Numbered from the stretch's first letter, positions 1 through 64,000 are shown. The stretch: DNA of 64,000 nucleotides from Terriglobia bacterium (GCA_963664115.2 CAXWPJ010000002.1:704001-768000); one strand, 5' to 3'. Program-made: numbers and translations. Notes: generated by a model from the letters alone, not told the origin.

Positions 1-204
1 GAAGGTCTTGACACAGACACTGTAACCCAACCGCTTGTGGCAGCAAGCTGTGCGGCCGAGCTCTGCCTCGAGCTTCGCGAGCAGGGCGTTGATGACTTCC
101 ATTTCTATACCTTGAACCGGCCCGAACTCACTTCCGCGACCTGCCGTATGCTCGGGATCAAGCCCAACAACGTGCCCACCCCGGCAGAGGCCCCGGCGTT
201 ATGA
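1..204 (+). CDS. metF: Methylenetetrahydrofolate reductase, 3' end (partial)
   Basis: Frame 1 reads ...[20 protein letters not shown]...; the FHFYTLN motif is the MetF C-terminus. The stop overlaps the metH start (ATGA). Confidence 0.85.
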
Positions 205-3200
205 CACGAAGCGAACGTCTTGTTCTGCTCCATAGAGAAGCCGAATCGCGCATCCTGGTCCTCGATGGTGCGATGGGTACGATGATTCAGCAGCACCAGT
301 TGAGTGAAGAAGATTTCCGAGGCGATCGATTCAAGGAACACAGCAGGGAAATACGAGGCAACAATGACATCGTCGCGCTGTCGCAACCTGACCTGTTGCG
401 CGAAATCCATACGCGGTACTTTCGGGCCGGTGCGGATATCGGCAAGACGAATACCTTCAATGCGAACGCGATATCGCAAGCGGATTACGACATGGTGGAC
501 TTCGTATACGAACTCAACCATGCGGCTGCCACGATAGCCAGGGAAGCTGCGGTGGCAGTTGAGGCCGCGGACGGCCGTCCCCGCTTTGTGGCGGGTGTTT
601 TGGGTCCTACGAACCGGACGGCTTCAATGTCGCCCGATGTTAACGATCCTGGATTTCGGAACATCACCTTCGATCTCCTGCGGGAAGCTTACCTCAACCA
701 GGCGCGCGCCCTTGTCGATGCCGGTGTCGACATTCTGTTGCTGGAGACGATTTTCGACACGCTCAACGCCAAGGCCGCTTTGTTTGCGATCGACGAGCTT
801 TTCGAGGAGGTCGGGGGCAGCCTTCCGATAATGATTTCCGGTACGATCACGGATCGTTCCGGCCGGCTCCTTTCCGGACAGACAGTCGAAGCCTTTTGGA
901 ATTCGATCCGTCATGCCGAGCCCTTTGCCGTCGGCCTCAACTGCGCCCTCGGTGCGAAAGAACTCCGTCAGTACGTCGAGGAACTGTCCGCGCTTGCCCA
1001 CTGTTTGGTCAGTGCCCATCCGAATCTCGGCCTTCCTAACGAACTCGGTGGGTACGACGAACCACCCGAAACCATGGCAGCGCTGGTGGGTGAGTTTGCA
1101 GCATCAGGCCTCGTTAATATTGTGGGTGGCTGTTGTGGTACCACGCCCGATCACATCGCGCAGATCGTAAGGACCGTCAGCGAAGTCAATCCGCGCGTAC
1201 CCCCGGCTCAGAAGAATAGATTGCAATTGTCTGGCCTCGAACCCCTCAATCATGATGCCGGCCGAGCGAGCGAACAAACGGCGACGTTCATCAACATCGG
1301 TGAGCGCGCGAACGTAACCGGTTCGGCAAAGTTCAGAAAACTGATTACTGCCGGTAATTTCGAAGCGGCCCTGGAAGTGGCCCGTCAGCAGGTCCAGAAC
1401 GGAGCCCAGATCATCGACGTCAATATGGACGAAGGCATGCTGGATTCCGAAGCGGTCATGTTGAAGTTTCTGAACCTGATCGCCGGGGAGCCGGATATTG
1501 CCCGGGTCCCGGTGATGATCGATTCGTCCAAATGGTCGGTTCTCGAAGCGGGTCTCCGATCGGTGCAGGGCAAGTCGGTCGTGAACTCGATCAGTCTCAA
1601 AGAAGGTGAAGCACCCTTCCTGCGGCAGGCGCGGCTCGCGAAACGTTACGGCGCAGCCATCGTTGTTATGGCGTTCGACGAAAGCGGCCAGGCCGACACG
1701 GCGGACCGCAAAGTCGAGATCTGCACGCGCTGCTACAAGCTGCTGACCGAGGAAGTCGGCATGCTTCCTGAAGACATCATTTTCGACCCGAACATATTTC
1801 CGGTGGCGACGGGAATCGAAGAACACAACGAATACGCCGTTGCTTACATCGAAGCTATCCACCGCATCAAAGCAACGCTCCCCCACGCGCATGTGTCCGG
1901 TGGCGTCTCGAACGTGTCGTTTTCGTTCCGGGGGAACAATGCAGTCCGCGAAGCGATGCATTCGGTGTTTCTCTATCACGCGATCCAGGCCGGGATGGAT
2001 ATGGGCATTGTCAACGCTGGTCAGTTGGCGATTTATGAGGACCTCGATTCGGAGCTTCGGGAACAAATCGAAGATGTCGTTTTAAACCGGAGGCCGGATG
2101 CAACCGACCGGCTTGTCGAGCTTGCGGAAAATCTGAAAGGCCAGAAACGCGCCGACAGCGGGCCTGACCTTAGCTGGCGGAACAAGCCTGTTGCGATGCG
2201 CATCGAGCACGCCCTCGTCCACGGTGTCGCGGAGTTCATCGTCCAGGATACGGAAGAAGCTCGAGAAGAAATAGGTAGCCCTCTGGATGTTCTGGAAGGG
2301 CCGTTGATGGACGGCATGAGCAAGGTGGGTGACCTCTTCGGTGCAGGCAAGATGTTTCTGCCGCAGGTCGTCAAGAGCGCACGTGTGATGAAGAAAGCCG
2401 TTGCTCACCTGGTTCCCTTCATGGAGAAAGAAAAGTTGGAACGGGGGGATACCTCGAAAACTGCAGGGCGCGTTGTGCTCGCCACGGCCAGGGGAGATGT
2501 TCATGACATCGGAAAAAACATCGTCGCCGTTGTGTTGCAGTGCAACAATTTCGAAGTGGTGGATCTGGGCGTCATGGTGCCCGCGGCAGAAATTCTGGAG
2601 ACGGCACGCGCCATGGAGGCAGATTTGATCGGTGTGTCGGGTTTGATTACGCCGAGCCTGGACGAGATGTGTCACGTCGCCGCAGAAATGGAAAGGGAAG
2701 GTTTCGACATACCCTTGCTGATCGGTGGTGCGACGACCAGTCGCCTGCACACCGCGGTCAAGATCAGTCCGAACTACTCGAATGGGCCGACGATTCATGT
2801 CGCCGACGCATCACGCGCTGTTGGAACCGTGGGGAACCTTATGTCCCGGGACCAGCGTGAAAACTACATAAGTGAGATCAGTAAGGAATACACGCGTATC
2901 CGGGAAACGTACCTGGCACAGGACAGGAGCCAGGCAATGTTGACGTTGACCCAGGCCCGAGCCAACCAAGTTACCATTGACTGGTCCAGGTACATCCCAC
3001 AACGACCCAGTTTCACGGGACTCAAAACGTTTACTGCATATGATCTTGCCGAATTAGTCGACTACATCGATTGGGGACCATTCTTTCATGCGTGGGAACT
3101 GTCAGGACGCTTTCCCAACATTTTGGACGATCCCAGGAAGGGGAAAGCGGCACACGCTCTGTTCGACGACGCCAAGGCGATGTTGAAGCAGATCGTCGAT

Positions 3201-3935
3201 GAAGCTTGGATTTCGGCTCGTGCCGTCATCGGTTTCTGGCCCGCGAACACTGAGGGAGACGACATTCTCGTCTACGCGGACGATGAACGAACCACCTCCC
3301 GTGGTATCTTCCACACCTTACGCCAGCAGTTGGTCAAGTCGTCTGGCCGCAGGAACGTCGCTCTTGCCGACTATATTGCGCCAGCAGAGTCTGGAGTTTC
3401 CGACTATCTCGGTGGCTTCGCCGTGACCACGGGTCACGGTGAACGCTCACGCGTGGAGCGCTTCAAAAGCGAACACGACGACTACTCGGCTCTCATACTC
3501 CAGGCGCTCACAGACCGATTTGCTGAGGCCCTTGCCGAACGTATGCACGAGCGGGTACGGCATGAATTCTGGGGTTATTCCCCCGGGGAGGATCTCGATG
3601 CGAATGAACTTATTGCCCAGCGTTATCGCGGGATTCGGCCGGCTCCCGGCTATCCTGCCCAGCCCGACCACACGGAAAAAGGCTTCCTGTTCGACATCCT
3701 TGAGGCGGAGGCCAGGACTGGCATAAAGCTCACTGAAAGCTATGCCATGTGGCCGGGTGCTTCCGTCAGCGGACTCTATTTCAGCCATCCCGAGAGCCGG
3801 TACTTCGGTGTGGGTAAGATCGCACGGGATCAGATCGAAGACTACGCGCAGCGCAAAGGCATGAGCCGTTCTGAGTGCGAAAAGTGGTTGGCCCCGATCC
3901 TGGGTTACGTACCGGACGCGCGCGACGTCGCTTAA
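201..3935 (+). CDS. metH: Cobalamin-dependent methionine synthase
   Basis: 1244 aa with [16 protein letters not shown], the cobalamin motif [11 protein letters not shown] and a C-terminal [12 protein letters not shown] activation domain. Confidence 0.98.
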
Positions 3936-3983
3936 GGGTTAAGCGCTCGACGTAAAATCGACTATACGAGGAAGTGCCTTCGC

Positions 3984-4027
3984 CATTCTCAACTCCTGAC
4001 AGACCATCCTGTCTGAAGTTGAGAATT
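3984..4027 (-). repeat. Distant copy of palindromic repeat R; hairpin between convergent genes, possible terminator
   Basis: Reverse complement AATTCTCAACTTCAGACAGGATGGTCTGTCAGGAGTTGAGAAT aligns with R (AATTCTCAACGTCCGACAAGATGATTTGTCAGGACTTGA). Confidence 0.6.
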
Positions 4028-4079
4028 TCAGCAAAGGGAAGCTAGAAGGCAGCCGGACGCTTTCTCTGCGGTACGCGGA

Positions 4080-4529
4080 TCAGTTATAGGGTACCCATGT
4101 TTCTCGTCCACCCCCCACAAACAAAGGTATATGGGGTGAGCCTTTGTGACAGGTAGCGCAACTTACCTTGACGTCGCCGGAGGCGAAGGGTTCCTGTTCG
4201 TTCAGCACCTGGACCATCCGGATCATCTGCCGAGCGGTTTGCTTCATACTGGTTTCGGGGACGTAGTCCGTCACGCCATCCTCACCAAGAAAGTGACAAT
4301 ACCTGCACCGCGCACCTAGCTGATCTCTGATCGTAGTCATCTGTGACCGCACTTCACCGTAATCCATGCCTGTGAAGATCTCGATGTTGACCAGTTCTGG
4401 TGGAGGCCCCTCCTGCCCCTGGGCATTGGTTGGCTGTGCACCAAAAACGAGCGTTACCGCGACTAGAGCAATCAATGTAACCAGTGAAAACGAATATTTC
4501 CTCATAGTTCCAGTTCCTCCCGGTGGCAA
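4080..4529 (-). CDS. Secreted diheme c-type cytochrome, resembling the photosynthetic reaction-centre cytochrome c family
   Basis: Signal peptide, CRYCH and CATCH heme motifs, and a 'K.TARQMIRMV..LN' segment. Confidence 0.75.
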   Translation of the reverse strand: MPPGGTGTMRKYSFSLVTLIALVAVTLVFGAQPTNAQGQEGPPPELVNIEIFTGMDYGEVRSQMTTIRDQLGARCRYCHFLGEDGVTDYVPETSMKQTARQMIRMVQVLNEQEPFASGDVKVSCATCHKGSPHIPLFVGGGRETWVPYN

Positions 4530-4567
4530 ATAGTAACATAGAAGAAGTTCGTTTTGAATTGTGGCTG

Positions 4568-5722
4568 CTAGGCCAGCGCCTGTTCGAAGTCTTCAGCCAG
4601 CTCTACCTCAGATTCGATGCCGACCGACAGTCGCAACAGTGCGTCCGGGAAATCCAGGCGCCGACGCTCCTCCGGTGACATCGCAGAATGTGTCGTGATT
4701 GCGGGTCGTGTGATGAGCGTTTCGACCCCTCCCAGGCTGACCGCGTTGATTGGCAATACGACACGTTCGATGAATCGCTGGGCGGCATCGACACCGCCTT
4801 CGAGTTCGAAGCTCAGCATGCCGCCTGAGCCATCGAAAATATCTGCCGCGATCCCGTAACCGGGGTGCGATTTCAGTCCGGGGTAATGGACACCGACGAC
4901 CTTTGGGTGCGCTTCGAGCAGCCGGGCCAGCTTCAGGGCTGTGGCGTTCTGGCGTTCGACCCTCAGCGCCAGGGTCTTGATGCCACGGTGCAGGAGGAAC
5001 GCGGCATGAGGATCGAGCGACCCCCCGAGATGACTCAGCCTGTGTGTAATTCGTTCCACCAGATCGGTGCGGCCGATGCACGCTCCAGCAACGATATCGG
5101 AGTGTCCGTTCAGATATTTCGTTGCGCTGTGGAGCGACAGGTCGATGCCCACTTCGGAGGGACGGAAGTTTATCGGGCTGGCGAAGGTATTGTCGATCAT
5201 CGATATCAATCCGTTGGAGCGGGCAAACTCCACTGCGGCGCGGACGTCGGGAACGCGGAGCAAAGGGTTGGATATCGTTTCAAGGTAGATAGCTCGGGTG
5301 TTTGACCGTCTCTTATCGGCCCAGGATTGGGGGTCGGATCCGTTGACGAAATCGAAATCGATACCGAAGGCGGGGAAGTCTTCTGTAATCAGGTGGTGGG
5401 TCCCTCCATAGAGGCAGTCCTGGATGAGCAGGTGGTCTCCGGCGGAAAGGAATGTGAGGAGAGCCGTCGAAATGGCGGCCATGCCGCTCAAGGTCACGAC
5501 GGCGGCTTCAGCGTTCTCAAGTGCAGCGAGCTTCTTCGCAACCGCCTGCTGGTTCGGCGTGTTATTGAGACGGATGTAAGGGATCTCATCGTATCCAGCC
5601 TCACCACCATACTCATACATGGCTGTCTGGAAGATTGGCATCGAAATCGAGCCGCCAATCCGCGGTTGGGGTTCCCCGCTTCGGATGACCTTCGTCTGGA
5701 TGTGCCTGAATTCGTCGGGCAT
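4568..5722 (-). CDS. Cys/Met metabolism PLP-dependent enzyme (cystathionine gamma-synthase/lyase or methionine gamma-lyase family)
   Basis: DNTFASP, HSATKYLNGHSD (PLP lysine) and SLGGVETL motifs; start taken at ATG 5722. Confidence 0.92.
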   Translation of the reverse strand: MPDEFRHIQTKVIRSGEPQPRIGGSISMPIFQTAMYEYGGEAGYDEIPYIRLNNTPNQQAVAKKLAALENAEAAVVTLSGMAAISTALLTFLSAGDHLLIQDCLYGGTHHLITEDFPAFGIDFDFVNGSDPQSWADKRRSNTRAIYLETISNPLLRVPDVRAAVEFARSNGLISMIDNTFASPINFRPSEVGIDLSLHSATKYLNGHSDIVAGACIGRTDLVERITHRLSHLGGSLDPHAAFLLHRGIKTLALRVERQNATALKLARLLEAHPKVVGVHYPGLKSHPGYGIAADIFDGSGGMLSFELEGGVDAAQRFIERVVLPINAVSLGGVETLITRPAITTHSAMSPEERRRLDFPDALLRLSVGIESEVELAEDFEQALA

Positions 5723-5967
5723 CGTTTCATCTCCGGTAGCTCGAGCGTTGGGGTCTCCTGATGCTAACAGGACGGGTCGGCCTGATCGCAAGACTCGAGC
5801 TTTTTCTTGCCTGAGACCTTAAGTAATTCGACCGTTGGATTTGCTTCCAAGTCCTTCCTTTCGCGATAATTACAAAGATTTCCCCCGGGTCGTCGGGTCC
5901 TCCCCAACTGGCACGCGCTGATTCAATACCGGAAAGGGGCGGTATCCGGCCCTCGCATCAGGAGTTC

Positions 5968-7554
5968 GTGATGTCGGAGACTATCGAAGTATACGATTCC
6001 ACCTTGCGCGATGGCGCCCAGGGGGAGGGGATCGCCTTTTCCCTCAAGGACAAGCTGCTCATTGCCCGGCGGCTTGATGACCTCGGAGTTCACTATATCG
6101 AGGGGGGCTGGCCCAATCCTACCAATCCCAAGGATCTGGCGTTCTTCGAGCAAGTGGGACAACTCGGCCTCAAGGCTAAGGTGACGGCCTTCGGCAGCAC
6201 GCGCCGCGCGACGAACCGTCCCGAAGATGACGCCACGCTGAACACCTTGCTCATGGCGGGCACCCAGAGCATCGCTATATTCGGCAAGAGCTGGACCCTG
6301 CACGTCGAAGAGGTCCTGGGCACGACCCTGGAAGAAAACCTTCGGTTGATAGAAGATTCAGTGGCTTTCCTGGTGGGGCACGATCGCGAGGTCGTTTATG
6401 ACGCCGAGCACTTTTTTGACGGCTGCAAAGCTGATTCCGCTTACGCGCTGGAGACGCTTCTTGCCGCCCAGCGGGGCGGCGCGCGCATCGTCGTATTGTG
6501 CGACACCAACGGCGGAACGCTCACCACCGAAATGGGCCGCATCATCGAAGACGTGAAACAGAAAATCGATACGCCCTTTGGAATTCATGCCCACAACGAT
6601 GCGGGCGTGGGCGTCGCCAATTCGCTGATCGCCGTTGAGCTGGGAGCGGTTCAGGTGCAGGGCACGTTCAACGGTTACGGGGAGCGTTGCGGTAACGCCA
6701 GCCTGTGTTCCATCATCCCCAATCTCGAACTCAAGATGGGTAAGCAGAGTATCGGGTCTGACAAGCTCCAGGATCTTGTCGAATTCTCCCGCTTTCTCAG
6801 CGAGATTGCCAATGCGTATCACGATCACCGCCAGCCCTATGTGGGCGATAGCGCTTTCGCGCACAAAGGCGGCGCCCATATCGACGGAGTCATGAAGGTG
6901 GCACACTCCTTCGAACACGTGATTCCCGAGACTGTGGGTAACGCGCGTCGATTCCTGGTTTCGGACCAGAGCGGGGGCAGCACGATCGTGAGCAAGCTGC
7001 GTCGCTTCCTGCCTGAGATAGACAAGAAGGATCCGCTGGTGGGCGAGTTACTGGAACGCGTGAAGCAACTCGAACACGAGGGGTACCAGTTTGAAGCGGC
7101 GGAGGGTTCCTTTGAGCTGATGGCGAGGCGGGTTCAGGGTACCTACGAAGACGTGTTCCAGCTGGTGGAATTCCGCACAATCAATCGCCGGGTCGGGGAC
7201 GAGGCCGAGGCGGCGGAGGCCATCGTCAAGGTACGGGTGAACGGCCAGCTCTATCACACGGTGGCCGGGGGAGACGGTCCGGTGAACTCCCTGGACCAGG
7301 CTCTGCGCAAGGCGCTGGAGCAGGAGTATCCGAGTATTCGCGATGTGCACCTGGAAGATTACAAGGTGCGCGTGCTCTCAAGCGGTGACGGTACGGCAGG
7401 CAGGGTGCGTGTGCTGATCCAGTCTTCAGACGGGAGTGACGTGTGGGGTACGGTCGGCGTGTCGGAGAACATCATCGAGGCCAGCTGGATCGCGTTGGCG
7501 GATAGCCTGCACTTCAAATTGATGAATGATGCGCGAGAAGCGAAGCGGGGCTAA
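5968..7554 (+). CDS. cimA: Citramalate synthase (LeuA/CimA family)
   Basis: YDSTLRDGAQGEG, YDAEHFFDG, HAHND, AFAHKGG and a C-terminal regulatory domain. Confidence 0.9.
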   Translation: MMSETIEVYDSTLRDGAQGEGIAFSLKDKLLIARRLDDLGVHYIEGGWPNPTNPKDLAFFEQVGQLGLKAKVTAFGSTRRATNRPEDDATLNTLLMAGTQSIAIFGKSWTLHVEEVLGTTLEENLRLIEDSVAFLVGHDREVVYDAEHFFDGCKADSAYALETLLAAQRGGARIVVLCDTNGGTLTTEMGRIIEDVKQKIDTPFGIHAHNDAGVGVANSLIAVELGAVQVQGTFNGYGERCGNASLCSIIPNLELKMGKQSIGSDKLQDLVEFSRFLSEIANAYHDHRQPYVGDSAFAHKGGAHIDGVMKVAHSFEHVIPETVGNARRFLVSDQSGGSTIVSKLRRFLPEIDKKDPLVGELLERVKQLEHEGYQFEAAEGSFELMARRVQGTYEDVFQLVEFRTINRRVGDEAEAAEAIVKVRVNGQLYHTVAGGDGPVNSLDQALRKALEQEYPSIRDVHLEDYKVRVLSSGDGTAGRVRVLIQSSDGSDVWGTVGVSENIIEASWIALADSLHFKLMNDAREAKRG

Positions 7555-7671
7555 CAATCAGCGACGGCGGGCCGGGAGCTGATTCAATTGATGCCGTGCA
7601 TTGGATCTTGTAGACTGACGCCAACCGTAGCCGGAAGGCTCAGGTCGTTCTTGTCTGAGGAGGAGTTCTAG

Positions 7672-8391
7672 ATGAAATCCGCATTTTTGCTAAGCGCGAC
7701 CGCAGTGCTTGTCGTGTTGAGCATGGCCCCGATCACTTCCATCGCGCAATCGGAGTCCATTCCCGACCTGAGCGGCCTGTGGATGGGCGCGGGCGACGCT
7801 GTCTTGAGCCCGAACTTCGCGCGGCAACTGGGAAGAGAACTGCCGTTCACCGACTACGGCCTTGAGCGTTATGAAAACTTTGATCACGCTCTGGACACAG
7901 GCGGCCTCTGCCTGCCGCTCGGTCCCACGCGGACGATGCAGGTCAACCTTCCGTTGAGGATCGTCCAAACTCCCGATCTGCTCCTGATCGCCTACGAAAT
8001 CCGCCATACGTTTCGTGTGATCTATACCGATGGCCGGGATCATCCGGATATTGTTTTCGGTTATCCGGAATGGATGGGACATTCCGTCGGCCGTTATGAG
8101 GGTGACGCTCTCCTGGTGGAGACCGTAGGTATTAATCCCAGAGCCAACCTGGACAACCAGGGCCATGAGCACAGCGACCAGTTGCGTCTTGAGGAACGGT
8201 TTCGACGAAGCGGGGAGAACACGCTTCGGTGGGATGTGACATTCCACGATCCCGTATTTTTCACCGAACCCTTTACGATATCGAAAACTTTCGAAATTCA
8301 GGAAAACGACCGTCTCATGGACTATACGTGCACCGAGAACCAGAAGGATGCCGAACATCTGGTTCCCGGAGTCGTGATCGGCCCACAGTGA
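7672..8391 (+). CDS. Secreted hypothetical protein (PDLSG.W family; paralogues at 19888 and 22339)
   Basis: Signal peptide and conserved PDLSGLW, CLPLG, GHSVGRYEGD and YTCTEN motifs; RBS GAGGAG upstream. Confidence 0.8.
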   Translation: MKSAFLLSATAVLVVLSMAPITSIAQSESIPDLSGLWMGAGDAVLSPNFARQLGRELPFTDYGLERYENFDHALDTGGLCLPLGPTRTMQVNLPLRIVQTPDLLLIAYEIRHTFRVIYTDGRDHPDIVFGYPEWMGHSVGRYEGDALLVETVGINPRANLDNQGHEHSDQLRLEERFRRSGENTLRWDVTFHDPVFFTEPFTISKTFEIQENDRLMDYTCTENQKDAEHLVPGVVIGPQ

Positions 8392-8416
8392 GCACTGGAC
8401 TGGAGGATTTAAGTTT

Positions 8417-8812
8417 ATGAAACGCAATTTGTTGATTGTTTTTGCTGTTGTTCCGATTCTGGCTCTGACGGGGGCGACCCTGAGTGCCCACCATTCTTTC
8501 GCAGCCCAATACGATGTCAACAACCCCATTACGATTGAGGGCACCATAACGAAAGTCGAGTGGATGAGCCCGCACGTCTATTTCTACGTGGATGTCGAAC
8601 GCGACGGACGCGTGCTCAACTATGGAGTCGAAAACGGTGCACCAACGCGTCTTTACCGGCAGGGATGGCAGCCGGATACCTTGAAGATTGGCGACACAGT
8701 GATCGTCGAGGGATCCCTGGCGCGGGACGGGTCTCCGCTTGTGAATGCGTCGAACGTTTCCAAAGACGGGCGGCGTTTGTTCGCGGGTTCGTCGATTCCT
8801 GATCCGCAGTGA
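8417..8812 (+). CDS. DUF6152-like secreted protein
   Basis: AHHSFAAQYD after the signal peptide, W.SPH motif, OB-fold-like pattern. Confidence 0.8.
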   Translation: MKRNLLIVFAVVPILALTGATLSAHHSFAAQYDVNNPITIEGTITKVEWMSPHVYFYVDVERDGRVLNYGVENGAPTRLYRQGWQPDTLKIGDTVIVEGSLARDGSPLVNASNVSKDGRRLFAGSSIPDPQ

Positions 8813-8885
8813 GGGAGTACCGGAGATAGGCGGTGCGTATTATTGGGGCCCTGAGTTGAAGGTTGTGCTAAATAATTTCGTTCTG

Positions 8886-9086
8886 TCCGATCCGATTATC
8901 TTATCACTCTGAACGCCTCGGCTACCGCCTCGTTGTTCACCCGCAGCGAGGAACGCTGCGGGTTTGTTTGAAGAACTGCATCAATTTTTCTCTTAATCCC
9001 CAATACGCCTCTCCATCAGGATGATGGAGAGGGTCGCCGGTCGTTCGGACAGGATGTCCGAATGAACGACCGAGCGAAATCTTCTA
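8886..9086. repeat. Multi-hairpin intergenic element E, copy 1
   Basis: Similar to 11725-11923 (inverted) and 19624-19853. Hairpins include ACCCGCAGCG-aggaa-CGCTGCGGGT and CCTCTCCATCA-gga-TGATGGAGAGG. Confidence 0.9.
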
Positions 9087-9144
9087 GCGCGATTTTCCAA
9101 TCTAGTTAGTTACGCTGGATCTTCAGCGAATTTGAAGACTGAGG

Positions 9145-9174
9145 AAACGGGATGCCAGAAAGGCATCCCGTTTT
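9145..9174. terminator. Intrinsic terminator, probably bidirectional
   Basis: AAACGGGATGCC-agaaa-GGCATCCCGTTTT between convergent genes. Confidence 0.7.
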
Positions 9175-9207
9175 AATTTGGAGTGTGCGGTTGTCCGCGA
9201 ACTTACT

Positions 9208-10659
9208 CTAAAACTCCACCGCCGCGGCGTCGGCCATGACGACGTCTTTATATACCGGCAGAGCCCAGCCTTCCCGCACTCGCTGGTCGTAATTTTGCTC
9301 GACTTTAGCTCGGTAGTTCTGGGGGTTGCCATAAAGTTCTCTCAATTGGTCCTTGGAGAACGCGATCTCATAGCCGGCCAGTCCGCAGAGCTGGTTCTGT
9401 GCCTGCGGTCCGCGATTCCCGACGAAGGGGTGTGGATTCGTAATGGGCGGTTCGGCGCCCTGGTTACGCACAGAGATCTTCTTGATCGGAACGTCGACGT
9501 AGGGGTTGCGGATGCCCCCGATCGCGTTTCCATTCGAGTCCAGCGCCATGTGCGAGCCGTCGTTGGCTGTGTTGCGGTCCATCCAGATGCGATCCGCACG
9601 CGGCGGCGTGATGCCCGCGTCCACCCATTGAAACAGGTGGTTCAACGCGACGGACATATAGGCGGCCATCGGGAAGCGGCTGATCGGGAACTTACAGGGA
9701 TCCGGGTAATAGGCTATGGCATCCCTGGAGTCGATGTGCGCCATTCCAGCAAACTCATAGGACCTGTACTGATCACCGGGTGTGTCACCGTCCTGCCGCC
9801 GGGTGGCGTTGCCGCCATTGACTTCTGTCATGGTCGGAACCTGGATCATCGGTACATCGATAGCCTGTATCGTTGCACCCGTGCTCGTGGGCAGAAAACC
9901 ATCAAAGATGGGTTCCAGATCGGCAAGCCGCATCGACATGTGGGTCGGCAGGTAGCGGATCAACACACCGGCGGATGCCGAAGTCCCGGCAAGGACCATT
10001 TTTCTTAAGGGAAGTCCGGCCAGAGGATTGTCGGCCTGCTTCGATTTGATCAGGGCTCCGACCTGGGCAATGATCTCGCTGGATTGGCCGTTGGCGATCT
10101 GGAGATCTCCGTAGCGGCCCGGGTTGCGCTCCTCAAAAGCCGTCGGGTTGCTGGTCAGTATGTCGACCGCGATGTGTCCGGAACCGAGCGAGTACAGGTG
10201 CGTGAAATGAAGCATCCAGGCGTTCCCGCTGGGATGCATCGATTCAGCGAGCACCAGGCCGCTGAAGTCCCCGTCGTTGAGCGGTTTGCGAATGACGATA
10301 CGTGTCTTATACGGCGTACCGTTCGCGGTGCCTGAAACGAAGAATTCCTTCGATTCATAATTGAAATGTGCCAGGTTGTCCGTGGCGGGGAGTTCCATCA
10401 GTGACTCGAACATCGCGCCAGGCCCGGTGACTTCTCCTGAAACTACCGCCAGAGGAGAAACGACCTGCCGCACGGGTTCCGCCGCCTGTATCTCACCCCG
10501 ACCGCCTCGGCGCTGCCCGCCAGCGTTTCCGTCTCGCGTCGGAATAGCCGATTGTCCAAAAACAGTCATCGTGCCTATCGCCAGGACTATTGCAACCCGC
10601 GTAATGCGACGCAGTCCCCGATTTAGATTTTTCATGATCTTTTCTTCAAACCCCTTCAT
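9208..10659 (-). CDS. Secreted alpha/beta-hydrolase domain protein
   Basis: Signal peptide, GTSAS nucleophile-like motif, AGMAH, and a C-terminal GNAIGGIRNPY...CGL...LYG segment; related to the split gene at 42378-45844. Confidence 0.75.
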   Translation of the reverse strand: MKGFEEKIMKNLNRGLRRITRVAIVLAIGTMTVFGQSAIPTRDGNAGGQRRGGRGEIQAAEPVRQVVSPLAVVSGEVTGPGAMFESLMELPATDNLAHFNYESKEFFVSGTANGTPYKTRIVIRKPLNDGDFSGLVLAESMHPSGNAWMLHFTHLYSLGSGHIAVDILTSNPTAFEERNPGRYGDLQIANGQSSEIIAQVGALIKSKQADNPLAGLPLRKMVLAGTSASAGVLIRYLPTHMSMRLADLEPIFDGFLPTSTGATIQAIDVPMIQVPTMTEVNGGNATRRQDGDTPGDQYRSYEFAGMAHIDSRDAIAYYPDPCKFPISRFPMAAYMSVALNHLFQWVDAGITPPRADRIWMDRNTANDGSHMALDSNGNAIGGIRNPYVDVPIKKISVRNQGAEPPITNPHPFVGNRGPQAQNQLCGLAGYEIAFSKDQLRELYGNPQNYRAKVEQNYDQRVREGWALPVYKDVVMADAAAVEF

Positions 10660-10912
10660 TTAAATGATGACGAACCCGTCCATCTTTAGTTCCAGACTGC
10701 TTTGGAGTCAAGCATCTTTGATCCAGGCTGTCTGGGAGGTTGACAGAAGACTGCCTCGGACCTGCATATGCAGCCTTACCCTTGTAAACGCACGTCCTGA
10801 GAGACTATGATTCGCCTATCAGCAAATGCTCAGCGGATTTCGCTTTATTGAACCGGTGCGTCAATCGGACGACATCCGGGAAAAACAAACACAAGATAAA
10901 AAGGAAAGCATT

Positions 10913-11587
10913 ATGGAAAGGTCAACAGGCATAGTCATTGCACTCGTAGTTGCAACCCTGCTCGCTGCTCCTCATATGGTCAGTGCGCAGGAGCCGATGA
11001 GTTTCTTCGTCACCAGCGCCGGTCCAGGTGATGGCGCCAACTTAGGCGGACTGGCCGGGGCCGACGCCCACTGCCAGAGTCTTGCCGCTGGCGCGGGTGC
11101 CGGCAACCGGACCTGGCGCGCCTATTTGAGCCAGACGGGAGCAGGCGGCCGAGGTGGTGTAACGCTGGCCGTCAACGCGCGTGATCGTATCGGTTCCGGC
11201 CCCTGGTACAATGCCAATGGTCAACTGATCGCCGTTAACGTCGCCGATCTCCATGGAGACATTCAGCGGGACCGCAACAACGTCAGAAAGCCGACTGCAG
11301 TCGATCAAAACGGGGATCCGGTCAACGGTGTCGGGGATCAACCCAACCAGCATGACATGCTGACCGGGTCAGACTCACGCGGCATGGCGATGATCGGCCG
11401 GCCGCAACAGACGACGTGTAACAACTGGGCCAGTAACGGTGAAGGCAACGCCATAGTCGGTCATCATGACCGTCTGGGTGGCCCGAACGCGTCATGGAAT
11501 GCCGCGCACAGTAGCAACGGTTGCAGCCAGGAGAACCTCGTAGGCACGGGCGGCAACGGCTTGTTCTACTGCTTCGCCACTGATTGA
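10913..11587 (+). CDS. Secreted lectin/endostatin-like hypothetical protein
   Basis: MSFFVTS, NLGGLAGADAHCQ, WRAYLS, GLFYCFA motifs; likely start ATG 10913. Confidence 0.75.
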   Translation: MERSTGIVIALVVATLLAAPHMVSAQEPMSFFVTSAGPGDGANLGGLAGADAHCQSLAAGAGAGNRTWRAYLSQTGAGGRGGVTLAVNARDRIGSGPWYNANGQLIAVNVADLHGDIQRDRNNVRKPTAVDQNGDPVNGVGDQPNQHDMLTGSDSRGMAMIGRPQQTTCNNWASNGEGNAIVGHHDRLGGPNASWNAAHSSNGCSQENLVGTGGNGLFYCFATD

Positions 11588-11724
11588 GCTAGGGTACTTT
11601 CAAGTATTTGACCGCGTAACCGTCGCGATTTGATTCGCGGCGGTTACTGATCTATTGACTGCTAAGCCCCTCCATTATTGGCTCGATAATTACGGCACTA
11701 ACGTCCTGAATCAAAAGCCGGGGA

Positions 11725-11923
11725 TAGAAGGTTTCGCTGGGTCGTTCAATCGGCCATCCTGGCCGAACGACCGGCGACCCTCACCATCATCCTGATGGCG
11801 AGGCTTATTAGGCATAGCGGAATGTTGATGCAGTTCCCCAACAAAACCCGCAGCGTTCCTCGCTGCGGGTGAACAACGAGGCGGAAGCCGAGGCGTTTAG
11901 AGTAATAAAATTATCGGATCGGA
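11725..11923. repeat. Multi-hairpin intergenic element E, copy 2 (inverted)
   Basis: Reverse complement of 8886-9086 with substitutions that preserve pairing. Confidence 0.9.
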
Positions 11924-11964
11924 TCAGTTCGAAACTGATAGGGATTCAACTTCAGGCCAGAAGG

Positions 11965-12684
11965 CTACACCATGTGTTCGTTCAAAAACGCAATCGTCCG
12001 TTCCCATCCGTCCTGAGCAGCCTCAGCGTTATAGGATGCCCGCTCTTCACACATGAAACCGTGTCCCGCGTCCGGATAGATCTGGATTTCGGCACTCTTT
12101 CCAAGTTTCGCCAGACGATCTTCTGTGGCCTGGATGTGTTCGGCTGGAATGCTCTGGTCCTGTCCACCGTAGGCGAGGAACATCGGTGCCTGTATGGACT
12201 CGGCTTCATCCAGCGGGATTGCCGTGAGCCCCTGGAAGCGACTCCTGGTAGCGATGCCGCCACCGTAAAACGATACGCACGCTTTCAATTCCGGAGTGCG
12301 GCAGGCCGCAAGGAATGCCACGCGGCCACCCATGCAGTAGCCCACGATTCCGAGGCGGGCTTCATCGATATCCGGCTGCGACTTCAGATACTCGAACACG
12401 GAGTCGATGTCGGACATGACCGAGGCGTCGGTAATCGTGTCGGCCACTTCGAGGGCGCTGTCTCTGTTGGAGTAGGGAAGGACACGCGCGCCTTCGTATC
12501 GATGGTAAAAGTCGGGGGCCGCCGCTAAGTATCCGTTTTCCGCGAACCGGCGACAAAGGTCTTCCATATGGCGGTTGAGACCGAAGATTTCGAAGCACAG
12601 GACAACGGCACCTTTCGGGGTGCCTTCGGGCCGTGCGAGATAGGCTGCCGTTCCCTTGGCGTCGACCCTGCCTTGATCAATCAT
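11965..12684 (-). CDS. Dienelactone hydrolase family protein
   Basis: EIFGLN, GYCMGG nucleophile and AGHGF motifs. Confidence 0.93.
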   Translation of the reverse strand: MIDQGRVDAKGTAAYLARPEGTPKGAVVLCFEIFGLNRHMEDLCRRFAENGYLAAAPDFYHRYEGARVLPYSNRDSALEVADTITDASVMSDIDSVFEYLKSQPDIDEARLGIVGYCMGGRVAFLAACRTPELKACVSFYGGGIATRSRFQGLTAIPLDEAESIQAPMFLAYGGQDQSIPAEHIQATEDRLAKLGKSAEIQIYPDAGHGFMCEERASYNAEAAQDGWERTIAFLNEHMV

Positions 12685-12709
12685 TTAAATTCCTCCGGTT
12701 TTCCTGTCA

Positions 12710-14941
12710 TCAGAAGCGATGCGTGTAAACCAACTTGGCAGCCGCGCTGCGGTCCTGGATGATGAGTTCCTCTCCGGTGTCGTGCCAGTTGTTTAACCAT
12801 ACGACGTAAATGTCGTTTCCGGGATCCAGAATCCAGCGAAAGCGGAACTGCCAGCCCAGAATCCGGCTCAAGCTATCGTACTGTACATTGTTCGAGAGGG
12901 AGACGAAGGGGTTGAACTGCGTATCCACCACGGCTCTCAGGACCTTCGTTGAAAAATTGCCTTCGTCGAGTTCTATACGATTGAACGATGAACTGAGCGA
13001 GGCGACAACTCCCCGGCGCGGTCGCACATTCAAGCCTAAAGCGATTTCCCGGCGGGTTCCTGAGTAGAATGACCCCAGTGTCGCGCTGGCGTTACCAGCC
13101 ACCGCCCGCCGGCTGGCTGTGTTAAATCCGAAACGGTAGCGTGTGTACTCGTAGACGTTTCCTCTGGGAAGCGTGACCTCAGGTGTGATACGAAAGTCAC
13201 GTAGCAGGCGTTCATAAGTTGTCGACGTGATGGAGAGGTTTAATCGGTCGCCCGAGTGGAAGTCCAGGTTGAAGCTGACAGGGTAGTTCCGTTCCGCCCA
13301 ACGGCCGTCCCCGTCGGTGATCAGCGCTGCGTATCCCTGCACCCTAAAGTTGCGTATCCACGGGTGGTTTTCCGGACGCAGGACATAACCAGTCACCGGT
13401 TGTATGTGACGGTAATTGGTCCTTTGGACAAAACCTACGGCAGGATCAAAATTCTCTTCAGCTGCGTTCATCCAGATCCGAGCACTCCAGGGTTCGTTTG
13501 GAAAGACCAGGCGGAGTCCATAAGCGGCATTCTTGTCCTTGTCGTCTCCATTGTGTGTTTTGGCGTAATAGGCATTGAACTGCAGGTTCTTGTCTCCCAG
13601 GAACTGTGCCGTAGCCATTTGAAAATCCGCCCCGATCGTGTGGCGGTCCGGCGCGTTTGAATCGCGGGTCGCACGCCGCGTATAGATCAGGCCTGCATAG
13701 GATTGCGTGAAGAACTGGCGTTTGGGTCGAATAACGGTGAAATCTTCGCCGGCAACCGCAGGTTCCTCCGCGGTCCGGACCTCGAGCACTCCCAGATTGA
13801 AACCGGCGGCCTGCCCGACTAACTTCACCCCGTAATCGATCTTCTGGGGCCGCCCGTTATTCAAGCCGATACGGCGTGAAAAGAACGCGCTGATAGTTCT
13901 GCTCCCCTCGCGGGTAAAGTCGAAATCACCCGCGCCCTCGAGAAAGAAGTCTCTCTTCTCGGGGAAGAATAGAGGGAATCGCGTCAGATTGACCTGGCGG
14001 TCGTCGACTTCGGTCTGAGCAAAGTCCGTGTTGATTGTAAGGTTTGCCTGGAGTTGGGGCGTCAGTTTGTAGAAGACGTCCAGACCGACCTCTGCGTTGT
14101 AATCGGCAGGCGTAGCGTTATTTATGACATTGCTGTAGGTGCCGATGACGTAGGGCTGTATGTCGAGGCCGCGACCCTGGCTGGCTCCGGTGATTCCTTC
14201 GATACGTCCGGCCGCAGTGAGAACCATGAGGCCTTCGTTCCGTCCCCATCCGGACCAGAGGTCTTCTTCGTTTTTGCGCCGCACTGTTCTCTGAAAATTC
14301 GCGCCCCAGGCTTCGGCGTCCGGGTCGAAGTTGATTGTGCTGAAAGGAATGTCGACCTCGACGGTCCAACCCCTGTCGTGCCGGCTCACGCGCGCTGTCC
14401 AAATACCATCCCATGCCCGGTTCTGAGTGGTGCCGAACCGGCCACTGGTTCCAGGCACTAATTGGGCGTCGCCTATGGCTCCCGCCGGGTTGACTTCGAA
14501 GAAGTATCCGCTGCGTTGGTCGTAATGCGGATCGATGGTCCACATGAAACGGTCGTCCGCCTCCAGGCTTCCATCGCGAACCATCTGGTTGGCTAGCAGG
14601 CCACCGGGATCCGAGTCTGAGAGTTCCGCGCCGATGTAGAGATTGGTCTCGCTGTAGACGATGCGAATCTCCGTCTCTTCGGTGGACGGTTCTCCGCTCT
14701 GTGGATCCGACTGCCTGAAGTCCGATGCCGGCACGGCCCTTTCCCAGACAGCCTCGTCGAGACGGCCATTAAGAGTGATCTCATCTTCGGGACTCAGACG
14801 AATCGCCCGGACGCTCGGCCGGTTGCTGTTCCCTTCCGGAAGCTGCAGGGCCGAGACCTCAGGGCCGGAGACCACAGTCGTCAGTGATAGAACAGTAGCG
14901 CAGAGCCAATAGCGCAACCGCAGGGACTTTACTCTGTGCAT
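12710..14941 (-). CDS. CBM9-like plus DUF5916 outer-membrane protein
   Basis: LNGRLDEAVW N-terminal domain, NTDFAQTEVD..QVNLTRFPLFFPEKRDFFLEG motif and a terminal Phe. Confidence 0.8.
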   Translation of the reverse strand: MHRVKSLRLRYWLCATVLSLTTVVSGPEVSALQLPEGNSNRPSVRAIRLSPEDEITLNGRLDEAVWERAVPASDFRQSDPQSGEPSTEETEIRIVYSETNLYIGAELSDSDPGGLLANQMVRDGSLEADDRFMWTIDPHYDQRSGYFFEVNPAGAIGDAQLVPGTSGRFGTTQNRAWDGIWTARVSRHDRGWTVEVDIPFSTINFDPDAEAWGANFQRTVRRKNEEDLWSGWGRNEGLMVLTAAGRIEGITGASQGRGLDIQPYVIGTYSNVINNATPADYNAEVGLDVFYKLTPQLQANLTINTDFAQTEVDDRQVNLTRFPLFFPEKRDFFLEGAGDFDFTREGSRTISAFFSRRIGLNNGRPQKIDYGVKLVGQAAGFNLGVLEVRTAEEPAVAGEDFTVIRPKRQFFTQSYAGLIYTRRATRDSNAPDRHTIGADFQMATAQFLGDKNLQFNAYYAKTHNGDDKDKNAAYGLRLVFPNEPWSARIWMNAAEENFDPAVGFVQRTNYRHIQPVTGYVLRPENHPWIRNFRVQGYAALITDGDGRWAERNYPVSFNLDFHSGDRLNLSITSTTYERLLRDFRITPEVTLPRGNVYEYTRYRFGFNTASRRAVAGNASATLGSFYSGTRREIALGLNVRPRRGVVASLSSSFNRIELDEGNFSTKVLRAVVDTQFNPFVSLSNNVQYDSLSRILGWQFRFRWILDPGNDIYVVWLNNWHDTGEELIIQDRSAAAKLVYTHRF

Positions 14942-15753
14942 TCCGCGGAGACCATCCCCATCGTGGTGAGCGAAAGGCTTTGGCCCTCTGACGTTCGGAT
15001 CATCAAGCCCTTGGCCTGGACCTTGTGTGCTTCATGATCGGCGGGATCGAAGCCGCGGACGAAAGCCATATCGCGCAAGCCGAACGTTTCGCTACCCAAC
15101 GGAATGGACTCTGCGGAAATCAATTCCTCGGTCGTGGCATCGAACGGGAGTGTCTGTGACCGGACGGGACGGCTCGTACGGGTCAGGATCCAATCGCTTC
15201 CGGGCGTCCGTGTCAGACAGCCCACGACCATGGCCAAAGCGCCGATCGGTAAGGGTTGAGGCCCCTCCGGTCCCACGAAGAGGACTGCGCTGAGTTGTTC
15301 CTCCGTGAGTTCCTCGCGACCGGCCTGTCCGCCGTTTCCACTGACGATATAGGCCAGGATGTCCAGGTATGTGTCGTCAGGCAGTATGAGAGGGTTTTCG
15401 TTTCGACGGGGTGGCATGGAATTGGAAATAAAACCGTAGAGCAGTTGGAGGTTGTATTCCCGCCACTTTTCGACAAAGTCCGGCCCCCGGAGCGCAGAGT
15501 TTCGACCCCCGGTCAAATTCAGACCATGACACCCGGAACATCGGACTTCAAAGGCGTCTTGTCCGCGGGCGATCTGTTCCGGGTTGGAGACGCCGTCGAG
15601 GATCGTCCGGATGTTTGCGTCCGGGGACTGCAACCGTCCGGCAACTGCCTCGGAAGTGAAGATGCTGCTTGCCGGTCCAACAATCAGGACAATCGTCGCG
15701 AGAAAGAAACGAATATGCATGCCAATCCTTTCAGTATAGATGGGGAGAGACAA
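14929..15753 (-). CDS. Monoheme c-type cytochrome
   Basis: Signal peptide, CSGCH and distal SMPP. Confidence 0.8.
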   Translation of the reverse strand: MSLPIYTERIGMHIRFFLATIVLIVGPASSIFTSEAVAGRLQSPDANIRTILDGVSNPEQIARGQDAFEVRCSGCHGLNLTGGRNSALRGPDFVEKWREYNLQLLYGFISNSMPPRRNENPLILPDDTYLDILAYIVSGNGGQAGREELTEEQLSAVLFVGPEGPQPLPIGALAMVVGCLTRTPGSDWILTRTSRPVRSQTLPFDATTEELISAESIPLGSETFGLRDMAFVRGFDPADHEAHKVQAKGLMIRTSEGQSLSLTTMGMVSAECTE

Positions 15754-15894
15754 CCCGATTCCCCAGCTTTCGAATTCGATCTAAAGATATTTGCAAGTTC
15801 TGCGGTGGGTAATCAGCGTAAAACGGGACGGACACTTCATTCGAAATTCATCCCTCAGGCCAACATTTAGCAAGAAGTGTCCGTCCCTATGCGA

Positions 15895-17556
15895 TCAGTC
15901 GTCGCTCAGCTGGTTTCCTCTCAAGGCGGCCAAGGCCATCCGCGCTTCCCGGTTCGGATCGTTGACGACCCTCACTTCGTCGCCAAACATCATCGTCGGG
16001 AAGTCGGTCGGGTTGAACGCCGGCCAGGCCGGCATATCTCGGTGGTTCGGATCGCCGTTTCTAGCGAACGCAGCCCACGCCGCACTCATCACGTGAGAGA
16101 GCTGATAGCGCGATTGTGCGGAACCCGTCATCGACGCTGCGATATCCATGTTGTAGAAGACGAACGGAATATCCAGTGTGTGGTAGGCGCCCATACGGTT
16201 GTCGTGTACCGGCGAATGCCAGTCGAGGAAATACAGGTAGCTGGGTGCATCGCCCTGATCGTACTTGAGCTGACCCAGGGTCTGAGCCCTCCAGCGCCGC
16301 GAGTTGTCCGACTCTGCGGTCAGCCAGAGCATCTGGTTTCGCTTCTCCGGGTGGAGTCTTTTGTAGAGATCCAGCAACTCCTGCCCCTTTGCCGCATCGT
16401 CGTTTGCCAGTCGCGTCGTGAAACGATCGAGCATGTCGCCCTCGGACAGCTCGTAGGGCGGCGGGCCGCTCCAGCCGTTCTCCGTTTCGGTGGAGCCCAT
16501 CATCAGGGGAACACTGGACGAATAGGAGGGCGCAGTCGGATCCCACTGGTGGCGCGGAATGATGGTGCCGTCGATGACGGGACCCGAGCCCAGTCCCCGA
16601 ATCCGTGGCTCGCTATAGAAAGCGTCCTGGATCTGCCGGAAGTTCAAGCGCTGGAGTTCGTCCAACTGGTTGCTTGGGAGTCCGAGCTTTCCCAGAAATC
16701 GCTCGGCGGCTTCACTGGCATCGGATGCGAGCGTGCCTCTGAAGGCCGAACCGCTCTGGGCAATCGAGCGATGGAACAGACCCTCGGCCGAAGGCATGGC
16801 CATCATTGTGGTGGTCTTCCCGCCGCCTCCGGACTGACCGAAGATGGTCACGTTGTCGGGGTCTCCCCCAAAATTTTCAATGTTGTCCCGGATCCACTCC
16901 AATGTCGCGACGAGGTCCTGGACTCCCATGTTGGTCGACTGCGCCCACTTGTCGCCGCCGAGATCCGTCAGGTGCAGGAAACCGAAGATGTTCAGGCGGT
17001 GATTGACCACCACCACCACCACGTTTTCCTTTTTGGCCAGGTTGGTGCCGTCATAGAGAAGATAGTTTCCGGATCCTCCCGAGAATCCGCCGCCGTGCAT
17101 CCAAACCATCACCGGCCGAGCTCTGTTGTCCACCGCCGGTGTGAATATGTTCACGCTGAGGCAGTCTTCGCCCTCTTCGTCTCTGCGGTCCAGTGCCAGT
17201 ACGACTGGAGCCGGTGGGCCGGCGCCGGGTTGCAGTGGTGCGCGGTGGCCAATCTGAAAGTGGTCTCGAACTCCGGACCAGGGTGCGGGTTTCTGCGGGG
17301 GCATGAAACGGTTCGCGCCGTCGGTGGGTGCGCCATAGGGCAGGCCCCAGAACTGATGCACTCTGTCCTTAAGCAGGCCCCTGACGCGTCCCGACTGCGT
17401 CGACACGGTACCGCCCATCAGGGTCAGTCGCATATCCTGTGCGGACGCCCCGGCCCGGGCGCCGCCAACGAACAGGCCGGCAGTGGCCATCGCTCCTGTT
17501 CCAAGAAAAGTCCGGCGGTTCATCCCCGACCGCCCCTTCTTACGACTCGAACTCAT
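15895..17556 (-). CDS. Carboxylesterase type B with Tat signal
   Basis: NRRTFL, EDCL, WMHGGGF, FGQSGGG and GAYH motifs. Confidence 0.93.
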   Translation of the reverse strand: MSSSRKKGRSGMNRRTFLGTGAMATAGLFVGGARAGASAQDMRLTLMGGTVSTQSGRVRGLLKDRVHQFWGLPYGAPTDGANRFMPPQKPAPWSGVRDHFQIGHRAPLQPGAGPPAPVVLALDRRDEEGEDCLSVNIFTPAVDNRARPVMVWMHGGGFSGGSGNYLLYDGTNLAKKENVVVVVVNHRLNIFGFLHLTDLGGDKWAQSTNMGVQDLVATLEWIRDNIENFGGDPDNVTIFGQSGGGGKTTTMMAMPSAEGLFHRSIAQSGSAFRGTLASDASEAAERFLGKLGLPSNQLDELQRLNFRQIQDAFYSEPRIRGLGSGPVIDGTIIPRHQWDPTAPSYSSSVPLMMGSTETENGWSGPPPYELSEGDMLDRFTTRLANDDAAKGQELLDLYKRLHPEKRNQMLWLTAESDNSRRWRAQTLGQLKYDQGDAPSYLYFLDWHSPVHDNRMGAYHTLDIPFVFYNMDIAASMTGSAQSRYQLSHVMSAAWAAFARNGDPNHRDMPAWPAFNPTDFPTMMFGDEVRVVNDPNREARMALAALRGNQLSDD

Positions 17557-18061
17557 ATCCTTCCCTCCTGCACACCTACTGAAATAATTGCGGTGATGAT
17601 CAGCGTGTCGTTTGACCTGAAAACTATACAACAGGCAAATAGGGACGCCACATATTTTGTGGGCCGATGGCTGTCTTTGTCCCCAGTGATGGAGGGCCCC
17701 ATCGACACGGCTCGCGCTGCGATCAGGAGGGTCTTGCGCGTTTGAAAATCATGACACCGGGCTGACCCACACGCGCCCTTGGAATGTCTCGGTCACTTTC
17801 TCCGAGTCCAAGCTGAGGCGGGGGTCTGGGGCCGAAGATTTCAGTCGGAGCCACTGATTCCAACCCATGTTTCCACCGGTCTCGCTCCGGACGCGACCCG
17901 GTTGCCCGATTTAGAAATCTCTCGATTTTCGATGTTCGATGTAAATCTGTATGTGTTTCAATGCAGAATTCGTATCCATCGGCCCCAGGCGCGGCCCCAG
18001 GCCCGATCGGCTGATAGCTGTGACTGACAATCTGTTGGAGAAATTATCGGAGGAGTAGACG

Positions 18062-18469
18062 ATGCTTGGAACGAATCAATACATTACCTTGAAAGGCGCA
18101 CAGGCCATGATGGCGGCAGCGGATGCGGTGGCGCGAGACAATGATTGGACGGTGGCTATTGCGATCGTAGATGCGTCGGCCAACCTGATCATGTTTCAGA
18201 GAATGGACGGCGTCCAGACGGGCAGTCTGGCCGTGTCCATCGGAAAGGCGCAGACAGCGGCGAAGTTCAATCGTACCTCGAAGGAGCTGGAGGACATGGT
18301 CACCGGCCCGCGTCCAGGTTTCTTGGCTGTGGAAGGTATTGTTCCCGTCCAGGGGGGTGTGCCTGTCGTGGTCGCCGGTAAGGTCATTGGAGCGGTTGGT
18401 GTGAGCGGCGTACAGTCCGCCCAGGATGAGCAGGTAGCGATCGCGGCGATTCACGGATTACAAATCTGA
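18062..18469 (+). CDS. GlcG/HbpS family heme-binding protein
   Basis: IAIVD, RMDG, KAQTA and GAVGVSG motifs. Confidence 0.9.
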   Translation: MLGTNQYITLKGAQAMMAAADAVARDNDWTVAIAIVDASANLIMFQRMDGVQTGSLAVSIGKAQTAAKFNRTSKELEDMVTGPRPGFLAVEGIVPVQGGVPVVVAGKVIGAVGVSGVQSAQDEQVAIAAIHGLQI

Positions 18470-18501
18470 AACTGTATCGGTCTATAATGGTTGTTTGACC
18501 T

Positions 18502-19581
18502 ATGACCGAGATGTTCCACAAGACCGACGACCTTCGCATTGACGACATCGAGGAGTTGTCGCCTCCGAGTCACCTGCTGAGGGAATTTCCCGTCAGCGAG
18601 GCAGTCGCCACCCTGACGCACGACACGCGGCAGGCTATCCATCAGATACTGAATGGAGCGGATGACCGCTTACTTGCCATAGTCGGTCCCTGCTCCATAC
18701 ATGATCCGGCCGCCGCGTTGGAGTATGCCGGGAGGCTCAAGGCTGAAAGAGACCGTCTGGGGGGAGACCTGGTCGTCGTAATGCGGGTGTACTTCGAGAA
18801 GCCGCGGACCACTGTGGGATGGAAGGGCCTCATCAACGATCCGCACCTGGACGGTAGCTGCCAGATCAACGAGGGCATCCGCATCGGGCGCCAGTTGCTG
18901 TTGAAACTCAACGAGCTTGGGATGCCGGCGGGTGTCGAATACCTTGACGTGATCTCCCCTCAGTATCTTGCGGATCTGGTGAGCTGGGGTGCGATCGGTG
19001 CGCGTACGACCGAAAGTCAGGTTCATCGGGAGCTCGCTTCGGGGCTGTCGTGCCCGGTAGGGTTCAAAAACGGAACCGACGGAAATTTGAAGATTGCGGT
19101 GGACGCGATCCGGACCTCCGAGCATTCGCATCATTTTTTGTCGGTGACCAAGGCCGGTCACTCTGCGATCGTAACGACGAGCGGCAACGAAGACTGCCAT
19201 CTCATCCTGAGGGGCGGTAAAGAGCCGAACTACGACGCGGCGAGTGTGGCAGCAGCTTCCGGGCAACTCTCGGCCGCCGGTTTAGCCCCACGCTTGATGA
19301 TCGACCTGAGTCATTCCAACAGTCAGAAGAACCATATGCGCCAGATTGACGTCGGGCGGGATGTCGCCTCCCAGGTTGCCGGCGGCGACGACGGGATCAT
19401 CGGAGTGATGGTCGAGAGCCATTTGAACGCGGGCCGGCAGGACCTGGAACCGGGGAAAAACCTGGCATACGGCCAGAGCATCACGGACGCCTGTATCGGC
19501 TGGGAAGATACCGTGCCCGTGTTGGACGCGTTCGCCGATGCCGTTCGTGCCCGCCGCAGCAAGCGCGAATCGGACAACTAG
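18502..19581 (+). CDS. aroG: DAHP synthase, class I
   Basis: GPCSIHD, YFEKPRTTVGWKG, IGARTTESQVHRE and SITDAC motifs. Confidence 0.95.
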   Translation: MTEMFHKTDDLRIDDIEELSPPSHLLREFPVSEAVATLTHDTRQAIHQILNGADDRLLAIVGPCSIHDPAAALEYAGRLKAERDRLGGDLVVVMRVYFEKPRTTVGWKGLINDPHLDGSCQINEGIRIGRQLLLKLNELGMPAGVEYLDVISPQYLADLVSWGAIGARTTESQVHRELASGLSCPVGFKNGTDGNLKIAVDAIRTSEHSHHFLSVTKAGHSAIVTTSGNEDCHLILRGGKEPNYDAASVAAASGQLSAAGLAPRLMIDLSHSNSQKNHMRQIDVGRDVASQVAGGDDGIIGVMVESHLNAGRQDLEPGKNLAYGQSITDACIGWEDTVPVLDAFADAVRARRSKRESDN

Positions 19582-19623
19582 CGTTCTCTGTTGAAAGTTC
19601 GGTGCGGGACAGATTTGTCCAGG

Positions 19624-19853
19624 TCAGATCGGATCATCTTCTTACTCTAAACGCCTCGGCTTCCGCCTCGTTGCTATGAAAGCCGTTCACCCGCAGCGAG
19701 GAACGCTGCGGGTTTGTTTAAAGAACTACATCAACGTTTCGTTAATCCTAATACGCCTCTCCATCAGAATGATGGAGAGGGTCGCCGGTCGTTCGGCCAA
19801 CGCGTGGAACGCGACAGAGATGGTCATCCGATTGAACGACCGAGCGAAATCTT
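19624..19853. repeat. Multi-hairpin intergenic element E, copy 3
   Basis: Same stems as copy 1 with two small structured insertions. Confidence 0.9.
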
Positions 19854-19887
19854 ACACCGCGAACTTATTGCCGAGGACCCCAGAACG

Positions 19888-20685
19888 TTACAACTCACAC
19901 GGTGTCGGGTCCCATCCCGAGTCATCCGGCTCCTTCCGGAACTGCAGGGTCCGGATGTAGCGTGCTGCAAGATAGGCGGGGTCTTCAAGGATCGTCGTCA
20001 GCACAAGATACTCCACGCCTCTGTCCTCCAGCGTGATTAAGGACTCTCTGTAAACGGCCTGATCACTGTAAGGAATACCATGTCTGAAAAAGTGGCCCGC
20101 GGCGATGTGCGTGGTAACCACGTTCAACTCACCCGATGCCCTCTCTTCGGGCAACGACCCGTTCCGACGGCCACCCGTTGCGCGCCACGCCGCGAGGGAA
20201 TGGCCTTGAGGTGTCGGTGGCCCGCCTGCGGGAGGCGATCCATCGAAATGAAACAGCCGGGTTTGCATACCGGCGTCGACGTCAATCCGAAGAGTGTTGT
20301 CGTCTTCCCAGGTGATGTGGAATCTTCCGGGGATCCGCATGATTCCCGCGGCCCCGTAAGCGGCGCATTCCTCGCCCCGGGCCAGAGCTTCTTCCGGATC
20401 CCAGCTGTCGGCGACGCGGCGGCCTTCCTCGTTGAGCGGCAGATAATCGTAGTCGCCCCGTTGGGCCGTTCGCATACGCAAGCGCCAGTCTTCGCTGACG
20501 ATGGACACCCAGTATCCGGTCAAGTCGATGGGCGCAGCAACTCTCGCCGGTTCCGGAACCTGCTCTTGATTCCGCTGTGCATCCAGGGCAAGCGGCATGG
20601 CAAGAATGATCGAGGCGGTGGCTCCGATCAGCGACGTCAAAGCCGACCTGGGCAAAATCTTGGTGTTCACTATTGTTTCTTCCAA
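19888..20685 (-). CDS. Secreted hypothetical protein (DL.G.W family)
   Basis: Signal peptide, IDLTGYW, C..YG, GHS..W and EDPAYL motifs, terminal PTPC. Confidence 0.8.
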   Translation of the reverse strand: MEETIVNTKILPRSALTSLIGATASIILAMPLALDAQRNQEQVPEPARVAAPIDLTGYWVSIVSEDWRLRMRTAQRGDYDYLPLNEEGRRVADSWDPEEALARGEECAAYGAAGIMRIPGRFHITWEDDNTLRIDVDAGMQTRLFHFDGSPPAGGPPTPQGHSLAAWRATGGRRNGSLPEERASGELNVVTTHIAAGHFFRHGIPYSDQAVYRESLITLEDRGVEYLVLTTILEDPAYLAARYIRTLQFRKEPDDSGWDPTPCEL

Positions 20686-20712
20686 CCCTAAAACAACCCG
20701 ACAATCGGCGTT

Positions 20713-21114
20713 TTAATCGAAGACTTCTCCAGGGCTTTGACCCCATCCGAAACCGTCCGATTCCCGCCGTAGAGACTCCATCTTCACCCGATGGTCAATC
20801 CCCACGTTCCGACTGGGAACCCCGGAGATCACCACCCGGTCACCCGGTCTCAGGGTTGTGCGGGTGACGCCCTGCCTTCCGAGTTGACCCGCGCCGCCCC
20901 ACTCCACACCCCAACGATGTATCTCGCCATTTGCGTCAGGAGCCATGACGTGAACGAAAGCGTGCGGGTTGCGGAACATGAAGGCGACAATTTCACCTTC
21001 GATTTCTATCGATTCGTCTTCCGCATAGGTCGATGCAAAGGAGTGGTGCGCGGTGGCCATCCCTTCCGGGAGCATTGCTCCGGCTACCAGTAGGACAAGT
21101 AGTTTTGCTTTCAT
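20713..21114 (-). CDS. DUF6152-like secreted protein
   Basis: AHHSFAS.Y and FRNPH motifs. Confidence 0.8.
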   Translation of the reverse strand: MKAKLLVLLVAGAMLPEGMATAHHSFASTYAEDESIEIEGEIVAFMFRNPHAFVHVMAPDANGEIHRWGVEWGGAGQLGRQGVTRTTLRPGDRVVISGVPSRNVGIDHRVKMESLRRESDGFGWGQSPGEVFD

Positions 21115-21168
21115 CGCCAGTCCTCCAGCTTCGTACGCTGATTTTCAGACGCTAGATCTTCGGAACCC

Positions 21169-22283
21169 TTAGGGCGCATCGCTGAGACTTGTGTAAACGG
21201 CTTCGACGAAGGTATCCGTCGTCCAGAAGCCCTCGTCGCTGCCGTAGATGGTGTCGTAATCCAGCGTTGGCCGGCCCGCTTTCACCTCTTCCAGCGTCAT
21301 GCCCTGATCGATCATGTTTTGAATGCGGTCGCGGATTATCGTGATCATGTCCCTGTAGTAGCCGACATCCGCAGAATCGGAAACCCTTCCGTGGCCCGGG
21401 ATGATCATGGTGCCACCTTCAGTCCGGAACTCAGGGAAGGCCAGCTCCAGAATGAAGTTTAACGAGTCGACGACACCCTGAATGCTCCCACCGCGTTCGA
21501 GATCGATGATCGGGTAGCTCGTCGGCGTGTACAGCTCGTCGGCGTGTACAGATCGCCAGTTGCAATCACATCCGAACCCCGGAACCATACGAGAGAGTCA
21601 CCGTCGGTATGTGCTGACGGTCTGTGAATCAGTTGCACGCCCTCGCCGTTCATGTGGTGGCTGAGCTTGTACTGACTCACATAGTATGTGTCCGTCGGCC
21701 ACACATCCGTCGGCAGGTCCGCCCGCGCCATCCGCCCCAGTACGTTCTCATGCGCCCAGACCAGGGCGCCTTCGGCGGCATCCGCGATCGTTGCCGCGAC
21801 ATTGCCGCCCGTTATTGTCGCGCCCGCCGCGGACAGGACCGCATTGCCGCCGGTGTGGTCGTCATGGATATGGGTGTTGAGGATGTACCGAATCGGCTTG
21901 GGTGGAGGTGGGGTCGCCCGCCCCCGCTCCATCGACGACACCGTCTCTGAAGCAAAACCCAGGCGCTGAGGCTGAACGAATGCGAGGTTTCTCTGCAACT
22001 CCCGGACGGCCGCCAGCACGGCTTCGGCTCCGTCCGCTCTTCCCGTGTCCACAAGCAAGACGCCGTCGGGTCCGACCTGTACCGCAACGTTTCCGCCATT
22101 TCCTGCGATCAGATAGACGGATCCCTGTACATGAAGCGTCTCGATACTGGGGCTGTTTTCTTGAGCGTATGCGGAGTCGATCCATTCCATCCCCGCTCCC
22201 AGGAACAGGAGCGCCCCGCCGAAGAGGCAGACGGGCATCAATGACTTCCTGAAAATCGATGCCCTGCAGATGGCTTTCTTCAT
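21169..22283 (-). pseudogene. MBL-fold metallo-hydrolase (cyclase-like), frameshifted
   Basis: THIHDDHTGGN, AHTDGD and TGD in one frame, IPGHG in the next. A 17-bp tandem duplication at 21516-21549 shifts the frame. The start is approximate. Confidence 0.8.
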
Positions 22284-22338
22284 TGCCCTCGCTCCCAATG
22301 CTGACTTGACCTGGACATGGGACCCCAATAATTTGGCG

Positions 22339-23244
22339 CTAGCACACAAGGCCCTCACACGCGATCGCTCTCAACGGCCGGGGGAAGGGCCGGTCGGTCA
22401 TTTCCTTCAATTTCTTCCGGTATTCCGGATACATCGTCTCCGCCCCACCCCGGGATGCCTCGATCGGGATGTCGTAGTAAGAGGCGAAAGCGCCGAGAGT
22501 TGGATTGGTCCCCGGCAGGTAGTGGGGGACCACCCCCGGATCCATATCGACCTCCGTCACAACAGTGCAGGGGTAAGGGGGCAGTCGTTGGTTCAGGTCC
22601 AGGAGATATTCCCGGCTCCGGATCAGCGGTTCTTCGAGATACGCGGGATCGTAGATGATGCTAGTGTAGGTGAGAACGTTTCCCCGCCGGGTCAGGAACT
22701 GCGTGATCTCGGACTTGTCGCTACGAAACACGCCCGAGCGTCTCATGTAGCCTTCTTTCAGGTGGGTCGTGCTGATCTTGAGGACATCTCCGATCCACTC
22801 CCCGCTTGAAAATCCACCCCAGCTGTGCGGGGCGTTTTCCGAAGGGTGGGGCCGTCCATCCATGTATATCGGGTAATCGACGGATCGCAGCCATTCCGTG
22901 TGTATGGCCACGGTTTCCCGTGAGACGGGATCGATCTCCTGCCAGATCTTCAGTTCTGACGGGCCTCGTTCCAGGTAGCCCAGCGGGTGGGGCCGGCATT
23001 GCCACTCGGGCAGCGTCCACCGGGTTGCGGTCCACGCATCGGCGCGCGCGCGTGCATTGTCATTGATGGGCATGCCCGCATAGTCCCCGGGCAGGACGTT
23101 CGGGCGTGGCGTCTGATCCTCGTGAGCCCGATTGGGACTCCACTCTCCGGAAAGATCCACCTGGGCGAGTGCGGGCGAACCCGCGAATAGAGTCAGAAAT
23201 AAGAACGTATACACGGAAATCTTCATGCCGTTGACCCCGCTCAT
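22339..23244 (-). CDS. Secreted hypothetical protein (DLSG.W family)
   Basis: AQVDLSGEW, CRPHP, DGRPHP, GFSSGEW.GD and DPAYLEEP motifs. Confidence 0.8.
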   Translation of the reverse strand: MSGVNGMKISVYTFLFLTLFAGSPALAQVDLSGEWSPNRAHEDQTPRPNVLPGDYAGMPINDNARARADAWTATRWTLPEWQCRPHPLGYLERGPSELKIWQEIDPVSRETVAIHTEWLRSVDYPIYMDGRPHPSENAPHSWGGFSSGEWIGDVLKISTTHLKEGYMRRSGVFRSDKSEITQFLTRRGNVLTYTSIIYDPAYLEEPLIRSREYLLDLNQRLPPYPCTVVTEVDMDPGVVPHYLPGTNPTLGAFASYYDIPIEASRGGAETMYPEYRKKLKEMTDRPFPRPLRAIACEGLVC

Positions 23245-23454
23245 GGCCACCTCCGATTTGCGCCTGCTCGCTTTACCCATCAGGGTCTGACTATCCAATA
23301 AAGAGCTAGTTGCGGGAGTAAGATTCAGAAGGAGTGTAGTGCCAGATTCGGAGATCGTCAAGGCCTCCCCACCCTCCGGTGAAGATGGGGTTGTTCACCC
23401 TCTAAGGAAGCTCATCCCAACGCTCAAATGAAACGACGAGGTCTCACCCGAATT

Positions 23455-24036
23455 TCAGTTTGAGTTGCCCAAATTGCCCAACTCACCGTCCCAGCGGGTC
23501 GACCCTTCGGTGTGAATGCCAAACTGATCCAGCACCCGCATCACGATGTGATCCACGGCGGTGTCCAGGGATTCGGGGTGATTGTAGAACGCGGGTACCG
23601 GGGGGACGATGACGACGCCCATCCGTGAAAGCTTCAACATGTTTTCGATGTGAATGTCGCTGAGCGGAGATTCCCTCACCATCAGCACGAGCTTCCGCCT
23701 TTCCTTGAGTACGACGTCGGCCGCGCGATGTACGAGGTTGTCGCCCTGGCCGTGGGCGATCGCCGCCAGGGAGCGCACGCTACAGGGTGCGATGATCATG
23801 CCGTCGGTGACAAACGAGCCACTGGAGATCGCTGCCCCTTGATCGCTCTCCGCATATGTACACGTAGCGAGTGCTTTGACCGCGTCCACCGTGGTGGTGG
23901 TTTCATGAACCAGCGTCCGTGCACCCCACTTGCTTATCACGAGATGGCTTTCGATTTCCGAAGCCCTCAGCGCTTCCAGCAACCGGATTCCGAAGATCGT
24001 TCCGGTTGCACCTGTAATGCCGACGATGAGTTTCAT
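23455..24036 (-). CDS. ubiX: Flavin prenyltransferase
   Basis: GITGATG, SSGS, APCS, RAADV.LKERR and RESP motifs. Confidence 0.95.
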   Translation of the reverse strand: MKLIVGITGATGTIFGIRLLEALRASEIESHLVISKWGARTLVHETTTTVDAVKALATCTYAESDQGAAISSGSFVTDGMIIAPCSVRSLAAIAHGQGDNLVHRAADVVLKERRKLVLMVRESPLSDIHIENMLKLSRMGVVIVPPVPAFYNHPESLDTAVDHIVMRVLDQFGIHTEGSTRWDGELGNLGNSN

Positions 24037-24040
24037 AGGG

Positions 24041-24526
24041 TCATTCCGAGAGTTCTTTCAATATCGCGCTGTAACGGTCCTGGTCTGAGCGAAGGTGCGG
24101 GTTAACGCAGGTGACGCCGCTCGAGATGTACGCTCCGGGCTCCAGCTTCGGGTCGGCATGATCGGTAAGAACCTGTGCCAGGGAAACATTGAACATGGAA
24201 TTATGGGCTGCGGATTGCATTTCCTGCCGCAACTCTGCTGCGGTTCCTTTGAGGTAGTACGTCGTGCGTGCGTCAAAGATCGAGAGTGTCACTTTTTCCC
24301 GCCGCCGCATGTTTTCGCTCGTGCGGCTGGTCTTATATGTGGCCAGCCGGATGTTTCCTCTATCAACGGCCACCACTTCAAAATAGCTCAAAACCGCCGG
24401 GTGTGGCCAGAGGTCGGCATCCAGGGTGTGAATCAGGATCACCTGATCGGAGCGTTCCTCCACAAAGCGGCCGCACAGCCGCCGTTCGAGATCCTCGGTC
24501 AGCAAAGTATCGATCAATCGGGCCAT
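24041..24526 (-). CDS. Pyridoxamine 5'-phosphate oxidase-like (split-barrel flavin-binding) protein
   Basis: T.D...WPH...LS and S.T..N..R pattern. Confidence 0.6.
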   Translation of the reverse strand: MARLIDTLLTEDLERRLCGRFVEERSDQVILIHTLDADLWPHPAVLSYFEVVAVDRGNIRLATYKTSRTSENMRRREKVTLSIFDARTTYYLKGTAAELRQEMQSAAHNSMFNVSLAQVLTDHADPKLEPGAYISSGVTCVNPHLRSDQDRYSAILKELSE

Positions 24527-24702
24527 AGGGGCATTCCTATAAACGATTCATGATTTCACTTGCCGCTCACGGTTGCAATCGCTTGCCGGACACCTCTGCA
24601 ATCATGGACAGGCGCAAACCGGCCATGCTGGCGAGGGATGGCGCAGCCAGTGTAGGATGAGGTGGCCAAAATACCTATCGGCGTCAGACAAGGAGACGGA
24701 CC

Positions 24703-26298
24703 GTGAAAGAAGTGAAGTCAGGCGACGGGTCGCGGCTTGAGCCGGGTCAGGAACATCCCGACCGCAGTCCAATGGACGGGATCGGCCCGGCAGATCTCAG
24801 AGAGTACATCGATCGGATCGAGCGAGCCGGCGAACTCAAGCGGATCACCGCCGAGGTCGATCTGGCCGAGGAGATGTCCGCAATCGTTTATCTGGCGGCC
24901 CGCGAGGTGGGCGCACCGGCATATTTGTTTGAGAACGTGAAAGGCTACGAGACCCCCGTCCTCTGGAACATGTGGGGGTCCAGTAGCAACCGTCTGGGCG
25001 CGGCCATGGGCCTTCCTATGGGATTGAGCCTCCGCGAGCTGGTGCTGGCCACGCGGAATCGTCTGGGTCGAAAGATCGCGCCGGTGACCGTTTCCTCCGA
25101 TGGCGCCGCGGTGTTTGAAAACACGCTGACGGGAGACGATATCGACGTTTACCGTTTTCCAGCACCCCAGCACTGGCCTCTGGATGGTGGGCGCTACATC
25201 GGGACGGCGGATGCCGTCATCACGCGCGACCCCGAAGACGGCCACATGAACGTCGGGACCTACCGGATGATGATCCATGACCGCAACCACGTGGGTCTGT
25301 ATATGTCTCCCGGAAAAGACGCCCGCCTCCAGATGGAGCGCTGGTGGCAGGCCGGTAAACCCTGCGAGGTCGTGGCGGTATGGGGGGTGGACCCTGCAAC
25401 GTTCCTGCTGTCCGGGATCACGATGCCAAAAACCGAATCCGAGTGGGACTACATCGGCGGCCTCAAGGGCGAGGCCGTGAAGTTATTGAACGGGAAGTTC
25501 ACGGATCTCCAGTTTTCAGCAGGGTCCGAGATCGTCATGGAAGGCATTGTCTATCCGCAGGATTACAAAAAAGAAGGACCGTTCGGAGAGTTCACCGGGT
25601 ACTACGGCCGACCCAGCGATCCGTCGCCTCAGGTCGAAATCAAAGCGATCCATTTCAGGAACAATCCGATTCTCACTGCAGCTCTGATGGCGGATCATTG
25701 GGCTTCCAACGACAGCGCCCTGCAGTTTGCTGTCATTCGTTCCGCACGGATCTGGGACGACCTGGACCGGCTCGGCATCCCGGGCATCCGGGGAGTCTAT
25801 GCCCACCCGTCTGCTGCCGGCGGCTTCGGCATGAACGTCGTTTCCCTGGAGCAACGCTACGCCGGGCATGCGCAACAGGTCCTGGCGATCGCGGCCCAGT
25901 CCCCGGGTGGCGCGTATTTCAGCAAGTGGATCATCGCCGTCGATCACGATATCGATCCGACGGATCTCGATCAGGTCATGTGGGCGATGGCCACACGCTG
26001 CAACCCGGTCGATGACATCGATATTCTGCGCAACACCTGGTCGACGTGGCTCGATCCCGCGCAGAACCCGCCTGACAAGAGACCCTATAGTTCGAAAGCG
26101 CTGATCAACGCCTGCATGGATCACAAGCACATCAAGACCTTCTCGAAGCGGTCGAAACTGCGCAAAGAAATCTACGACAGGGTCGTCGGACGATGGAGCG
26201 AATTGGGATTTAAAGGAAAGCCGCCCGATATACCCAGCTTTGAAGAAGATAAGGAGTGGCCGCGTGTGGACACGAAAGGCGGGCGGAGCGCGATTTAG
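24703..26298 (+). CDS. UbiD family prFMN-dependent decarboxylase
   Basis: DGGRYI, NVGTYR, EGPFGEFTGYY, VDHDID and WAMATR motifs. Confidence 0.93.
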   Translation: MKEVKSGDGSRLEPGQEHPDRSPMDGIGPADLREYIDRIERAGELKRITAEVDLAEEMSAIVYLAAREVGAPAYLFENVKGYETPVLWNMWGSSSNRLGAAMGLPMGLSLRELVLATRNRLGRKIAPVTVSSDGAAVFENTLTGDDIDVYRFPAPQHWPLDGGRYIGTADAVITRDPEDGHMNVGTYRMMIHDRNHVGLYMSPGKDARLQMERWWQAGKPCEVVAVWGVDPATFLLSGITMPKTESEWDYIGGLKGEAVKLLNGKFTDLQFSAGSEIVMEGIVYPQDYKKEGPFGEFTGYYGRPSDPSPQVEIKAIHFRNNPILTAALMADHWASNDSALQFAVIRSARIWDDLDRLGIPGIRGVYAHPSAAGGFGMNVVSLEQRYAGHAQQVLAIAAQSPGGAYFSKWIIAVDHDIDPTDLDQVMWAMATRCNPVDDIDILRNTWSTWLDPAQNPPDKRPYSSKALINACMDHKHIKTFSKRSKLRKEIYDRVVGRWSELGFKGKPPDIPSFEEDKEWPRVDTKGGRSAI

Positions 26299-26374
26299 TG
26301 CAGCTTGCTGCCAGCGATAGCCCCGGTCTGTAAAAGATCCGCGCTACCATCTGATCACAGTTTGCCCCGCGCCT

Positions 26375-28108
26375 GTGGTTGCGGCGTACTGGATTAGTGA
26401 GGTTCTCGAGGTTCTCTATGAGATGCCCGTGGAGATGGCTAACGGCATGAGACGAATATCGGCGCTCATGATCCCGGCGGCTTGCTGTGAACTCCTCTTC
26501 ACAGCGCCGGGAGCGCAATCGAGATTCTGGCCCGGAAGACGAGTTCGAGTGGGCGGTGTGCTGCTCACAGCCGCTGGACTGCTCATGTCAGCTTGCGCTA
26601 CCGACGACCGTGTGGACCCGTCAGCTTCTCCTTTTGATCTGACCGAAGCTACGATTACCCAGATTCACCGGGCGTTCGCTTCAGGAGATCTTTCCTGTGC
26701 CGAATTGATCGCTGGATACCTCGCTCGAATCGACGCCTACGACGATCGGGGTCCGGAATTGAACGCGATCATTACTGTGAATTCGCGAGCGATGGTGGTG
26801 GCCGAAGACCTGGACATGCGCTATGGGGAAAGCCCGGAAACGGTGGGTCCGCTCCACTGCGTACCCGTCATCGTGAAGGACAATTTCGATACAGCGGATC
26901 TGCCGACGACGGGTGGATCCGTAACACTGGCGAATTCCTATCCTATCGATGACGCTTTCACCGTCCGACGTCTCCGGGAAGCCGGGGCTGTTGTTCTGGC
27001 GAAGTCCAACCTGTCCGAGCTTGCCCGGGGCGGCGTGACGGCCAGTTCACTGGGAGGACAGACGAGAAATCCCTATGACCTGGGGCGGACGCCCGGGGGT
27101 TCGAGCGGCGGTACGGGCGCGGCCATCGCCGCCGGTTTCGGCATCCTCGGTACAGGGAGCGACACGGGACAATCAATCCGTTCGCCCGCATCGGCCCAAA
27201 GCCTTGTGGGAATCAGACCCACTCGGGGACTCGTGAGCCGCGACGGCGTGATCCCGAACAGCACGACTCAGGATGAGGTCGGCCCGATCACGCGCACCGT
27301 TGAAGATGCGGCCCGCATGCTGGACGTGATGGCTGGATACGATCCTGCCGATCCCATCACGGCCTTAGGAGTGCAGTACATTCCCGAAAGCTACACTCAG
27401 ACTCTCGACCCAGACGGTTTGAACCTCGCGCGCATCGGAGTGATCATGAATCTCTTCGGTGTGGAAACAATTCATGAAGTGGTCAACGTCGCCACGGAAT
27501 CCGCCATCGCTCAAATGGAGGCTGCTGGCGCAACGATGGTTCGGATCAACATCCCGTCGTTTGCCGAGATCGTGCGGGACGTTGCAGTCGCCGATTTCGA
27601 ATACAAAGATGTGTTCAAGCAGTACCTCGCGGATCTCGGGCCCAACCGACCGGTCGAGACCCTCGATGAATTTGTCACTCGCGGAGAATTCCACCCTTCG
27701 ATCCGGCAAGACCTGGAGTCGGCAGTGGCCATAGCGGACGGTCTGAACGACCCGGAGTACCGGCGTCGCCTGTTTCGCCGTGAGAACCTCCGACAGGCAT
27801 TGATGCGGGTGATCGCCGACAATGACCTGGACGCTCTCCTCTACCCGCACCAGCGTCGCCTGGTGGTGGCGATCGGCGAGGAACAACTGGAGCGCAACGG
27901 TGTGCTTTCTAATGCGACAGGCTTCCCGGCCATTACGATTCCGGGAGGGTTTTCCCCACCCACAGACTCCGCTCCGCTGGGTGTGCCGATCGGGATCGAA
28001 CTCCTGGGACCGGACTGGAGCGAGCCAACCCTCCTGAGGCTGGCCTTTGCGTTTGAACAGGTGTCGGCGATCCGGAAGTCCCCGGCTCCGACGCCGCCGT
28101 TGAACTGA
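26375..28108 (+). CDS. Amidase signature family protein (lipoprotein-like; start uncertain)
   Basis: VKDN, GGSSGG and GSDTGQSIRSPA motifs. Confidence 0.9.
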   Translation: MVAAYWISEVLEVLYEMPVEMANGMRRISALMIPAACCELLFTAPGAQSRFWPGRRVRVGGVLLTAAGLLMSACATDDRVDPSASPFDLTEATITQIHRAFASGDLSCAELIAGYLARIDAYDDRGPELNAIITVNSRAMVVAEDLDMRYGESPETVGPLHCVPVIVKDNFDTADLPTTGGSVTLANSYPIDDAFTVRRLREAGAVVLAKSNLSELARGGVTASSLGGQTRNPYDLGRTPGGSSGGTGAAIAAGFGILGTGSDTGQSIRSPASAQSLVGIRPTRGLVSRDGVIPNSTTQDEVGPITRTVEDAARMLDVMAGYDPADPITALGVQYIPESYTQTLDPDGLNLARIGVIMNLFGVETIHEVVNVATESAIAQMEAAGATMVRINIPSFAEIVRDVAVADFEYKDVFKQYLADLGPNRPVETLDEFVTRGEFHPSIRQDLESAVAIADGLNDPEYRRRLFRRENLRQALMRVIADNDLDALLYPHQRRLVVAIGEEQLERNGVLSNATGFPAITIPGGFSPPTDSAPLGVPIGIELLGPDWSEPTLLRLAFAFEQVSAIRKSPAPTPPLN

Positions 28109-28139
28109 CAACGTCCGTCATTTTCTGAAGAGGGTTTCC

Positions 28140-28958
28140 ATGAAAGCACAAATCTTGTCGGGGGCTTTACTCCTCATGCTGGCTCCGAACGCCACGGCCC
28201 AGGAAGTGGACACTGTGGACACTGTGGACACGGTTTTTCTCGAAGAGCTCACCACGGTTGAGGTCCAGGACGGGATCCGGAACGGCACGACCACCGTCAT
28301 CTTGCCAACCGCGGGGACCGAACAAAACGGCCCACATCTGGTGTTGGGTAAACACAAGTACATCGTCAACTACGCGTCGGAGCAAATCGCGCGCCGCCTC
28401 GGAAACGCGCTGGTTGCTCCCGTTGTGACTTACGTGCCTGAGGGCGCAGTGGATCCGCCGTCGGGGCACATGCGATATGCGGGGACAATCACGCTTCCCA
28501 ACGAGTTCTTCATGAAGCTTGTTGAGTACGCTGCACGGAGCTTCAGGGCACACGGATTCACCGACATCGTGTTTCTCGCCGATAGTGGGGGCAATCTCGA
28601 AGGCATGGGGGCGGTTGCGGAGCAGCTCAACAGAGAATGGGCAGACGAAATCACCCGGATTCACTTTGCCGATGATTACTATTCCAACAACGGCTATAGC
28701 GAATGGTTGATCGAACAGGGTGAGACAGCGGAGACCATCGGTGGGCACGCGGGTCTCGACACGACCTCGGAGCTTCTCTTTGTCGCACCCCAACACGTCC
28801 GTCCGGACGAGCTGACGCCCGCCGGGGGAACAGACACGAGCCGCTATAGCTTTTCGGGCGATCCCACGCGTGCGACGACTGAAATTGGCCGGAACGGCCT
28901 GCGGTTAAAGATCGAGGCCGGGGTCCGACAGATCCGGTCTTTGATGGAAGCGGATTAA
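28140..28958 (+). CDS. Creatininase/mycofactocin MftE-like amidohydrolase, secreted
   Basis: GTEQNGPHL, DSGGN and HAG..TS motifs; signal peptide. Confidence 0.85.
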   Translation: MKAQILSGALLLMLAPNATAQEVDTVDTVDTVFLEELTTVEVQDGIRNGTTTVILPTAGTEQNGPHLVLGKHKYIVNYASEQIARRLGNALVAPVVTYVPEGAVDPPSGHMRYAGTITLPNEFFMKLVEYAARSFRAHGFTDIVFLADSGGNLEGMGAVAEQLNREWADEITRIHFADDYYSNNGYSEWLIEQGETAETIGGHAGLDTTSELLFVAPQHVRPDELTPAGGTDTSRYSFSGDPTRATTEIGRNGLRLKIEAGVRQIRSLMEAD

Positions 28959-28978
28959 CCGGTATCGCTATTTCCGCG

Positions 28979-31666
28979 GTGTGTGCCCGTCACTCAATCT
29001 CCTGTCTGGACCCTCAGCCCGGGATCAGTAATAATCGCGCGATGGGGAGGCGTCGCTTGTCGTCAGCGTCGGCTACGGTCTCGGTGGCCCTGCTGCTGTG
29101 GGGCTGTGGACCGGAAGGGGGAGAATTCGATATTCCGGAACCAGGAATACCGCTCGCACTGGCCCAGGAGCGTGCGCGAAGGGTCAGCGACCTGCGCTAC
29201 GGGCTGTCGTTCGACATCCCGAACGCGGTCGGGGACCCGATCAACGGTCGTGTCACGGCTCGCTTCGCACTCGAAGACGCATCGACACCCCTTGTGTTCG
29301 ATTTCGACCCGGCCGGGGGGGACGGCGATTCCGCCGAGTCCTTTGTCCGGTCGGTGAATGTGGGCGGCTCCGAAGCCGACTTCGAACTCAACAACGGACA
29401 CATCGTCATTCCCTCGTCCGCACTCGTCGCGGGTGAGAACACGGTCGAAATTATCTTTCGCGCAGGCGACGCGTCGCTGACCCGGAACCCTGAGTTTCTA
29501 TACACGCTTTTCGTCCCTGCTCTTGCCCACACAGTTTTTCCTTCTTTTGACCAGCCCGACCTCAAAGCCCGTTACTCACTCGAGCTGACGATTCCCCTGG
29601 GGTGGCAAGCCCTTGCAAACGGCGCCGAAAACGGCCGCGAGGAAATCGGGGACCGCGTCCGTATCCGCTACGCGGAGACCGAACCGATACCGACTTATCT
29701 GTTCGCGTTTGCGGCGGGCCTGTTCCAGATCGAGGAAGCGACCCGCGACGGGAGGACCTTCCGGATGTTTCATCGGGAGACGGACACTGCCAAGCTCGAG
29801 CGCAACCGCGAAGCGGTGTTCGACCTTCATGGGGCGGCTCTGCGGCAACTCGAAGACTACACCGGCATACCCTATCCCTTCGGCAAGTTCGATTTCGTTC
29901 TCATACCGGCCTTCGAATTCGGTGGCATGGAGCACCCAGGGGCGATCTTCTATCGAGACTCCGGAATTCTGCTCGAAGAGACGGCCACTGAGCAACAACG
30001 GTTGGGCCGAGCGAGCCTGATATCGCATGAGACGTCCCATATGTGGTTCGGCGACCTCGTCACCATGCAATGGTTCGACGATGTGTGGATGAAAGAAGTC
30101 TTCGCCAATTTCATGGCGGCCAAGATCGTCAATCCCTCGTTCCCCGAGGTCAACCATGATCTGCTGTTCCTGACGAACAACTACCCGGCGGCATATGGAG
30201 TCGACCGGACGGAGGGAACGCACGCGATCCGTCAGGAGTTGGACAACCTGAACGAGGCGGGGAGCCTGTACGGGGCGATCATCTACCAGAAAGCGCCCAT
30301 CGTGATGCGGCAACTGGAACGCATTGTCGGTCCGGACCGCTTTCGGGAAGGGATGCGCGTTTACCTGGACCGGTTCCGATTCTCCAATGCAAGCTGGATG
30401 GATCTGATCGAAATCCTCGACGAAAGAACGGAAACGGACCTTGTGGCCTGGAGCCGAACCTGGGTGGAGGAGTCCGGCAGACCCGTCATTCGCACGGAAA
30501 TCGAAACTGAAAGTGACGGGCGAATGACAGGGCTCGCTCTCGCCCAGTCGGACCCGGCAGAAGGACGATCCCTCCAGTGGACCCAGGAAATCGATGTCCT
30601 GATCGGTACCCCCGGACGCATCGAGACCATAAGTGTGAGCTTTGCCGAGGCGCGTGTGGATGTCCGAGCGGCCTCGGCGATGCGCCCGGACTTCGTTCTT
30701 CCCAGCGGCAGCGGGCTAGCCTATGGCGACATCGTGCTCGATGATGGAAGCCGGGCCTATCTTCTGGAGCACCTCGGGGAATTCGACGACGCCGTGACCC
30801 GCGGCGCGGTCTGGGTCACGCTCTGGGAAGAGATGCTGGGGGGGCGTGTCTTGCCAGAGACGCTGATGAACCTCGCCCTTGATGTGATCGCGAGGGAGGA
30901 CACCGAGCAAGTCGTTCAGTTGCTGCTCAACGGAGTCGGTTCGCTTTTCTGGCGCTACCTGCCGGTGTCGGAAAGGGAAGCGGTAGCGCCCAGACTCGAG
31001 CGCGTTCTTCGGGACGGAATCGGACGATCGGAGTCCTCGAGCCTGAAGTCGGCTTACTTTTCTGCTTTCCGTTCGATTGTGACACGGGCCGACGGCATCG
31101 ATTTTCTCGAAGGTGTATGGAGCCGGGAGGAGAGGATACCGGGACTGTCGCTGTCGGAAACCGATGAGACGACGATGGCGGAACAGCTCGCGCTGCGTTC
31201 GCACCCGCGCTCGTCCGAGATCCTTGACCAACAGTTGGATCGCATCGAAAATCCCGACCGGCGGGAGCGTTTCCAGTTTGTAATCCCGGCGCTCTCATCG
31301 GACCCGGAGGAGCGGTCCGCGTTCTTTGCACGGATCGGCGATCCGTCCAACCGGGGGCGCGAACCCTGGGTCCTCGACGGTTTACGTTTCCTCAACCATC
31401 CCTTGCGGGGGAGGGAATCTTTGGAGCAGATCCGTCCAGCTCTGGAGGAACTTTTAGAAGTTCGGGACACGGGCGACATCTTTTTCCCAAGGAACTGGTT
31501 GGCCGCGCTGCTGTCTGGACACAACACCCCCCGGGCAGCAGAGATCGTCCGTGAGTTTCTCGCCCGACAGGCGCCGGACTATCCGGTTCGCCTGCGGCAG
31601 ATCATTCTTCAGTCGGCGGACCCCCTGTTCCGGGCCGTCACGAATTTCGAGTCCCGGGATAACTGA
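28979..31666 (+). CDS. M1 family aminopeptidase (PepN-like)
   Basis: GGMEH, HETSHMWFG..E and IYQK motifs. Confidence 0.93.
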   Translation: MCARHSISCLDPQPGISNNRAMGRRRLSSASATVSVALLLWGCGPEGGEFDIPEPGIPLALAQERARRVSDLRYGLSFDIPNAVGDPINGRVTARFALEDASTPLVFDFDPAGGDGDSAESFVRSVNVGGSEADFELNNGHIVIPSSALVAGENTVEIIFRAGDASLTRNPEFLYTLFVPALAHTVFPSFDQPDLKARYSLELTIPLGWQALANGAENGREEIGDRVRIRYAETEPIPTYLFAFAAGLFQIEEATRDGRTFRMFHRETDTAKLERNREAVFDLHGAALRQLEDYTGIPYPFGKFDFVLIPAFEFGGMEHPGAIFYRDSGILLEETATEQQRLGRASLISHETSHMWFGDLVTMQWFDDVWMKEVFANFMAAKIVNPSFPEVNHDLLFLTNNYPAAYGVDRTEGTHAIRQELDNLNEAGSLYGAIIYQKAPIVMRQLERIVGPDRFREGMRVYLDRFRFSNASWMDLIEILDERTETDLVAWSRTWVEESGRPVIRTEIETESDGRMTGLALAQSDPAEGRSLQWTQEIDVLIGTPGRIETISVSFAEARVDVRAASAMRPDFVLPSGSGLAYGDIVLDDGSRAYLLEHLGEFDDAVTRGAVWVTLWEEMLGGRVLPETLMNLALDVIAREDTEQVVQLLLNGVGSLFWRYLPVSEREAVAPRLERVLRDGIGRSESSSLKSAYFSAFRSIVTRADGIDFLEGVWSREERIPGLSLSETDETTMAEQLALRSHPRSSEILDQQLDRIENPDRRERFQFVIPALSSDPEERSAFFARIGDPSNRGREPWVLDGLRFLNHPLRGRESLEQIRPALEELLEVRDTGDIFFPRNWLAALLSGHNTPRAAEIVREFLARQAPDYPVRLRQIILQSADPLFRAVTNFESRDN

Positions 31667-32181
31667 TGCGCACACCGTGGTTCCTGTTCGCGAGCGCATC
31701 GGTCTTGCTCCTGATCATGGGTGCGAGCTTCTTTGTCTCTCCATCGGATCGACCGGCGTCCCAGCCTCACGCAGTCTATACTTCGTTGGAAAGTACCGAT
31801 GTCGGATCGCAGGCAACGATCTGGCTGGGCTATTCCATGGGCCTCGCGATTCTAGCTGTCATGGCTGCCCTGGTCTGGATGGGTGTAGCCAAGATGGGAA
31901 AGCTTGGCGCGCTCGGAAGATGGCTGGGGGCCGGTTTCGTGTGTCTGGGGTTGATCTTCACCGCCCTAGTCACGAGCTATGCGCGTTACGGGGCCGGAGA
32001 CCAGAACAGTTTCTTTGGCGGTCTTCCTGCACCCACGGCCTGGATGCTCTACGGGTTGTGGCTCTTCCCCATGCTGATGATTTTGGTGTGTTCCCTCCAC
32101 TTTGAGCGCTGGTACTTCAGCGAAGAAGATGAGCGTTCAATCGAGGCACTGATGCGCTCGAAGCGTGTCCGGAAAGACTGA
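31666..32181 (+). CDS. Membrane protein upstream of the symporter
   Basis: About four hydrophobic segments; translationally coupled to both neighbours. Confidence 0.7.
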   Translation: MRTPWFLFASASVLLLIMGASFFVSPSDRPASQPHAVYTSLESTDVGSQATIWLGYSMGLAILAVMAALVWMGVAKMGKLGALGRWLGAGFVCLGLIFTALVTSYARYGAGDQNSFFGGLPAPTAWMLYGLWLFPMLMILVCSLHFERWYFSEEDERSIEALMRSKRVRKD

Positions 32182-33665
32182 TGGAAGCCGCCAGGCCCCT
32201 CATCGTACTGGTGTCGGTGGCGATCTATTTCATCGCATGCATGGCGATGGGTCTCTGGGCGTACAGGAAAACCCGTTCCACTGAGGACTTCTTCATGGCG
32301 GGCCGTGACCTGGGCGTGCTCGTAACCGCCTTTGCTCTGTTTTCAAGCATCCTGAGCGGCTTCGGTTTCGTGGGCGGTCCGGGACTGGTCTACCTCATGG
32401 GCATGAGCTCCATGTGGATGGTGGTGTGCGCGGGAATTGGCGGTGTGATCAGCTTTGCTCTCATTGCCAAGCGGATTCGTCTCTTCGCCGAATTGCGACA
32501 CTGTATATCGCTGCCCGATGTGGTGGCTGCCCGGTATGAGAGCGACTCGGTGCGGGCATCGGTGGCCGTCGTGATTCTGATCGGTGTGATCGGTTATCTG
32601 GCTACGCAGATTCTCGCGATGGCCATCGTTCTCCAGGACATTCTACGGAGCGCCGGTGTGTGGACCGAAATCAGCCTGGGGATGAGTGTCGCCATATCGT
32701 GTTCCGTCCTGCTCTTTTACACCGTTACCGGCGGGATTCTCGCTTCCGTTTACACGGACCTGATTCAGGGCGGTGTCATGGTTGTCGCTTCGGTACTGGT
32801 TTTTGTTACCGTCCTCACTACTTTTGATGGAGGCCTGACCGAGATCAGCCAGATCATCATGGCAGACGACGCCGAAGCGATGGGGCCCTGGGGCACGCTG
32901 GGCATCATGGGCTGCCTGTCGTGGTTTTTCATGTTCGGTGTCGGCGCCGTGGGGCAACCGCACGTCATCACGAAGTCGATGATGATGCGGCGCATTCGTG
33001 ACATCAAGCACATCGTACCTTTGACGTTCCTCGCCTACGTCGCTTCGGCTTTGCTGTGGCTCGGGATCGGCCTGGCGATGCGGGCACTGGTGGTCAGCGG
33101 CGCCCATCCCGCGCTTCTTTCGCCGGACGCGGCCGCGCCTCAGTTCCTTCAGAATTACACCCACCCGCTGCTGGCCGGAGTCGTGTTCGCCGGTCTGCTG
33201 GCCGCTATCATGTCCACAGCTGATGGATTCCTGAACATCGGCACCGCCGCCCTCGTCCACGACATTCCGACCGCTGTTCTGGGGCGCACGATAGCCAACC
33301 GGCTGTGGTGGGCCCGAATCGCGACCGTTGCGATCGCCGTAGCGGCCTCTGTGTTTGCGCTCTACACGGGCGATCTGGTCGCCCTGTTGGGTGCTTTCGG
33401 ATGGGGTACCTTCGCGGCCGCTCTGGTTCCCGTGGTGGCCATCGGTCTGAACTGGAAGCGTGCCTCGGCGCTGGCGGCGAACACGGCCGTCATCGCCAGC
33501 CTTTTGATCAACGTGGGCAGCCAGATCACGGGGCTTACGCCCCCTCTCGGCATCGACGTTGGCGCCCTGGCGCTGGCCGTTTCGCTGGTGCTTTTTGTCG
33601 GGATCTCGTTGGCCGGTCCCGAGCCCCGGATTAAGCCGGACGTCGCAATCATCATGAACGCGTAG
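32181..33665 (+). CDS. Sodium:solute symporter (PutP/PanF family)
   Basis: DFFMAGR, YT..GG...SVYTD.IQG, GQPH and AAIMSTAD motifs. Confidence 0.92.
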   Translation: MEAARPLIVLVSVAIYFIACMAMGLWAYRKTRSTEDFFMAGRDLGVLVTAFALFSSILSGFGFVGGPGLVYLMGMSSMWMVVCAGIGGVISFALIAKRIRLFAELRHCISLPDVVAARYESDSVRASVAVVILIGVIGYLATQILAMAIVLQDILRSAGVWTEISLGMSVAISCSVLLFYTVTGGILASVYTDLIQGGVMVVASVLVFVTVLTTFDGGLTEISQIIMADDAEAMGPWGTLGIMGCLSWFFMFGVGAVGQPHVITKSMMMRRIRDIKHIVPLTFLAYVASALLWLGIGLAMRALVVSGAHPALLSPDAAAPQFLQNYTHPLLAGVVFAGLLAAIMSTADGFLNIGTAALVHDIPTAVLGRTIANRLWWARIATVAIAVAASVFALYTGDLVALLGAFGWGTFAAALVPVVAIGLNWKRASALAANTAVIASLLINVGSQITGLTPPLGIDVGALALAVSLVLFVGISLAGPEPRIKPDVAIIMNA

Positions 33666-33790
33666 CTATGGTTTGGTTAACGCGCCACTACCGCCCGCGT
33701 CCGCCCGGTCCGCTTGAAAGCCGTGGGCGGGGGTGACAAGTTCTGCTATATTTTGAGGGCATTCCACAACGAAGAGGGAGGACTTACACA

Positions 33791-34600
33791 GTGATTTGGA
33801 TGCGCTCGCTGCTGACGATCGCGTGGCTCGCTGGTGCCGTGGGCGCTTCGCTCGCAGCCCAGGCCCCGGCGACGACAAATCCATTCGAAGGTGAGCCTGA
33901 CGCGGTGCGGACCGGGATGGGACTGTACCGCCTCAACTGTGCGGACTGCCATGGTGTGGACGCACGCGGTGTTCGGGGGCCCGATCTCACCGAGGTCTGG
34001 GCCTCGGGCAGAACCGACGCGGGTTTGTTCAGCACGATACGGAATGGAATAAGCGGTACGGAGATGGGACCGCGCACGGGGCCCCGTGGGCCCCGTGACG
34101 ATGAGATATGGAAGATGCTGGCCTACCTGCGTACGCTCGCGACACCGACATTGACACTGTCCCCGACTGGCGATGCCCCCAACGGTGAGAGAATTTTTCG
34201 GCAGAACTGCTCCGGGTGCCATCGGGTGATGGCCGTTGGCGGCCGCCTGGGCCCGGACCTCTCCCGTATCGGATCCTCGCGGTCGCGCGCGACGCTCGTA
34301 TCAACCATCCGCGAGGGCGCCCGGGTACAGTCGGACTCCGGCTATGCACCTGTGACGCTGACGACGGACAGCGGTCAGGCTATGCGAGGCGTGACCAAGA
34401 ACGAAGACCTTTTTTCGATACAGATCATGGCGGTGGAGGGACGGATACAGGGTTTCGAGAAGGAGAGTCTCGAGGCGTTGGACAAGCCCACCGAATCGCT
34501 GATGCCCGCATTCGGAAGGGATAGGCTCAGTGACAGCGAGCTCGACGATCTCGCGAGCTATCTCGAGACGCTGCGCGGATTCGATCCCGCCGTTCCATAG
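33791..34600 (+). CDS. Diheme c-type cytochrome
   Basis: CADCH, CSGCH, GPDL and SLMP motifs. Confidence 0.88.
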   Translation: MIWMRSLLTIAWLAGAVGASLAAQAPATTNPFEGEPDAVRTGMGLYRLNCADCHGVDARGVRGPDLTEVWASGRTDAGLFSTIRNGISGTEMGPRTGPRGPRDDEIWKMLAYLRTLATPTLTLSPTGDAPNGERIFRQNCSGCHRVMAVGGRLGPDLSRIGSSRSRATLVSTIREGARVQSDSGYAPVTLTTDSGQAMRGVTKNEDLFSIQIMAVEGRIQGFEKESLEALDKPTESLMPAFGRDRLSDSELDDLASYLETLRGFDPAVP

Positions 34601-34637
34601 AGATAAGAGATAGAGATAAGAGAGAGAGGAAGAACCC

Positions 34638-36281
34638 ATGCGCTTGACTATGATCGTTGTCTCGGGCCTGCTGCTCATCGCTGCTGCTGTTCCCACCACT
34701 GCAATCGTTGGCGCCCCTCAGGCGGTGCCTGGGCGGGTGACGGCCGAGGAGATTCTGGAGGGTCTGCCCGCGGACGGGTCGCGGTGGCTGACTTTCGGCG
34801 GGGATTTTGCGAATCAGCGGCACAGCCCGCTCACTGAGATCACACTCGAAAACGTCGACAGGCTCATCCCGCAGTGGACGTTCCAGACCAACACGCTCGA
34901 CGACTTCGAAACGACCACCCTCATGCGCGACAACGTTCTCTACGTGACCGGACCGTCGAACACGGCGTGGGCTATCGATGCACGTAGCGGGCGAGAAATC
35001 TGGTCGTATCGGCGCGAGTTGCCCCTCAACCTGACAGCCTGCTGCGGACTCGTCAACAAAGGCTTCGCCATGCTTGGCGACAAGCTCTATCTGGCGACGC
35101 TCGACGCGCACCTGCTGGCGCTGGATATGAGCACGGGTGCCATCGTCTGGGACGCGACGATGGAGGATTACCAGGTCGGCTACGCGTCGACCATCGCCCC
35201 GCTTGCGGTTGATGGCAAGATCATCGTCGGCGTCGCCGGGGGCGAGTTCGGCATACGTGGTTTCATCGACGCCTATGATGCGGAAACCGGACAGCGGGTG
35301 TGGCGGTTCTACACGATTCCGGGCCCGGGTGAACCCGGTAACGAGACGTGGTCGGGGGACTCCTGGCGAACCGGCGGTGCCAGCGTATGGGTCACCGGCG
35401 CCTACGATCCGGAACAGAACCTTCTCTTCTACGGCATCGGCAATCCGGGCCCGGATTACTACGGTGCGGTCCGTGAGGGCGACAATCTCTACAGTGCCTC
35501 GCTGGTCGCGCTCGACGCCACTACAGGTGAGTTGCGCTGGCACTATCAGTTCACGCCTCACGACGTACACGACTGGGACGCCACCGAAGTGCCCATTCTT
35601 GCCGACATTGAAATCGATGGGCGGCTCCGTCAGGTTGTGATGTTTGCAAACCGCAACGGCTTCTATTACACGCTGGACCGGACCAATGGCGAGATCATCC
35701 TCGCGGAACCTTTCGTGCGAACCACCTGGGCCACTGAAATCGGCGCCGATGGCCGTCCAGTTCTCCTGCCGGGCAACATACCCGATGAAGAGGGCGAGAT
35801 CACCTGTCCCGACCTCACTGGGGGGACGAACTTCTGGCCGCCTACCTTCGACCCGGTGACGCAGGTTTTCTTCGTCAACGCGCGTGAGTCGTGCATGACG
35901 TATTACGCGTGGGAACAGGAATACATTCCGGGTCAGCGTTTTACCGGGGGTGCGGGTGAGCGTATTCGAGACGATCCGGAGATGCCGCTTTACGGCGCGC
36001 TCCGAGCGCTGGATCCGGCTACGGGAGAGCGCCTGTGGGAGTTCCGATATCCGGACCCGTCGTCATCAGGACTGCTGTCAACGGCGTCGGGCCTCATCTT
36101 CAGTGGGGACGCCGACGGGAATCTGCTGGCGCTCGACTCCCGCAGCGGAGAGTTGCTGTGGCGCTATCAGATGGGTTCGCGGCTGCACGGCACGTCGCCC
36201 ATCACCTACATGCTGGATGGGCGTCAGCATGTGCTGGTGCCGGCAGGCACGACGCTGACGGCCTGGGCATTGCCCGAGTAG
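34638..36281 (+). CDS. PQQ-dependent dehydrogenase (methanol/ethanol family)
   Basis: Vicinal CC, GGE, GNPGP, HDVHDWDA and ANRNGF motifs; PQQ beta-propeller repeats. Confidence 0.93.
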   Translation: MRLTMIVVSGLLLIAAAVPTTAIVGAPQAVPGRVTAEEILEGLPADGSRWLTFGGDFANQRHSPLTEITLENVDRLIPQWTFQTNTLDDFETTTLMRDNVLYVTGPSNTAWAIDARSGREIWSYRRELPLNLTACCGLVNKGFAMLGDKLYLATLDAHLLALDMSTGAIVWDATMEDYQVGYASTIAPLAVDGKIIVGVAGGEFGIRGFIDAYDAETGQRVWRFYTIPGPGEPGNETWSGDSWRTGGASVWVTGAYDPEQNLLFYGIGNPGPDYYGAVREGDNLYSASLVALDATTGELRWHYQFTPHDVHDWDATEVPILADIEIDGRLRQVVMFANRNGFYYTLDRTNGEIILAEPFVRTTWATEIGADGRPVLLPGNIPDEEGEITCPDLTGGTNFWPPTFDPVTQVFFVNARESCMTYYAWEQEYIPGQRFTGGAGERIRDDPEMPLYGALRALDPATGERLWEFRYPDPSSSGLLSTASGLIFSGDADGNLLALDSRSGELLWRYQMGSRLHGTSPITYMLDGRQHVLVPAGTTLTAWALPE

Positions 36282-36419
36282 CGCGTCCAAAGACCCTTTC
36301 GCTTGTTAGCGTGCAGACCGTTGATCGAGATCTCTTAAACCGGATCTGCAACGATCTTGCCATCACCCAGACACCAACCTTCCGCGTTGCCGCAAGGTTG
36401 CAGAACTGGTGAAGCCGAA

Positions 36420-36875
36420 TTATGCCCCGTCATCGATGACCGCGATGGCGCGGATTTCTATCTTGCACCTGGAGTCCGTAGCGAGACACGTCACTCCGAC
36501 AGTTGTCGAAGCTGGAAGGTGGTTGGGAAAGAACTCGGCCTGGGCTCGGTTGGCTTTGTCCTGTTCATCCATGGTCACGATGAATCGGGTCACATCGACA
36601 ATATCATCCAGACTGCCCCCGGCAGCTTCGACGGTCTTCCTCACGTTCTCATAGGCGATGCGGGTTTGCTCTCCCATGTCCTCGGGGATAGCTTCAAACT
36701 CTTCGGGTTTATGAGGATGGGAATGGTAGACAGGGGCTGCGGTACAACCTGAAACGAACAGGATCTTGCCCTTGTTGACTTTCAGGCCGGGAGCATAGGG
36801 CATCCAAACATCTTTCGGCGCATCCCTGTGGTGGATCGTTTCTACATCTTTCGCCACGTCTCGAACCCTCCGCAA
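36420..36875 (-). CDS. RidA/YjgF family protein
   Basis: LFVSG, GGSLDDIV, PASTTVGV and KIEI motifs. Confidence 0.85.
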   Translation of the reverse strand: MRRVRDVAKDVETIHHRDAPKDVWMPYAPGLKVNKGKILFVSGCTAAPVYHSHPHKPEEFEAIPEDMGEQTRIAYENVRKTVEAAGGSLDDIVDVTRFIVTMDEQDKANRAQAEFFPNHLPASTTVGVTCLATDSRCKIEIRAIAVIDDGA

Positions 36876-37013
36876 TAAAGTCGATTCCTTTAGGACATAC
36901 GTTCTGTCAGTTGTTCAAACAAGCTCCCGACGATGTACATCCGGGGTGCTGTGACCGCGGTGTCACTTATGCAGCGCAGTTTTAATTTCCATAATTTCCG
37001 GCCATTCACCCAC

Positions 37014-38396
37014 TCAATTCGCTGTGTCAGTCGCAAACCCTTCAAGAATATCCAGCATTATGGTGACGCCCCGCCGGAGGTTCTCCACTGAGATGCGCTC
37101 GTTGTTGCCGTGCACACCCCCCCTGTCCGCAAGCGGGATGACGGTTGGAATATAGCCGTAAGCCGCTATGCCGAGGTCGCGAAGGAAGTGACTGTCGGTA
37201 AACCCCGTGCTCACGGCAGGCACCACAGGCGCACCGGGGAAATGCTCCGTGCTGACGCTCTCCAGCAGACGATAGAGATCGGTATCGACCGAGGAGACGG
37301 CGGGGGTGAATCCGAGTATCATTTCGATCTCAATTTCGTCGCCCAGCACATCGCCGAGCTCACTGATGAAGTCTGCCCGGTCCTGGTCGGGCAGCAAGCG
37401 GCAATCGATTTCTGCCCAGGCCTCGGGTGGAACAACGTTGATCTTGTCACTGGCGCCGAGCCGGGTAATGGAGCAGGTGTTCCGAATGAGCGCGTGCATT
37501 CCCGGATTGTCCCTCTGGAGCTCTGACGCAACACTTAGAGTACGAATGGCCGTCGCAATATCTCTGAAGTGATCCTGCCATTTGGGAGCGGCGGCCGCTG
37601 CGATGCCTCTGAAATACGCGTCAACGGCCGGTACAATACGTGGTTCGAACTCATATTCGCGAAGCCGCTCCACCGCTGCGATCAGACGCGTCACTGATGA
37701 CGACTCAAGCGGCCGGGAACCGTGGCCCGGCTCGCCCCGGGCCGTGAGACGGAACCAATGCGGGACCTTCTGGGTGACCTCGACGCCAAACTGGACCAGG
37801 CCTTCATCCTCCCGTCCACCACCGCCCTCGTTGATGACGAAGCCCACGTTTTCGAACAGCTCCGGACGGTTTTCCACCAGCCATCCGACGCCGAAAAAAC
37901 CACCCGCTTCCTCATCGGCGGTCGCCATGAAGATGACGTCCCTGGAAAGAGGCGTGCCCTGCCGGTGCAGTGCGATAAAGGCCGCCAGATGAATAATCCC
38001 GCTCGACTTGGTGTCGAGCGTGCCGCGCCCGTAGACATGGCCGTCGCGGATTTCGCCAGATAGGGGCTCCGTCAACCAGTATTCCCGGTCCGCAGGAACG
38101 ACGTCCATGTGGTGCAGGAGTACGAGTGCGGGTTCGTCGCCGCCCTCCAGCCGCGCCCAGATATTGCCACGGCCCGGAGCCGATTCCGCAATCTCATAAT
38201 CAATACCTTCCGCCTCAAAAATCCCTGCCAGAAACTCTGCTCCGGCGATCTCGTTTCCCGGAGGGTTGATGGTGTCGACGCGGATGTAATCCTGCAGCCA
38301 CGCGACGGCCTCATCGCCCAGGGCAACCAGGTTGACTTGAGCTGAGCCCACCTGCGCGACGAGCAACAACATGAGCGCGAGAAGGCAGCGCTTCAT
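37014..38396 (-). CDS. M20/M25/M40 family metallopeptidase, secreted
   Basis: HMDVVPA, GRGTLDTK, DEE, NEGG and HGNNE motifs. Confidence 0.92.
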   Translation of the reverse strand: MKRCLLALMLLLVAQVGSAQVNLVALGDEAVAWLQDYIRVDTINPPGNEIAGAEFLAGIFEAEGIDYEIAESAPGRGNIWARLEGGDEPALVLLHHMDVVPADREYWLTEPLSGEIRDGHVYGRGTLDTKSSGIIHLAAFIALHRQGTPLSRDVIFMATADEEAGGFFGVGWLVENRPELFENVGFVINEGGGGREDEGLVQFGVEVTQKVPHWFRLTARGEPGHGSRPLESSSVTRLIAAVERLREYEFEPRIVPAVDAYFRGIAAAAAPKWQDHFRDIATAIRTLSVASELQRDNPGMHALIRNTCSITRLGASDKINVVPPEAWAEIDCRLLPDQDRADFISELGDVLGDEIEIEMILGFTPAVSSVDTDLYRLLESVSTEHFPGAPVVPAVSTGFTDSHFLRDLGIAAYGYIPTVIPLADRGGVHGNNERISVENLRRGVTIMLDILEGFATDTAN

Positions 38397-38456
38397 CTTT
38401 TCCTCCTTTGGATCTGTTTTCTTTCCGCCAACCGGAGCGATCGGGCCGTGCCCTAC

Positions 38457-40313
38457 CTAGACCCAAAACAAGCGCATAACCAGTCCGCCGAGGCCCAGTT
38501 CGCGCCGATAGAATTCGAGGCATAGAATCCCGTTCCCGGATGGCCTGTTCCAGGTATCGAGTTTCTGTTGAATCTGTTTCAGTTCAGCCTCGCTGGTGTT
38601 GGACGGTTGACAGAAACCGGGACCTCGATCGCCCGGGCTCAGAGTCATGATCGGGTCAACATCGCAGAGGCTGACGCAACACATCCACCCCGCGGAACAA
38701 GACCGGCAACCACCGGTTCCAGGCCAGGATCCGGAACAGAATGCGCCGCCCGGTGCGCACGAGTTGGCACGGCACAAGCATGAAAGCGTTCAAGAAGGTT
38801 TTGAACTCCATGCGCAGCACGGTTTGCTTCTCAGCCTGATATTTTTGGCCCCAACGTCCGGTTTCGGGAAGCAGCAATGCAAACCACGCTTTCAGTGTCC
38901 AGGCCAGTGACGCGATCACCATGTAGGCCCAGTTGCTGGTCTGATCTCCGACCGGCATCCGCAACGCCTGAACGCCGTTCTTCAACTGCTCAATGAGATT
39001 CTCCTGATTGCACCGTTGATTGGCACGCATCACAATCTGGTCGGCCGGATCCGAACGGTTGGTAATGTAGAAGAAGTACCGGATGTCGTCAAACAACACC
39101 TGCTCTCCTTTGGCCACCGACAGATTCTTCCGCACCACGACGACACGGTAGTCCCGATCGCAGGCTCCGGGTCGATACCGAAACTCGGCCACATCCTCAC
39201 CCTGCAAGCGGATATTGTCGAAACCGCGCTGCCGAACGATCTCTTCCTTCACGTTGTCGGGACGTTGGCGCGGTTCGGTCGCCACGTCGTATTTCGCGGG
39301 CCGTTCCAGGCGCTTCCACTGGCGCGGCTCCAGTTCATCGGCCCGGGCCTTCAGGTTCGCCATCGCGTCAATCCCGAATATGAAACCCACCTGCTGGTCG
39401 TCCCATCCGTCCAGATGCCGGGTCTGGCTGAAGTCCGTGTCCCCGCGCAGCAGGATCTGGCGAAACCCCGCATGCCGGCACAATGCGATGGCTTGGTCGA
39501 ACCGGACCGCGGCTCCTTCATGCGACGGCCGGTTGCCGCTACGATTGACCAGATACAGCGGTTCGGCGGTGTTGGCCAGCGAGATCATCAGCGGGTGATA
39601 TCCCCACGTCCCGTCGTAGGCCACGTCCATCCCTTGCTTGCATTCCCCCGTGGTTTCGGCCAGTGTCCCGTCCGCGTCCAACACCGCTTCTTCGAAAAAC
39701 GCCGCCGGTTGCTGTCGCCAGACTCCGAGCCGGACTTGATTGGTTGCCTCCATCAGACACTCCACGTCGTCGGCCTCGAATCTCCGGCAGAAGTCTCCCG
39801 CCGTCGTCGGATCCGGAATCCGTTGCGCTCCCAGCGCATCCAGATACACCGCATCGTTGCGCCGCAGTTCGATGTCTTCCAGGCACGTTCCTCCGCTCAA
39901 GGCGTTGTAGGCGATGTTCAGCACGTGATCCGACTCGTGATACGGCAGGTGCCGCTTCAACACATGCACGCCCTTGTCGATGGCTTCGATCAGCCCGGTC
40001 CGCCGCGCCACCAGTTGCATCGTCCCGATACCACCAACCGATGTGCCCCGCGTCCGCTCTCCCATCTCGTACTGAATGTTGCTCGCCGAAAACATCGGCT
40101 CTACCTGATCCGTCCAATGCCGGTCCCCAAGCCGACGTTCGATTCGCCGCTTGCGGTTCCTCATGTTCTTGCGCGTATAATCGTTCATCTGAAATGCCTC
40201 CTTTTCCGAAGAATCTGTTCAAGGTTTTTTTCGCACGGAGAGGGGGCATTTCGGGTACTTCCGCTCTTATTGCACTATCATTTCCTCGTCAATCACGCTT
40301 GTTCAGGGCCTAG
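38457..40313 (-). mobile_element. IS1380 family insertion sequence
   Basis: Terminal inverted repeats CTAGaCCCaaAACAAGCG and CTAGgCCCtgAACAAGCG flank a DDE transposase; CTAG at both ends may be a target duplication. Confidence 0.85.
38656..40188 (-). CDS. IS1380 family transposase
   Basis: LDADGT, GYHPL, LRGDTDF and R...ENLIEQLK motifs. Confidence 0.9.
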   Translation of the reverse strand: MNDYTRKNMRNRKRRIERRLGDRHWTDQVEPMFSASNIQYEMGERTRGTSVGGIGTMQLVARRTGLIEAIDKGVHVLKRHLPYHESDHVLNIAYNALSGGTCLEDIELRRNDAVYLDALGAQRIPDPTTAGDFCRRFEADDVECLMEATNQVRLGVWRQQPAAFFEEAVLDADGTLAETTGECKQGMDVAYDGTWGYHPLMISLANTAEPLYLVNRSGNRPSHEGAAVRFDQAIALCRHAGFRQILLRGDTDFSQTRHLDGWDDQQVGFIFGIDAMANLKARADELEPRQWKRLERPAKYDVATEPRQRPDNVKEEIVRQRGFDNIRLQGEDVAEFRYRPGACDRDYRVVVVRKNLSVAKGEQVLFDDIRYFFYITNRSDPADQIVMRANQRCNQENLIEQLKNGVQALRMPVGDQTSNWAYMVIASLAWTLKAWFALLLPETGRWGQKYQAEKQTVLRMEFKTFLNAFMLVPCQLVRTGRRILFRILAWNRWLPVLFRGVDVLRQPLRC

Positions 40314-40317
40314 AGCA

Positions 40318-40533
40318 TCACGGCAGCGGCACCCGTTCCCTCAGTGCGTCAAACCAGTTCAGAACGATGTTGATCTGCTGGCGTTCGGCGTCCCTGGCAA
40401 ACTCTTCCGGTAGCGTCTTAATCGCCACCTCACGACCCAGCTTCGTGTCATGCGCACGCTACACCTCACCCATGCCACCCTTACCCAGGGCAGAGAGGAT
40501 CTCGTAGTGGCCGAGTTTTGCGCCGGAATCCAT
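40318..40533 (-). pseudogene. Empty kinase shell: Ser/Thr kinase N-terminus fused in frame directly to its C-terminal tail
   Basis: [50 protein letters not shown] joined to QQINIVLNWFDALRERVPLP*. Confidence 0.9.
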
Positions 40534-40631
40534 GATTTCGTATGTGGCCGAGTTGCGCCGCGAAATTCTGGTAAGTCTATCTACATGGGAGGCTTATTGG
40601 CAAGGCAAGGGTCAATTCTAGAATCTTGGTC

Positions 40632-40719
40632 AATTCTCAATGTTCGAGAAGATGATTTCTCAGGACTTGACCTCGAAAATCAGGGGACCGGCACCCGTTC
40701 CTTCAGTTCTTCAAACCAG
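40632..40719. repeat. Repeat R plus kinase tail (WFEELKERVPVP*, minus strand)
   Basis: AATTCTCAATGTTCGAGAAGATGATTTCTCAGGACTTGACCTCGAAAATCA followed by the tail. Confidence 0.9.
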
Positions 40720-40985
40720 ACTTCATGAGTGCGGCTCACCCCGAATGATGAAAATAAGCATTTTCGCGCTCCCGATACTGCGGAAGAGGGCCCGAAACGC
40801 CTGGACTGATCCTAAGGGACTTACGCCATATTTTCGTAACAGTTCTGGACGAATTTGATCCCCTTGGATGAAATCGCTATACCCTGACCCCACTTTCCAT
40901 ACGAATGCGCTCTGATATCGACTATGCACTCATGACGCCACCATTTACTTCATTACGTCGGCAGTTGTGCCGGTATACTCCGCGC

Positions 40986-41798
40986 ATGATGAATCTCGCC
41001 CTCATTACCGTCTTCACCGCCCTGGCGATTCTCCTTTGCGCAGGATTCCTACACCTGCTTCCTCGTCTGGGCGGTTTCGGGCGCCGCATCTCCGAGTCAA
41101 TGTGCCGCGCCCCGATGCTCGACGTGCTGATCACCTACTTCGGCATAGCCCCACTCGCCGTCGGTCCCATCGTCGGAGGCTGGATCGGGCTGGCCGGCGG
41201 CATCTTCGGTCAGATCAGCGCGGTGCTGATTTGGTCCCTCCTGCACAGCGCGGCCAATCCCCGCGTGCGCCGCGGTCCTCGCATCCACAGGACACTCAAC
41301 CAGATCGTCGGCCCCTGGCGAAATTACACGGCCCTCTGGCTGACGGCGCTGATGGTGCCGATGTTCTGGACCGTGCGTATGATCGAGATCTTTCTCTATC
41401 CTTTGATCCGCGGTCTCGTGCGCTTCCCGAAGTACGACCAAGGCACTTGGGTCTGCGTATCGCGCCAGAAGTTCGACGGCCTCATCAGCCACGACCTGAT
41501 CTGGTGCCTTTACTGCGACTGGATGACCGGTGTCTGGTCGCTCGGCTCGGAGATACTGCGCAACGTCGAATCATTCTGGTGCCCCATCCGATTCTCCAGC
41601 CACGAGAAGTGCGCCAACTGCCAGGTCGACTTTCCCGACGTCGCCGGCGCATGGGTTTCCGCCGACGGAACGATGACCCAGGTGACCGAGGTCCTCAACC
41701 GCAAGTACGATGGCACAACCGATGGCGCCAACTCATGGTTCGGTCACCCGACCAGACTGACAGGCAACGGCGACCCCTCCACGAAACGGGAGTGCTGA
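40986..41798 (+). CDS. Hypothetical membrane protein (cargo)
   Basis: Several TM segments and Cys-rich WCLYCDW and FWCPI motifs; GC-rich coding. Confidence 0.75.
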   Translation: MMNLALITVFTALAILLCAGFLHLLPRLGGFGRRISESMCRAPMLDVLITYFGIAPLAVGPIVGGWIGLAGGIFGQISAVLIWSLLHSAANPRVRRGPRIHRTLNQIVGPWRNYTALWLTALMVPMFWTVRMIEIFLYPLIRGLVRFPKYDQGTWVCVSRQKFDGLISHDLIWCLYCDWMTGVWSLGSEILRNVESFWCPIRFSSHEKCANCQVDFPDVAGAWVSADGTMTQVTEVLNRKYDGTTDGANSWFGHPTRLTGNGDPSTKREC

Positions 41799-42018
41799 CG
41801 CCAGGCCCATCATCGCAGACCCGCTCCCGTCTCAACTCCCCATCGACCTGCAGTTCCGCTCAATCATGAAGTCTGAAAACCTACTTTATCCATAGCTCCA
41901 CCATTGCGGCTTCACACCGGCCGCGCCTTTCAAATTCTGTTATCGAAATTGTCGCGGTAGAAACCGATCGGCAGGTCCTGCGACATTGTGCGCCGCCCCA
42001 CTTCCGATCAACACTAGA

Positions 42019-42104
42019 GATTTCTCAGGACTTGACCTCGAAAATCAGGGCACCGGCACCCGCTCGCGCAGCTCTTGGAACCAGTTCAGGACTATGTTGA
42101 TTTG
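42019..42104. repeat. Partial R plus kinase tail (QINIVLNWFQELRERVPVP*)
   Basis: GATTTCTCAGGACTTGACCTCGAAAATCA followed by the tail. Confidence 0.88.
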
Positions 42105-42296
42105 GCTCGACGCAGGATCAAGAACCTTAGGGCTGGAGTGGTATAACTTGAACGCCGTCTCTTAGCAAAACAGTGCAGTGTGGAAGTAAGGCTGACCAAC
42201 GCCCTCTCAATGACATCTCTCTCCTGTTCCGACACCGACGCTTCTCAGCTTGGCGTACCGGGATGGAACGCCCTTAGTAGACACGACTTTAGTTCC

Positions 42297-42348
42297 TGGA
42301 CGTGAGGTTGCAATCGAGACCCTTCCCGAAGAGTTCGCCAAGGATGCA
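42297..42348 (+). pseudogene. Inverted internal kinase fragment
   Basis: GREVAIETLPEEFAKDA on the plus strand, opposite to all other kinase pieces. Confidence 0.7.
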
Positions 42349-43851
42349 TCGTTAATTACCAACTATCTTCCTGTGTGTCACTTCAGCACGTCACTCTTTT
42401 CAGCCTCCTCGATGTATCGCTGCACATCTTCTTCGAGGAGCAGACGTTCGGACATCAACTGACGTGCGACATCTGTGACAGCCTGGACGTAGCCACCGTG
42501 AGTTCCGTATCGTTCCTCCAAGGACAAACGCGGGTCACCAGCCCCCAATCGCTCGGCCTCGGTCTTCGCAAAGGGAATGCTCTGGCCAGCCCCCTCGCAT
42601 CCGTCGTTGAGCCCCAAACCCTCACGGCGCAAAGCCCAGCCCGTTGTCGTTGCCAGCGGTGCTGCCACAGGTGGCAGCCGGATACCCGCAATTTCGTTCC
42701 CATCCTGATCCGTCTTAGCGACGAAGGATGGATAGGTCGGCCTATCGGCAAACGAGGGTGGGTATTTCGTTATGATTCCTTCGTCAAACGACGGGCCGAA
42801 GTCGAACAGGTAGCGAGTGGTGATAAGACCCGTATAGGTGACACCCGGAATGTTCGGGAATCCCAATGCGGCCTGGGGCACTAGTCCGGTCATTCTCGTC
42901 GATTGGGGCTCCGAGAACACCGCCGTATCATCCGACACTCTTGGTACGCGACTGTCAGGTGGTGCGAGGTCCTCCGTAACCCACTGATCGAGAGCTACGA
43001 ACAGGGCTCGCAGGGCTGGCCCCGGATCGGTCGGGTTGCGGGGCTGTTGACACAAGCCTAGACCTTCAGCTCCTCCCCCATGTTGCATCCCGGCGATGAG
43101 ATAGAACCGAACGTGGTCAGGGTCTGGCAGATCGTTCCCCTCAGTGTCGGTATGCAGCAACGATCCGGCTTTAACCCAATACTCGTTGGCCGAGTTGACC
43201 TCAAACGCTTTGGGACAGGTATTTGTTGCCAGACAACGTTCGGCGCGACCGCCCTTCTTGCCAGACACTGGATCTTCGATCACTGGATAGGCGAATGGGA
43301 AGATTCCCTCCGGGTACAAATGATTCTGGCGATTGTGTTCCGTTCGGGCCGTCTGTGCAAACCGGTAGTTGATGGCCACACCGCTACCTCCGGCCACCCA
43401 GTTCTCTATACCGTCTATGACGCGGCGCCCGGACTCGTCTTCGTTGAACCCAAGCGTCTGGAAATCATTCAGGTAGCGCCCCGGCTGCGAGCGCGCCCAT
43501 GCAAAAGTGTGCTGCACGTCCCCTGCGAGAGGGTTCGGATTGCCAAAGTTGTCCTCCGAGGCATACCGCAGGAAAGATACGAAATCCCGTGTGGCTGCCA
43601 GTCCCAGTCCTGCCACTAGCGGGTCTTTCGCAATGTAGGCAAATTCGTAGATGTAGCCCTGCGCGAGTGGGGTACCAGCCGGCAGTAGACGAATGGTCTG
43701 CTCATCGACGTATTCCCAGTCGCTTCGAGGAACGCTCATTGGCTTATCGTTGAGGAACTGTCTTACTGTGAGCGTCGCCTGCGTCTTGTCCAGTGTGCTC
43801 GCTGCGTAGGCGAGCCGGGACGTCATGGTAGAGGCATCGCTGACACTGATG

Positions 43852-45236
43852 GAGTTATAACCGAATCTGGTGTTTGAGGGATTGAATAAGAGCGGCGTAT
43901 CTGGTTGATTTGTTGTGACAAAACTTCAAAGCAACCATAGGAGATACGCCACTGTGAGCAAGAGTAACGTGAATGGACCGGAAGGTCGAGAAACGATTGA
44001 GGATCCAGTAACAGAACTACTACGAGTTGGGGCACAGCAACTGATCCAACGCGCAGTGGAAGCCGAATTGGCAGAGCTGCTATCCCAGCACGGTGGCCGG
44101 CGAACTGAGACAGGAAACGCCGGGGTGGTACGCAACGGTTATCTGCCGGAACGCGAACTGCAGACGGGATTGGGTCCGGTAACAGTCCAAATCCCGAAGG
44201 TCCGTGCCAAGACGGGCGAAGCTGTGACGTTCCGATCGGCCCTGGTACCACCGTACATTCGGAAGACGAAGTCGCTGGAAGCAGCGGTGCCGTGGTTGTA
44301 TTTGAAAGGCGTTTCCAGCGGCGAGATGGGTGAGGCCCTAAAAGTTCTTGTCGGTCCCCAGGCGCAGGGTCTGTCGGCGAGCACGGTATCGCGGTTGAAA
44401 CAGGTTTGGGGCGAACAGTACCGCCTCGGATGCGAGGAGCGTTTGGATGCAGATCGCTGGGTCTATGTCTGGGCCGACGGCATCTACAGCGGACTTCGGG
44501 CGGAACAAACCAAGTTGTGTGCATTGGTCGTGATCGGCGTGAATGAACGCGGAGAGAAGCGTTTCCTGGCGATCGAAGACGGTGTACGGGAATCGACACA
44601 GAGTTGGCGCGAGGTCTTGTTGAAGCTGAAGTCCCGTGGGATGAATGTTCCGAAGTTGGCCATCGGTGACGGTGCGATGGGGTTCTGGGCCGCACTGGAG
44701 GAAATCTATCCCGAGACACGTCAACAACGTTGCTGGATGCACAAAGTCATGAACGTCCTCAACTGCCTGCCCAAGTCGGTCCAGGCGAAGGCGAAACAGG
44801 CCCTGCACTCGATCTGGCAGGCCGAGACGAAGGCAGACGCCGAGAAGGCATTCGACTTGTTCATTGAAACCTATGAACCGAAGTATCCGAAAGCCACACT
44901 CTGCCTGCAGAAAGACAGAGAGGAACTGCTGGCCTTTTACGACTTTCCGGCCAAGCACTGGCAGAGCATCAGAACGACGAATCCCATTGAGTCGACCTTT
45001 GCCACCATTCGACACCGAACGAAGCGATCCAGAGGTTGCCTGACACGGGATGGCATGCTGCACATGATGTTCAAACTGGGCCAGTGCGCTGAGAACAATT
45101 GGCGACGATTACGAGGATTCGATGATCTGAGCAAGGTAATCATCGGAGTGAAATTCAACGATGGTGTCGAAGCGACACAAGTCGATCAGGCCGCCGCTTG
45201 AATCAATCTCCTAAACACCACTTTTGACAATAACTC
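43852..45236 (+). mobile_element. IS256 family insertion sequence
   Basis: Inverted repeats GAGTTATaaccgAAtcTGGTGTTT and GAGTTATtgtcaAAagTGGTGTTT; 9-bp target duplication ACACTGATG at 43843-43851 and 45237-45245. Confidence 0.95.
43915..45201 (+). CDS. IS256 family transposase
   Basis: RNGY, WADG, IGDG, QRCWMHK and RTTNPIES motifs; the true start may be GTG 43954. Confidence 0.95.
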   Translation: MTKLQSNHRRYATVSKSNVNGPEGRETIEDPVTELLRVGAQQLIQRAVEAELAELLSQHGGRRTETGNAGVVRNGYLPERELQTGLGPVTVQIPKVRAKTGEAVTFRSALVPPYIRKTKSLEAAVPWLYLKGVSSGEMGEALKVLVGPQAQGLSASTVSRLKQVWGEQYRLGCEERLDADRWVYVWADGIYSGLRAEQTKLCALVVIGVNERGEKRFLAIEDGVRESTQSWREVLLKLKSRGMNVPKLAIGDGAMGFWAALEEIYPETRQQRCWMHKVMNVLNCLPKSVQAKAKQALHSIWQAETKADAEKAFDLFIETYEPKYPKATLCLQKDREELLAFYDFPAKHWQSIRTTNPIESTFATIRHRTKRSRGCLTRDGMLHMMFKLGQCAENNWRRLRGFDDLSKVIIGVKFNDGVEATQVDQAAA

Positions 45237-45960
45237 ACACTGATGTACTCGTACGAGGATCCCGTGATTGAGGAACCGTCAGCGTCACGCGCTACTGGCA
45301 CCGTGATTGTCAGGCGGTCGTCACCGGGAGCGGTAGAAGTGTCCCAACCGCCCCACACCAGCGTGTAGCCACGCTGCATGAGGAATCCCTCGCCCGCATC
45401 GGTGGCTGTCGTCGGATCGTTCGTTTCAGGACTGTTGTTAAGCCCCGAAAATCGCTTTCTGCCTCGATTGTTCACTTCCATGAAAAGCTTGTGACTGCCT
45501 TGCCGCAAATCTACGGGCTTCAGGATGTAGACATCGATCGAGTACTCGACCATGCCGTTCGCGTTCCGCGGCGCAAACTCTATATCTGTAATGACTGCAT
45601 TACGCGGATCGGTGGGGTCCACCTCGCCGTAGGCCACGCCTCGCAGCTTCTCGTACGGGCCAACGGCGCCAAACCTTTGGCCTTCAAATGTTGGCGATTC
45701 CACGCTGGTAATCTCTATGCGCACGATGTGTGCTTGAACAGAACTCACGCTGATCACCGTGATCCAAACCAACACCAAAAAACTCACAGCCCCTCTCCGA
45801 TGAGTGCCTGAAGATCCGTCACCTGCAATCAGCCTCGTGAGCATGGTTCCTCCCTCCCGGTAGCGTGCACCGGGGTTTCCTTATGCGAGTCCGACGTCAA
45901 TTTCATCAGCACAGATGTTTCTGCACTGTGGATCCAGATAAGAATAGTCTTGTCTGAACC

Positions 45961-46021
45961 ATCCCATCCTTACCCAAGAGCAAGGCATCTCGTAATGGCC
46001 GAGTTGAGTTCTGGATTTCAT
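45961..46021 (-). pseudogene. Degenerate kinase N-terminal stub
   Basis: MKSRTQLGHYE followed, after a frameshift, by LLGKDGM. Confidence 0.7.
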
Positions 46022-46115
46022 TATTTAATGTGCACCGAAACGAGCCGTGAAAATCTCGGTAAAGAATACTAAGGGAGGAAGTTAGGTGCTATTAAATTCT
46101 CAAACATTAAATTCT

Positions 46116-46205
46116 AAAATCCTGACAAACGACCTTCTCGGACTGTTAGAAAAGGTCCTAAAAACGGGGTTCTCAAGGTCCGAGAAGATGATTTCTCGGG
46201 ACTTA
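46116..46205. repeat. Inverted pair of R copies
   Basis: 46116-46152 resembles the reverse complement of R; 46169-46205 is a forward R. Confidence 0.75.
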
Positions 46206-46231
46206 AGAATGGTGAGATCACTGAGAGAGGC

Positions 46232-46405
46232 TTAAACGTCCCACAAGACGCACTTGTACCAGTCGGTCCGTATTTGCGTTTGGCCGGTGCCGTCTTTCCA
46301 GTATTCGTTTGTCGCGATGGAGAAATTCAGGATGGGTGTCCCGCTTTGGGTGTATCGCAGCTCGGCGTGATGTCCAACGTGTCCGGTCAGTGACACTTGG
46401 TTCAT
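46232..46405 (-). pseudogene. ssb: Truncated single-stranded DNA-binding protein
   Basis: MNQVSLTGHVGHHAELRYTQSGTPILNFSIATNEYWKD...RTDWYKCVLWDV*, the N-terminal half of an SSB OB fold. Confidence 0.8.
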
Positions 46406-46451
46406 GTGTAGAACCCCCGTTTTAGATCCAATTTGTTATTCTGATTGCACT

Positions 46452-46643
46452 ATGACGAAAATTGAATTGATCCAAGATGCAATCGGGCAGCTCGAAACGG
46501 CATTGACCGAGCTGACCAATGCGAAGCAAACCGTCGACTACGACCCGGACAAAAACTTTACAGGGAACGTTGCGAACCGACTGAATGACGCCGCGATATT
46601 CATCAATGTCGCTCTCGCAGATATAGCGGAAGCCCGGAATTAA
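46452..46643 (+). CDS. Small hypothetical protein, possibly of phage or plasmid origin
   Basis: Short helical ORF MTKIELIQDAIG... divergent from the ssb remnant. Confidence 0.4.
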   Translation: MTKIELIQDAIGQLETALTELTNAKQTVDYDPDKNFTGNVANRLNDAAIFINVALADIAEARN

Positions 46644-47034
46644 AGCGGACCATATTCCTTTTAACCACCTGTGCAAAAAAGAGTTCGCAGGATACTCATT
46701 ATGCGACGTTCTCCGGTTCTTACTAAAGCCAGGTCCTTTCCGCGCCCCCGGCTCTTCTTCCGGGCCTATCGAGCCGGGTGGGGGTCAGCCATCTTGATCA
46801 GCCGCCTACCGCGCACGACGGCTTCGACAATCGGAGTAACGCGATTTTCCATCGCGTCCGCCGATAACCGTTACAGACCGAACAGAGCCGCAATCCGATA
46901 CGTTGCGCTACTTTTTTGCTGACATGGCGTCGGATCGAACCGACAAATGCGTGAGGGTGGTTTGCGTGGCTGGCTGGGAGCGTAATTTTGGGACATATTA
47001 ATGGGCCCGATTTTTAGAATTTTTTAGGAATTCC

Positions 47035-47325
47035 AATTCTCAATGTCCGCGAAGATGATTTATCAGGACTTGACCTCGAAAATCAGGGCACTGGCACCCG
47101 TTCCTTGAGTTCTTCAAACCTCTTCGAACCAGGTCTAGAGAGAGACGGTTACTGAATGTTCTGGTCGAGCGGTGCTCCGCTCTGAGAAAAGATGGTGGGG
47201 TTTGTTGGATGCCAGTTATCCGCTGCAAGGACGATACAGGACTTGACCTCGAAAATCAGGGACTGGCACCCGTTCCTTGAGTTCTTCAAACCTCTTCGAA
47301 CCAGGTCTAGAGAGAGACGGTTACC
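47035..47325. repeat. Two tandem R plus kinase-tail units
   Basis: CAGGACTTGACCTCGAAAATCAGGG..TGGCACCCGTTCCTTGAGTTCTTCAAACCTCTTCGAACCAGGTCTAGAGAGAGACGGTTAC occurs twice (about 47064-47152 and 47237-47324). Confidence 0.9.
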
Positions 47326-47685
47326 TGAGAAAAGAATTGCAAAATCCTCGCCGAAGACTGCCCCGCTGTCCCACTGAACAGGACGATCTCGGTCGACCAC
47401 CCCCCCCCCCGAATCAACAATGTGAGGAAAGTAGGTGTCTTCGCTCGGCGGTGCGCCCACCCCCGAGCGGCTGAAATAAGTTGAACTCAGACATCCGCAC
47501 TGCCATCCGGGAACCACGGGACTCTTCATTTCGCGGCCTCAAAAATTTGACGGCCGCGCGGTCTCCAGACCCGCATGTCTCAGAGACTTGACCGCCGTTC
47601 CCTGCGCTAATAGGTTCGTAAGGCAGGCCCGGGCGGCACCAGAATTGAGATTTTGAATTTCCTATAGATTGAATTTCGAGACTTA

Positions 47686-49248
47686 TTAGGCCCCGCCCTC
47701 CAGCGCAGCCTGTTGCTGCATTGCAGCCGGTCCGACGATCCGCTCAAAATCGGCATTCAGCCCCGGCTGACCGTGAATGGGGACATGCGTCGTAACGTCC
47801 AAATTCAGCCGCCTAATGTTGTTATACAACGCAACCGCGTTGGCGCCGACATTTGCTGGTGGCTGTGCACCGGCAGGCGGCGGACTCCAGAGATCCGCGT
47901 TAATCAGAATCTGCTCTTCCGGCAAATAGGCGATCAGCATATCTGCCGCGTGATTGAGATTTTGCACGTTAAAGAGAAGAAGCGTGCGATCTCCATCACT
48001 GATGAAATGCCGGTCCGTGACGGTTTCCAGCGCGACCGGTCCGGGCCCAGTGGTGGCGAGCGGATTCCGGGATAGCGTGTCGGGACTTAAGGTCCGTATC
48101 TGCGACGCAAAGACCGCGTCCCTAAAGAAATCCTCGTTGCTTTCATGCGTAACCACGGTCACGCCGTGAGCGACATAGGTCCGCGCACCGCCTAGATGGT
48201 CCCAATGGTGATGGGTAGTGACTAGATAGCGGATGGCTTTACCCGGAATAAGCCTTTTAATTTCGGCAATCACGGGGAGTGAGCGCGCTTCATTCTGCGG
48301 AGCGTCGACGACGGTGACAAAATCATCGAACTCAATCGCCACGCTATTATGCGAACCACCAGCCATGAGCCACACGCCGTCGGCAACTTCCTGCGCTGCT
48401 ACATTGACCTGTGGCTCCGGCGCGTAGCGTACGCCGTCAGGAACCGTCAGGGCGGCGCCGGCGACATTAGCACTTGCTTCACCTACTTCAAGATTTAGCC
48501 AGTTCATTCCCGGCCGGGCCGTCAACAGATGATCGCCACGGTGGCCGTGAAACAGGAACGGAAACATTATTCCATTGCCGATGTCCTGCCATTCCGCATA
48601 GCGGATCTCTATCTGCATATCGCCCATAACAGGATTAGGAATCTGCGTGATAAGGCGCTCCATCAAGTTTTCGTCGTTGAATTCGCCCGAAACGCGGTAA
48701 CCCATGGTCGTAAATGCGACGACCTTTAAAGTGCGATCCTCGGAGGCCACGTAACGGTCTACGACGGTTACATCGTCGGCTGCCAGCGCCGATTTGATAA
48801 ATCCATGCGGGCTGATTGCGATCATGAATTTGCCAAGCTCCGCAGTTGAAGTGGCTTGCGCAGTGGGTTCTCCGTCGTTGTTCAGCGTCCAGGCATAGTC
48901 GCCGCTTATGAAACCCAAATTCCGCCTTTCGCCGATAATGGGTGATCTGCCGCCGCCGCGCGCGGGATAGTCGCCCTGAACGCGAACAAATTCTTCCCGC
49001 GACGAACCGGAAGAATAATCAATGGTCATGTCGTAGCTCTGCAAGACATGGCGCGGCCAGTCTTCGCCGTCGGCAAAATTCTGTCCCACCGCGCCCATCC
49101 AGCCCGAGCCCGAATATTGGACCGAATTTACCGAACTCGCGCCGATGGCGTTATCCGCCGCTTCCAAAAAGCTTGCTGCATCCTGAGCAGCTGCCGGCCC
49201 GGCCATCAAAGCCGAAGCAACCAGCCATATCCCTAGTTTGTTTCTCAT
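47686..49248 (-). CDS. Secreted MBL-fold metallo-hydrolase (cargo)
   Basis: Signal peptide; SHNS, THHHWDHLGG, HA.DM, AD and PIHG motifs. Confidence 0.88.
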   Translation of the reverse strand: MRNKLGIWLVASALMAGPAAAQDAASFLEAADNAIGASSVNSVQYSGSGWMGAVGQNFADGEDWPRHVLQSYDMTIDYSSGSSREEFVRVQGDYPARGGGRSPIIGERRNLGFISGDYAWTLNNDGEPTAQATSTAELGKFMIAISPHGFIKSALAADDVTVVDRYVASEDRTLKVVAFTTMGYRVSGEFNDENLMERLITQIPNPVMGDMQIEIRYAEWQDIGNGIMFPFLFHGHRGDHLLTARPGMNWLNLEVGEASANVAGAALTVPDGVRYAPEPQVNVAAQEVADGVWLMAGGSHNSVAIEFDDFVTVVDAPQNEARSLPVIAEIKRLIPGKAIRYLVTTHHHWDHLGGARTYVAHGVTVVTHESNEDFFRDAVFASQIRTLSPDTLSRNPLATTGPGPVALETVTDRHFISDGDRTLLLFNVQNLNHAADMLIAYLPEEQILINADLWSPPPAGAQPPANVGANAVALYNNIRRLNLDVTTHVPIHGQPGLNADFERIVGPAAMQQQAALEGGA

Positions 49249-49400
49249 ACCCCATCCTCCCGGCGGATTTTCAATTTTCTGCTGCGGCCTTCCGCTCCTG
49301 CATTACACGGAGACTACTCAACATCTGAACTTTAGCTTACCTTCGAAAGTGACCATTCATCTACTCAATAAAGGGTGTGTGGCGCGCCAGGGCCAAAACC

Positions 49401-49616
49401 TCACGTCATTCCTAGATTGCACGAGCCCTTGCCCGCCTCCCGCAGTCGCTGAGCCTGCTCGCGGTCAAAGATTCGCCGAGGCCGTCCAGAGGGTTTGCCT
49501 TCCTTCCTGGCACGTTCCAACCTGTCGGTGGCGCGGTAGGCCTCGCCCACACCCCCTTTACCGAGTGGGCCGGTGATCTCGTAGGGACCGAGTTTTGTGC
49601 CTCTCGCAAGGGCCAT
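49401..49616 (-). pseudogene. Kinase N-terminal stub fused to a resolvase/invertase-like C-terminal fragment
   Basis: MALARGTKLGPYEITGPLGKGGVGEAYRATD joined to RLERARKEGKPSGRPRR. Confidence 0.75.
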
Positions 49617-49909
49617 GAACTCTCTACCTCACTACTGTCGCTTGTAAACTGAAAAAGCTGGAGAAAGTCTATAGAACGAACGGGTTGGAAGCAACGATTG
49701 GAATCAGCAGGATTCTCAACGTCCGACAAGATGATCTATGAAAGGGGATGTCAAGAGAAACAGCTCCCCGATGGCCGGCCAGACGGACACTTTTGTCGTG
49801 ACAGCCAGCCCCTCTACCGTTATGTGAAGCCCTGGTTCCGGCAATCCGGAGCGAAATCGTACATCTTTAAGACGGTCGATTCAGAAACTGAACAGCATAT
49901 GGGACGGCA

Positions 49910-50045
49910 TGTGCCGACCATGGATCTATCTGAGCCTCGAAGGCTATCGCTGTTTCAGGTCGTGCGAGGGGGGATAGAGATTTAAAAGTGTCCTCTGGAC
50001 GTATCCAGGGACCACATCTTGTGCAGATCCTCACCCTCGATCCTC
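49910..50045 (-). ncRNA. Putative bridge/seek RNA of the IS110 element
   Basis: Two stem/internal-loop/hairpin modules whose loop strands match the target (ACAAGAT, TAAATC) and the donor junction (ACAGCGAT, ATAGATC). Boundaries are approximate. Confidence 0.7.
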
Positions 50046-50105
50046 AGTTGTTCCGACTCCGTCTAACGACTCAGTACGGCTCTACCGGTCACGGATCGAA
50101 ACGGC

Positions 50106-51170
50106 TTATGTTGTCATCCAGCTCAGTTTCTTTGGATCGAACGATTCTCCTTTCTTCCAAAGCGTCAGCACCAGTGCGGCGATCTTACGGGCCAGAGTGA
50201 CCCGCGCCATTTCCTCCCGCATCCCACGCATCTGGAGACTCTCCAGATAAATCCGATACGGCTCGCTTTGTTTTCCCGATGCCGCGGCTGAGAAGAACAC
50301 CGACTTCAATCGCCGGTTGCAGTTCGCATTCAATCCGCGTGTGGCCACCGGTTTCCTCCGTCGCACCACACGTCCACTCTGCATCTCATACTCCGCGCTC
50401 ATGTGGGTCACCACACCCAGGCCACTGTAGCTCCAGAACTGCGGTGTCGTGCGGAATCGGTACGGCGTGTCCACGATGGCGACGATCTGTGCCGCCCGAA
50501 CCGGTCCCAGTTGTGGAATGGTCTCGAGCAGTTTCACCGCCTCATGGTGCCGGCCCTCCACTCGCACCGCTTTTCTGGATTGTTTCCGCAGCAACTGGAC
50601 CTGGTCCAGTTCCGCATACAACCATCGGGCGCGCTGCCTCATCCCCGGCTCGGTCAGCTTCTCCAACCACTGTTCGCGCTGACTCGGCCGATAGACTCCG
50701 TCCTTCGGTGTCGGGATCCCCCGTCCCCGGTATATCGCTTTGATCCGCGACATCACCCGTTGCGTGTCCAACTGGAACGTGTCATAGGCCTGCACCAGTT
50801 GCTTCAATTCTCGCGTCGCTTCATGGCCGTGATACACCGAGCGCAACAGTCCCACCCGCAACAGCTCGGCCAGCTTCCGCGCATCCGGCTTATCCCCCTT
50901 CGACCCTTCTTGCATCCACTTGTTCTGTCGCGGATCGCACACCACCACCTCGCTCACCCACGGCCGGATCACTTCCGATAACCAGCCCGCTTGCGTGGTC
51001 TCCTCCAACCCCACGTGCATCGGCCCACTCAATCCCTCCAGCAGCCGTGTGATACTCCCCGCCTCGGTTTCCACGATCGTTTCAAACACCAGTTTGCCGC
51101 TCCCGTCTCTCACCGCAACCACCGTCGTTGCCTGGTGCACATCCATACCCATATACTTGTCTTGTTTCAT
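50106..51170 (-). CDS. IS110 family DEDD recombinase/transposase
   Basis: MGMDVH, EET, KGDKPDARKLA, TIPQLGP, YSGL and H.SA motifs. Confidence 0.93.
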   Translation of the reverse strand: MKQDKYMGMDVHQATTVVAVRDGSGKLVFETIVETEAGSITRLLEGLSGPMHVGLEETTQAGWLSEVIRPWVSEVVVCDPRQNKWMQEGSKGDKPDARKLAELLRVGLLRSVYHGHEATRELKQLVQAYDTFQLDTQRVMSRIKAIYRGRGIPTPKDGVYRPSQREQWLEKLTEPGMRQRARWLYAELDQVQLLRKQSRKAVRVEGRHHEAVKLLETIPQLGPVRAAQIVAIVDTPYRFRTTPQFWSYSGLGVVTHMSAEYEMQSGRVVRRRKPVATRGLNANCNRRLKSVFFSAAASGKQSEPYRIYLESLQMRGMREEMARVTLARKIAALVLTLWKKGESFDPKKLSWMTT

Positions 51171-51588
51171 CTCGAACGCTCCTTTTCTGGGATCAACGCT
51201 GTATACGTTGATCAGGTTGTTGAGTGAGTCTTCTCTCAACAACCCCCAGTCTAGGGGCGTCCTTTCATACTGCGATTTATCAGGACTTGACCCGGCATCT
51301 CTGTCTCCGCCGACTTCCCCGAAGCCGACTTTTGGGTCGTTAATGCTGCCCATTCCTAAACGCTAGGCGACTACTCATTACCTATGCAGTGAAACACCAC
51401 CAAACCCCTTTGAAATTTCGTCGTTACAAAGCGGCCAGCCCTCAGAAAACCCCCTTGCCCTGCACCTTAGGCTTCCGATAATCTGGCTGCTACAATAACG
51501 GGAGAGTAACCTGCGCTTGCTCAGGTTGACCTAATCGGGCCGAGGGCGCGATCCTTTTCGAGAACCGCGAGAACCGGAGGATTTCATC

Positions 51589-53094
51589 ATGAATTCAAGT
51601 CGAATTCCGCGACGGGACTTTCTGAAAGCCTGGGGAGCAGGAACCATGGCTCTTGCTTCGCCTGCAATGGGGCATTCGCTTCTCGCGGCTCAGGCTGGGT
51701 CGCAGGAAACCTATTCGCGTCCCGTGGGGCAGCGAGAGACGACTGTGGCGGAAGACATGGGGACGTGGATTGCGGCGCTTCGGTATGAGGACCTGCCGCC
51801 GGCGGTCGTGGAAAAGGCCAAGCGTGTATTGCTCGATACGGTCGGGTGCGCGCTGGGAGCGGTGGGTGCCGAACCGGTCCGCTTCGCGCAGCAAGCAGTC
51901 TTTCAGCAAGGGGGTCATCCGAGGTCGACCTTGATCGGGCTGGGCCGCAAAGTTTCCTGCGATCAGGCCGCGTTCCTGAACGGAATGGCGATCCGGTATC
52001 TCGATTTCAACGACTATGCACCTCCTGGGGGTCATCCCAGCATCAACGTAGCGCCGGCGCTGGCGGTGGCGGAAATGCGCAACCTGACGGGCAAGGACCT
52101 GCTGCTCGGCGTCACGATCGGCCACGAAGTGCATACCCGGCTCCTGGACGCCACGGAAGGAGGTTCCCTAAGCCGCGGTTGGGACCTGGGGACCATTACG
52201 ACCAATTACGCGTCCGCGGCGGTGGCCGCCAAACTGCTGGACCTCGACGCGTCCAAGATCGCCCATGCCATGGCGATTGCCGGCGCACACGGAAACACGC
52301 TCCGGGAAGTTCGCCGGGGGGCGATGCTCAGCGGCGGCGGAATGACTCCCTCGAAAGGGACCGCCGACCCCATGTCGGCGCGCAATGGAACCTTCGCGGT
52401 GTTTCTGGCGCAGGAGGGTATGACTTACCCGCTGACGATTCTCGAAGGCGTGTATGGGTTCGGAAACAATGTAACCGGGGAACTGCGAGAAGATATCCTG
52501 CGGAAGCGCACGGGTGATTTCCAGATTCTGCAGAGTGGCACCAAGATGTGGCCCTGCTTCCTCCATGGGCAGGGGCCGATCGCGGCAGCGATCGAGGTGC
52601 ACGGCCAGGGAGTGAATCCGGAAGAGATCGAGAGCATCACGGTACTGCTCAACGGGTCTGCGTATGAGAACCAGCAGGCCTACAACAAGGGTGAAATCAC
52701 GACTCGGGAGCAGGCCGACCATAGCATTCCGTATGTGGTGGCTAGGTCGCTTTTGGACGGTAATGTGAGCGTTGAGGACTTCGAAGAGAGCCGCTTCCGA
52801 GACCCACGGGCGATAGCTCTGGTAAATAAGACCACGCTCCGGTTAGAGCCTGCGCTAACGGTAGGCGCGTACGTCGAGGTAAGGCTTCGGAGTGGGGCAG
52901 CACATCGCTCGGAAGTGCCGCATCCGCCGGGCAGTATCCAAAATCCTGCGAGCGACGCAATGCTGATCGAAAAGTTCATGTCCCTAGCGGAAAGGCCCTT
53001 GGGTAGGGGACGTGCCGAATCCGCCGCCGAGGCACTCCTCTTCGTTGACCAGCTCTCCGAGCTCGGTCCGCTGCTGCAAGTTCTTACATCCTAG
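51589..53094 (+). CDS. MmgE/PrpD family protein with Tat signal (cargo)
   Basis: RRDFL, RYLDFND, GHPS, KMWPC and ADHSIPY motifs. Confidence 0.9.
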   Translation: MNSSRIPRRDFLKAWGAGTMALASPAMGHSLLAAQAGSQETYSRPVGQRETTVAEDMGTWIAALRYEDLPPAVVEKAKRVLLDTVGCALGAVGAEPVRFAQQAVFQQGGHPRSTLIGLGRKVSCDQAAFLNGMAIRYLDFNDYAPPGGHPSINVAPALAVAEMRNLTGKDLLLGVTIGHEVHTRLLDATEGGSLSRGWDLGTITTNYASAAVAAKLLDLDASKIAHAMAIAGAHGNTLREVRRGAMLSGGGMTPSKGTADPMSARNGTFAVFLAQEGMTYPLTILEGVYGFGNNVTGELREDILRKRTGDFQILQSGTKMWPCFLHGQGPIAAAIEVHGQGVNPEEIESITVLLNGSAYENQQAYNKGEITTREQADHSIPYVVARSLLDGNVSVEDFEESRFRDPRAIALVNKTTLRLEPALTVGAYVEVRLRSGAAHRSEVPHPPGSIQNPASDAMLIEKFMSLAERPLGRGRAESAAEALLFVDQLSELGPLLQVLTS

Positions 53095-53313
53095 GGTATT
53101 GCTCGGCACGCCGTTCTGGAGCAGGATGAGATCGACCGCCGACCCGGGTTTCTTTGGGTTTCAACTTGGGCAAAACCTCCTGCGGACGGCGATTGCCCCT
53201 GGGTGACGCCGTTTCGTTTACCGATCCACATGCAACGCCCCAGAAGTCGGCTTCTGGCGAGCAGCCCTAGCTTTAGAACGAGCGGATTGGAAGCAATGAT
53301 TTCAGTCGGCAGG

Positions 53314-53397
53314 TTTCTCAAGGTCCGGGAAGATGATTTCTCAGGACTTGACCTCGAAAATTAAGGCACCGGCACCCGTTCCTTCAGGTCTTCAAAC
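53314..53397. repeat. Repeat R plus kinase tail (FEDLKERVPVP*)
   Basis: TTCTCAAGGTCCGGGAAGATGATTTCTCAGGACTTGACCTCGAAAATTA followed by the tail. Confidence 0.9.
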
Positions 53398-53552
53398 GAG
53401 ACGAGATCCACAGATCCTTTTACATCGTAAACAGATCAAACAGACAACGCTGGCTCGACGCAGGATCGAGAACCTTGTAACTGGATTGGTCTGACTTGAA
53501 AACCGTCTCTTAGCAAAACGGCCTTTTTGTCCGAATTATTCTGACGACGTAC

Positions 53553-53789
53553 ACTCGAAACCATGGATTGCCGCTATGCTATGTTGGGATGATTTAAAGA
53601 AGCGAGTAATCTGGCTTCACGTTCAAATCGCGCTAAACGATCAGCGTCTCTCGCAAACTCTTCAGGGAGAGTCTTGATGGCAACTTCACGACCGAGCTTC
53701 GTATCCTTCGCACGCCACACTTCTCCCATTCCACCCTTGCCCAGGAGTGTGCTGATCTCGTAGTGACCGAGTTTGGTGCCGGGTTCCAT
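53553..53789 (-). pseudogene. Ser/Thr kinase N-lobe stub
   Basis: [39 protein letters not shown]...LNHPNIA, then a 5-bp duplication (CTATG) before AIHGFE; no HRD or DFG follows. Confidence 0.92.
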
Positions 53790-53861
53790 AATCGTGGTCT
53801 TCCAGAACAGTGTTAAGAAGGCTGGGGGCAGTCTATAGAAGGAGTGGGAGAGCAGGCAATG

Positions 53862-53968
53862 AATTCTCAACGTCCGACAAGATTTATCGGGACTTGACCT
53901 CGAAAATCAGGGAACCGGGACACGTTCCTTCAGTTCTTCAAACCAGTTTTGAACGATGTTGATCTGCC
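53862..53968. repeat. Repeat R plus kinase tail (RQINIVQNWFEELKERVPVP*)
   Basis: AATTCTCAACGTCCGACAAGATTTATCGGGACTTGACCTCGAAAATCA followed by the tail. Confidence 0.92.
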
Positions 53969-54155
53969 TCAATGGCTTGGCAGTGCCGTCCGGTGGCAAC
54001 GACGCGGGAAGTACAACCACCAGTTTTTGTCTCGCCCAACGTAACACTACATCGTATCCGCGACATTCCCGCCGTGCGTGTTGCCTCTCGGTATACCGCA
54101 AACCTCGCTTGTTTGACTTATCCGCCCGAGATGTCAAGTTATTCTTGAGCGGGCC

Positions 54156-55664
54156 CTAAAGGCTTCCATCCTTCACAATCGCCTTCGTCGGCGTCGGACT
54201 CCCACGATGAGGATGATACCCGCAACTCCGGCGACTAACCCGACCGGGCAACCAGAACCTTCGGTTCTCCACAAGCGGAGGCACTTCTCCGAAGTAAACG
54301 TAGGCCCGTCCGGTGTTGCCGGGTCCCTCCAGGGCATCGCCATCGCTTTCTCTTGCACCCACGACTACGTTGGCTCGGCCGTCCGCCGAAAAGTCTCCAG
54401 CCGAACCAACCGCGTACCCGAACGAGTCGCCTGGAGCTTCGCCGAAGAAGGTCTCGTCGGCGCGTGCTGCAGCAATGAAGCCTTCGGGGCGATTAACGCC
54501 GGCCCCGCCGTAGTAAATATAGGCAGCGCCACCCGGAGGCACACTTCGAGCCCCAATTATCAAGTCATCGATGCCGTCACTGTCGACGTCGCCAGCTCCG
54601 GCGACCGAGTTGCCGAAGGCATCGTTGTCGTCCGAACCGATAAAGATCGCATCAGCGTCGACGGCAGGGTTTTCCAGCTTGGGAGGGCCATAAAAAAGAT
54701 AGACGCGCCCGGAACGGTCGCCCGCATCGCGAAAGACTGCGGGGTTGTGGGCGGCGCCGACGAGAACGTCCGCAATGCCGTTGTTGTCGACGTCGCCGGG
54801 TGATGCCACCGCATGTCCGAACATGTCTATCGGCCCCTCGCCGGTGAACACGTAGTCTGCGGCCGCGGCGGCTATGTTACCGATAAACTGAGGGCCACCT
54901 CGAAAGATCAAAGCCTGTCCCTCGGCATTCGGTCCGGCTCCCGGGCTGCCCACGAGGACGTCGTCAGAACCGTCACCGTCGACATCACCCGCGGGTGCCA
55001 CCGTTGTACCGAACAACCCCGGCCCGACCAGTTTCACATCGGCGTCCCCGGATTCCAGGTTACCCCGGAGCAGATCGTCATCCTTTCCGCCGAAGAAGAC
55101 CAGCACGCCTTCGCCGTTCGATCCGATAATGATGTCTGCAAAGTCATCGCCGTTCACTGAGCCGGCAGAAGACACAGCTCGACCGAATCCAGCGAAGTCG
55201 TTTCCCGTCACAATTACGTCCGCCGCCCCAGCCTGGATCCGCCCGGCGAGTCGCTCATTCCCGACCCCACCATAGAACAAGTAAGCTCGGTACGGAGGTG
55301 CATTGGCAAAAGTACCGATCAGAACTTCGTCGAATCCGTCGCTGTTCATGTCGCCTGCGGATGCGACGGAAAATCCGAACGCCGTAGCCTCTGGTCCGAT
55401 GAAGACGGCGTCGGCATCAGCAGCCGACAGGTGCGGCGCGCCGGGAACGATGCGCCGACCGTAGAAGAGGTAGACGCGCCCTGAGTTCGGGGCGTCGTCG
55501 TCATTTCCGTAGGCACCGATCAGCAAGTCGTCGACCCCATCACCGTCGAAATCGGCGGCGGCGACAGCATGGCCGAACAGATCACGATCGTTCTCGCCGG
55601 TGATGATGAAGTTCTGGGCGAACGCCGAGCCGCCCACCAAAGCGGCCATAAACACGAGAAACAT
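54156..55664 (-). CDS. FG-GAP/integrin-alpha repeat beta-propeller protein (cargo)
   Basis: About seven FG..V..AGD.DGDG.DD.L.GA repeats; signal peptide. Confidence 0.9.
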   Translation of the reverse strand: MFLVFMAALVGGSAFAQNFIITGENDRDLFGHAVAAADFDGDGVDDLLIGAYGNDDDAPNSGRVYLFYGRRIVPGAPHLSAADADAVFIGPEATAFGFSVASAGDMNSDGFDEVLIGTFANAPPYRAYLFYGGVGNERLAGRIQAGAADVIVTGNDFAGFGRAVSSAGSVNGDDFADIIIGSNGEGVLVFFGGKDDDLLRGNLESGDADVKLVGPGLFGTTVAPAGDVDGDGSDDVLVGSPGAGPNAEGQALIFRGGPQFIGNIAAAAADYVFTGEGPIDMFGHAVASPGDVDNNGIADVLVGAAHNPAVFRDAGDRSGRVYLFYGPPKLENPAVDADAIFIGSDDNDAFGNSVAGAGDVDSDGIDDLIIGARSVPPGGAAYIYYGGAGVNRPEGFIAAARADETFFGEAPGDSFGYAVGSAGDFSADGRANVVVGARESDGDALEGPGNTGRAYVYFGEVPPLVENRRFWLPGRVSRRSCGYHPHRGSPTPTKAIVKDGSL

Positions 55665-56229
55665 GGGGCCTCCTCTGAGTAAAGCTCCGGTAAACCGGAC
55701 CACTGTTATCCGTCCCGATTGCCAGGGCTCCAGACCATCCGTTCTGAACTTCTTTATTTGATTGGTGCCGTAACCAGCGGTGCGTGAAATTAAGCCAAAT
55801 CTCCAGGAAATGCAAGGATTGAACAGTACCCTGAAAACCTCTCTACTGTCTGAATCGCAGAGACACGGACAGGCGCAATTGACGCCACCCCTCCGTTACT
55901 TCTCCACCTACGTCTTCTCCGTAACCTCCCGAAAGCACTTCGGGCACTTCGTGGGTTCTGGACAGAACTTTACGGTTTCGACACTTTGTCAAGAAAGGCA
56001 TCGGGGGTGCTCCAATCACACAGTTGATTCCGTTAACTTTCTCTTTTGGCCGTGGATTTGCAACGAGCCTTTGTGGGTCTTCGAGCGCAGAGCGATCTGA
56101 GAAGCGCAACCCGAACCTATGACGGATACCGAGGGGTTGTCATGAGTCTTCTGCGAGTAGCAAAGGCGCCGGCCGGCACGACACACCGCCAAGGTAGGCT
56201 GCAAACATTTGTGCGCTTATCAAGAGAAC

Positions 56230-57675
56230 CTACGGTGGAGAACGGCGATGCTGGACGTCTCCTCCGTTCGCAAGTTTCGATTTGGCCAAAACGATCAACT
56301 CTTTGAGCCCTTTTCCAAAGATTTGCTTCGCGAACATTCGTAAGCGGAACCGCGTGGATTCTGAGAGAGCGGGAAGCAGGTCTGCGATCCGCACCTCAAA
56401 AACGTCACCCGTCTGGCAGCATCGAATGGCGGTTGCATCGTTCCCATCGCAATCTATCGGCAGCTCCAGTGCAAAGACTAGCTCCAGTTCGGCCTTGGCC
56501 GGTTCCGAGAACTGATATTTTACGCGGACGATGTGTGTTTCCTCTGGGCCGGTTGAGCGCATATTAGATTCTCCAGGCTCATAAGGCATGGAACCGGCGG
56601 AGGCGCGGACGCTGAATTGCGGCCCCTTCTTGTACTCCTGCACGAGCCTGTCCATTTCATGATGAAGTGCCATCAGCAGTCGAAGACCCGCTTCATTGAC
56701 CCGGTCAGGTGTGTGGCGGCCATGGCGCACATCGGTCAGGTAGAGACCCTTGAGATCGTTCAACAGATCCCCGACCTCGGGGGCCAAGGCTTCAGCGAAA
56801 CTGTCTCCAACCAGCTCGACAGCATCGATGGCCCGCTCAAAGACGAAATCGACGAAAGGCTGGTGCGGGCCGCTATTGGCGACGTGCAGACAGGCTAAAT
56901 ATTCCTTTCGCCTGTCCATCAGAATCATCAGGGGGATCAAGGCAGCTCGATAGGTGTAAAAAGATGCAAGAGCGCGGGCAACCCGGCCGTTGCCTCCTGC
57001 GAACGGATGAATCCACATCAGGCTGTGATGAGCATAGGCGGCCTGTAGAATCGGGTGTGCTGCGAGAAAACGCTTACTGTGGAGCTCGTCACAAAGCCTG
57101 TGCATTTCAGCGGACGCCTCATCAACCGGAACGTATACGCGGACACCGTTTGTTGTGACGTGATTCGGATGGTGCTTGTACTCACCTAAAGGAAATCGTT
57201 GATCCTGCCAGCCCAAATCTGTGAGTACCCGGCAAGTCTCCTGGCCGGCACAAAGCTCCTGGTGTAATTTGCGCACCAGGGTTTCTGCTAAAGGGACCGC
57301 TTCAGTCACCAGTTCGAGCAGGTAGTCGTAGCCTCGGAGCTGCGAGTCGATCAGGGCTCGCGTCTTCTCGGATTTCTCGTTCAATCTTGCTTCCCAACCG
57401 GCCGCATGCATGGCAACAGTAATGGTGAAGTCGCGATCAACCTCGTAGAGTCCCTCGACGGCTCCAGTATCAATAGCCGTTGCCCGTTTGACGATGTCCC
57501 GCGACCGCCCGAGCAGCTCCGGAGACTGGTTCTCCAATTCCCTCAGTTTCGCCGTATATCGATCCCAGCGGGTCAGATCAACGAAACACCCCACCCACTT
57601 GTCAAACGTGGATACCGGCTCGTACAAGGCGTCGAGTTTGTGAAGATCTTCCATCGTGCCCTTATCCCTTCCCAA
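56230..57675 (-). CDS. Fic family protein (cargo)
   Basis: HPFAGGNGRVAR motif and an N-terminal TGAVEG inhibitory-type motif. Confidence 0.88.
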   Translation of the reverse strand: MGRDKGTMEDLHKLDALYEPVSTFDKWVGCFVDLTRWDRYTAKLRELENQSPELLGRSRDIVKRATAIDTGAVEGLYEVDRDFTITVAMHAAGWEARLNEKSEKTRALIDSQLRGYDYLLELVTEAVPLAETLVRKLHQELCAGQETCRVLTDLGWQDQRFPLGEYKHHPNHVTTNGVRVYVPVDEASAEMHRLCDELHSKRFLAAHPILQAAYAHHSLMWIHPFAGGNGRVARALASFYTYRAALIPLMILMDRRKEYLACLHVANSGPHQPFVDFVFERAIDAVELVGDSFAEALAPEVGDLLNDLKGLYLTDVRHGRHTPDRVNEAGLRLLMALHHEMDRLVQEYKKGPQFSVRASAGSMPYEPGESNMRSTGPEETHIVRVKYQFSEPAKAELELVFALELPIDCDGNDATAIRCCQTGDVFEVRIADLLPALSESTRFRLRMFAKQIFGKGLKELIVLAKSKLANGGDVQHRRSPP

Positions 57676-57993
57676 CTCTACGACAGGTATCCACCTCTAG
57701 AGAAGAAGCAAAGACTCGGCGCGTCGGCACAACACCTTGGGAGACCCGCATCGCTAATTCCGAGTATTCGACATATTACTGGGATTTTTCGCCGCGACCT
57801 GTAGAGACCTGCCATTCACAGCTTTCCACTTCTGGAAACGGGCGAACGAAGATCTCGTTCTGACCTGACTCATTCGACTGGTAAGCCGACCACGTGGAGG
57901 ATTTCATGGATGGACTCGTCTAGCGTAACTGCTTGGGTCTTTCGTTGGCGCGGTAGCCGGAGTAGGCATCGACGTAGATGGGGAGAGACATTG

Positions 57994-58942
57994 CTAGTAA
58001 TTAGCTGGCATGTCGCATTGCCCAAAGGCTGTCCAGAAAACCTGTGAATCCTCATCCCCTTCCTCAGGAAACTGCTCAACGAGAGTGCGCAAGTCGAGCA
58101 AGGTTTCAGGGGGTCTAGGTGTTAGCCACATCCCGAGTGTCTTATAGTTCCCGCTCGAAGCACGTGGAACATCTATAGCAGCCATGTTGATCTTCGTGTG
58201 ATGCTTCCGGTTGAAATACCCACAAATCTTGCCGTGTAATTGGACTGCGTAGTTGAAGTCACGGTGTTCTGAACTCGCAAGGTCCACCTTACTGCCGTGA
58301 AGCAACAGATTCCTAACACCCTCTCCGTATTTTAGAAGCCTGTCGAACAATTCGTCGTCTTGGACTATTTCCTGACGGATGTAATCCTTGTCCGTACTTC
58401 GCCCACGGCGAGTTGGTGATTGACCAGCTATGGCCTCCAGCGCGCTAATCAGCATCACCAACCGGGTATAGTACGTGGCTGCGTTGGTCTCTTCGCGCAG
58501 GTACCGAAACACATCCCCCTTCTCGTCATAAGTTTCCAAAGCCTCAAGCGATTCACGTTCTTCTTCACGGAAGCCCAAGGATACTGGCCTTCGCTCTGCA
58601 TAAAAGCGGAAGAAGAACGCACCTTCTGGATTCCCATTCTCTCTCTGAATGAACAAAGATTCGTAGTCAGCGCTCGTGTGACACTGCGAAACGAATGCGA
58701 TTTTGTCAACAATCGGGAGTAGTTCGGCACGAAACGCATTGATCGCTTCCTGCGCAGCTAAGGCTTGGACCGTCTTGCGGGCTATCCAACTAGCAGCGGT
58801 GCCGTGGTTGTATTTGAAAGGCTCCCACCGGGCGGTCTCCTGGATTGATCTGCCATGGCCTGAACACAAAGCCGTGGAAGGTGAACTGTTCCCAAAGATT
58901 TGAGATTGTGCTGATTCGGTGTTCGATAACGTAATCGTTCAT
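57994..58942 (-). pseudogene. HEPN-like (RX4H) protein interrupted by a 31-nt IS256 fragment
   Basis: SALEA..G and VRNLLLHG motifs; removing 58792-58822 gives a continuous 305-aa ORF from ATG 58942. Confidence 0.65.
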
Positions 58943-59224
58943 GTTTGGGATCCCCACGGAAAGTCATTGCTACTCTGGTTGGTGTGCCTACTGGCCTAAC
59001 CTGAACGTTTGCAATCGTGGGAAAGTCCGTCTCAAAGTTGCATGCCCCAACTGCCCCAGTTGCCCTAACAATCTCTATCCCGGTGAAGTTCTGTAAGCAA
59101 ATACGGAATGGAGTGGAAATGCTGGAACATCTAGGACACTTAGGGCACTCCGCTTGCGGTCCGTCATCGATGAGTCGTTTCGGTGCTAATTCGGGATCGA
59201 AATAGACCTTAGCGAAACGCCTTA

Positions 59225-59442
59225 CTGCAGACGGGATTGGGTCCGGTAACAGTCCAAATCCCGAAGGTCCGTGCCAAGACGGGCCTGTGACGTTCCGATC
59301 GGCCCTGGTACCACCGTACATTCGGAAGACGTCGCTGGAAGCAGCGGTGCCGTGGTTGTATTTGAAAGGCGTTTCCAGCGGCGAGATGGGTGAGGCCCTA
59401 AAAGTTCTTGTCGGTCCCCAGGCGCAGGGTCTGTCGGCGAGC
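59225..59442 (+). mobile_element. Internal IS256 transposase fragment
   Basis: Matches about 44158-44382 except for 4-nt and 3-nt deletions; no IS ends. Confidence 0.9.
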
Positions 59443-59643
59443 CGGTATCTCTGGATAAATATCAAAGAACGCTTCAATGCTCTGAGCGAGTTGCTTCTGG
59501 ATGCTGCTTTGGTCTCCGTGAAGCAAGTGCATGCTGACACGTGCCGTCTTCCCATCTTTCAATTTAACAATCGCATCCTCGACACCCTCCAGCTCTTCGG
59601 CTGGCAAAAGCCGCAACCCGTAAATCAACGCTAAATCGGCCAT
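59443..59643 (-). CDS. Small hypothetical protein (67 aa); stop displaced by the IS256 fragment
   Basis: RBS GGAGG upstream; MADLALIYG...IYPEIP; removing the fragment places TAA immediately after. Confidence 0.6.
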
Positions 59644-59935
59644 ATCTTTTCCTCCATCTCTGCAACCGGTGCCGCGACGCAGCCTCCTCCAGTCTAATCG
59701 TGCTTGAACGTTTCAATGTATGTGATCGATGCGTTTTCGGAAATCACCGAGACAGGCGAGTTCGTAAATAGAATAAACGACTTACTACCGAGGCACCTCA
59801 CCGCGCCACACCCGAGACACCCGAACCAGTCATTTCGCCCGACTCGATAGCGACTCGCCCTACCGTCTCGGCTCGAAGTTGTTGGTTTTAGGGGATGACT
59901 CGACGGACTCGGTTGGTTCTGGCCCGGCGATGTGA

Positions 59936-59974
59936 AATCTCAATGTCCGAGAAGATGATTTCTCAGGACTTGAC
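59936..59974. repeat. Repeat R
   Basis: TCTCAATGTCCGAGAAGATGATTTCTCAGGACTTGAC. Confidence 0.9.
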
Positions 59975-60031
59975 AGTCACTTTTCCCAGTAGCCGACTCG
60001 TTGGCGTCAGAACTAACGGCCTTCGAGCACC

Positions 60032-60373
60032 TCAGTTGGCGCTCGTGCGACTCAACCGAAGCTCTACCGGTAGACCGTCTCCCCATCCGTACTTTTCCCT
60101 GGCCAATTGGCGGACTTCCGCGCACAACTCGCCTTCCTGGTTGGGATCAAGCACACGGCCCGTTGCTTCCCTCCGTAGCGCACCCAGCCTGATCGTCACT
60201 GTGGAATTTTCCAGAATGTTCTTGACCCAGTTGGCCTTGTAACCATGTTCGGCCAGAACGTACAGTCGCCCGGCACGTTCGACAAACCAGATTTCGATTT
60301 CGCGTGCTTGTGCAGTTTTGCGACCAACGGTAGTCAGGTACAAAAACTCTTCGTTGAAAGAACCGCCAGGCAT
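60032..60373 (-). CDS. Deazaflavin (F420)-dependent nitroreductase-like split-barrel protein (cargo)
   Basis: LTTVGRKT...R, NWVKNI..N..V and KYG motifs. Confidence 0.8.
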   Translation of the reverse strand: MPGGSFNEEFLYLTTVGRKTAQAREIEIWFVERAGRLYVLAEHGYKANWVKNILENSTVTIRLGALRREATGRVLDPNQEGELCAEVRQLAREKYGWGDGLPVELRLSRTSAN

Positions 60374-60510
60374 CCCGAACGCAATTGTACAAGGTCTTGA
60401 GGTCGCTCTGAATGGAACGAGCTGGGTCTTGCACCCGCTAGTGCGTCGGCACTTCAGATCAGTGCCGGCGACTTGTCGTTACTTCGAGATCGTGGCGGGG
60501 CAAATCGACC

Positions 60511-60691
60511 TCACCGCACCGGCATCTGTTCCTTCAGTTCTTCAAACCAGACTTCATGAGTGCGGCTCACCCCGAATGATGAAAATAAGCATTTTCGCGC
60601 TCTCGATACTGCGGAAGAGGGCCCGAAACGCCTGGACTGATCCTAAAGGACTTACGCCATATTTTCGTAACAGTTGAGGACGATGTTGATC
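60511..60691 (-). pseudogene. Kinase tail split by an inserted ~120-bp segment
   Basis: INIVLN at 60672-60691 and WFEELKEQMPVR* at 60511-60549; the insert is near-identical to 40720-40845. Confidence 0.8.
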
Positions 60692-60775
60692 CGGGACCGC
60701 CTCGCCCCACCGATGTCAGCTCTTTCAGCTGGAACAATCGTGATGAATTCTTCGCCGGCTGGGTGATGCCCACTT

Positions 60776-62338
60776 CTAACGAGCCGGATCACGGACTACG
60801 TTGCGCAGGTCCTCGTACGTTCCGACATCGCCATGAATGCCAACGATTGTTTGCACGTTCAAATTCAATGCCTCGATGCCTTCGAGGAGCTCGCGCGGCA
60901 ACTCGCCCGGCCGTATGCTCCCCCCCTCGCGAGGGCTGACATGGTCCGCCTCGATCAGAATGCGTTCTCCTGGAAGATAAATGATCTGGTAATCGTCCGC
61001 GTGCGATGTCGCATATGGGTAAATTTCAATTTGTCGGCTCCCGTCGGTCAGGATCTTCGGTTCCGTGATCCCTTCGACGACGGCTGCATCCCGGCTCTGT
61101 TCCAAACGCTCCGCCCGGATGGTGTGCGGTGCTCTGGCGATGCGCTCATAGTGTGCTGCACTGATCGCCGGCGCGACAATCGTTGCCCCCGCTTCCGTGT
61201 ATGTCCGTATGCCGCCTGAGTGATCGTTGTGGAAATGGGTTGGAATAACGTAGCGGATCGGCTTCGTTGGAAAGCGCTGTCTGATCGCCGCGAGAACGCT
61301 TTCTGAACGCTCTTCATAGAGCGGCGCCTCAACGACCACAAGATGGTCCTGAAACTCGATGAGCACGCTGTTGTGCGACGTTCCCCGGATATGAATGACG
61401 CCGTCGGCGAGCGGCACGAACTCCACCGGTATGTCCCTGCCAAAATCCAGGTAGCTGACATTCATCGCCAGACGGCGCAAGAGCCATTGCGAGGGGATCG
61501 GCTCTCCTTCGATGTCTTGACGCCGTAGGGCCTCAGGCACCAGGAACGTTTCGGGCGAGAGCTCAACATTGTGGCGCACGGACTGGAGGCGTTCGCTCTG
61601 CAGCAGTTGCCCGTTGATTTCATGTCGCAGGTCGAAAGGCACCATGATGCCATCCACAGACTGCCAGTCCGCGTAACGCAGGGTGTACCGGCTATCCCCG
61701 TAGATGGGGTCGTGTTCGAGGATGTCGACTTGTGTAAGGAGCTTAGTCCGGACATCCAGGTAGATTTGAAATTCCTCACCGTCGTTGTCAAAGCTCAGGA
61801 CGCGCTGTGGCAGCCCCTCCACTTCGGTATCGGGGAGCCGCGTCAGGCTCGCCCGTCCCAACGCCGTGAGCACGAGGGCATTGGCTGAACGCTGTTCTTC
61901 CCGTATGCGGCTCGCCAGTCGACCCGGATGTAAACGCGTCGTTTGAGAAGTTCCGCCTTCGATGCTTTCTTGCAGCAGCCCGTCGTCTCCATCAATAATT
62001 TCAATATAGCGAACAGGCACCTCCCTTGGATAAATCGTCCTGCCGTTCCACTCCAAGCGGAGTCGTGGGCTTGCAATCTCCCGAGTCAGCGTGTAGCGAA
62101 AATCTGCCACACGTCGAGCCTGGCCACCCGGACGCAATGCCTGCTCGGGCTCAAATTGCTGTCCCGAGCCTTCCAGCACTTGGTTTATCAGGGCGTGCAG
62201 TGCCTCTACTCCACCCATCGCATGTGCGGTCTCTTCCAATATCGCGGTGGCTTCCCCGTTTTGTGCCAGTGCCGGAATATTTGCTACTGAAAGAACCAAA
62301 AGTAGCAGGCTGAATCGAATCAATTTGCGCGTCCACAT
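60776..62338 (-). CDS. Secreted MBL-fold metallo-hydrolase (cargo), in frame with an upstream kinase stub
   Basis: SHNS, THFHNDHSGG, HADD and GIHG motifs; signal peptide from ATG 62338; same family as 47686-49248. Confidence 0.88.
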   Translation of the reverse strand: MWTRKLIRFSLLLLVLSVANIPALAQNGEATAILEETAHAMGGVEALHALINQVLEGSGQQFEPEQALRPGGQARRVADFRYTLTREIASPRLRLEWNGRTIYPREVPVRYIEIIDGDDGLLQESIEGGTSQTTRLHPGRLASRIREEQRSANALVLTALGRASLTRLPDTEVEGLPQRVLSFDNDGEEFQIYLDVRTKLLTQVDILEHDPIYGDSRYTLRYADWQSVDGIMVPFDLRHEINGQLLQSERLQSVRHNVELSPETFLVPEALRRQDIEGEPIPSQWLLRRLAMNVSYLDFGRDIPVEFVPLADGVIHIRGTSHNSVLIEFQDHLVVVEAPLYEERSESVLAAIRQRFPTKPIRYVIPTHFHNDHSGGIRTYTEAGATIVAPAISAAHYERIARAPHTIRAERLEQSRDAAVVEGITEPKILTDGSRQIEIYPYATSHADDYQIIYLPGERILIEADHVSPREGGSIRPGELPRELLEGIEALNLNVQTIVGIHGDVGTYEDLRNVVRDPAR

Positions 62339-62389
62339 AGCGTGTGCTCCCGGCCGCTGTTCGACCTGTGGAAGGCCAAGGAGAAACCG

Positions 62390-62452
62390 ACCTCCGCCTC
62401 TGCCCATGGCGGAAAGGATCTCGTAGTGGCCGAGTTTGGTGCCAGATTCCAT
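62390..62452 (-). pseudogene. Kinase N-terminal stub
   Basis: [21 protein letters not shown]. Confidence 0.85.
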
Positions 62453-62550
62453 GTTTAAAGTGTGCCGAAACGAAACGTGAAAAAGTTGGATAAATCTAAC
62501 TACAGGTGGGGGTTATAAGCAAGGAAGTTGTGAGCCCGCGTATCACGGTT

Positions 62551-62593
62551 AATTCTCAACGTCCGCGAAGATGATTTGTCAGGACTTGAACTC
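62551..62593. repeat. Repeat R
   Basis: AATTCTCAACGTCCGCGAAGATGATTTGTCAGGACTTGAACTC. Confidence 0.9.
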
Positions 62594-62891
62594 AAGAATT
62601 GCGGCAATAATGGGCCGAGGCCGACTGAAAACGCTTAGGACACTCCCTGAGCACCCCCCTAGAATCGCTTGACTCGAATCGTGTCCACGAATGATCGTGG
62701 ATGCCGTCCCACCATTCGTATTGAGCAAGGATGGCCCTAGCCGCAAGACGCGGCAGCGAATGGACAAGTTGACCACCCATGGAATGGATTGATACGTTTG
62801 CTGCGGAGGTTCTCGACAGCGACGACTCCTTATTGATTGACTTCGTGCCCGTGAAGCCTAGCTGACTAACAATTTAAAACGGAGAGAGCCC

Positions 62892-63182
62892 GTGGCGACT
62901 TATGTGAGCTTGTTCAACTTTACTGACGAGGGACTCCGCACAATCCAAGAAACAACACAACGCTTTCAAGGATCAGAGGAAATCTGCAAGAAACTTGGCG
63001 TGAAGATCAAGGATCTTTACTACACGAATGGACAATACGATGGAATCGCAATCATGGAGGGGGATGAGGAAAGTGTGAGCGCGGCGGCTCTGGCTATTGG
63101 CGCGCTCGGCAATACACGAACCGTTACCACTCGTGCCTTTACTGTCGACGAAATGAAAAAGATCACGTCGAAAATGCCATAA
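62892..63182 (+). CDS. GYD domain protein (cargo)
   Basis: Y..L..FT..G, YYT.GQYD and G..RT.T.RAF motifs; RBS GGAG. Confidence 0.88.
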   Translation: MATYVSLFNFTDEGLRTIQETTQRFQGSEEICKKLGVKIKDLYYTNGQYDGIAIMEGDEESVSAAALAIGALGNTRTVTTRAFTVDEMKKITSKMP

Positions 63183-63317
63183 CCTTTCGGCGACATGTCG
63201 GCAGCATCGCATCGCGCCGCCTCGATTGCGACTCGCCCCACCGCCTCGACTAAGTTGGCGGTTATTGGGGGATGACTCGACGGACTCGGTTGTTTCTGCC
63301 CGTGCCGACTACGAACC

Positions 63318-63797
63318 CTACTGCACTGCGTCAAAGACCAGGACGTTGTTGGTCCCAGTTTCGGTCTGGGTCATTGTCTGGCCGTCTCTGGAGACTGCCA
63401 AGGTGATGCTTCCCCCCGGATTGTCCTCGGGCATGTGCTATATCGTATTCGCATTCGTGGCCCTGAACACCCGCAAGGTGGTCGATTGTGTTCCTCCGGT
63501 CAGAAACTGGGCCAAATTGACCTGTGAGTAGATGGGATAGCCCTCGGCGTCGAGCTTGAAAGCCGTGTGGATAAACCCCGGATTTCCGCTGGGGTCGACA
63601 TATATAAAGGTGAAAACGATGAATCCATCCTCACCTTCCTCGTACCTGTGAACGACACTCCGCAAACCTGGGCCAGGATCAAATGTGGATCGCTCTACAT
63701 TCATCTCCCACGTTCCAATAATCGGATGCGGGGACTGAGCTTGTGCAGCCAGGCAGACGAGTAGCAACAGACCGATGGCAATGAAACTGCGTTTCAT
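63318..63797 (-). pseudogene. Secreted lipocalin-like hypothetical protein with an internal TAG
   Basis: Signal peptide and IGTW..N...S.F. The frame continues past TAG 63438-63440 to VSRDGQTMT...NNVLVFD. Confidence 0.65.
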
Positions 63798-63915
63798 CAA
63801 AACCTCCTCGAAAGGCTTTACGCCGCTTGGATGTTTGGACACGCTGGGTTCTTCTGTACTGCGGCGGGACGGGCAAGTCAAAGGAAAAGCAGCGGACTGA
63901 AGCACGCACGCTCGT

Positions 63916-64000
63916 CTAGGGCACCGGCACCCGTTCCTTCAGTTCTTCAAACCAGTTCAGGACGATGTTGATTCCCTGTTGCGCGGTTTGTTGCACGAGT
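63916..64000 (-). CDS. Kinase C-terminal tail; the gene or stub continues beyond the window
   Basis: ...QQGINIVLNWFEELKERVPVP*. Confidence 0.8.
   Translation of the reverse strand, partial: LVQQTAQQGINIVLNWFEELKERVPVP

Follow-up and report, generated by a model that had tools for sequence, protein, structure and literature searches.

Kinase gene remnants and a 40-bp dyad, a possible tyrosine-recombinase site, at the borders of exchanged gene blocks in a Terriglobia bacterium

Introduction

In a 64,000-nt stretch of Terriglobia bacterium DNA (GCA_963664115.2, CAXWPJ010000002.1:704001-768000; hereafter, the window), beginnings and ends of a Ser/Thr kinase gene lie among unrelated genes and copies of a palindromic repeat, R. 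How were the kinase genes hollowed, and what moves the genes now found between their remains? To our knowledge, the origin of gene cassettes is unsolved for integrons and for dif modules alike. The genome holding the window (G000) was compared with its relatives G001–G004, G007, G102 and G143. On balance, sequence comparison favors a reading in which R is recognized by a tyrosine recombinase, as dif and lox are, and began its spread from a kinase gene with such sites at its flanks; the enzyme is named as a candidate only.

Kinase remnants and sites in the window

The five kinase starts were located on the minus strand where the first-pass annotation had placed them (ATG at 40533, 46021, 49616, 53789 and 62452), each with R or its inverted partner R' at 71–100 bp, in agreement with the spacing given there. 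On translation, none of the five stubs reached HRD or DFG (longest, ~236 nt), as annotated. The nine tail stops, also on the minus strand, were found at their positions, and the six tails described as abutting R abut R or a piece of it. One of the nine, at 47256, lies within a 143-bp duplication that is probably an assembly artefact or strain-private, since contigs of 4/4 short-read runs skip it. The tails had been said to differ largely at synonymous positions; this was true in part, stops and frameshifts being present too. Hollowing of kinase genes was seen directly at 40318–40533. An inverted 8-nt match was noted between the first and last codons of the kinase.

3987..4026, −, isolated degenerate R, outside the array
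40318..40533, −, empty kinase shell, 216 nt in frame: first ~51 and last ~21 codons, one internal TAG
40633..40672, +, R, main class (spacer GATGAT)
40680..40719, −, tail made of the final 13 kinase codons, abutting R
42017..42037, +, right half of R, adjoining one end of a recombinase + IS91-type element
42045..42105, −, kinase tail
45959..46021, −, kinase stub
46113..46152, −, R' (spacer GGTCGT), paired in inverted orientation with R at 46169, immediately before a kinase leader
46169..46208, +, R; right flank recurs at C9:953435 with a different left flank
47036..47075, +, R; left flank found again at C9:952569
47083..47125, −, kinase tail abutting R
47182..47324, no strand, 143-bp duplication with the tail at 47256
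49528..49616, −, kinase stub
49712..49735 and 51276..51291, +, left and right halves of an R split by IS110
53314..53353, +, R
53361..53404, −, kinase tail abutting R
53554..53789, −, kinase stub, ~72 codons (~236 nt), cut by a multi-copy IS end
53863..53898, +, R, its spacer shortened by a small deletion; lies between tail and stub
53907..53966, −, kinase tail
59936..59975, +, bare R, without adjacent tail or stub
60511..60694, −, kinase tail interrupted by ~130 bp of inserted DNA, which is also found at 40720-40861
62393..62452, −, kinase stub, sharing its reading frame with the MBL-fold ORF
62552..62591, +, R, 100 bp upstream of the stub at 62452
63916..63974, −, kinase tail, no R beside it

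Cargo, inserted elements and assembly

Most of the cargo named beforehand was recovered by Pfam: two MBL-fold proteins, Abhydrolase_10, MmgE/PrpD, FG-GAP, Fic, F420-dependent reductase and GYD; the "HEPN-like" protein and the membrane protein gave no Pfam or NCBIfam match. Three insertion sequences (IS1380-type, IS256 and IS110) had been missed.

38457..40313, −, IS1380-type element (also given as 38656-40188), just behind the tail at 40318
40905..41798, +, predicted membrane protein, without family match
41824..42016, +, tyrosine-recombinase + IS91-transposase element, its right end; insertion point at the R spacer
42378..45844, −, alpha/beta hydrolase (Abhydrolase_10), split by IS256; G002 homologue with stub, 88–92%
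43852..45236, +, IS256-type element (also given as 43915-45201), splitting the hydrolase; 9-bp duplication
47686..49248, −, MBL-fold hydrolase (Pfam)
49736..51275, −, IS110-family element (also given as 50106-51353), in the spacer of R
51589..53094, +, MmgE/PrpD protein, between inverted degenerate dyads at 51318-51341 and 53234-53257
54156..55703, −, FG-GAP repeat protein (Pfam)
56230..57675, −, Fic-domain protein (Pfam)
57994..58869, −, cargo protein without family name; 28-bp piece at 58793 missing from contigs of 4/4 runs
60032..60373, −, F420-dependent reductase family (Pfam)
60671..62464, −, stub–MBL hydrolase–tail unit, 97.9% identical in G002 with other neighbors; part at C12:570376
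62892..63182, +, GYD-domain protein (Pfam)

The mosaic might have been a misassembly of collapsed kinase paralogues, and 6–16 kb duplications do exist at contig ends; three small window pieces are also missing from the short-read contigs. The junctions were checked against independent short-read contigs of four studies, covering the window right of 44500. These contigs cross stub–cargo and R junctions (48139-49716, 45209-46088, 61690-62446, 62482-63945 and 53935-58871), which confirms the junctions checked and speaks strongly against such a misassembly. The same kinase-remnant/R layout was found in G001–G004 and G007, and R on six metagenome contigs; an artefact of this kind is very improbable. 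Logan-contig joints that skip between R or stub copies have 21–54 letters on the short side; these are not distinguishable from other copies and were left out. Contig depth varied between units; the MmgE/PrpD unit had almost no cover in 1/4 runs, without a contig joining across. Depth was likewise left out of the evidence.

Anatomy and census of the site

The site, R, is 40 bp long and dyad-symmetric (arm-AA, 6-bp spacer, TT-arm); with its inner bases AA/TT, 11-bp arms and 6-bp spacer it has the pdif/dif-type layout. A search of the genome and relatives with R, stub and tail, proposed in the first-pass annotation, uncovered a system far larger than the window: 193 copies of R in the whole genome, most within 24 co-oriented arrays totaling 461 kb of the 4.89 Mb chromosome (~9%). 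Shuffled DNA (2.4 Mb) held 0 copies, so the abundance of R is not due to chance. R was absent from the viral contigs searched and from the plasmids searched, three partial plasmid matches being at chance level. For a replichore bias in array orientation, GC skew was too noisy a guide.

Several properties count for a recombinase site. Invariant and free positions of the arms stand at mirror places; one spacer, GATGAT (the main class), is present in 142/193 copies, and R', the inverted partner, carries a second class (GGTCGT; minority, ~29 sites). Among 164 sites, 69 have neither tail nor stub, a tail stands beside 79 and a stub beside 31, the two sides being independent (69/64/16/15). In conservation, bare sites come close to the kinase-flanked ones (median score 60 vs 63; GATGAT in 55/66 vs 87/98). 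Within 8 kb, 138/140 tails and 67/70 stubs have the same direction as R. In G001, G004 and G007, R is replaced by a homologous family, R2 (86 copies in the relatives' DNA examined, 0 in shuffled), with the asymmetry and paired layout of R.

The ends of R track their flanks, also in favor of the recombinase site: positions 1-4 track the left flank (differing in 2/18 groups; random, 0.72) and positions 35-40 the right (3/18; random, 0.79). The middle is scrambled: positions 15-16 differ in 10/18 left-shared groups and positions 27-28 in 12/18 right-shared groups. The middle of R thus goes with neither flank, which counts against the site reading: after a clean crossover in the spacer, each arm would stay with its flank. 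This result favors an explanation by homology only, close to the homology arms of the first-pass annotation, in which dispersed tail, R, leader and stub sequences let RecA-type recombination or gene conversion shuffle the cargo with no dedicated enzyme. It leaves unexplained the mirror positions, the fixed spacer classes, the good state of the 66 bare sites and the recurrence of the layout in R2 despite its divergence, and we consider it somewhat unlikely; further evidence on both its sides is given below.

Three other identities of the dyad were rejected. The host dif is a single separate site (C2:108137). As an intrinsic terminator, the consensus lacks a T-run after the dyad in either direction. 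For RAYT/REP, the 2 Y1_Tnp genes of G000 show no linkage to R; one degenerate R lies 300 bp from one of them, behind a tail-like remnant, with no cluster.

Kinase remnants in the genome

Alongside R, G000 has 167 kinase tails and 83 stubs, whereas its intact kinases number only 4; 50/167 tails are without a site, which counts against the recombinase-site reading. R-family sites bound the intact kinase-propeller genes, and in the spacer from one gene to the next they form an inverted pair. Intact kinases are conserved at the DNA level in their first and last ~45 nt; in a set of 17 intact kinases, identity at 4-fold synonymous positions was 0.72 in the first 15 codons and 0.76 in the last 14, vs 0.29–0.37 inside, a pattern that speaks for homology between the ends as the means of exchange.

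The first-pass annotation had taken the shell (stub...tail) as the moving unit. In G000, stubs and tails show no coupling (16/14/47/65, p=0.30), and in the relatives a weak one (14/6/39/59, p=0.025); were the hollowed kinase a non-autonomous transposon, its two ends would be expected to travel together. With 69/164 sites bare and the ends uncoupled in G000, that proposal is not supported in the form given: the moving unit is mostly R-to-R. R units measure 0.4–9 kb (median, 2.4 kb) and often hold several genes in both orientations; 76/117 cargo ORFs, and 43/59 of those first after a stub, lie on the kinase strand. The stubs and tails are likely hitch-hiking kinase remains that also serve as short homology arms.

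The annotation's own alternative was a decayed tandem kinase array turned insertion hotspot. On this view R would be a transcription-factor operator of the kinase promoter and the rest deletion and IS debris. Part of it holds: R' immediately precedes the conserved kinase leader in 20/29 cases, stubs range from 32 to 800 nt, three empty shells exist, multi-copy elements make up 21% of the arrays vs 8% of the genome, and R is entered by five mobile-element families. An operator, however, has in general no need of a fixed, oriented spacer; R stands more often beside a tail than beside a stub; and near-identical site-bounded blocks occur in different contexts and species. As a full account, decay is improbable.

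Block exchange within the genome and across species

Units bounded by R turn up again beside other neighbors, both inside G000 and in sister species. A 1.29-kb R-to-R block, 99.8% identical, is present at C2:264299-265588 and C6:43765-45054, in support of the site reading; further relocated R-to-R blocks measure 389 bp, 715 bp (also in G001) and 3.9 kb, with others in G001–G003. Blocks shared between species are 91–99% identical vs 80–88% for flanking genes. Their ends fall at R, stub or tail in both genomes in 41/131 cases (background, 6.3%) and in at least one genome in 70/131; the annotated exchange of cargo with junctions at these three features was thus found. The other 61/131 ends lie at no feature, counting against the site reading, and gene ends also serve as junctions. 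Sites numbered 93 in G002 and 51 in G003. Comparison of the orthologous locus failed because the flanking genes were scattered, not syntenic, in all five relatives searched.

Some blocks start at the kinase ATG though their leaders differ (the MBL unit 60671..62464 in G002 and two G004 matches), again as homology would have it; blocks with 40-bp sites alone at their ends that moved between species are not explained by it.

Mobile elements at the site

Five mobile-element families insert into R. One IS110 has 7/7 genome copies in the R spacer at the same position; a second IS110 family inserts beside positions 27-28 and its relatives beside 15-16, the scrambled positions. Of IS30-like ends, 15/20 lie ≤8 bp from a site centre. 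For recombinase + IS91 elements the insertion point is the spacer's right edge, which also accords with a recombinase site. Such elements (IS110, which is RNA-guided, IS30-like or recombinase + IS91) could themselves be the catalysts, entering R as a target, moving DNA between two copies and later leaving. At both ends of most shared blocks, however, the sites are intact and free of IS scars, the IS91 transposase was not found in site-rich G003, and targeting does not account for the conservation of R. Sites that have enzymes of their own, attC and REP, are IS targets too, according to PMC11187229. Catalysis by these elements appears quite unlikely.

Candidate recombinases

For R as a recombinase site, three sources of the enzyme were weighed. 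The leading candidate, though short of an even chance, is a 316-aa Xer-like protein encoded on contig C5 (C5:52189-53139) with R' ~90 bp from each end of its gene. Its catalytic motifs are present, and its best PDB matches are XerA and XerD, with XerH, IntI4 and Int also matched; assignment to the Cre family is not supported, no Cre being among the 10 matches. A dyad lies within 300 bp at 6/20 loci of its family vs 0.66 expected; the other 14/20 had none by the same test, which counts against the site reading. At two distant loci of the family, the right arm matches the TTATCAGGACT variant of R at 10/11. The enzyme was not found in G002, G003, G004, G102 (30-residue scrap only) or G143; its lack in site-rich G002 and G003 argues against a general role, and homology only gains from there being no dedicated recombinase common to all site-rich genomes.

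Somewhat less probable are the host XerC and XerD, the only recombinases common at orthologue level to G000, G002 and G003 (79–92% identical), in a comparison where 8/27 of the G002 recombinases were without a locus. The left 11-mer of R matches the XerC arm of host dif at 7.1 of 11 positions on average; the right matches the XerD arm at only 5.1 of 11, against this pair. Integrases of IS91-type elements are an unlikely third source. G000 also has 3 serine resolvases. The first-pass annotation had no IntI in view; the genome does have one (TIGR02249, 439 bits), 195 kb from the nearest R, and none was found among the 12 recombinases of G003.

Proposed course of events

The following course is suggested. 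Kinase-propeller genes flanked by R-family sites are still present intact, with an inverted pair between genes; kinase interiors were lost or replaced, and ends of random length remain beside sites; site-bounded blocks gained different neighbors, within the genome and across species. A tyrosine recombinase would start exchange at the site. Host branch migration or replication would then finish the Holliday junction, or gene conversion would follow later, which may be why the middle of R is unlinked from its flanks; according to PMC2699498, XerC exchange at cer and mwr is completed by Xer-independent processes. If a stub or tail survives in both partners, the interior may also be swapped by ordinary homologous recombination, and a putative kinase promoter behind the site may drive some of the cargo.

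More tentatively, a kinase gene with recombinase sites of its own may have acted as a gene-capture vector: it would have multiplied and had its interior replaced, with promoter, start and stop kept, so that the sites, now genome-wide, would serve cross-species cassette exchange by an undescribed Xer-like family whose spacers would set several compatibility groups; such a system would stand apart from integrons and dif modules. Founder (the site-flanked kinase), intermediates (stubs and empty shells) and products (bare-site cassettes common to species) coexist side by side, which makes the birth of a cassette traceable. Were the recombinase/site pair new, its natural spacer classes would make it useful as a tool as well, and one 40-bp site hunted by five element families is a test case for IS110 guide-RNA targeting.

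Comparison with known systems

Literature searches (subscription papers and most supplements outside their scope) returned no description of the R system. Among the closest systems are the pdif/dif modules and chromosomal dif-module islands of Acinetobacter. As described in PMC12907356, these share with R genes between short dyads with a 6-bp spacer, chromosomal arrays, near-identical modules in different replicons with no enzyme inside the module, inverted site pairs and IS elements that hunt the sites. The same module in different contexts and the presence of host xerC and xerD are common to both. R differs in its 40-bp length, in a right arm that is not a XerD arm, in successive sites that are mostly direct repeats, whereas pdif alternates C/D and D/C, and in ~190 sites in 24 arrays, an origin from a kinase gene and a site centre unlinked from the flanks.

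Integrons and attC clusters without integrase likewise hold co-oriented exchangeable accessory genes with one repeated site, in arrays far from any integrase. The array had been called integron-like; R is a dif/lox-type dyad, not attC. The consensus of 193 copies lacks the ends RYYYAAC...GTTRRRY that define attC; hairpin covariation at positions 16/27 was not significant (p=0.087, 116 sites), and of three R copies folded, one did better than shuffles. Insertion of IS110-family elements and a group II intron into the site is a shared trait (for IS1111 and attC, PMC11187229). R further differs in its fixed length, in units that are often multi-gene and in both orientations, and in the distance of IntI.

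R may resemble VloxP and vox, and an asymmetric dyad is common to R and Cre-type lox. Its left arm has the inner register of the Slox arm (mean 6.8 of 13; SloxM1, PMC3082901), and sites within ~100 bp on both sides of a recombinase gene, as for R', follow the site-beside-gene rule in PMC10250229. The 316-aa enzyme, however, is Xer-like, lox sites are single and not in hundreds, and crossover confined to the spacer, as in Cre/lox, does not fit a middle unlinked from the flanks.

In Neisseria (dRS3/NIME, mafB/fhaB), PMC1797815 describes an abundant short dyad proposed to start recombination completed by RecA and targeted by an IS110-type enzyme, and gene fragments as exchange homology, traits shared with the R system; NIME spacers there are non-coding (19–214 bp), whereas whole genes lie between copies of R. 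Unlike the Neisseria silent cassettes, here the ends of a signalling gene are kept and the middle is replaced by unrelated cargo. The R system is neither an integron nor a member of the pdif group.

Locus and assembly

The window (G000:C2:704001-768000) belongs to a source genome, G000, of 4.89 Mb in 12 contigs (97% complete), and the array runs on for ~8.5 kb past its right end. All five kinase starts and nine stops of the first-pass annotation were found at their coordinates; its cargo families were recovered with the exception of the HEPN-like and membrane proteins, which gave no match at all, and three insertion sequences (IS1380-type, IS256 and IS110) had been overlooked. Junctions were compared over 44500-64000 with contigs from 4 of the 20 runs that contain the stretch (four studies); these short-read contigs span the stub–cargo junctions and those at R with 0-1 mismatched letters, so the mosaic is not a misassembly of collapsed paralogues. 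Three pieces are missing from these contigs and are probably artefacts or strain-private: a 143-bp duplication with the tail at 47256 (all 4 runs), 28 bp at 58793 (all 4) and a scrap of IS256 at 59225-59445 (3 of 4). The system is real, genome-wide and common to several species, and an assembly artefact is highly improbable as its explanation. Further elements of the window:

8885-9086, 11725-11937, 19610-19853: separate 200-300-bp intergenic repeat family containing palindromes; two copies are direct, the third is inverted.
38457-40313: IS1380-type element, >70 matches in the genome.
40720-40861, 60551-60690: ~130-bp element whose insertion splits the kinase tail, separating INIVLN from WFEE; some ten copies across G000 and the relatives G002 and G004.
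51318-51341, 53234-53257: inverted degenerate dyads bracketing the MmgE/PrpD gene.
59895-59922, 63271-63296: further short repeat, ahead of some bare R sites (G000 and the relative G003).

The R site and its distribution

A weight matrix gave 193 copies of R in G000 and 0 in 2.4 Mb of shuffled DNA; 62 half sites occur besides. The consensus is ATTCTCAAnGTCCGAGAA GATGAT TTCTCAGGACTTGAGA, with the GATGAT spacer in 142 of the 193 copies. Spacers of a minority class (TGTCGT, GGTCGT and similar) mark inverted sites that lie immediately upstream of the kinase leader, often 56-150 bp from a main-class site. Clusters of at least three sites number 24 and hold 164 sites in a total of 461 kb. Stem positions 16/27 showed no significant covariation (p=0.087) and one of three copies tested folded better than its own shuffles; R thus reads as a double-stranded protein site, and an attC hairpin was rejected. 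The host dif (C2:108110-108140; second degenerate copy 3.4 kb off, C2:111519) is a separate single site distinct from R. Compared with this dif, R agrees at 7.1/11 between its left arm and the XerC arm and at 5.1/11 between its right arm and the XerD arm; its left 13-mer agrees with the SloxM1 arm, as printed in PMC3082901, at 6.8/13.

Of 301 genomes in the class, 9 carry R, and these belong to two genera of one family (matches: G000 139, G002 93, G003 51, G001 13, five others 1-5 each), and on six metagenome contigs; none was found in the viral contigs searched. The relatives G004 and G007 carry stub-and-tail arrays with hardly any R but with the homologous site R2, of which the searched DNA contained 86 copies and shuffles none. 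R2 parallels R in arm asymmetry, two spacer classes and an inverted pair between tail and promoter; mixed R/R2 pairs occur in G000.

Kinase remains

Profile search of G000 returned 83 stubs and 167 tails, whereas the genome has 4 open-frame full-length kinase-propeller genes; stub length is 32-800 nt. One intact kinase has R 8 bp past its stop and R 101 bp ahead of its start. The 46 stub-to-tail spans comprise 5 whole genes, 3 empty shells, 2 short spans and 36 others, 31 of which hold 0.9-3.9 kb; window 40318-40533 is an empty shell, in frame. Identity at 4-fold synonymous positions is 0.72 in the first 15 codons, 0.76 in the last 14 and 0.29-0.37 inside (17 intact kinases, five genomes), and the gene ends are therefore kept as DNA. 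First and last codons together make up a short inverted repeat with a CCGGCACC core (starts 40533, 53789; stops 53907, 63916), which may be codon chance. ORFs, called mechanically, favour the kinase strand: of the 117 that lie between co-oriented sites and have 250 aa or more, 76 are on it (p=0.002), and so is the ORF that first follows a stub in 43 of 59 cases. This bias would fit the putative use of the kinase promoter by cargo proposed earlier.

Moving units and transfer between species

By flank, 164 main-class sites divide into 69 without kinase, 64 with tail, 16 with stub and 15 with both, the last being the count expected for independence of the two sides. A stub at the unit start did not predict a tail at the unit end in G000 (p=0.30) and did so weakly in relatives (p=0.025). 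Blocks with R at both limits of their homology turn up again among other neighbours: 1.29 kb (99.8% identity); 389 bp; 3.9 kb; 715 bp (two copies in G000, one in G001); others are common to G000 and G001-G003. Eight of 13 both-end pairs fall in large contig duplications and were excluded from the evidence. C6:1-46000 and C11:1-83000 present a single array region twice in nearly identical form, the blocks having been rejoined at R sites and at IS copies; this reflects a strain mixture or a recent rearrangement.

For the cross-species test, 60 stretches (~1.07 Mb) were picked for R or kinase matches; shared blocks were retained if they reached 300 bp and 91% identity and had no more than 2 copies, ends at stretch edges were removed, and an end was counted if R, stub or tail lay no more than 40 bp away. 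Block ends, n=131 (G001-G003 and two G007 matches): feature in both genomes 41, in one 29, in neither 61; background 6.3%. G004, n=38: 4, 12 and 22; background 7.8%. Array-flanking genes are 80-88% identical to those of these relatives and not syntenic, hence the blocks with 94-99% identity were transferred recently. The stub-MBL-tail unit of the window is found at 97.9% in G002 with another leader ahead, so gene ends act as junctions too.

Position of the crossover

Among 18 groups with a common left flank, R differed at positions 1-4 in 2, 9-10 in 8, 15-16 in 10 and 35-40 in 14; among 18 with a common right flank, at 35-40 in 3, 29-30 in 3, 27-28 in 12 and 15-16 in 12 (random pairs: 0.69-0.79; 0.25 at positions 29-30). 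Each end of R follows its own flank, which places the exchange inside R. The central 20 bp is linked to neither flank; this is the main result against site-specific initiation by a tyrosine recombinase and is incompatible with plain two-strand exchange in the spacer. The scrambled centre can be explained by a single strand exchange finished by the host, as known at cer and mwr (PMC2699498), by later gene conversion, or by pure homologous recombination; exchange driven by homology only is considered rather unlikely.

Candidate recombinases

Site-specific initiation by a candidate tyrosine recombinase is the reading to which we lean. Among 27 tyrosine-recombinase matches in G000, XerC and XerD only are common to G000, G002 and G003, at 79-92% (among the recombinases with a locus, 12 of 12 in G003 and 19 of 27 in G002). 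A 316-aa Xer-like gene (C5:52189-53139) is flanked on either side, at ~90 bp, by R', the inverted partner class, and further out by a kinase stub; it retains its catalytic motifs, its top matches among solved structures are XerA and XerD, and the family occurs on Acidobacteria and Deinococcus plasmids. The two inverted R' share one spacer and arrays diverge on both sides (C5:52060-53270), possibly an invertible segment or array head. An AA-N6-TT dyad lies within 300 bp at 6 of 20 loci of the family, G000 included (expected 0.66); the matrix of R itself gave 3 of the 19 loci outside G000 at p<=0.033. Two loci in a distant family have TTATGAGGACT as right arm, and R2 adjoins the gene in G007 and G017. 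The gene was not found in G002, G003, G004 or G143, and G102 gave a scrap only.

Elements with an integrase and an IS91 transposase insert at the right spacer edge of R, R' and R2, so tyrosine-recombinase-bearing elements use that position; G003 yielded no IS91 transposase. Six identical copies (C1:92965, C1:107675, C2:196490, C12:35350, C12:158198, C12:487026) interrupt R2-like sites, in every case at G|TT, and the base on each side of the junction varies. The true integron integrase of G000 (C9:714590-715759; TIGR02249 over cut-off; co-oriented ORFs downstream) is 195 kb from the nearest R, and a simple attC pattern was not found within 15 kb of it.

Elements inserting at the site

All 7 copies of one IS110 family are inserted in the spacer, another IS110 family inserts in the arms of R, and 15 of 20 ends of an IS30-like family (named from domains and ends) lie within 8 bp of the site centre. 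A group II intron occupies the site in three copies; that at C5:37622-39196 is in the right arm, with the same insertion point twice in G002. Exchange catalysed by such IS elements is improbable. Multi-copy elements make up 21% of arrays vs 8% of the genome. The earlier alternative of a decayed kinase array turned insertion hotspot is thus right in that both processes are real, but they are secondary; decay with R as an operator is quite improbable as the whole account.

Comparison with known systems

The literature searched gave no description of this site and cassette system, which is undescribed as far as that search extends. It works like an integron array, as first proposed, yet fails membership; the same holds for Acinetobacter dif modules (PMC12907356). 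The nearest published mechanism is that proposed for dRS3/NIME (PMC1797815), in which exchange is started at the site and finished by RecA.

Follow-up and report, generated by a model that had tools for sequence, protein, structure and literature searches.

An IS1111-group element from a Terriglobia bacterium with a predicted two-loop RNA that likely guides it to a dif-like repeat

RNA-guided recombination has already been described for the IS1111 family. According to the portion of PMC11187229 concerned with ISEc11, ISKpn4, ISPst6 and ISPa11, these elements contain a DEDD transposase followed by a long non-coding region, subterminal inverted repeats with extensions of 7 and 3 nt and a guide for the top strand that precedes the one for the bottom strand, and they insert into repeated sites in fixed orientation and without target duplication, with natural reprogramming among relatives. 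When judged by these published descriptions, the same features characterize an element that we have studied in a 64,000-nt stretch of the genome of a Terriglobia bacterium (GCA_963664115.2, CAXWPJ010000002.1:704001-768000), which we refer to as the window. Compared to the elements of that account, its inverted repeats are perfect over 8-9 bp instead of the usual 11-13 bp, which is still inside the range of 7-17 bp given in the relevant part of PMC11208160, its transposase of 354 residues slightly exceeds the range of 330-350, the likely catalytic serine is found in the context H-M-S-A/S instead of SG or TG, and the target is a dif-like repeat (termed R) instead of attC or REP sequences. The best matches in sequence and fold among solved structures are the bridge recombinases IS621 and ISCro4, yet with an identity of 20-24%. 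As they are described in the sections of PMC11208160, PMC11208158 and PMC13626964 that bear on this comparison, both share with the prediction for our element an RNA with a target loop followed by a donor loop, each composed of stem, guide, hairpin, guide and stem, and a 14-bp target organized as 7+2+5, whose 2-nt core is read by both right guides. In our case, the predicted RNA is encoded downstream and not upstream, and the core is GA, which constitutes a real if small departure, since the second position is an almost invariant T in the IS621 orthologues covered in that part of PMC11208158. In the searched part of the PMC11208160 supplement, we found no match to the RNA scaffold, and the RNA has no match in Rfam either.

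In the openly accessible literature, which was mostly screened at title level, no IS1111 or IS110 element aimed at a dif-like site is reported. Elements of the IS1202 subclass are of the DDE type and are not known to use an RNA guide. Those that target XerCD sites resemble our element in homing to Xer-type sites but belong to a different IS family and, in the portion of the account concerned (10.1101/2022.12.17.520857), abut these sites, whereas the element described here would insert by base pairing inside the 6-bp spacer. The nearest analogue of R itself are the islands of pdif and chromosomal dif modules of Acinetobacter, which, in the passages of PMC12907356 describing them, share inverted arms, a 6-bp centre, numerous copies bounding unrelated cargo and an organization in linear arrays. 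R is unlike these modules in its almost exclusively direct orientation, its one fixed spacer and its nearly symmetric arms of about 14-18 bp.

The element is well supported as a real, intact and readable new member of the IS1111 group. The initial annotation had called it a new programmable recombinase, which is correct with respect to the member but not to the family, whose mechanism is known. Its coordinates are summarized in Table 1, where the copy of the GA core at 51274-51275 is counted within the 1541 bp of the element and where the extensions beyond the inverted repeats encompass 7 nt on the left and 3 nt on the right. The genome contains seven copies, all encoding an identical protein, and one solo end. 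Differences among the six intact copies amount to 0-6 nt, and the IS has therefore spread recently; the seventh is split by an IS1380. As the initial annotation had recognized for the window, the IS splits a copy of R, and this applies to all seven copies, which share the same position and orientation, with no duplication of the target in any of them or in comparison with an exact empty twin of one site. An IS1380 is located at one and the same CTAG of the left end of the IS at two loci (G000 C9:938023-939900 and C12:159400-161204), and at the second of these the solo end is all that is left of the IS. A right-end remnant of a related IS1111 element is found at C12:531160-531495 of the same genome, with guides AUAAGCG-GU that fit its own flank ATCAGCG-GT. 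A truncated copy with 98% identity in another genome (G123, L066/L180) has no intact R arm at its flank. The relatives of the IS that are named in our search belong to the Acidobacteriota (Terriglobia), and its DNA is present in sequencing runs labelled as sponge metagenome.

Table 1. Features of the element, its target and the surrounding arrays. Positions refer to the window unless stated otherwise.
Feature	Position	Strand	Remarks
Complete IS1111-group element	49735..51275	-	1541 bp; 7 genomic copies and empty twin of one site
Interrupted R, left part	49712..49734	+	ends with ACAAGAT (49726-49732) and core GA (49733-49734)
Interrupted R, right part	51276..51290	+	TTTATCAGGACTTGA
DEDD transposase/recombinase	50106..51170	-	354 aa; Pfam DEDD_Tnp_IS110 and Transposase_20
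Right subterminal inverted repeat	49738..49745	-	CCTTTCAT; 3 nt from end
Left subterminal inverted repeat	51261..51268	-	ATGAAAGG; 7 nt from end
Predicted target-binding loop	49965..50039	-	closing stem 50027-50039/49965-49975; inner hairpin 49990-50012
Left target guide	50015..50022	-	ACAAGAUG; fits ACAAGAT and first core base
Right target guide	49979..49985	-	UUAAAUC; complement of GA-TTTAA
Predicted donor-binding loop	49915..49962	-	stem 49958-49962/49915-49919; hairpin 49933-49945
Left donor guide	49947..49955	-	AAACAGCGA; 5/7 and core against ATACTGC-GA; weak
Right donor guide	49923..49929	-	AUAGAUC; exact complement of GA-TCTAT
Predicted -35 box of circle-junction promoter	49749..49754	-	TTGACA
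Predicted -10 box	51267..51272	-	CAGTAT; 17 nt from TTGACA in circular form only
Standard R target			ACAAGATGATTTA; ACAAGATGATTTAA; as opposed to short variant ACAAGATTTA
Empty short R variant	53867..53896	+	single GAT; kind of site the IS does not occupy
Empty co-oriented R copies surrounding element (cluster)	40637..62588	+	starts 40637, 46173, 47040, 53318, 53867, 59940, 62556
Second-class R-like sites	G000 C2:320067, 750143 (window 46143), 90872; C9:912953, 1230803; C11:19652; C12:509751; C10:234672
IS91-type elements	G000 C1:92884, C1:108637, C2:196409, C12:36312, C12:159160, C12:486945
Kinase tails/stubs near R	53352-53400, 53574-53870, 49401-49616, and genome-wide
Distant-clade loci	L048-L057, L084-L090, L130-L178

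The transposase exceeds the Pfam cut-offs for both the N-terminal RuvC-like DEDD domain (PF01548, 54.6 bits) and the C-terminal Tnp domain (PF02371, 36.1 bits), whereas its score of 122 bits with the NCBIfam IS110 model NF033542 is under the cut-off of 140. Profile alignment and Foldseek, the latter based on a structure model of moderate quality (pLDDT 64), both identify ISCro4 and IS621 as closest solved structures. D10, E57, D93, D96 and S258 are the likely catalytic residues, as they are invariant or almost so among 27 homologues and as the acidic ones align with those of ISCro4. The assignment of S258 as candidate catalytic serine is based on its spacing, since it is located eight residues past G250, as in the motif G--P----SG. 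All 27 sequences compared contain this serine. In contrast to this motif, it is followed by A or S and not by G, the HMM alignment places the SG of ISCro4 elsewhere, and the respective loop is unresolved in the model.

A stretch of 371 nt downstream of the transposase gene is non-coding, compared to 105 nt upstream, and we consider it very probable that it encodes a two-loop bridge/seek RNA that guides the recombinase to ACAAGAT-GA-TTTA(A). The segments ACAAGAT (50016-50022), TAAATC (49979-49984), ACAGCGAT (49946-49953) and ATAGATC (49923-49929) of the initial annotation and its hairpin at 49933-49945 were all found in place, and the fold prediction contains the two loops. The helices that had been proposed are conserved, if slightly smaller (49965-49975/50027-50039, 49990-50012 and 49915-49919/49958-49962). 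On the transposase strand, ACAAGAUG, which complements the top strand, precedes UUAAAUC, and the guide for the top strand is thus found 5' of that for the bottom strand. When folded as a single sequence, the region is no better than its shuffled versions (z-scores of -1.70 for 370 nt and -1.04 for 138 nt), whereas a scaffold of two stem-guide-hairpin-guide-stem modules emerges from the consensus of 41 homologues, in which 96.5% of the cells pair, compared to 33-52% in slid controls. Compensatory changes are found in 12 of its 22 pairs, a number reached in none of 500 shuffles and in none of the slid controls, in a test that favours the structure, since the latter was derived from the same alignment.

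Evidence for guiding comes from the relation between target guides and flanking sequences in homologues. Of 151 loci gathered by their transposase match, 141 gave a profile match and 136 had both scaffold anchors; among the latter, 91 offered a clean right flank, after seven with unclean ends were dropped, and 103 a left flank. With groups defined by 80% protein identity, the left target guide matches 5.61 of 7 flanking bases compared to 2.90 after shuffling (28 groups, 91 loci), in both cases scored as the best of three registers, and the right target guide 3.68 of 4 compared to 1.24 (25 groups, 103 loci). Neither value was reached in 10,000 shuffles, grouping at 70% identity gives the same result, and the correspondence falls beyond positions -7 and +5. 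A first version of this test, in which clusters of similar guides collapsed to 3 and 9 groups (left guide 66/10,000), was abandoned in favour of the grouping by protein identity. The target loops thus covary with their targets. The initial annotation had named a lack of such covariation, and copies outside R-like sites, as grounds for refuting its reading, and neither was found. Natural reprogramming is also evident in multi-copy relatives of the same genus or family, whose guides match their own targets, as illustrated by CCAAGTT-GA-CAGT in G064, TATAGGC-GA-CTAT in G117 and ATACGCG-GT-ATTA in G165.

Within the genome, the element prefers copies of R that match its guides. The left 7-mer is perfect in 6 of 7 occupied compared to 30 of 126 empty copies, TTTA is found at 8 of 8 right ends of occupied copies compared to 31 of 126 empty ones, and the rare form TTTAA, which completes the right guide, at 4 of 8 compared to 3 of 126. 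Perfect matches to both guides are present at 6 of 7 occupied and 4 of 126 empty sites (Fisher p 2e-7, with the caveat that duplicated segments make the sites partly dependent on each other). The exceptions are thus a single copy of the IS in AGAAGAT and four perfect copies of R that are empty. Two segments of the R arrays (G000 C6:24229-45130 and C11:1097-58407) are duplicates in opposite orientation, and the IS is present in only one of them. A scan of viral contigs with the target-loop motif returned one chance match, without the IS.

By analogy to IS621 and ISEc11, the element would be excised as a circle with the junction ATACTGC-GA-TCTAT, which would form a TTGACA-17-CAGTAT promoter from which the transposase gene and the RNA would be transcribed. 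The target loop and the donor loop would be bound by separate recombinase dimers. In the target loop, the left guide would pair with the bottom strand and the right guide with the top strand, with an overlap at the core. Cuts beside GA would proceed via serine-linked intermediates to an insertion without duplication. Guides that are aimed at an abundant intergenic repeat would likely provide many harmless landing sites. The predicted promoter, in the form TTGACA-17-CA(T/G/A)TAT, recurs in 53 of 71 predicted homologous junctions, and a promoter scan of the linear element detected nothing over chance. Neither the circle junction nor joints of the empty site were seen in the genome assembly or in eight of 20 runs, whose assembled contigs drop rare forms, so that this absence carries little weight.

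On the donor side, the predicted pairing is firm for the right guide only. The last three bases of this guide track the core and the first donor base in homologues, whereas the left guide matches 3-6 of 7 bases in relatives and displays no covariation. The initial annotation, which had allowed one mismatch to the circle junction across both donor guides, was thus too optimistic for the left one. As a consequence of this weakness, the donor loop may act chiefly via its right guide, or the ends may be specified by the inverted repeats. Handshake pairing between the loops is not established here, as an ungrouped signal of 24 of 54 compared to 13.8 loses its significance upon grouping (0.48 compared to 0.37, 637/10,000).

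The uneven quality of the donor guides leads to the main rival of a two-loop mechanism, in which the target loop alone would guide, as a short processed RNA like in ISEc11, recognition of the element's ends would be left mainly to the protein and the inverted repeats, and the role of the donor loop would be partly vestigial or structural. An 82-nt RNA containing the target part only supports movement of ISEc11 in the experiments covered by that part of PMC11187229. Two metatranscriptome assemblies from RNA libraries contain unstranded contigs that extend over the target loop, and also over the gene, and their ends at or before 49979 provide a weak hint in the same direction. Conversely, the stems of the donor loop covary in helices 4 and 5, and the concerted change of the right donor guide with the core and the first donor base requires selection on donor pairing. 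We thus regard this alternative as unlikely, and prefer a two-loop RNA as guide. In one contig of the RNA library of run X20 (depth 3.4, from a related strain), position 50180 is joined back to 49979, where the right target guide ends. Circularization or religation of the RNA could be the cause, as could a chimera of the library, and as a single contig it was given no weight.

R consists of inverted arms around a 6-bp spacer; 136 sites match a strict pattern, and 111 of these have GATGAT as their spacer. A looser pattern brings the count to about 170 sites, and 16% of the genome is found within 5 kb of one of them. Of 71 pairs of neighbours no more than 7 kb apart, 69 have the same orientation, and the spacing between neighbours has a median of 2.1 kb. 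The copies in these arrays bound unrelated genes, as in a cassette platform of the Xer/dif type. In the family, R is detected in 8 of 35 genomes and is abundant only within the genus, with a looser form in 12 of 151 genomes of the class. A second class of R-like sites, with a spacer that is mostly (T/G)GTCGT, is usually positioned back to back with a GATGAT site at a distance of 30-120 bp. The genome encodes XerC (C9:863627) and XerD (C2:150503), and its dif candidate ACGTCGCATAA-TGAGTA-TTATGTCAAGT (C2:108145, minus strand), located near the GC-skew maximum of C2, resembles R only in part, with ACGTC..AA shared by the left arm and a different right arm.

Several other residents of the arrays are associated with R. 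Two tyrosine-recombinase elements (L015 and L016) are fused to it exactly at spacer|TT, pointing to a crossover that does not depend on the spacer. An IS91-type tyrosine-recombinase element, with a protein of 293 aa and an IS91 transposase gene following it in L007, starts next to R at half-sites of the dif-like kind. It is present in six copies, of which at least five begin some tens of bases away from an R-like site. The six tyrosine recombinases located near R, which are identical and were considered as candidates for the enzyme of the array, turned out to be genes of these IS91-type passengers. In 54 of 117 cases, R directly follows the 3' tail of a gene of the Ser/Thr kinase type (...ELKERVPVP), and N-terminal stubs of kinases often begin just beyond R, as if many of the cassettes were hollowed-out kinase cassettes. 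The array also holds two genes of MBL-fold hydrolases (window 47686-49248 and 60776-62452), with scores for beta-lactamase families far under the cut-offs.

From these sequence features, R likely serves a gene-cassette array as a site at which a tyrosine recombinase acts on double-stranded DNA. In other Acidobacteriota, a distant clade of this IS family (45-49% identity, 31 of 136 loci) targets the dif-like sequence TCCGnnnA-N6-TTATCAGGAC at another position of the spacer. We tentatively propose, at somewhat less than even odds, that R is the double-stranded crossover site of an undescribed Xer-like cassette platform of an acidobacterial genus, and that RNA programming against such sites arose in this IS1111 lineage on two or more independent occasions, namely in the window element, with a switched GA core within the spacer, and in the distant clade at the other spacer position. 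Descriptions of such arrays in Acidobacteriota were not found in the openly accessible literature, again screened mostly by title.

The initial annotation had also proposed that the recombinase could rearrange the array by recombination between copies of R. Many guide-compatible sites are indeed directly oriented, as seen in the neighbour pairs described above, and a pair of IS copies might conceivably remove the DNA that separates them. We nevertheless found no sign of such activity and consider it quite improbable, since IS621 fails at recombination between two targets, according to the respective part of PMC11208158, since copies of R that match both guides are few, and since large R arrays exist in relatives where no intact copy with such guides was found.

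Still less probable is a recognition of R by its structure, as a hairpin of the REP or attC kind, or by an R-bound protein, with the guide match being secondary. R is an imperfect palindrome, and all copies of the IS in this genome reside in it, as would be expected in this case. However, the IS chooses rare guide-matching variants that are poorer as hairpins, and near relatives whose guides differ have inserted at sites other than R. Moreover, the variable positions of both arms assort independently, with 40 of 117 being complementary compared to 39.3 after shuffling, which speaks against a REP or attC hairpin. When arms are compared across a cassette, complementarity is weakly increased (28 compared to 22.2, 421/10,000).

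The register of the predicted RNA-guided insertion follows from the junctions, which read ...CCGA(C/G)AAGATGAT|CTATGAAAGG, corresponding to AAGAT-GAT, on the left (7/7) and ...CCTTTCATACTGC|GATTTA, corresponding to GAT-TTA, on the right (8/8). Deletion of 49735-51275 restores a standard R, and for the copy at C11:1097, the rebuilt empty site was found unoccupied at C6:45130-45011 with an identity of 120/120 nt. The insertion thus involves neither a duplication nor an extra GAT, and the target is the standard R, ACAAGAT-GA-TTTA. Among 71 homologous loci where both junctions are known, 65 share two nucleotides at each junction and 6 a third one. Of the ten loci with a GA core, a third shared base is present at the window element only, and the core is GA and not GAT, with the subsequent T being found by coincidence in target and donor alike. 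Between clades, the core dinucleotide is GT, AT or GA, and covaries with the right target guide and the right donor guide (GT/AC, AT/AT and GA/TC). Which of the junctions keeps the core of the target is mixed in the six discordant loci (4 vs 2). Against this background, the reading of the initial annotation, with a short target ACAA-GAT-TTA, a 3-nt GAT core and one extra GAT at the occupied site, which draws on the GAT at both junctions, on its letters in both guides and on a short variant that does exist at 53877, is practically untenable, as all seven occupied sites rebuild standard R and one of them has an exact empty twin, as the two R copies bearing ACAAGATTTA are both empty, as a third base is so rarely shared, and as an extra donor GAT would set the -10 box 20 nt from TTGACA. 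The guide segments had thus been chosen correctly but in a different register, with the left guide in fact reading seven nucleotides and the first core base of standard R. Its next base, a U, is mismatched with the A at the second core position in all GA-core relatives seen, where the left guide keeps GU over the core, shifted by one base along the scaffold, and from which we infer that it is a relic of a GT ancestor.

With its mechanism known, the element itself is no surprise. As a recently spread and clean example, it allows its target, core and guides to be read without ambiguity, and its clade supplies dozens of cases in which guides were reprogrammed naturally, in an IS1111 branch that has received less study. 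The GA core, to which the right guides have changed to match while the left guide has not, is of specialist interest, as is a target that resembles a dif-like recombination site. If our reading of R is true, the element would act as a guided parasite by which cassette sites are disabled, with its GA core inside the spacer, and this core would widen the range of those usable by bridge recombinases. The R arrays pose the larger question and are a more novel lead than the IS, and they deserve a study of their own.
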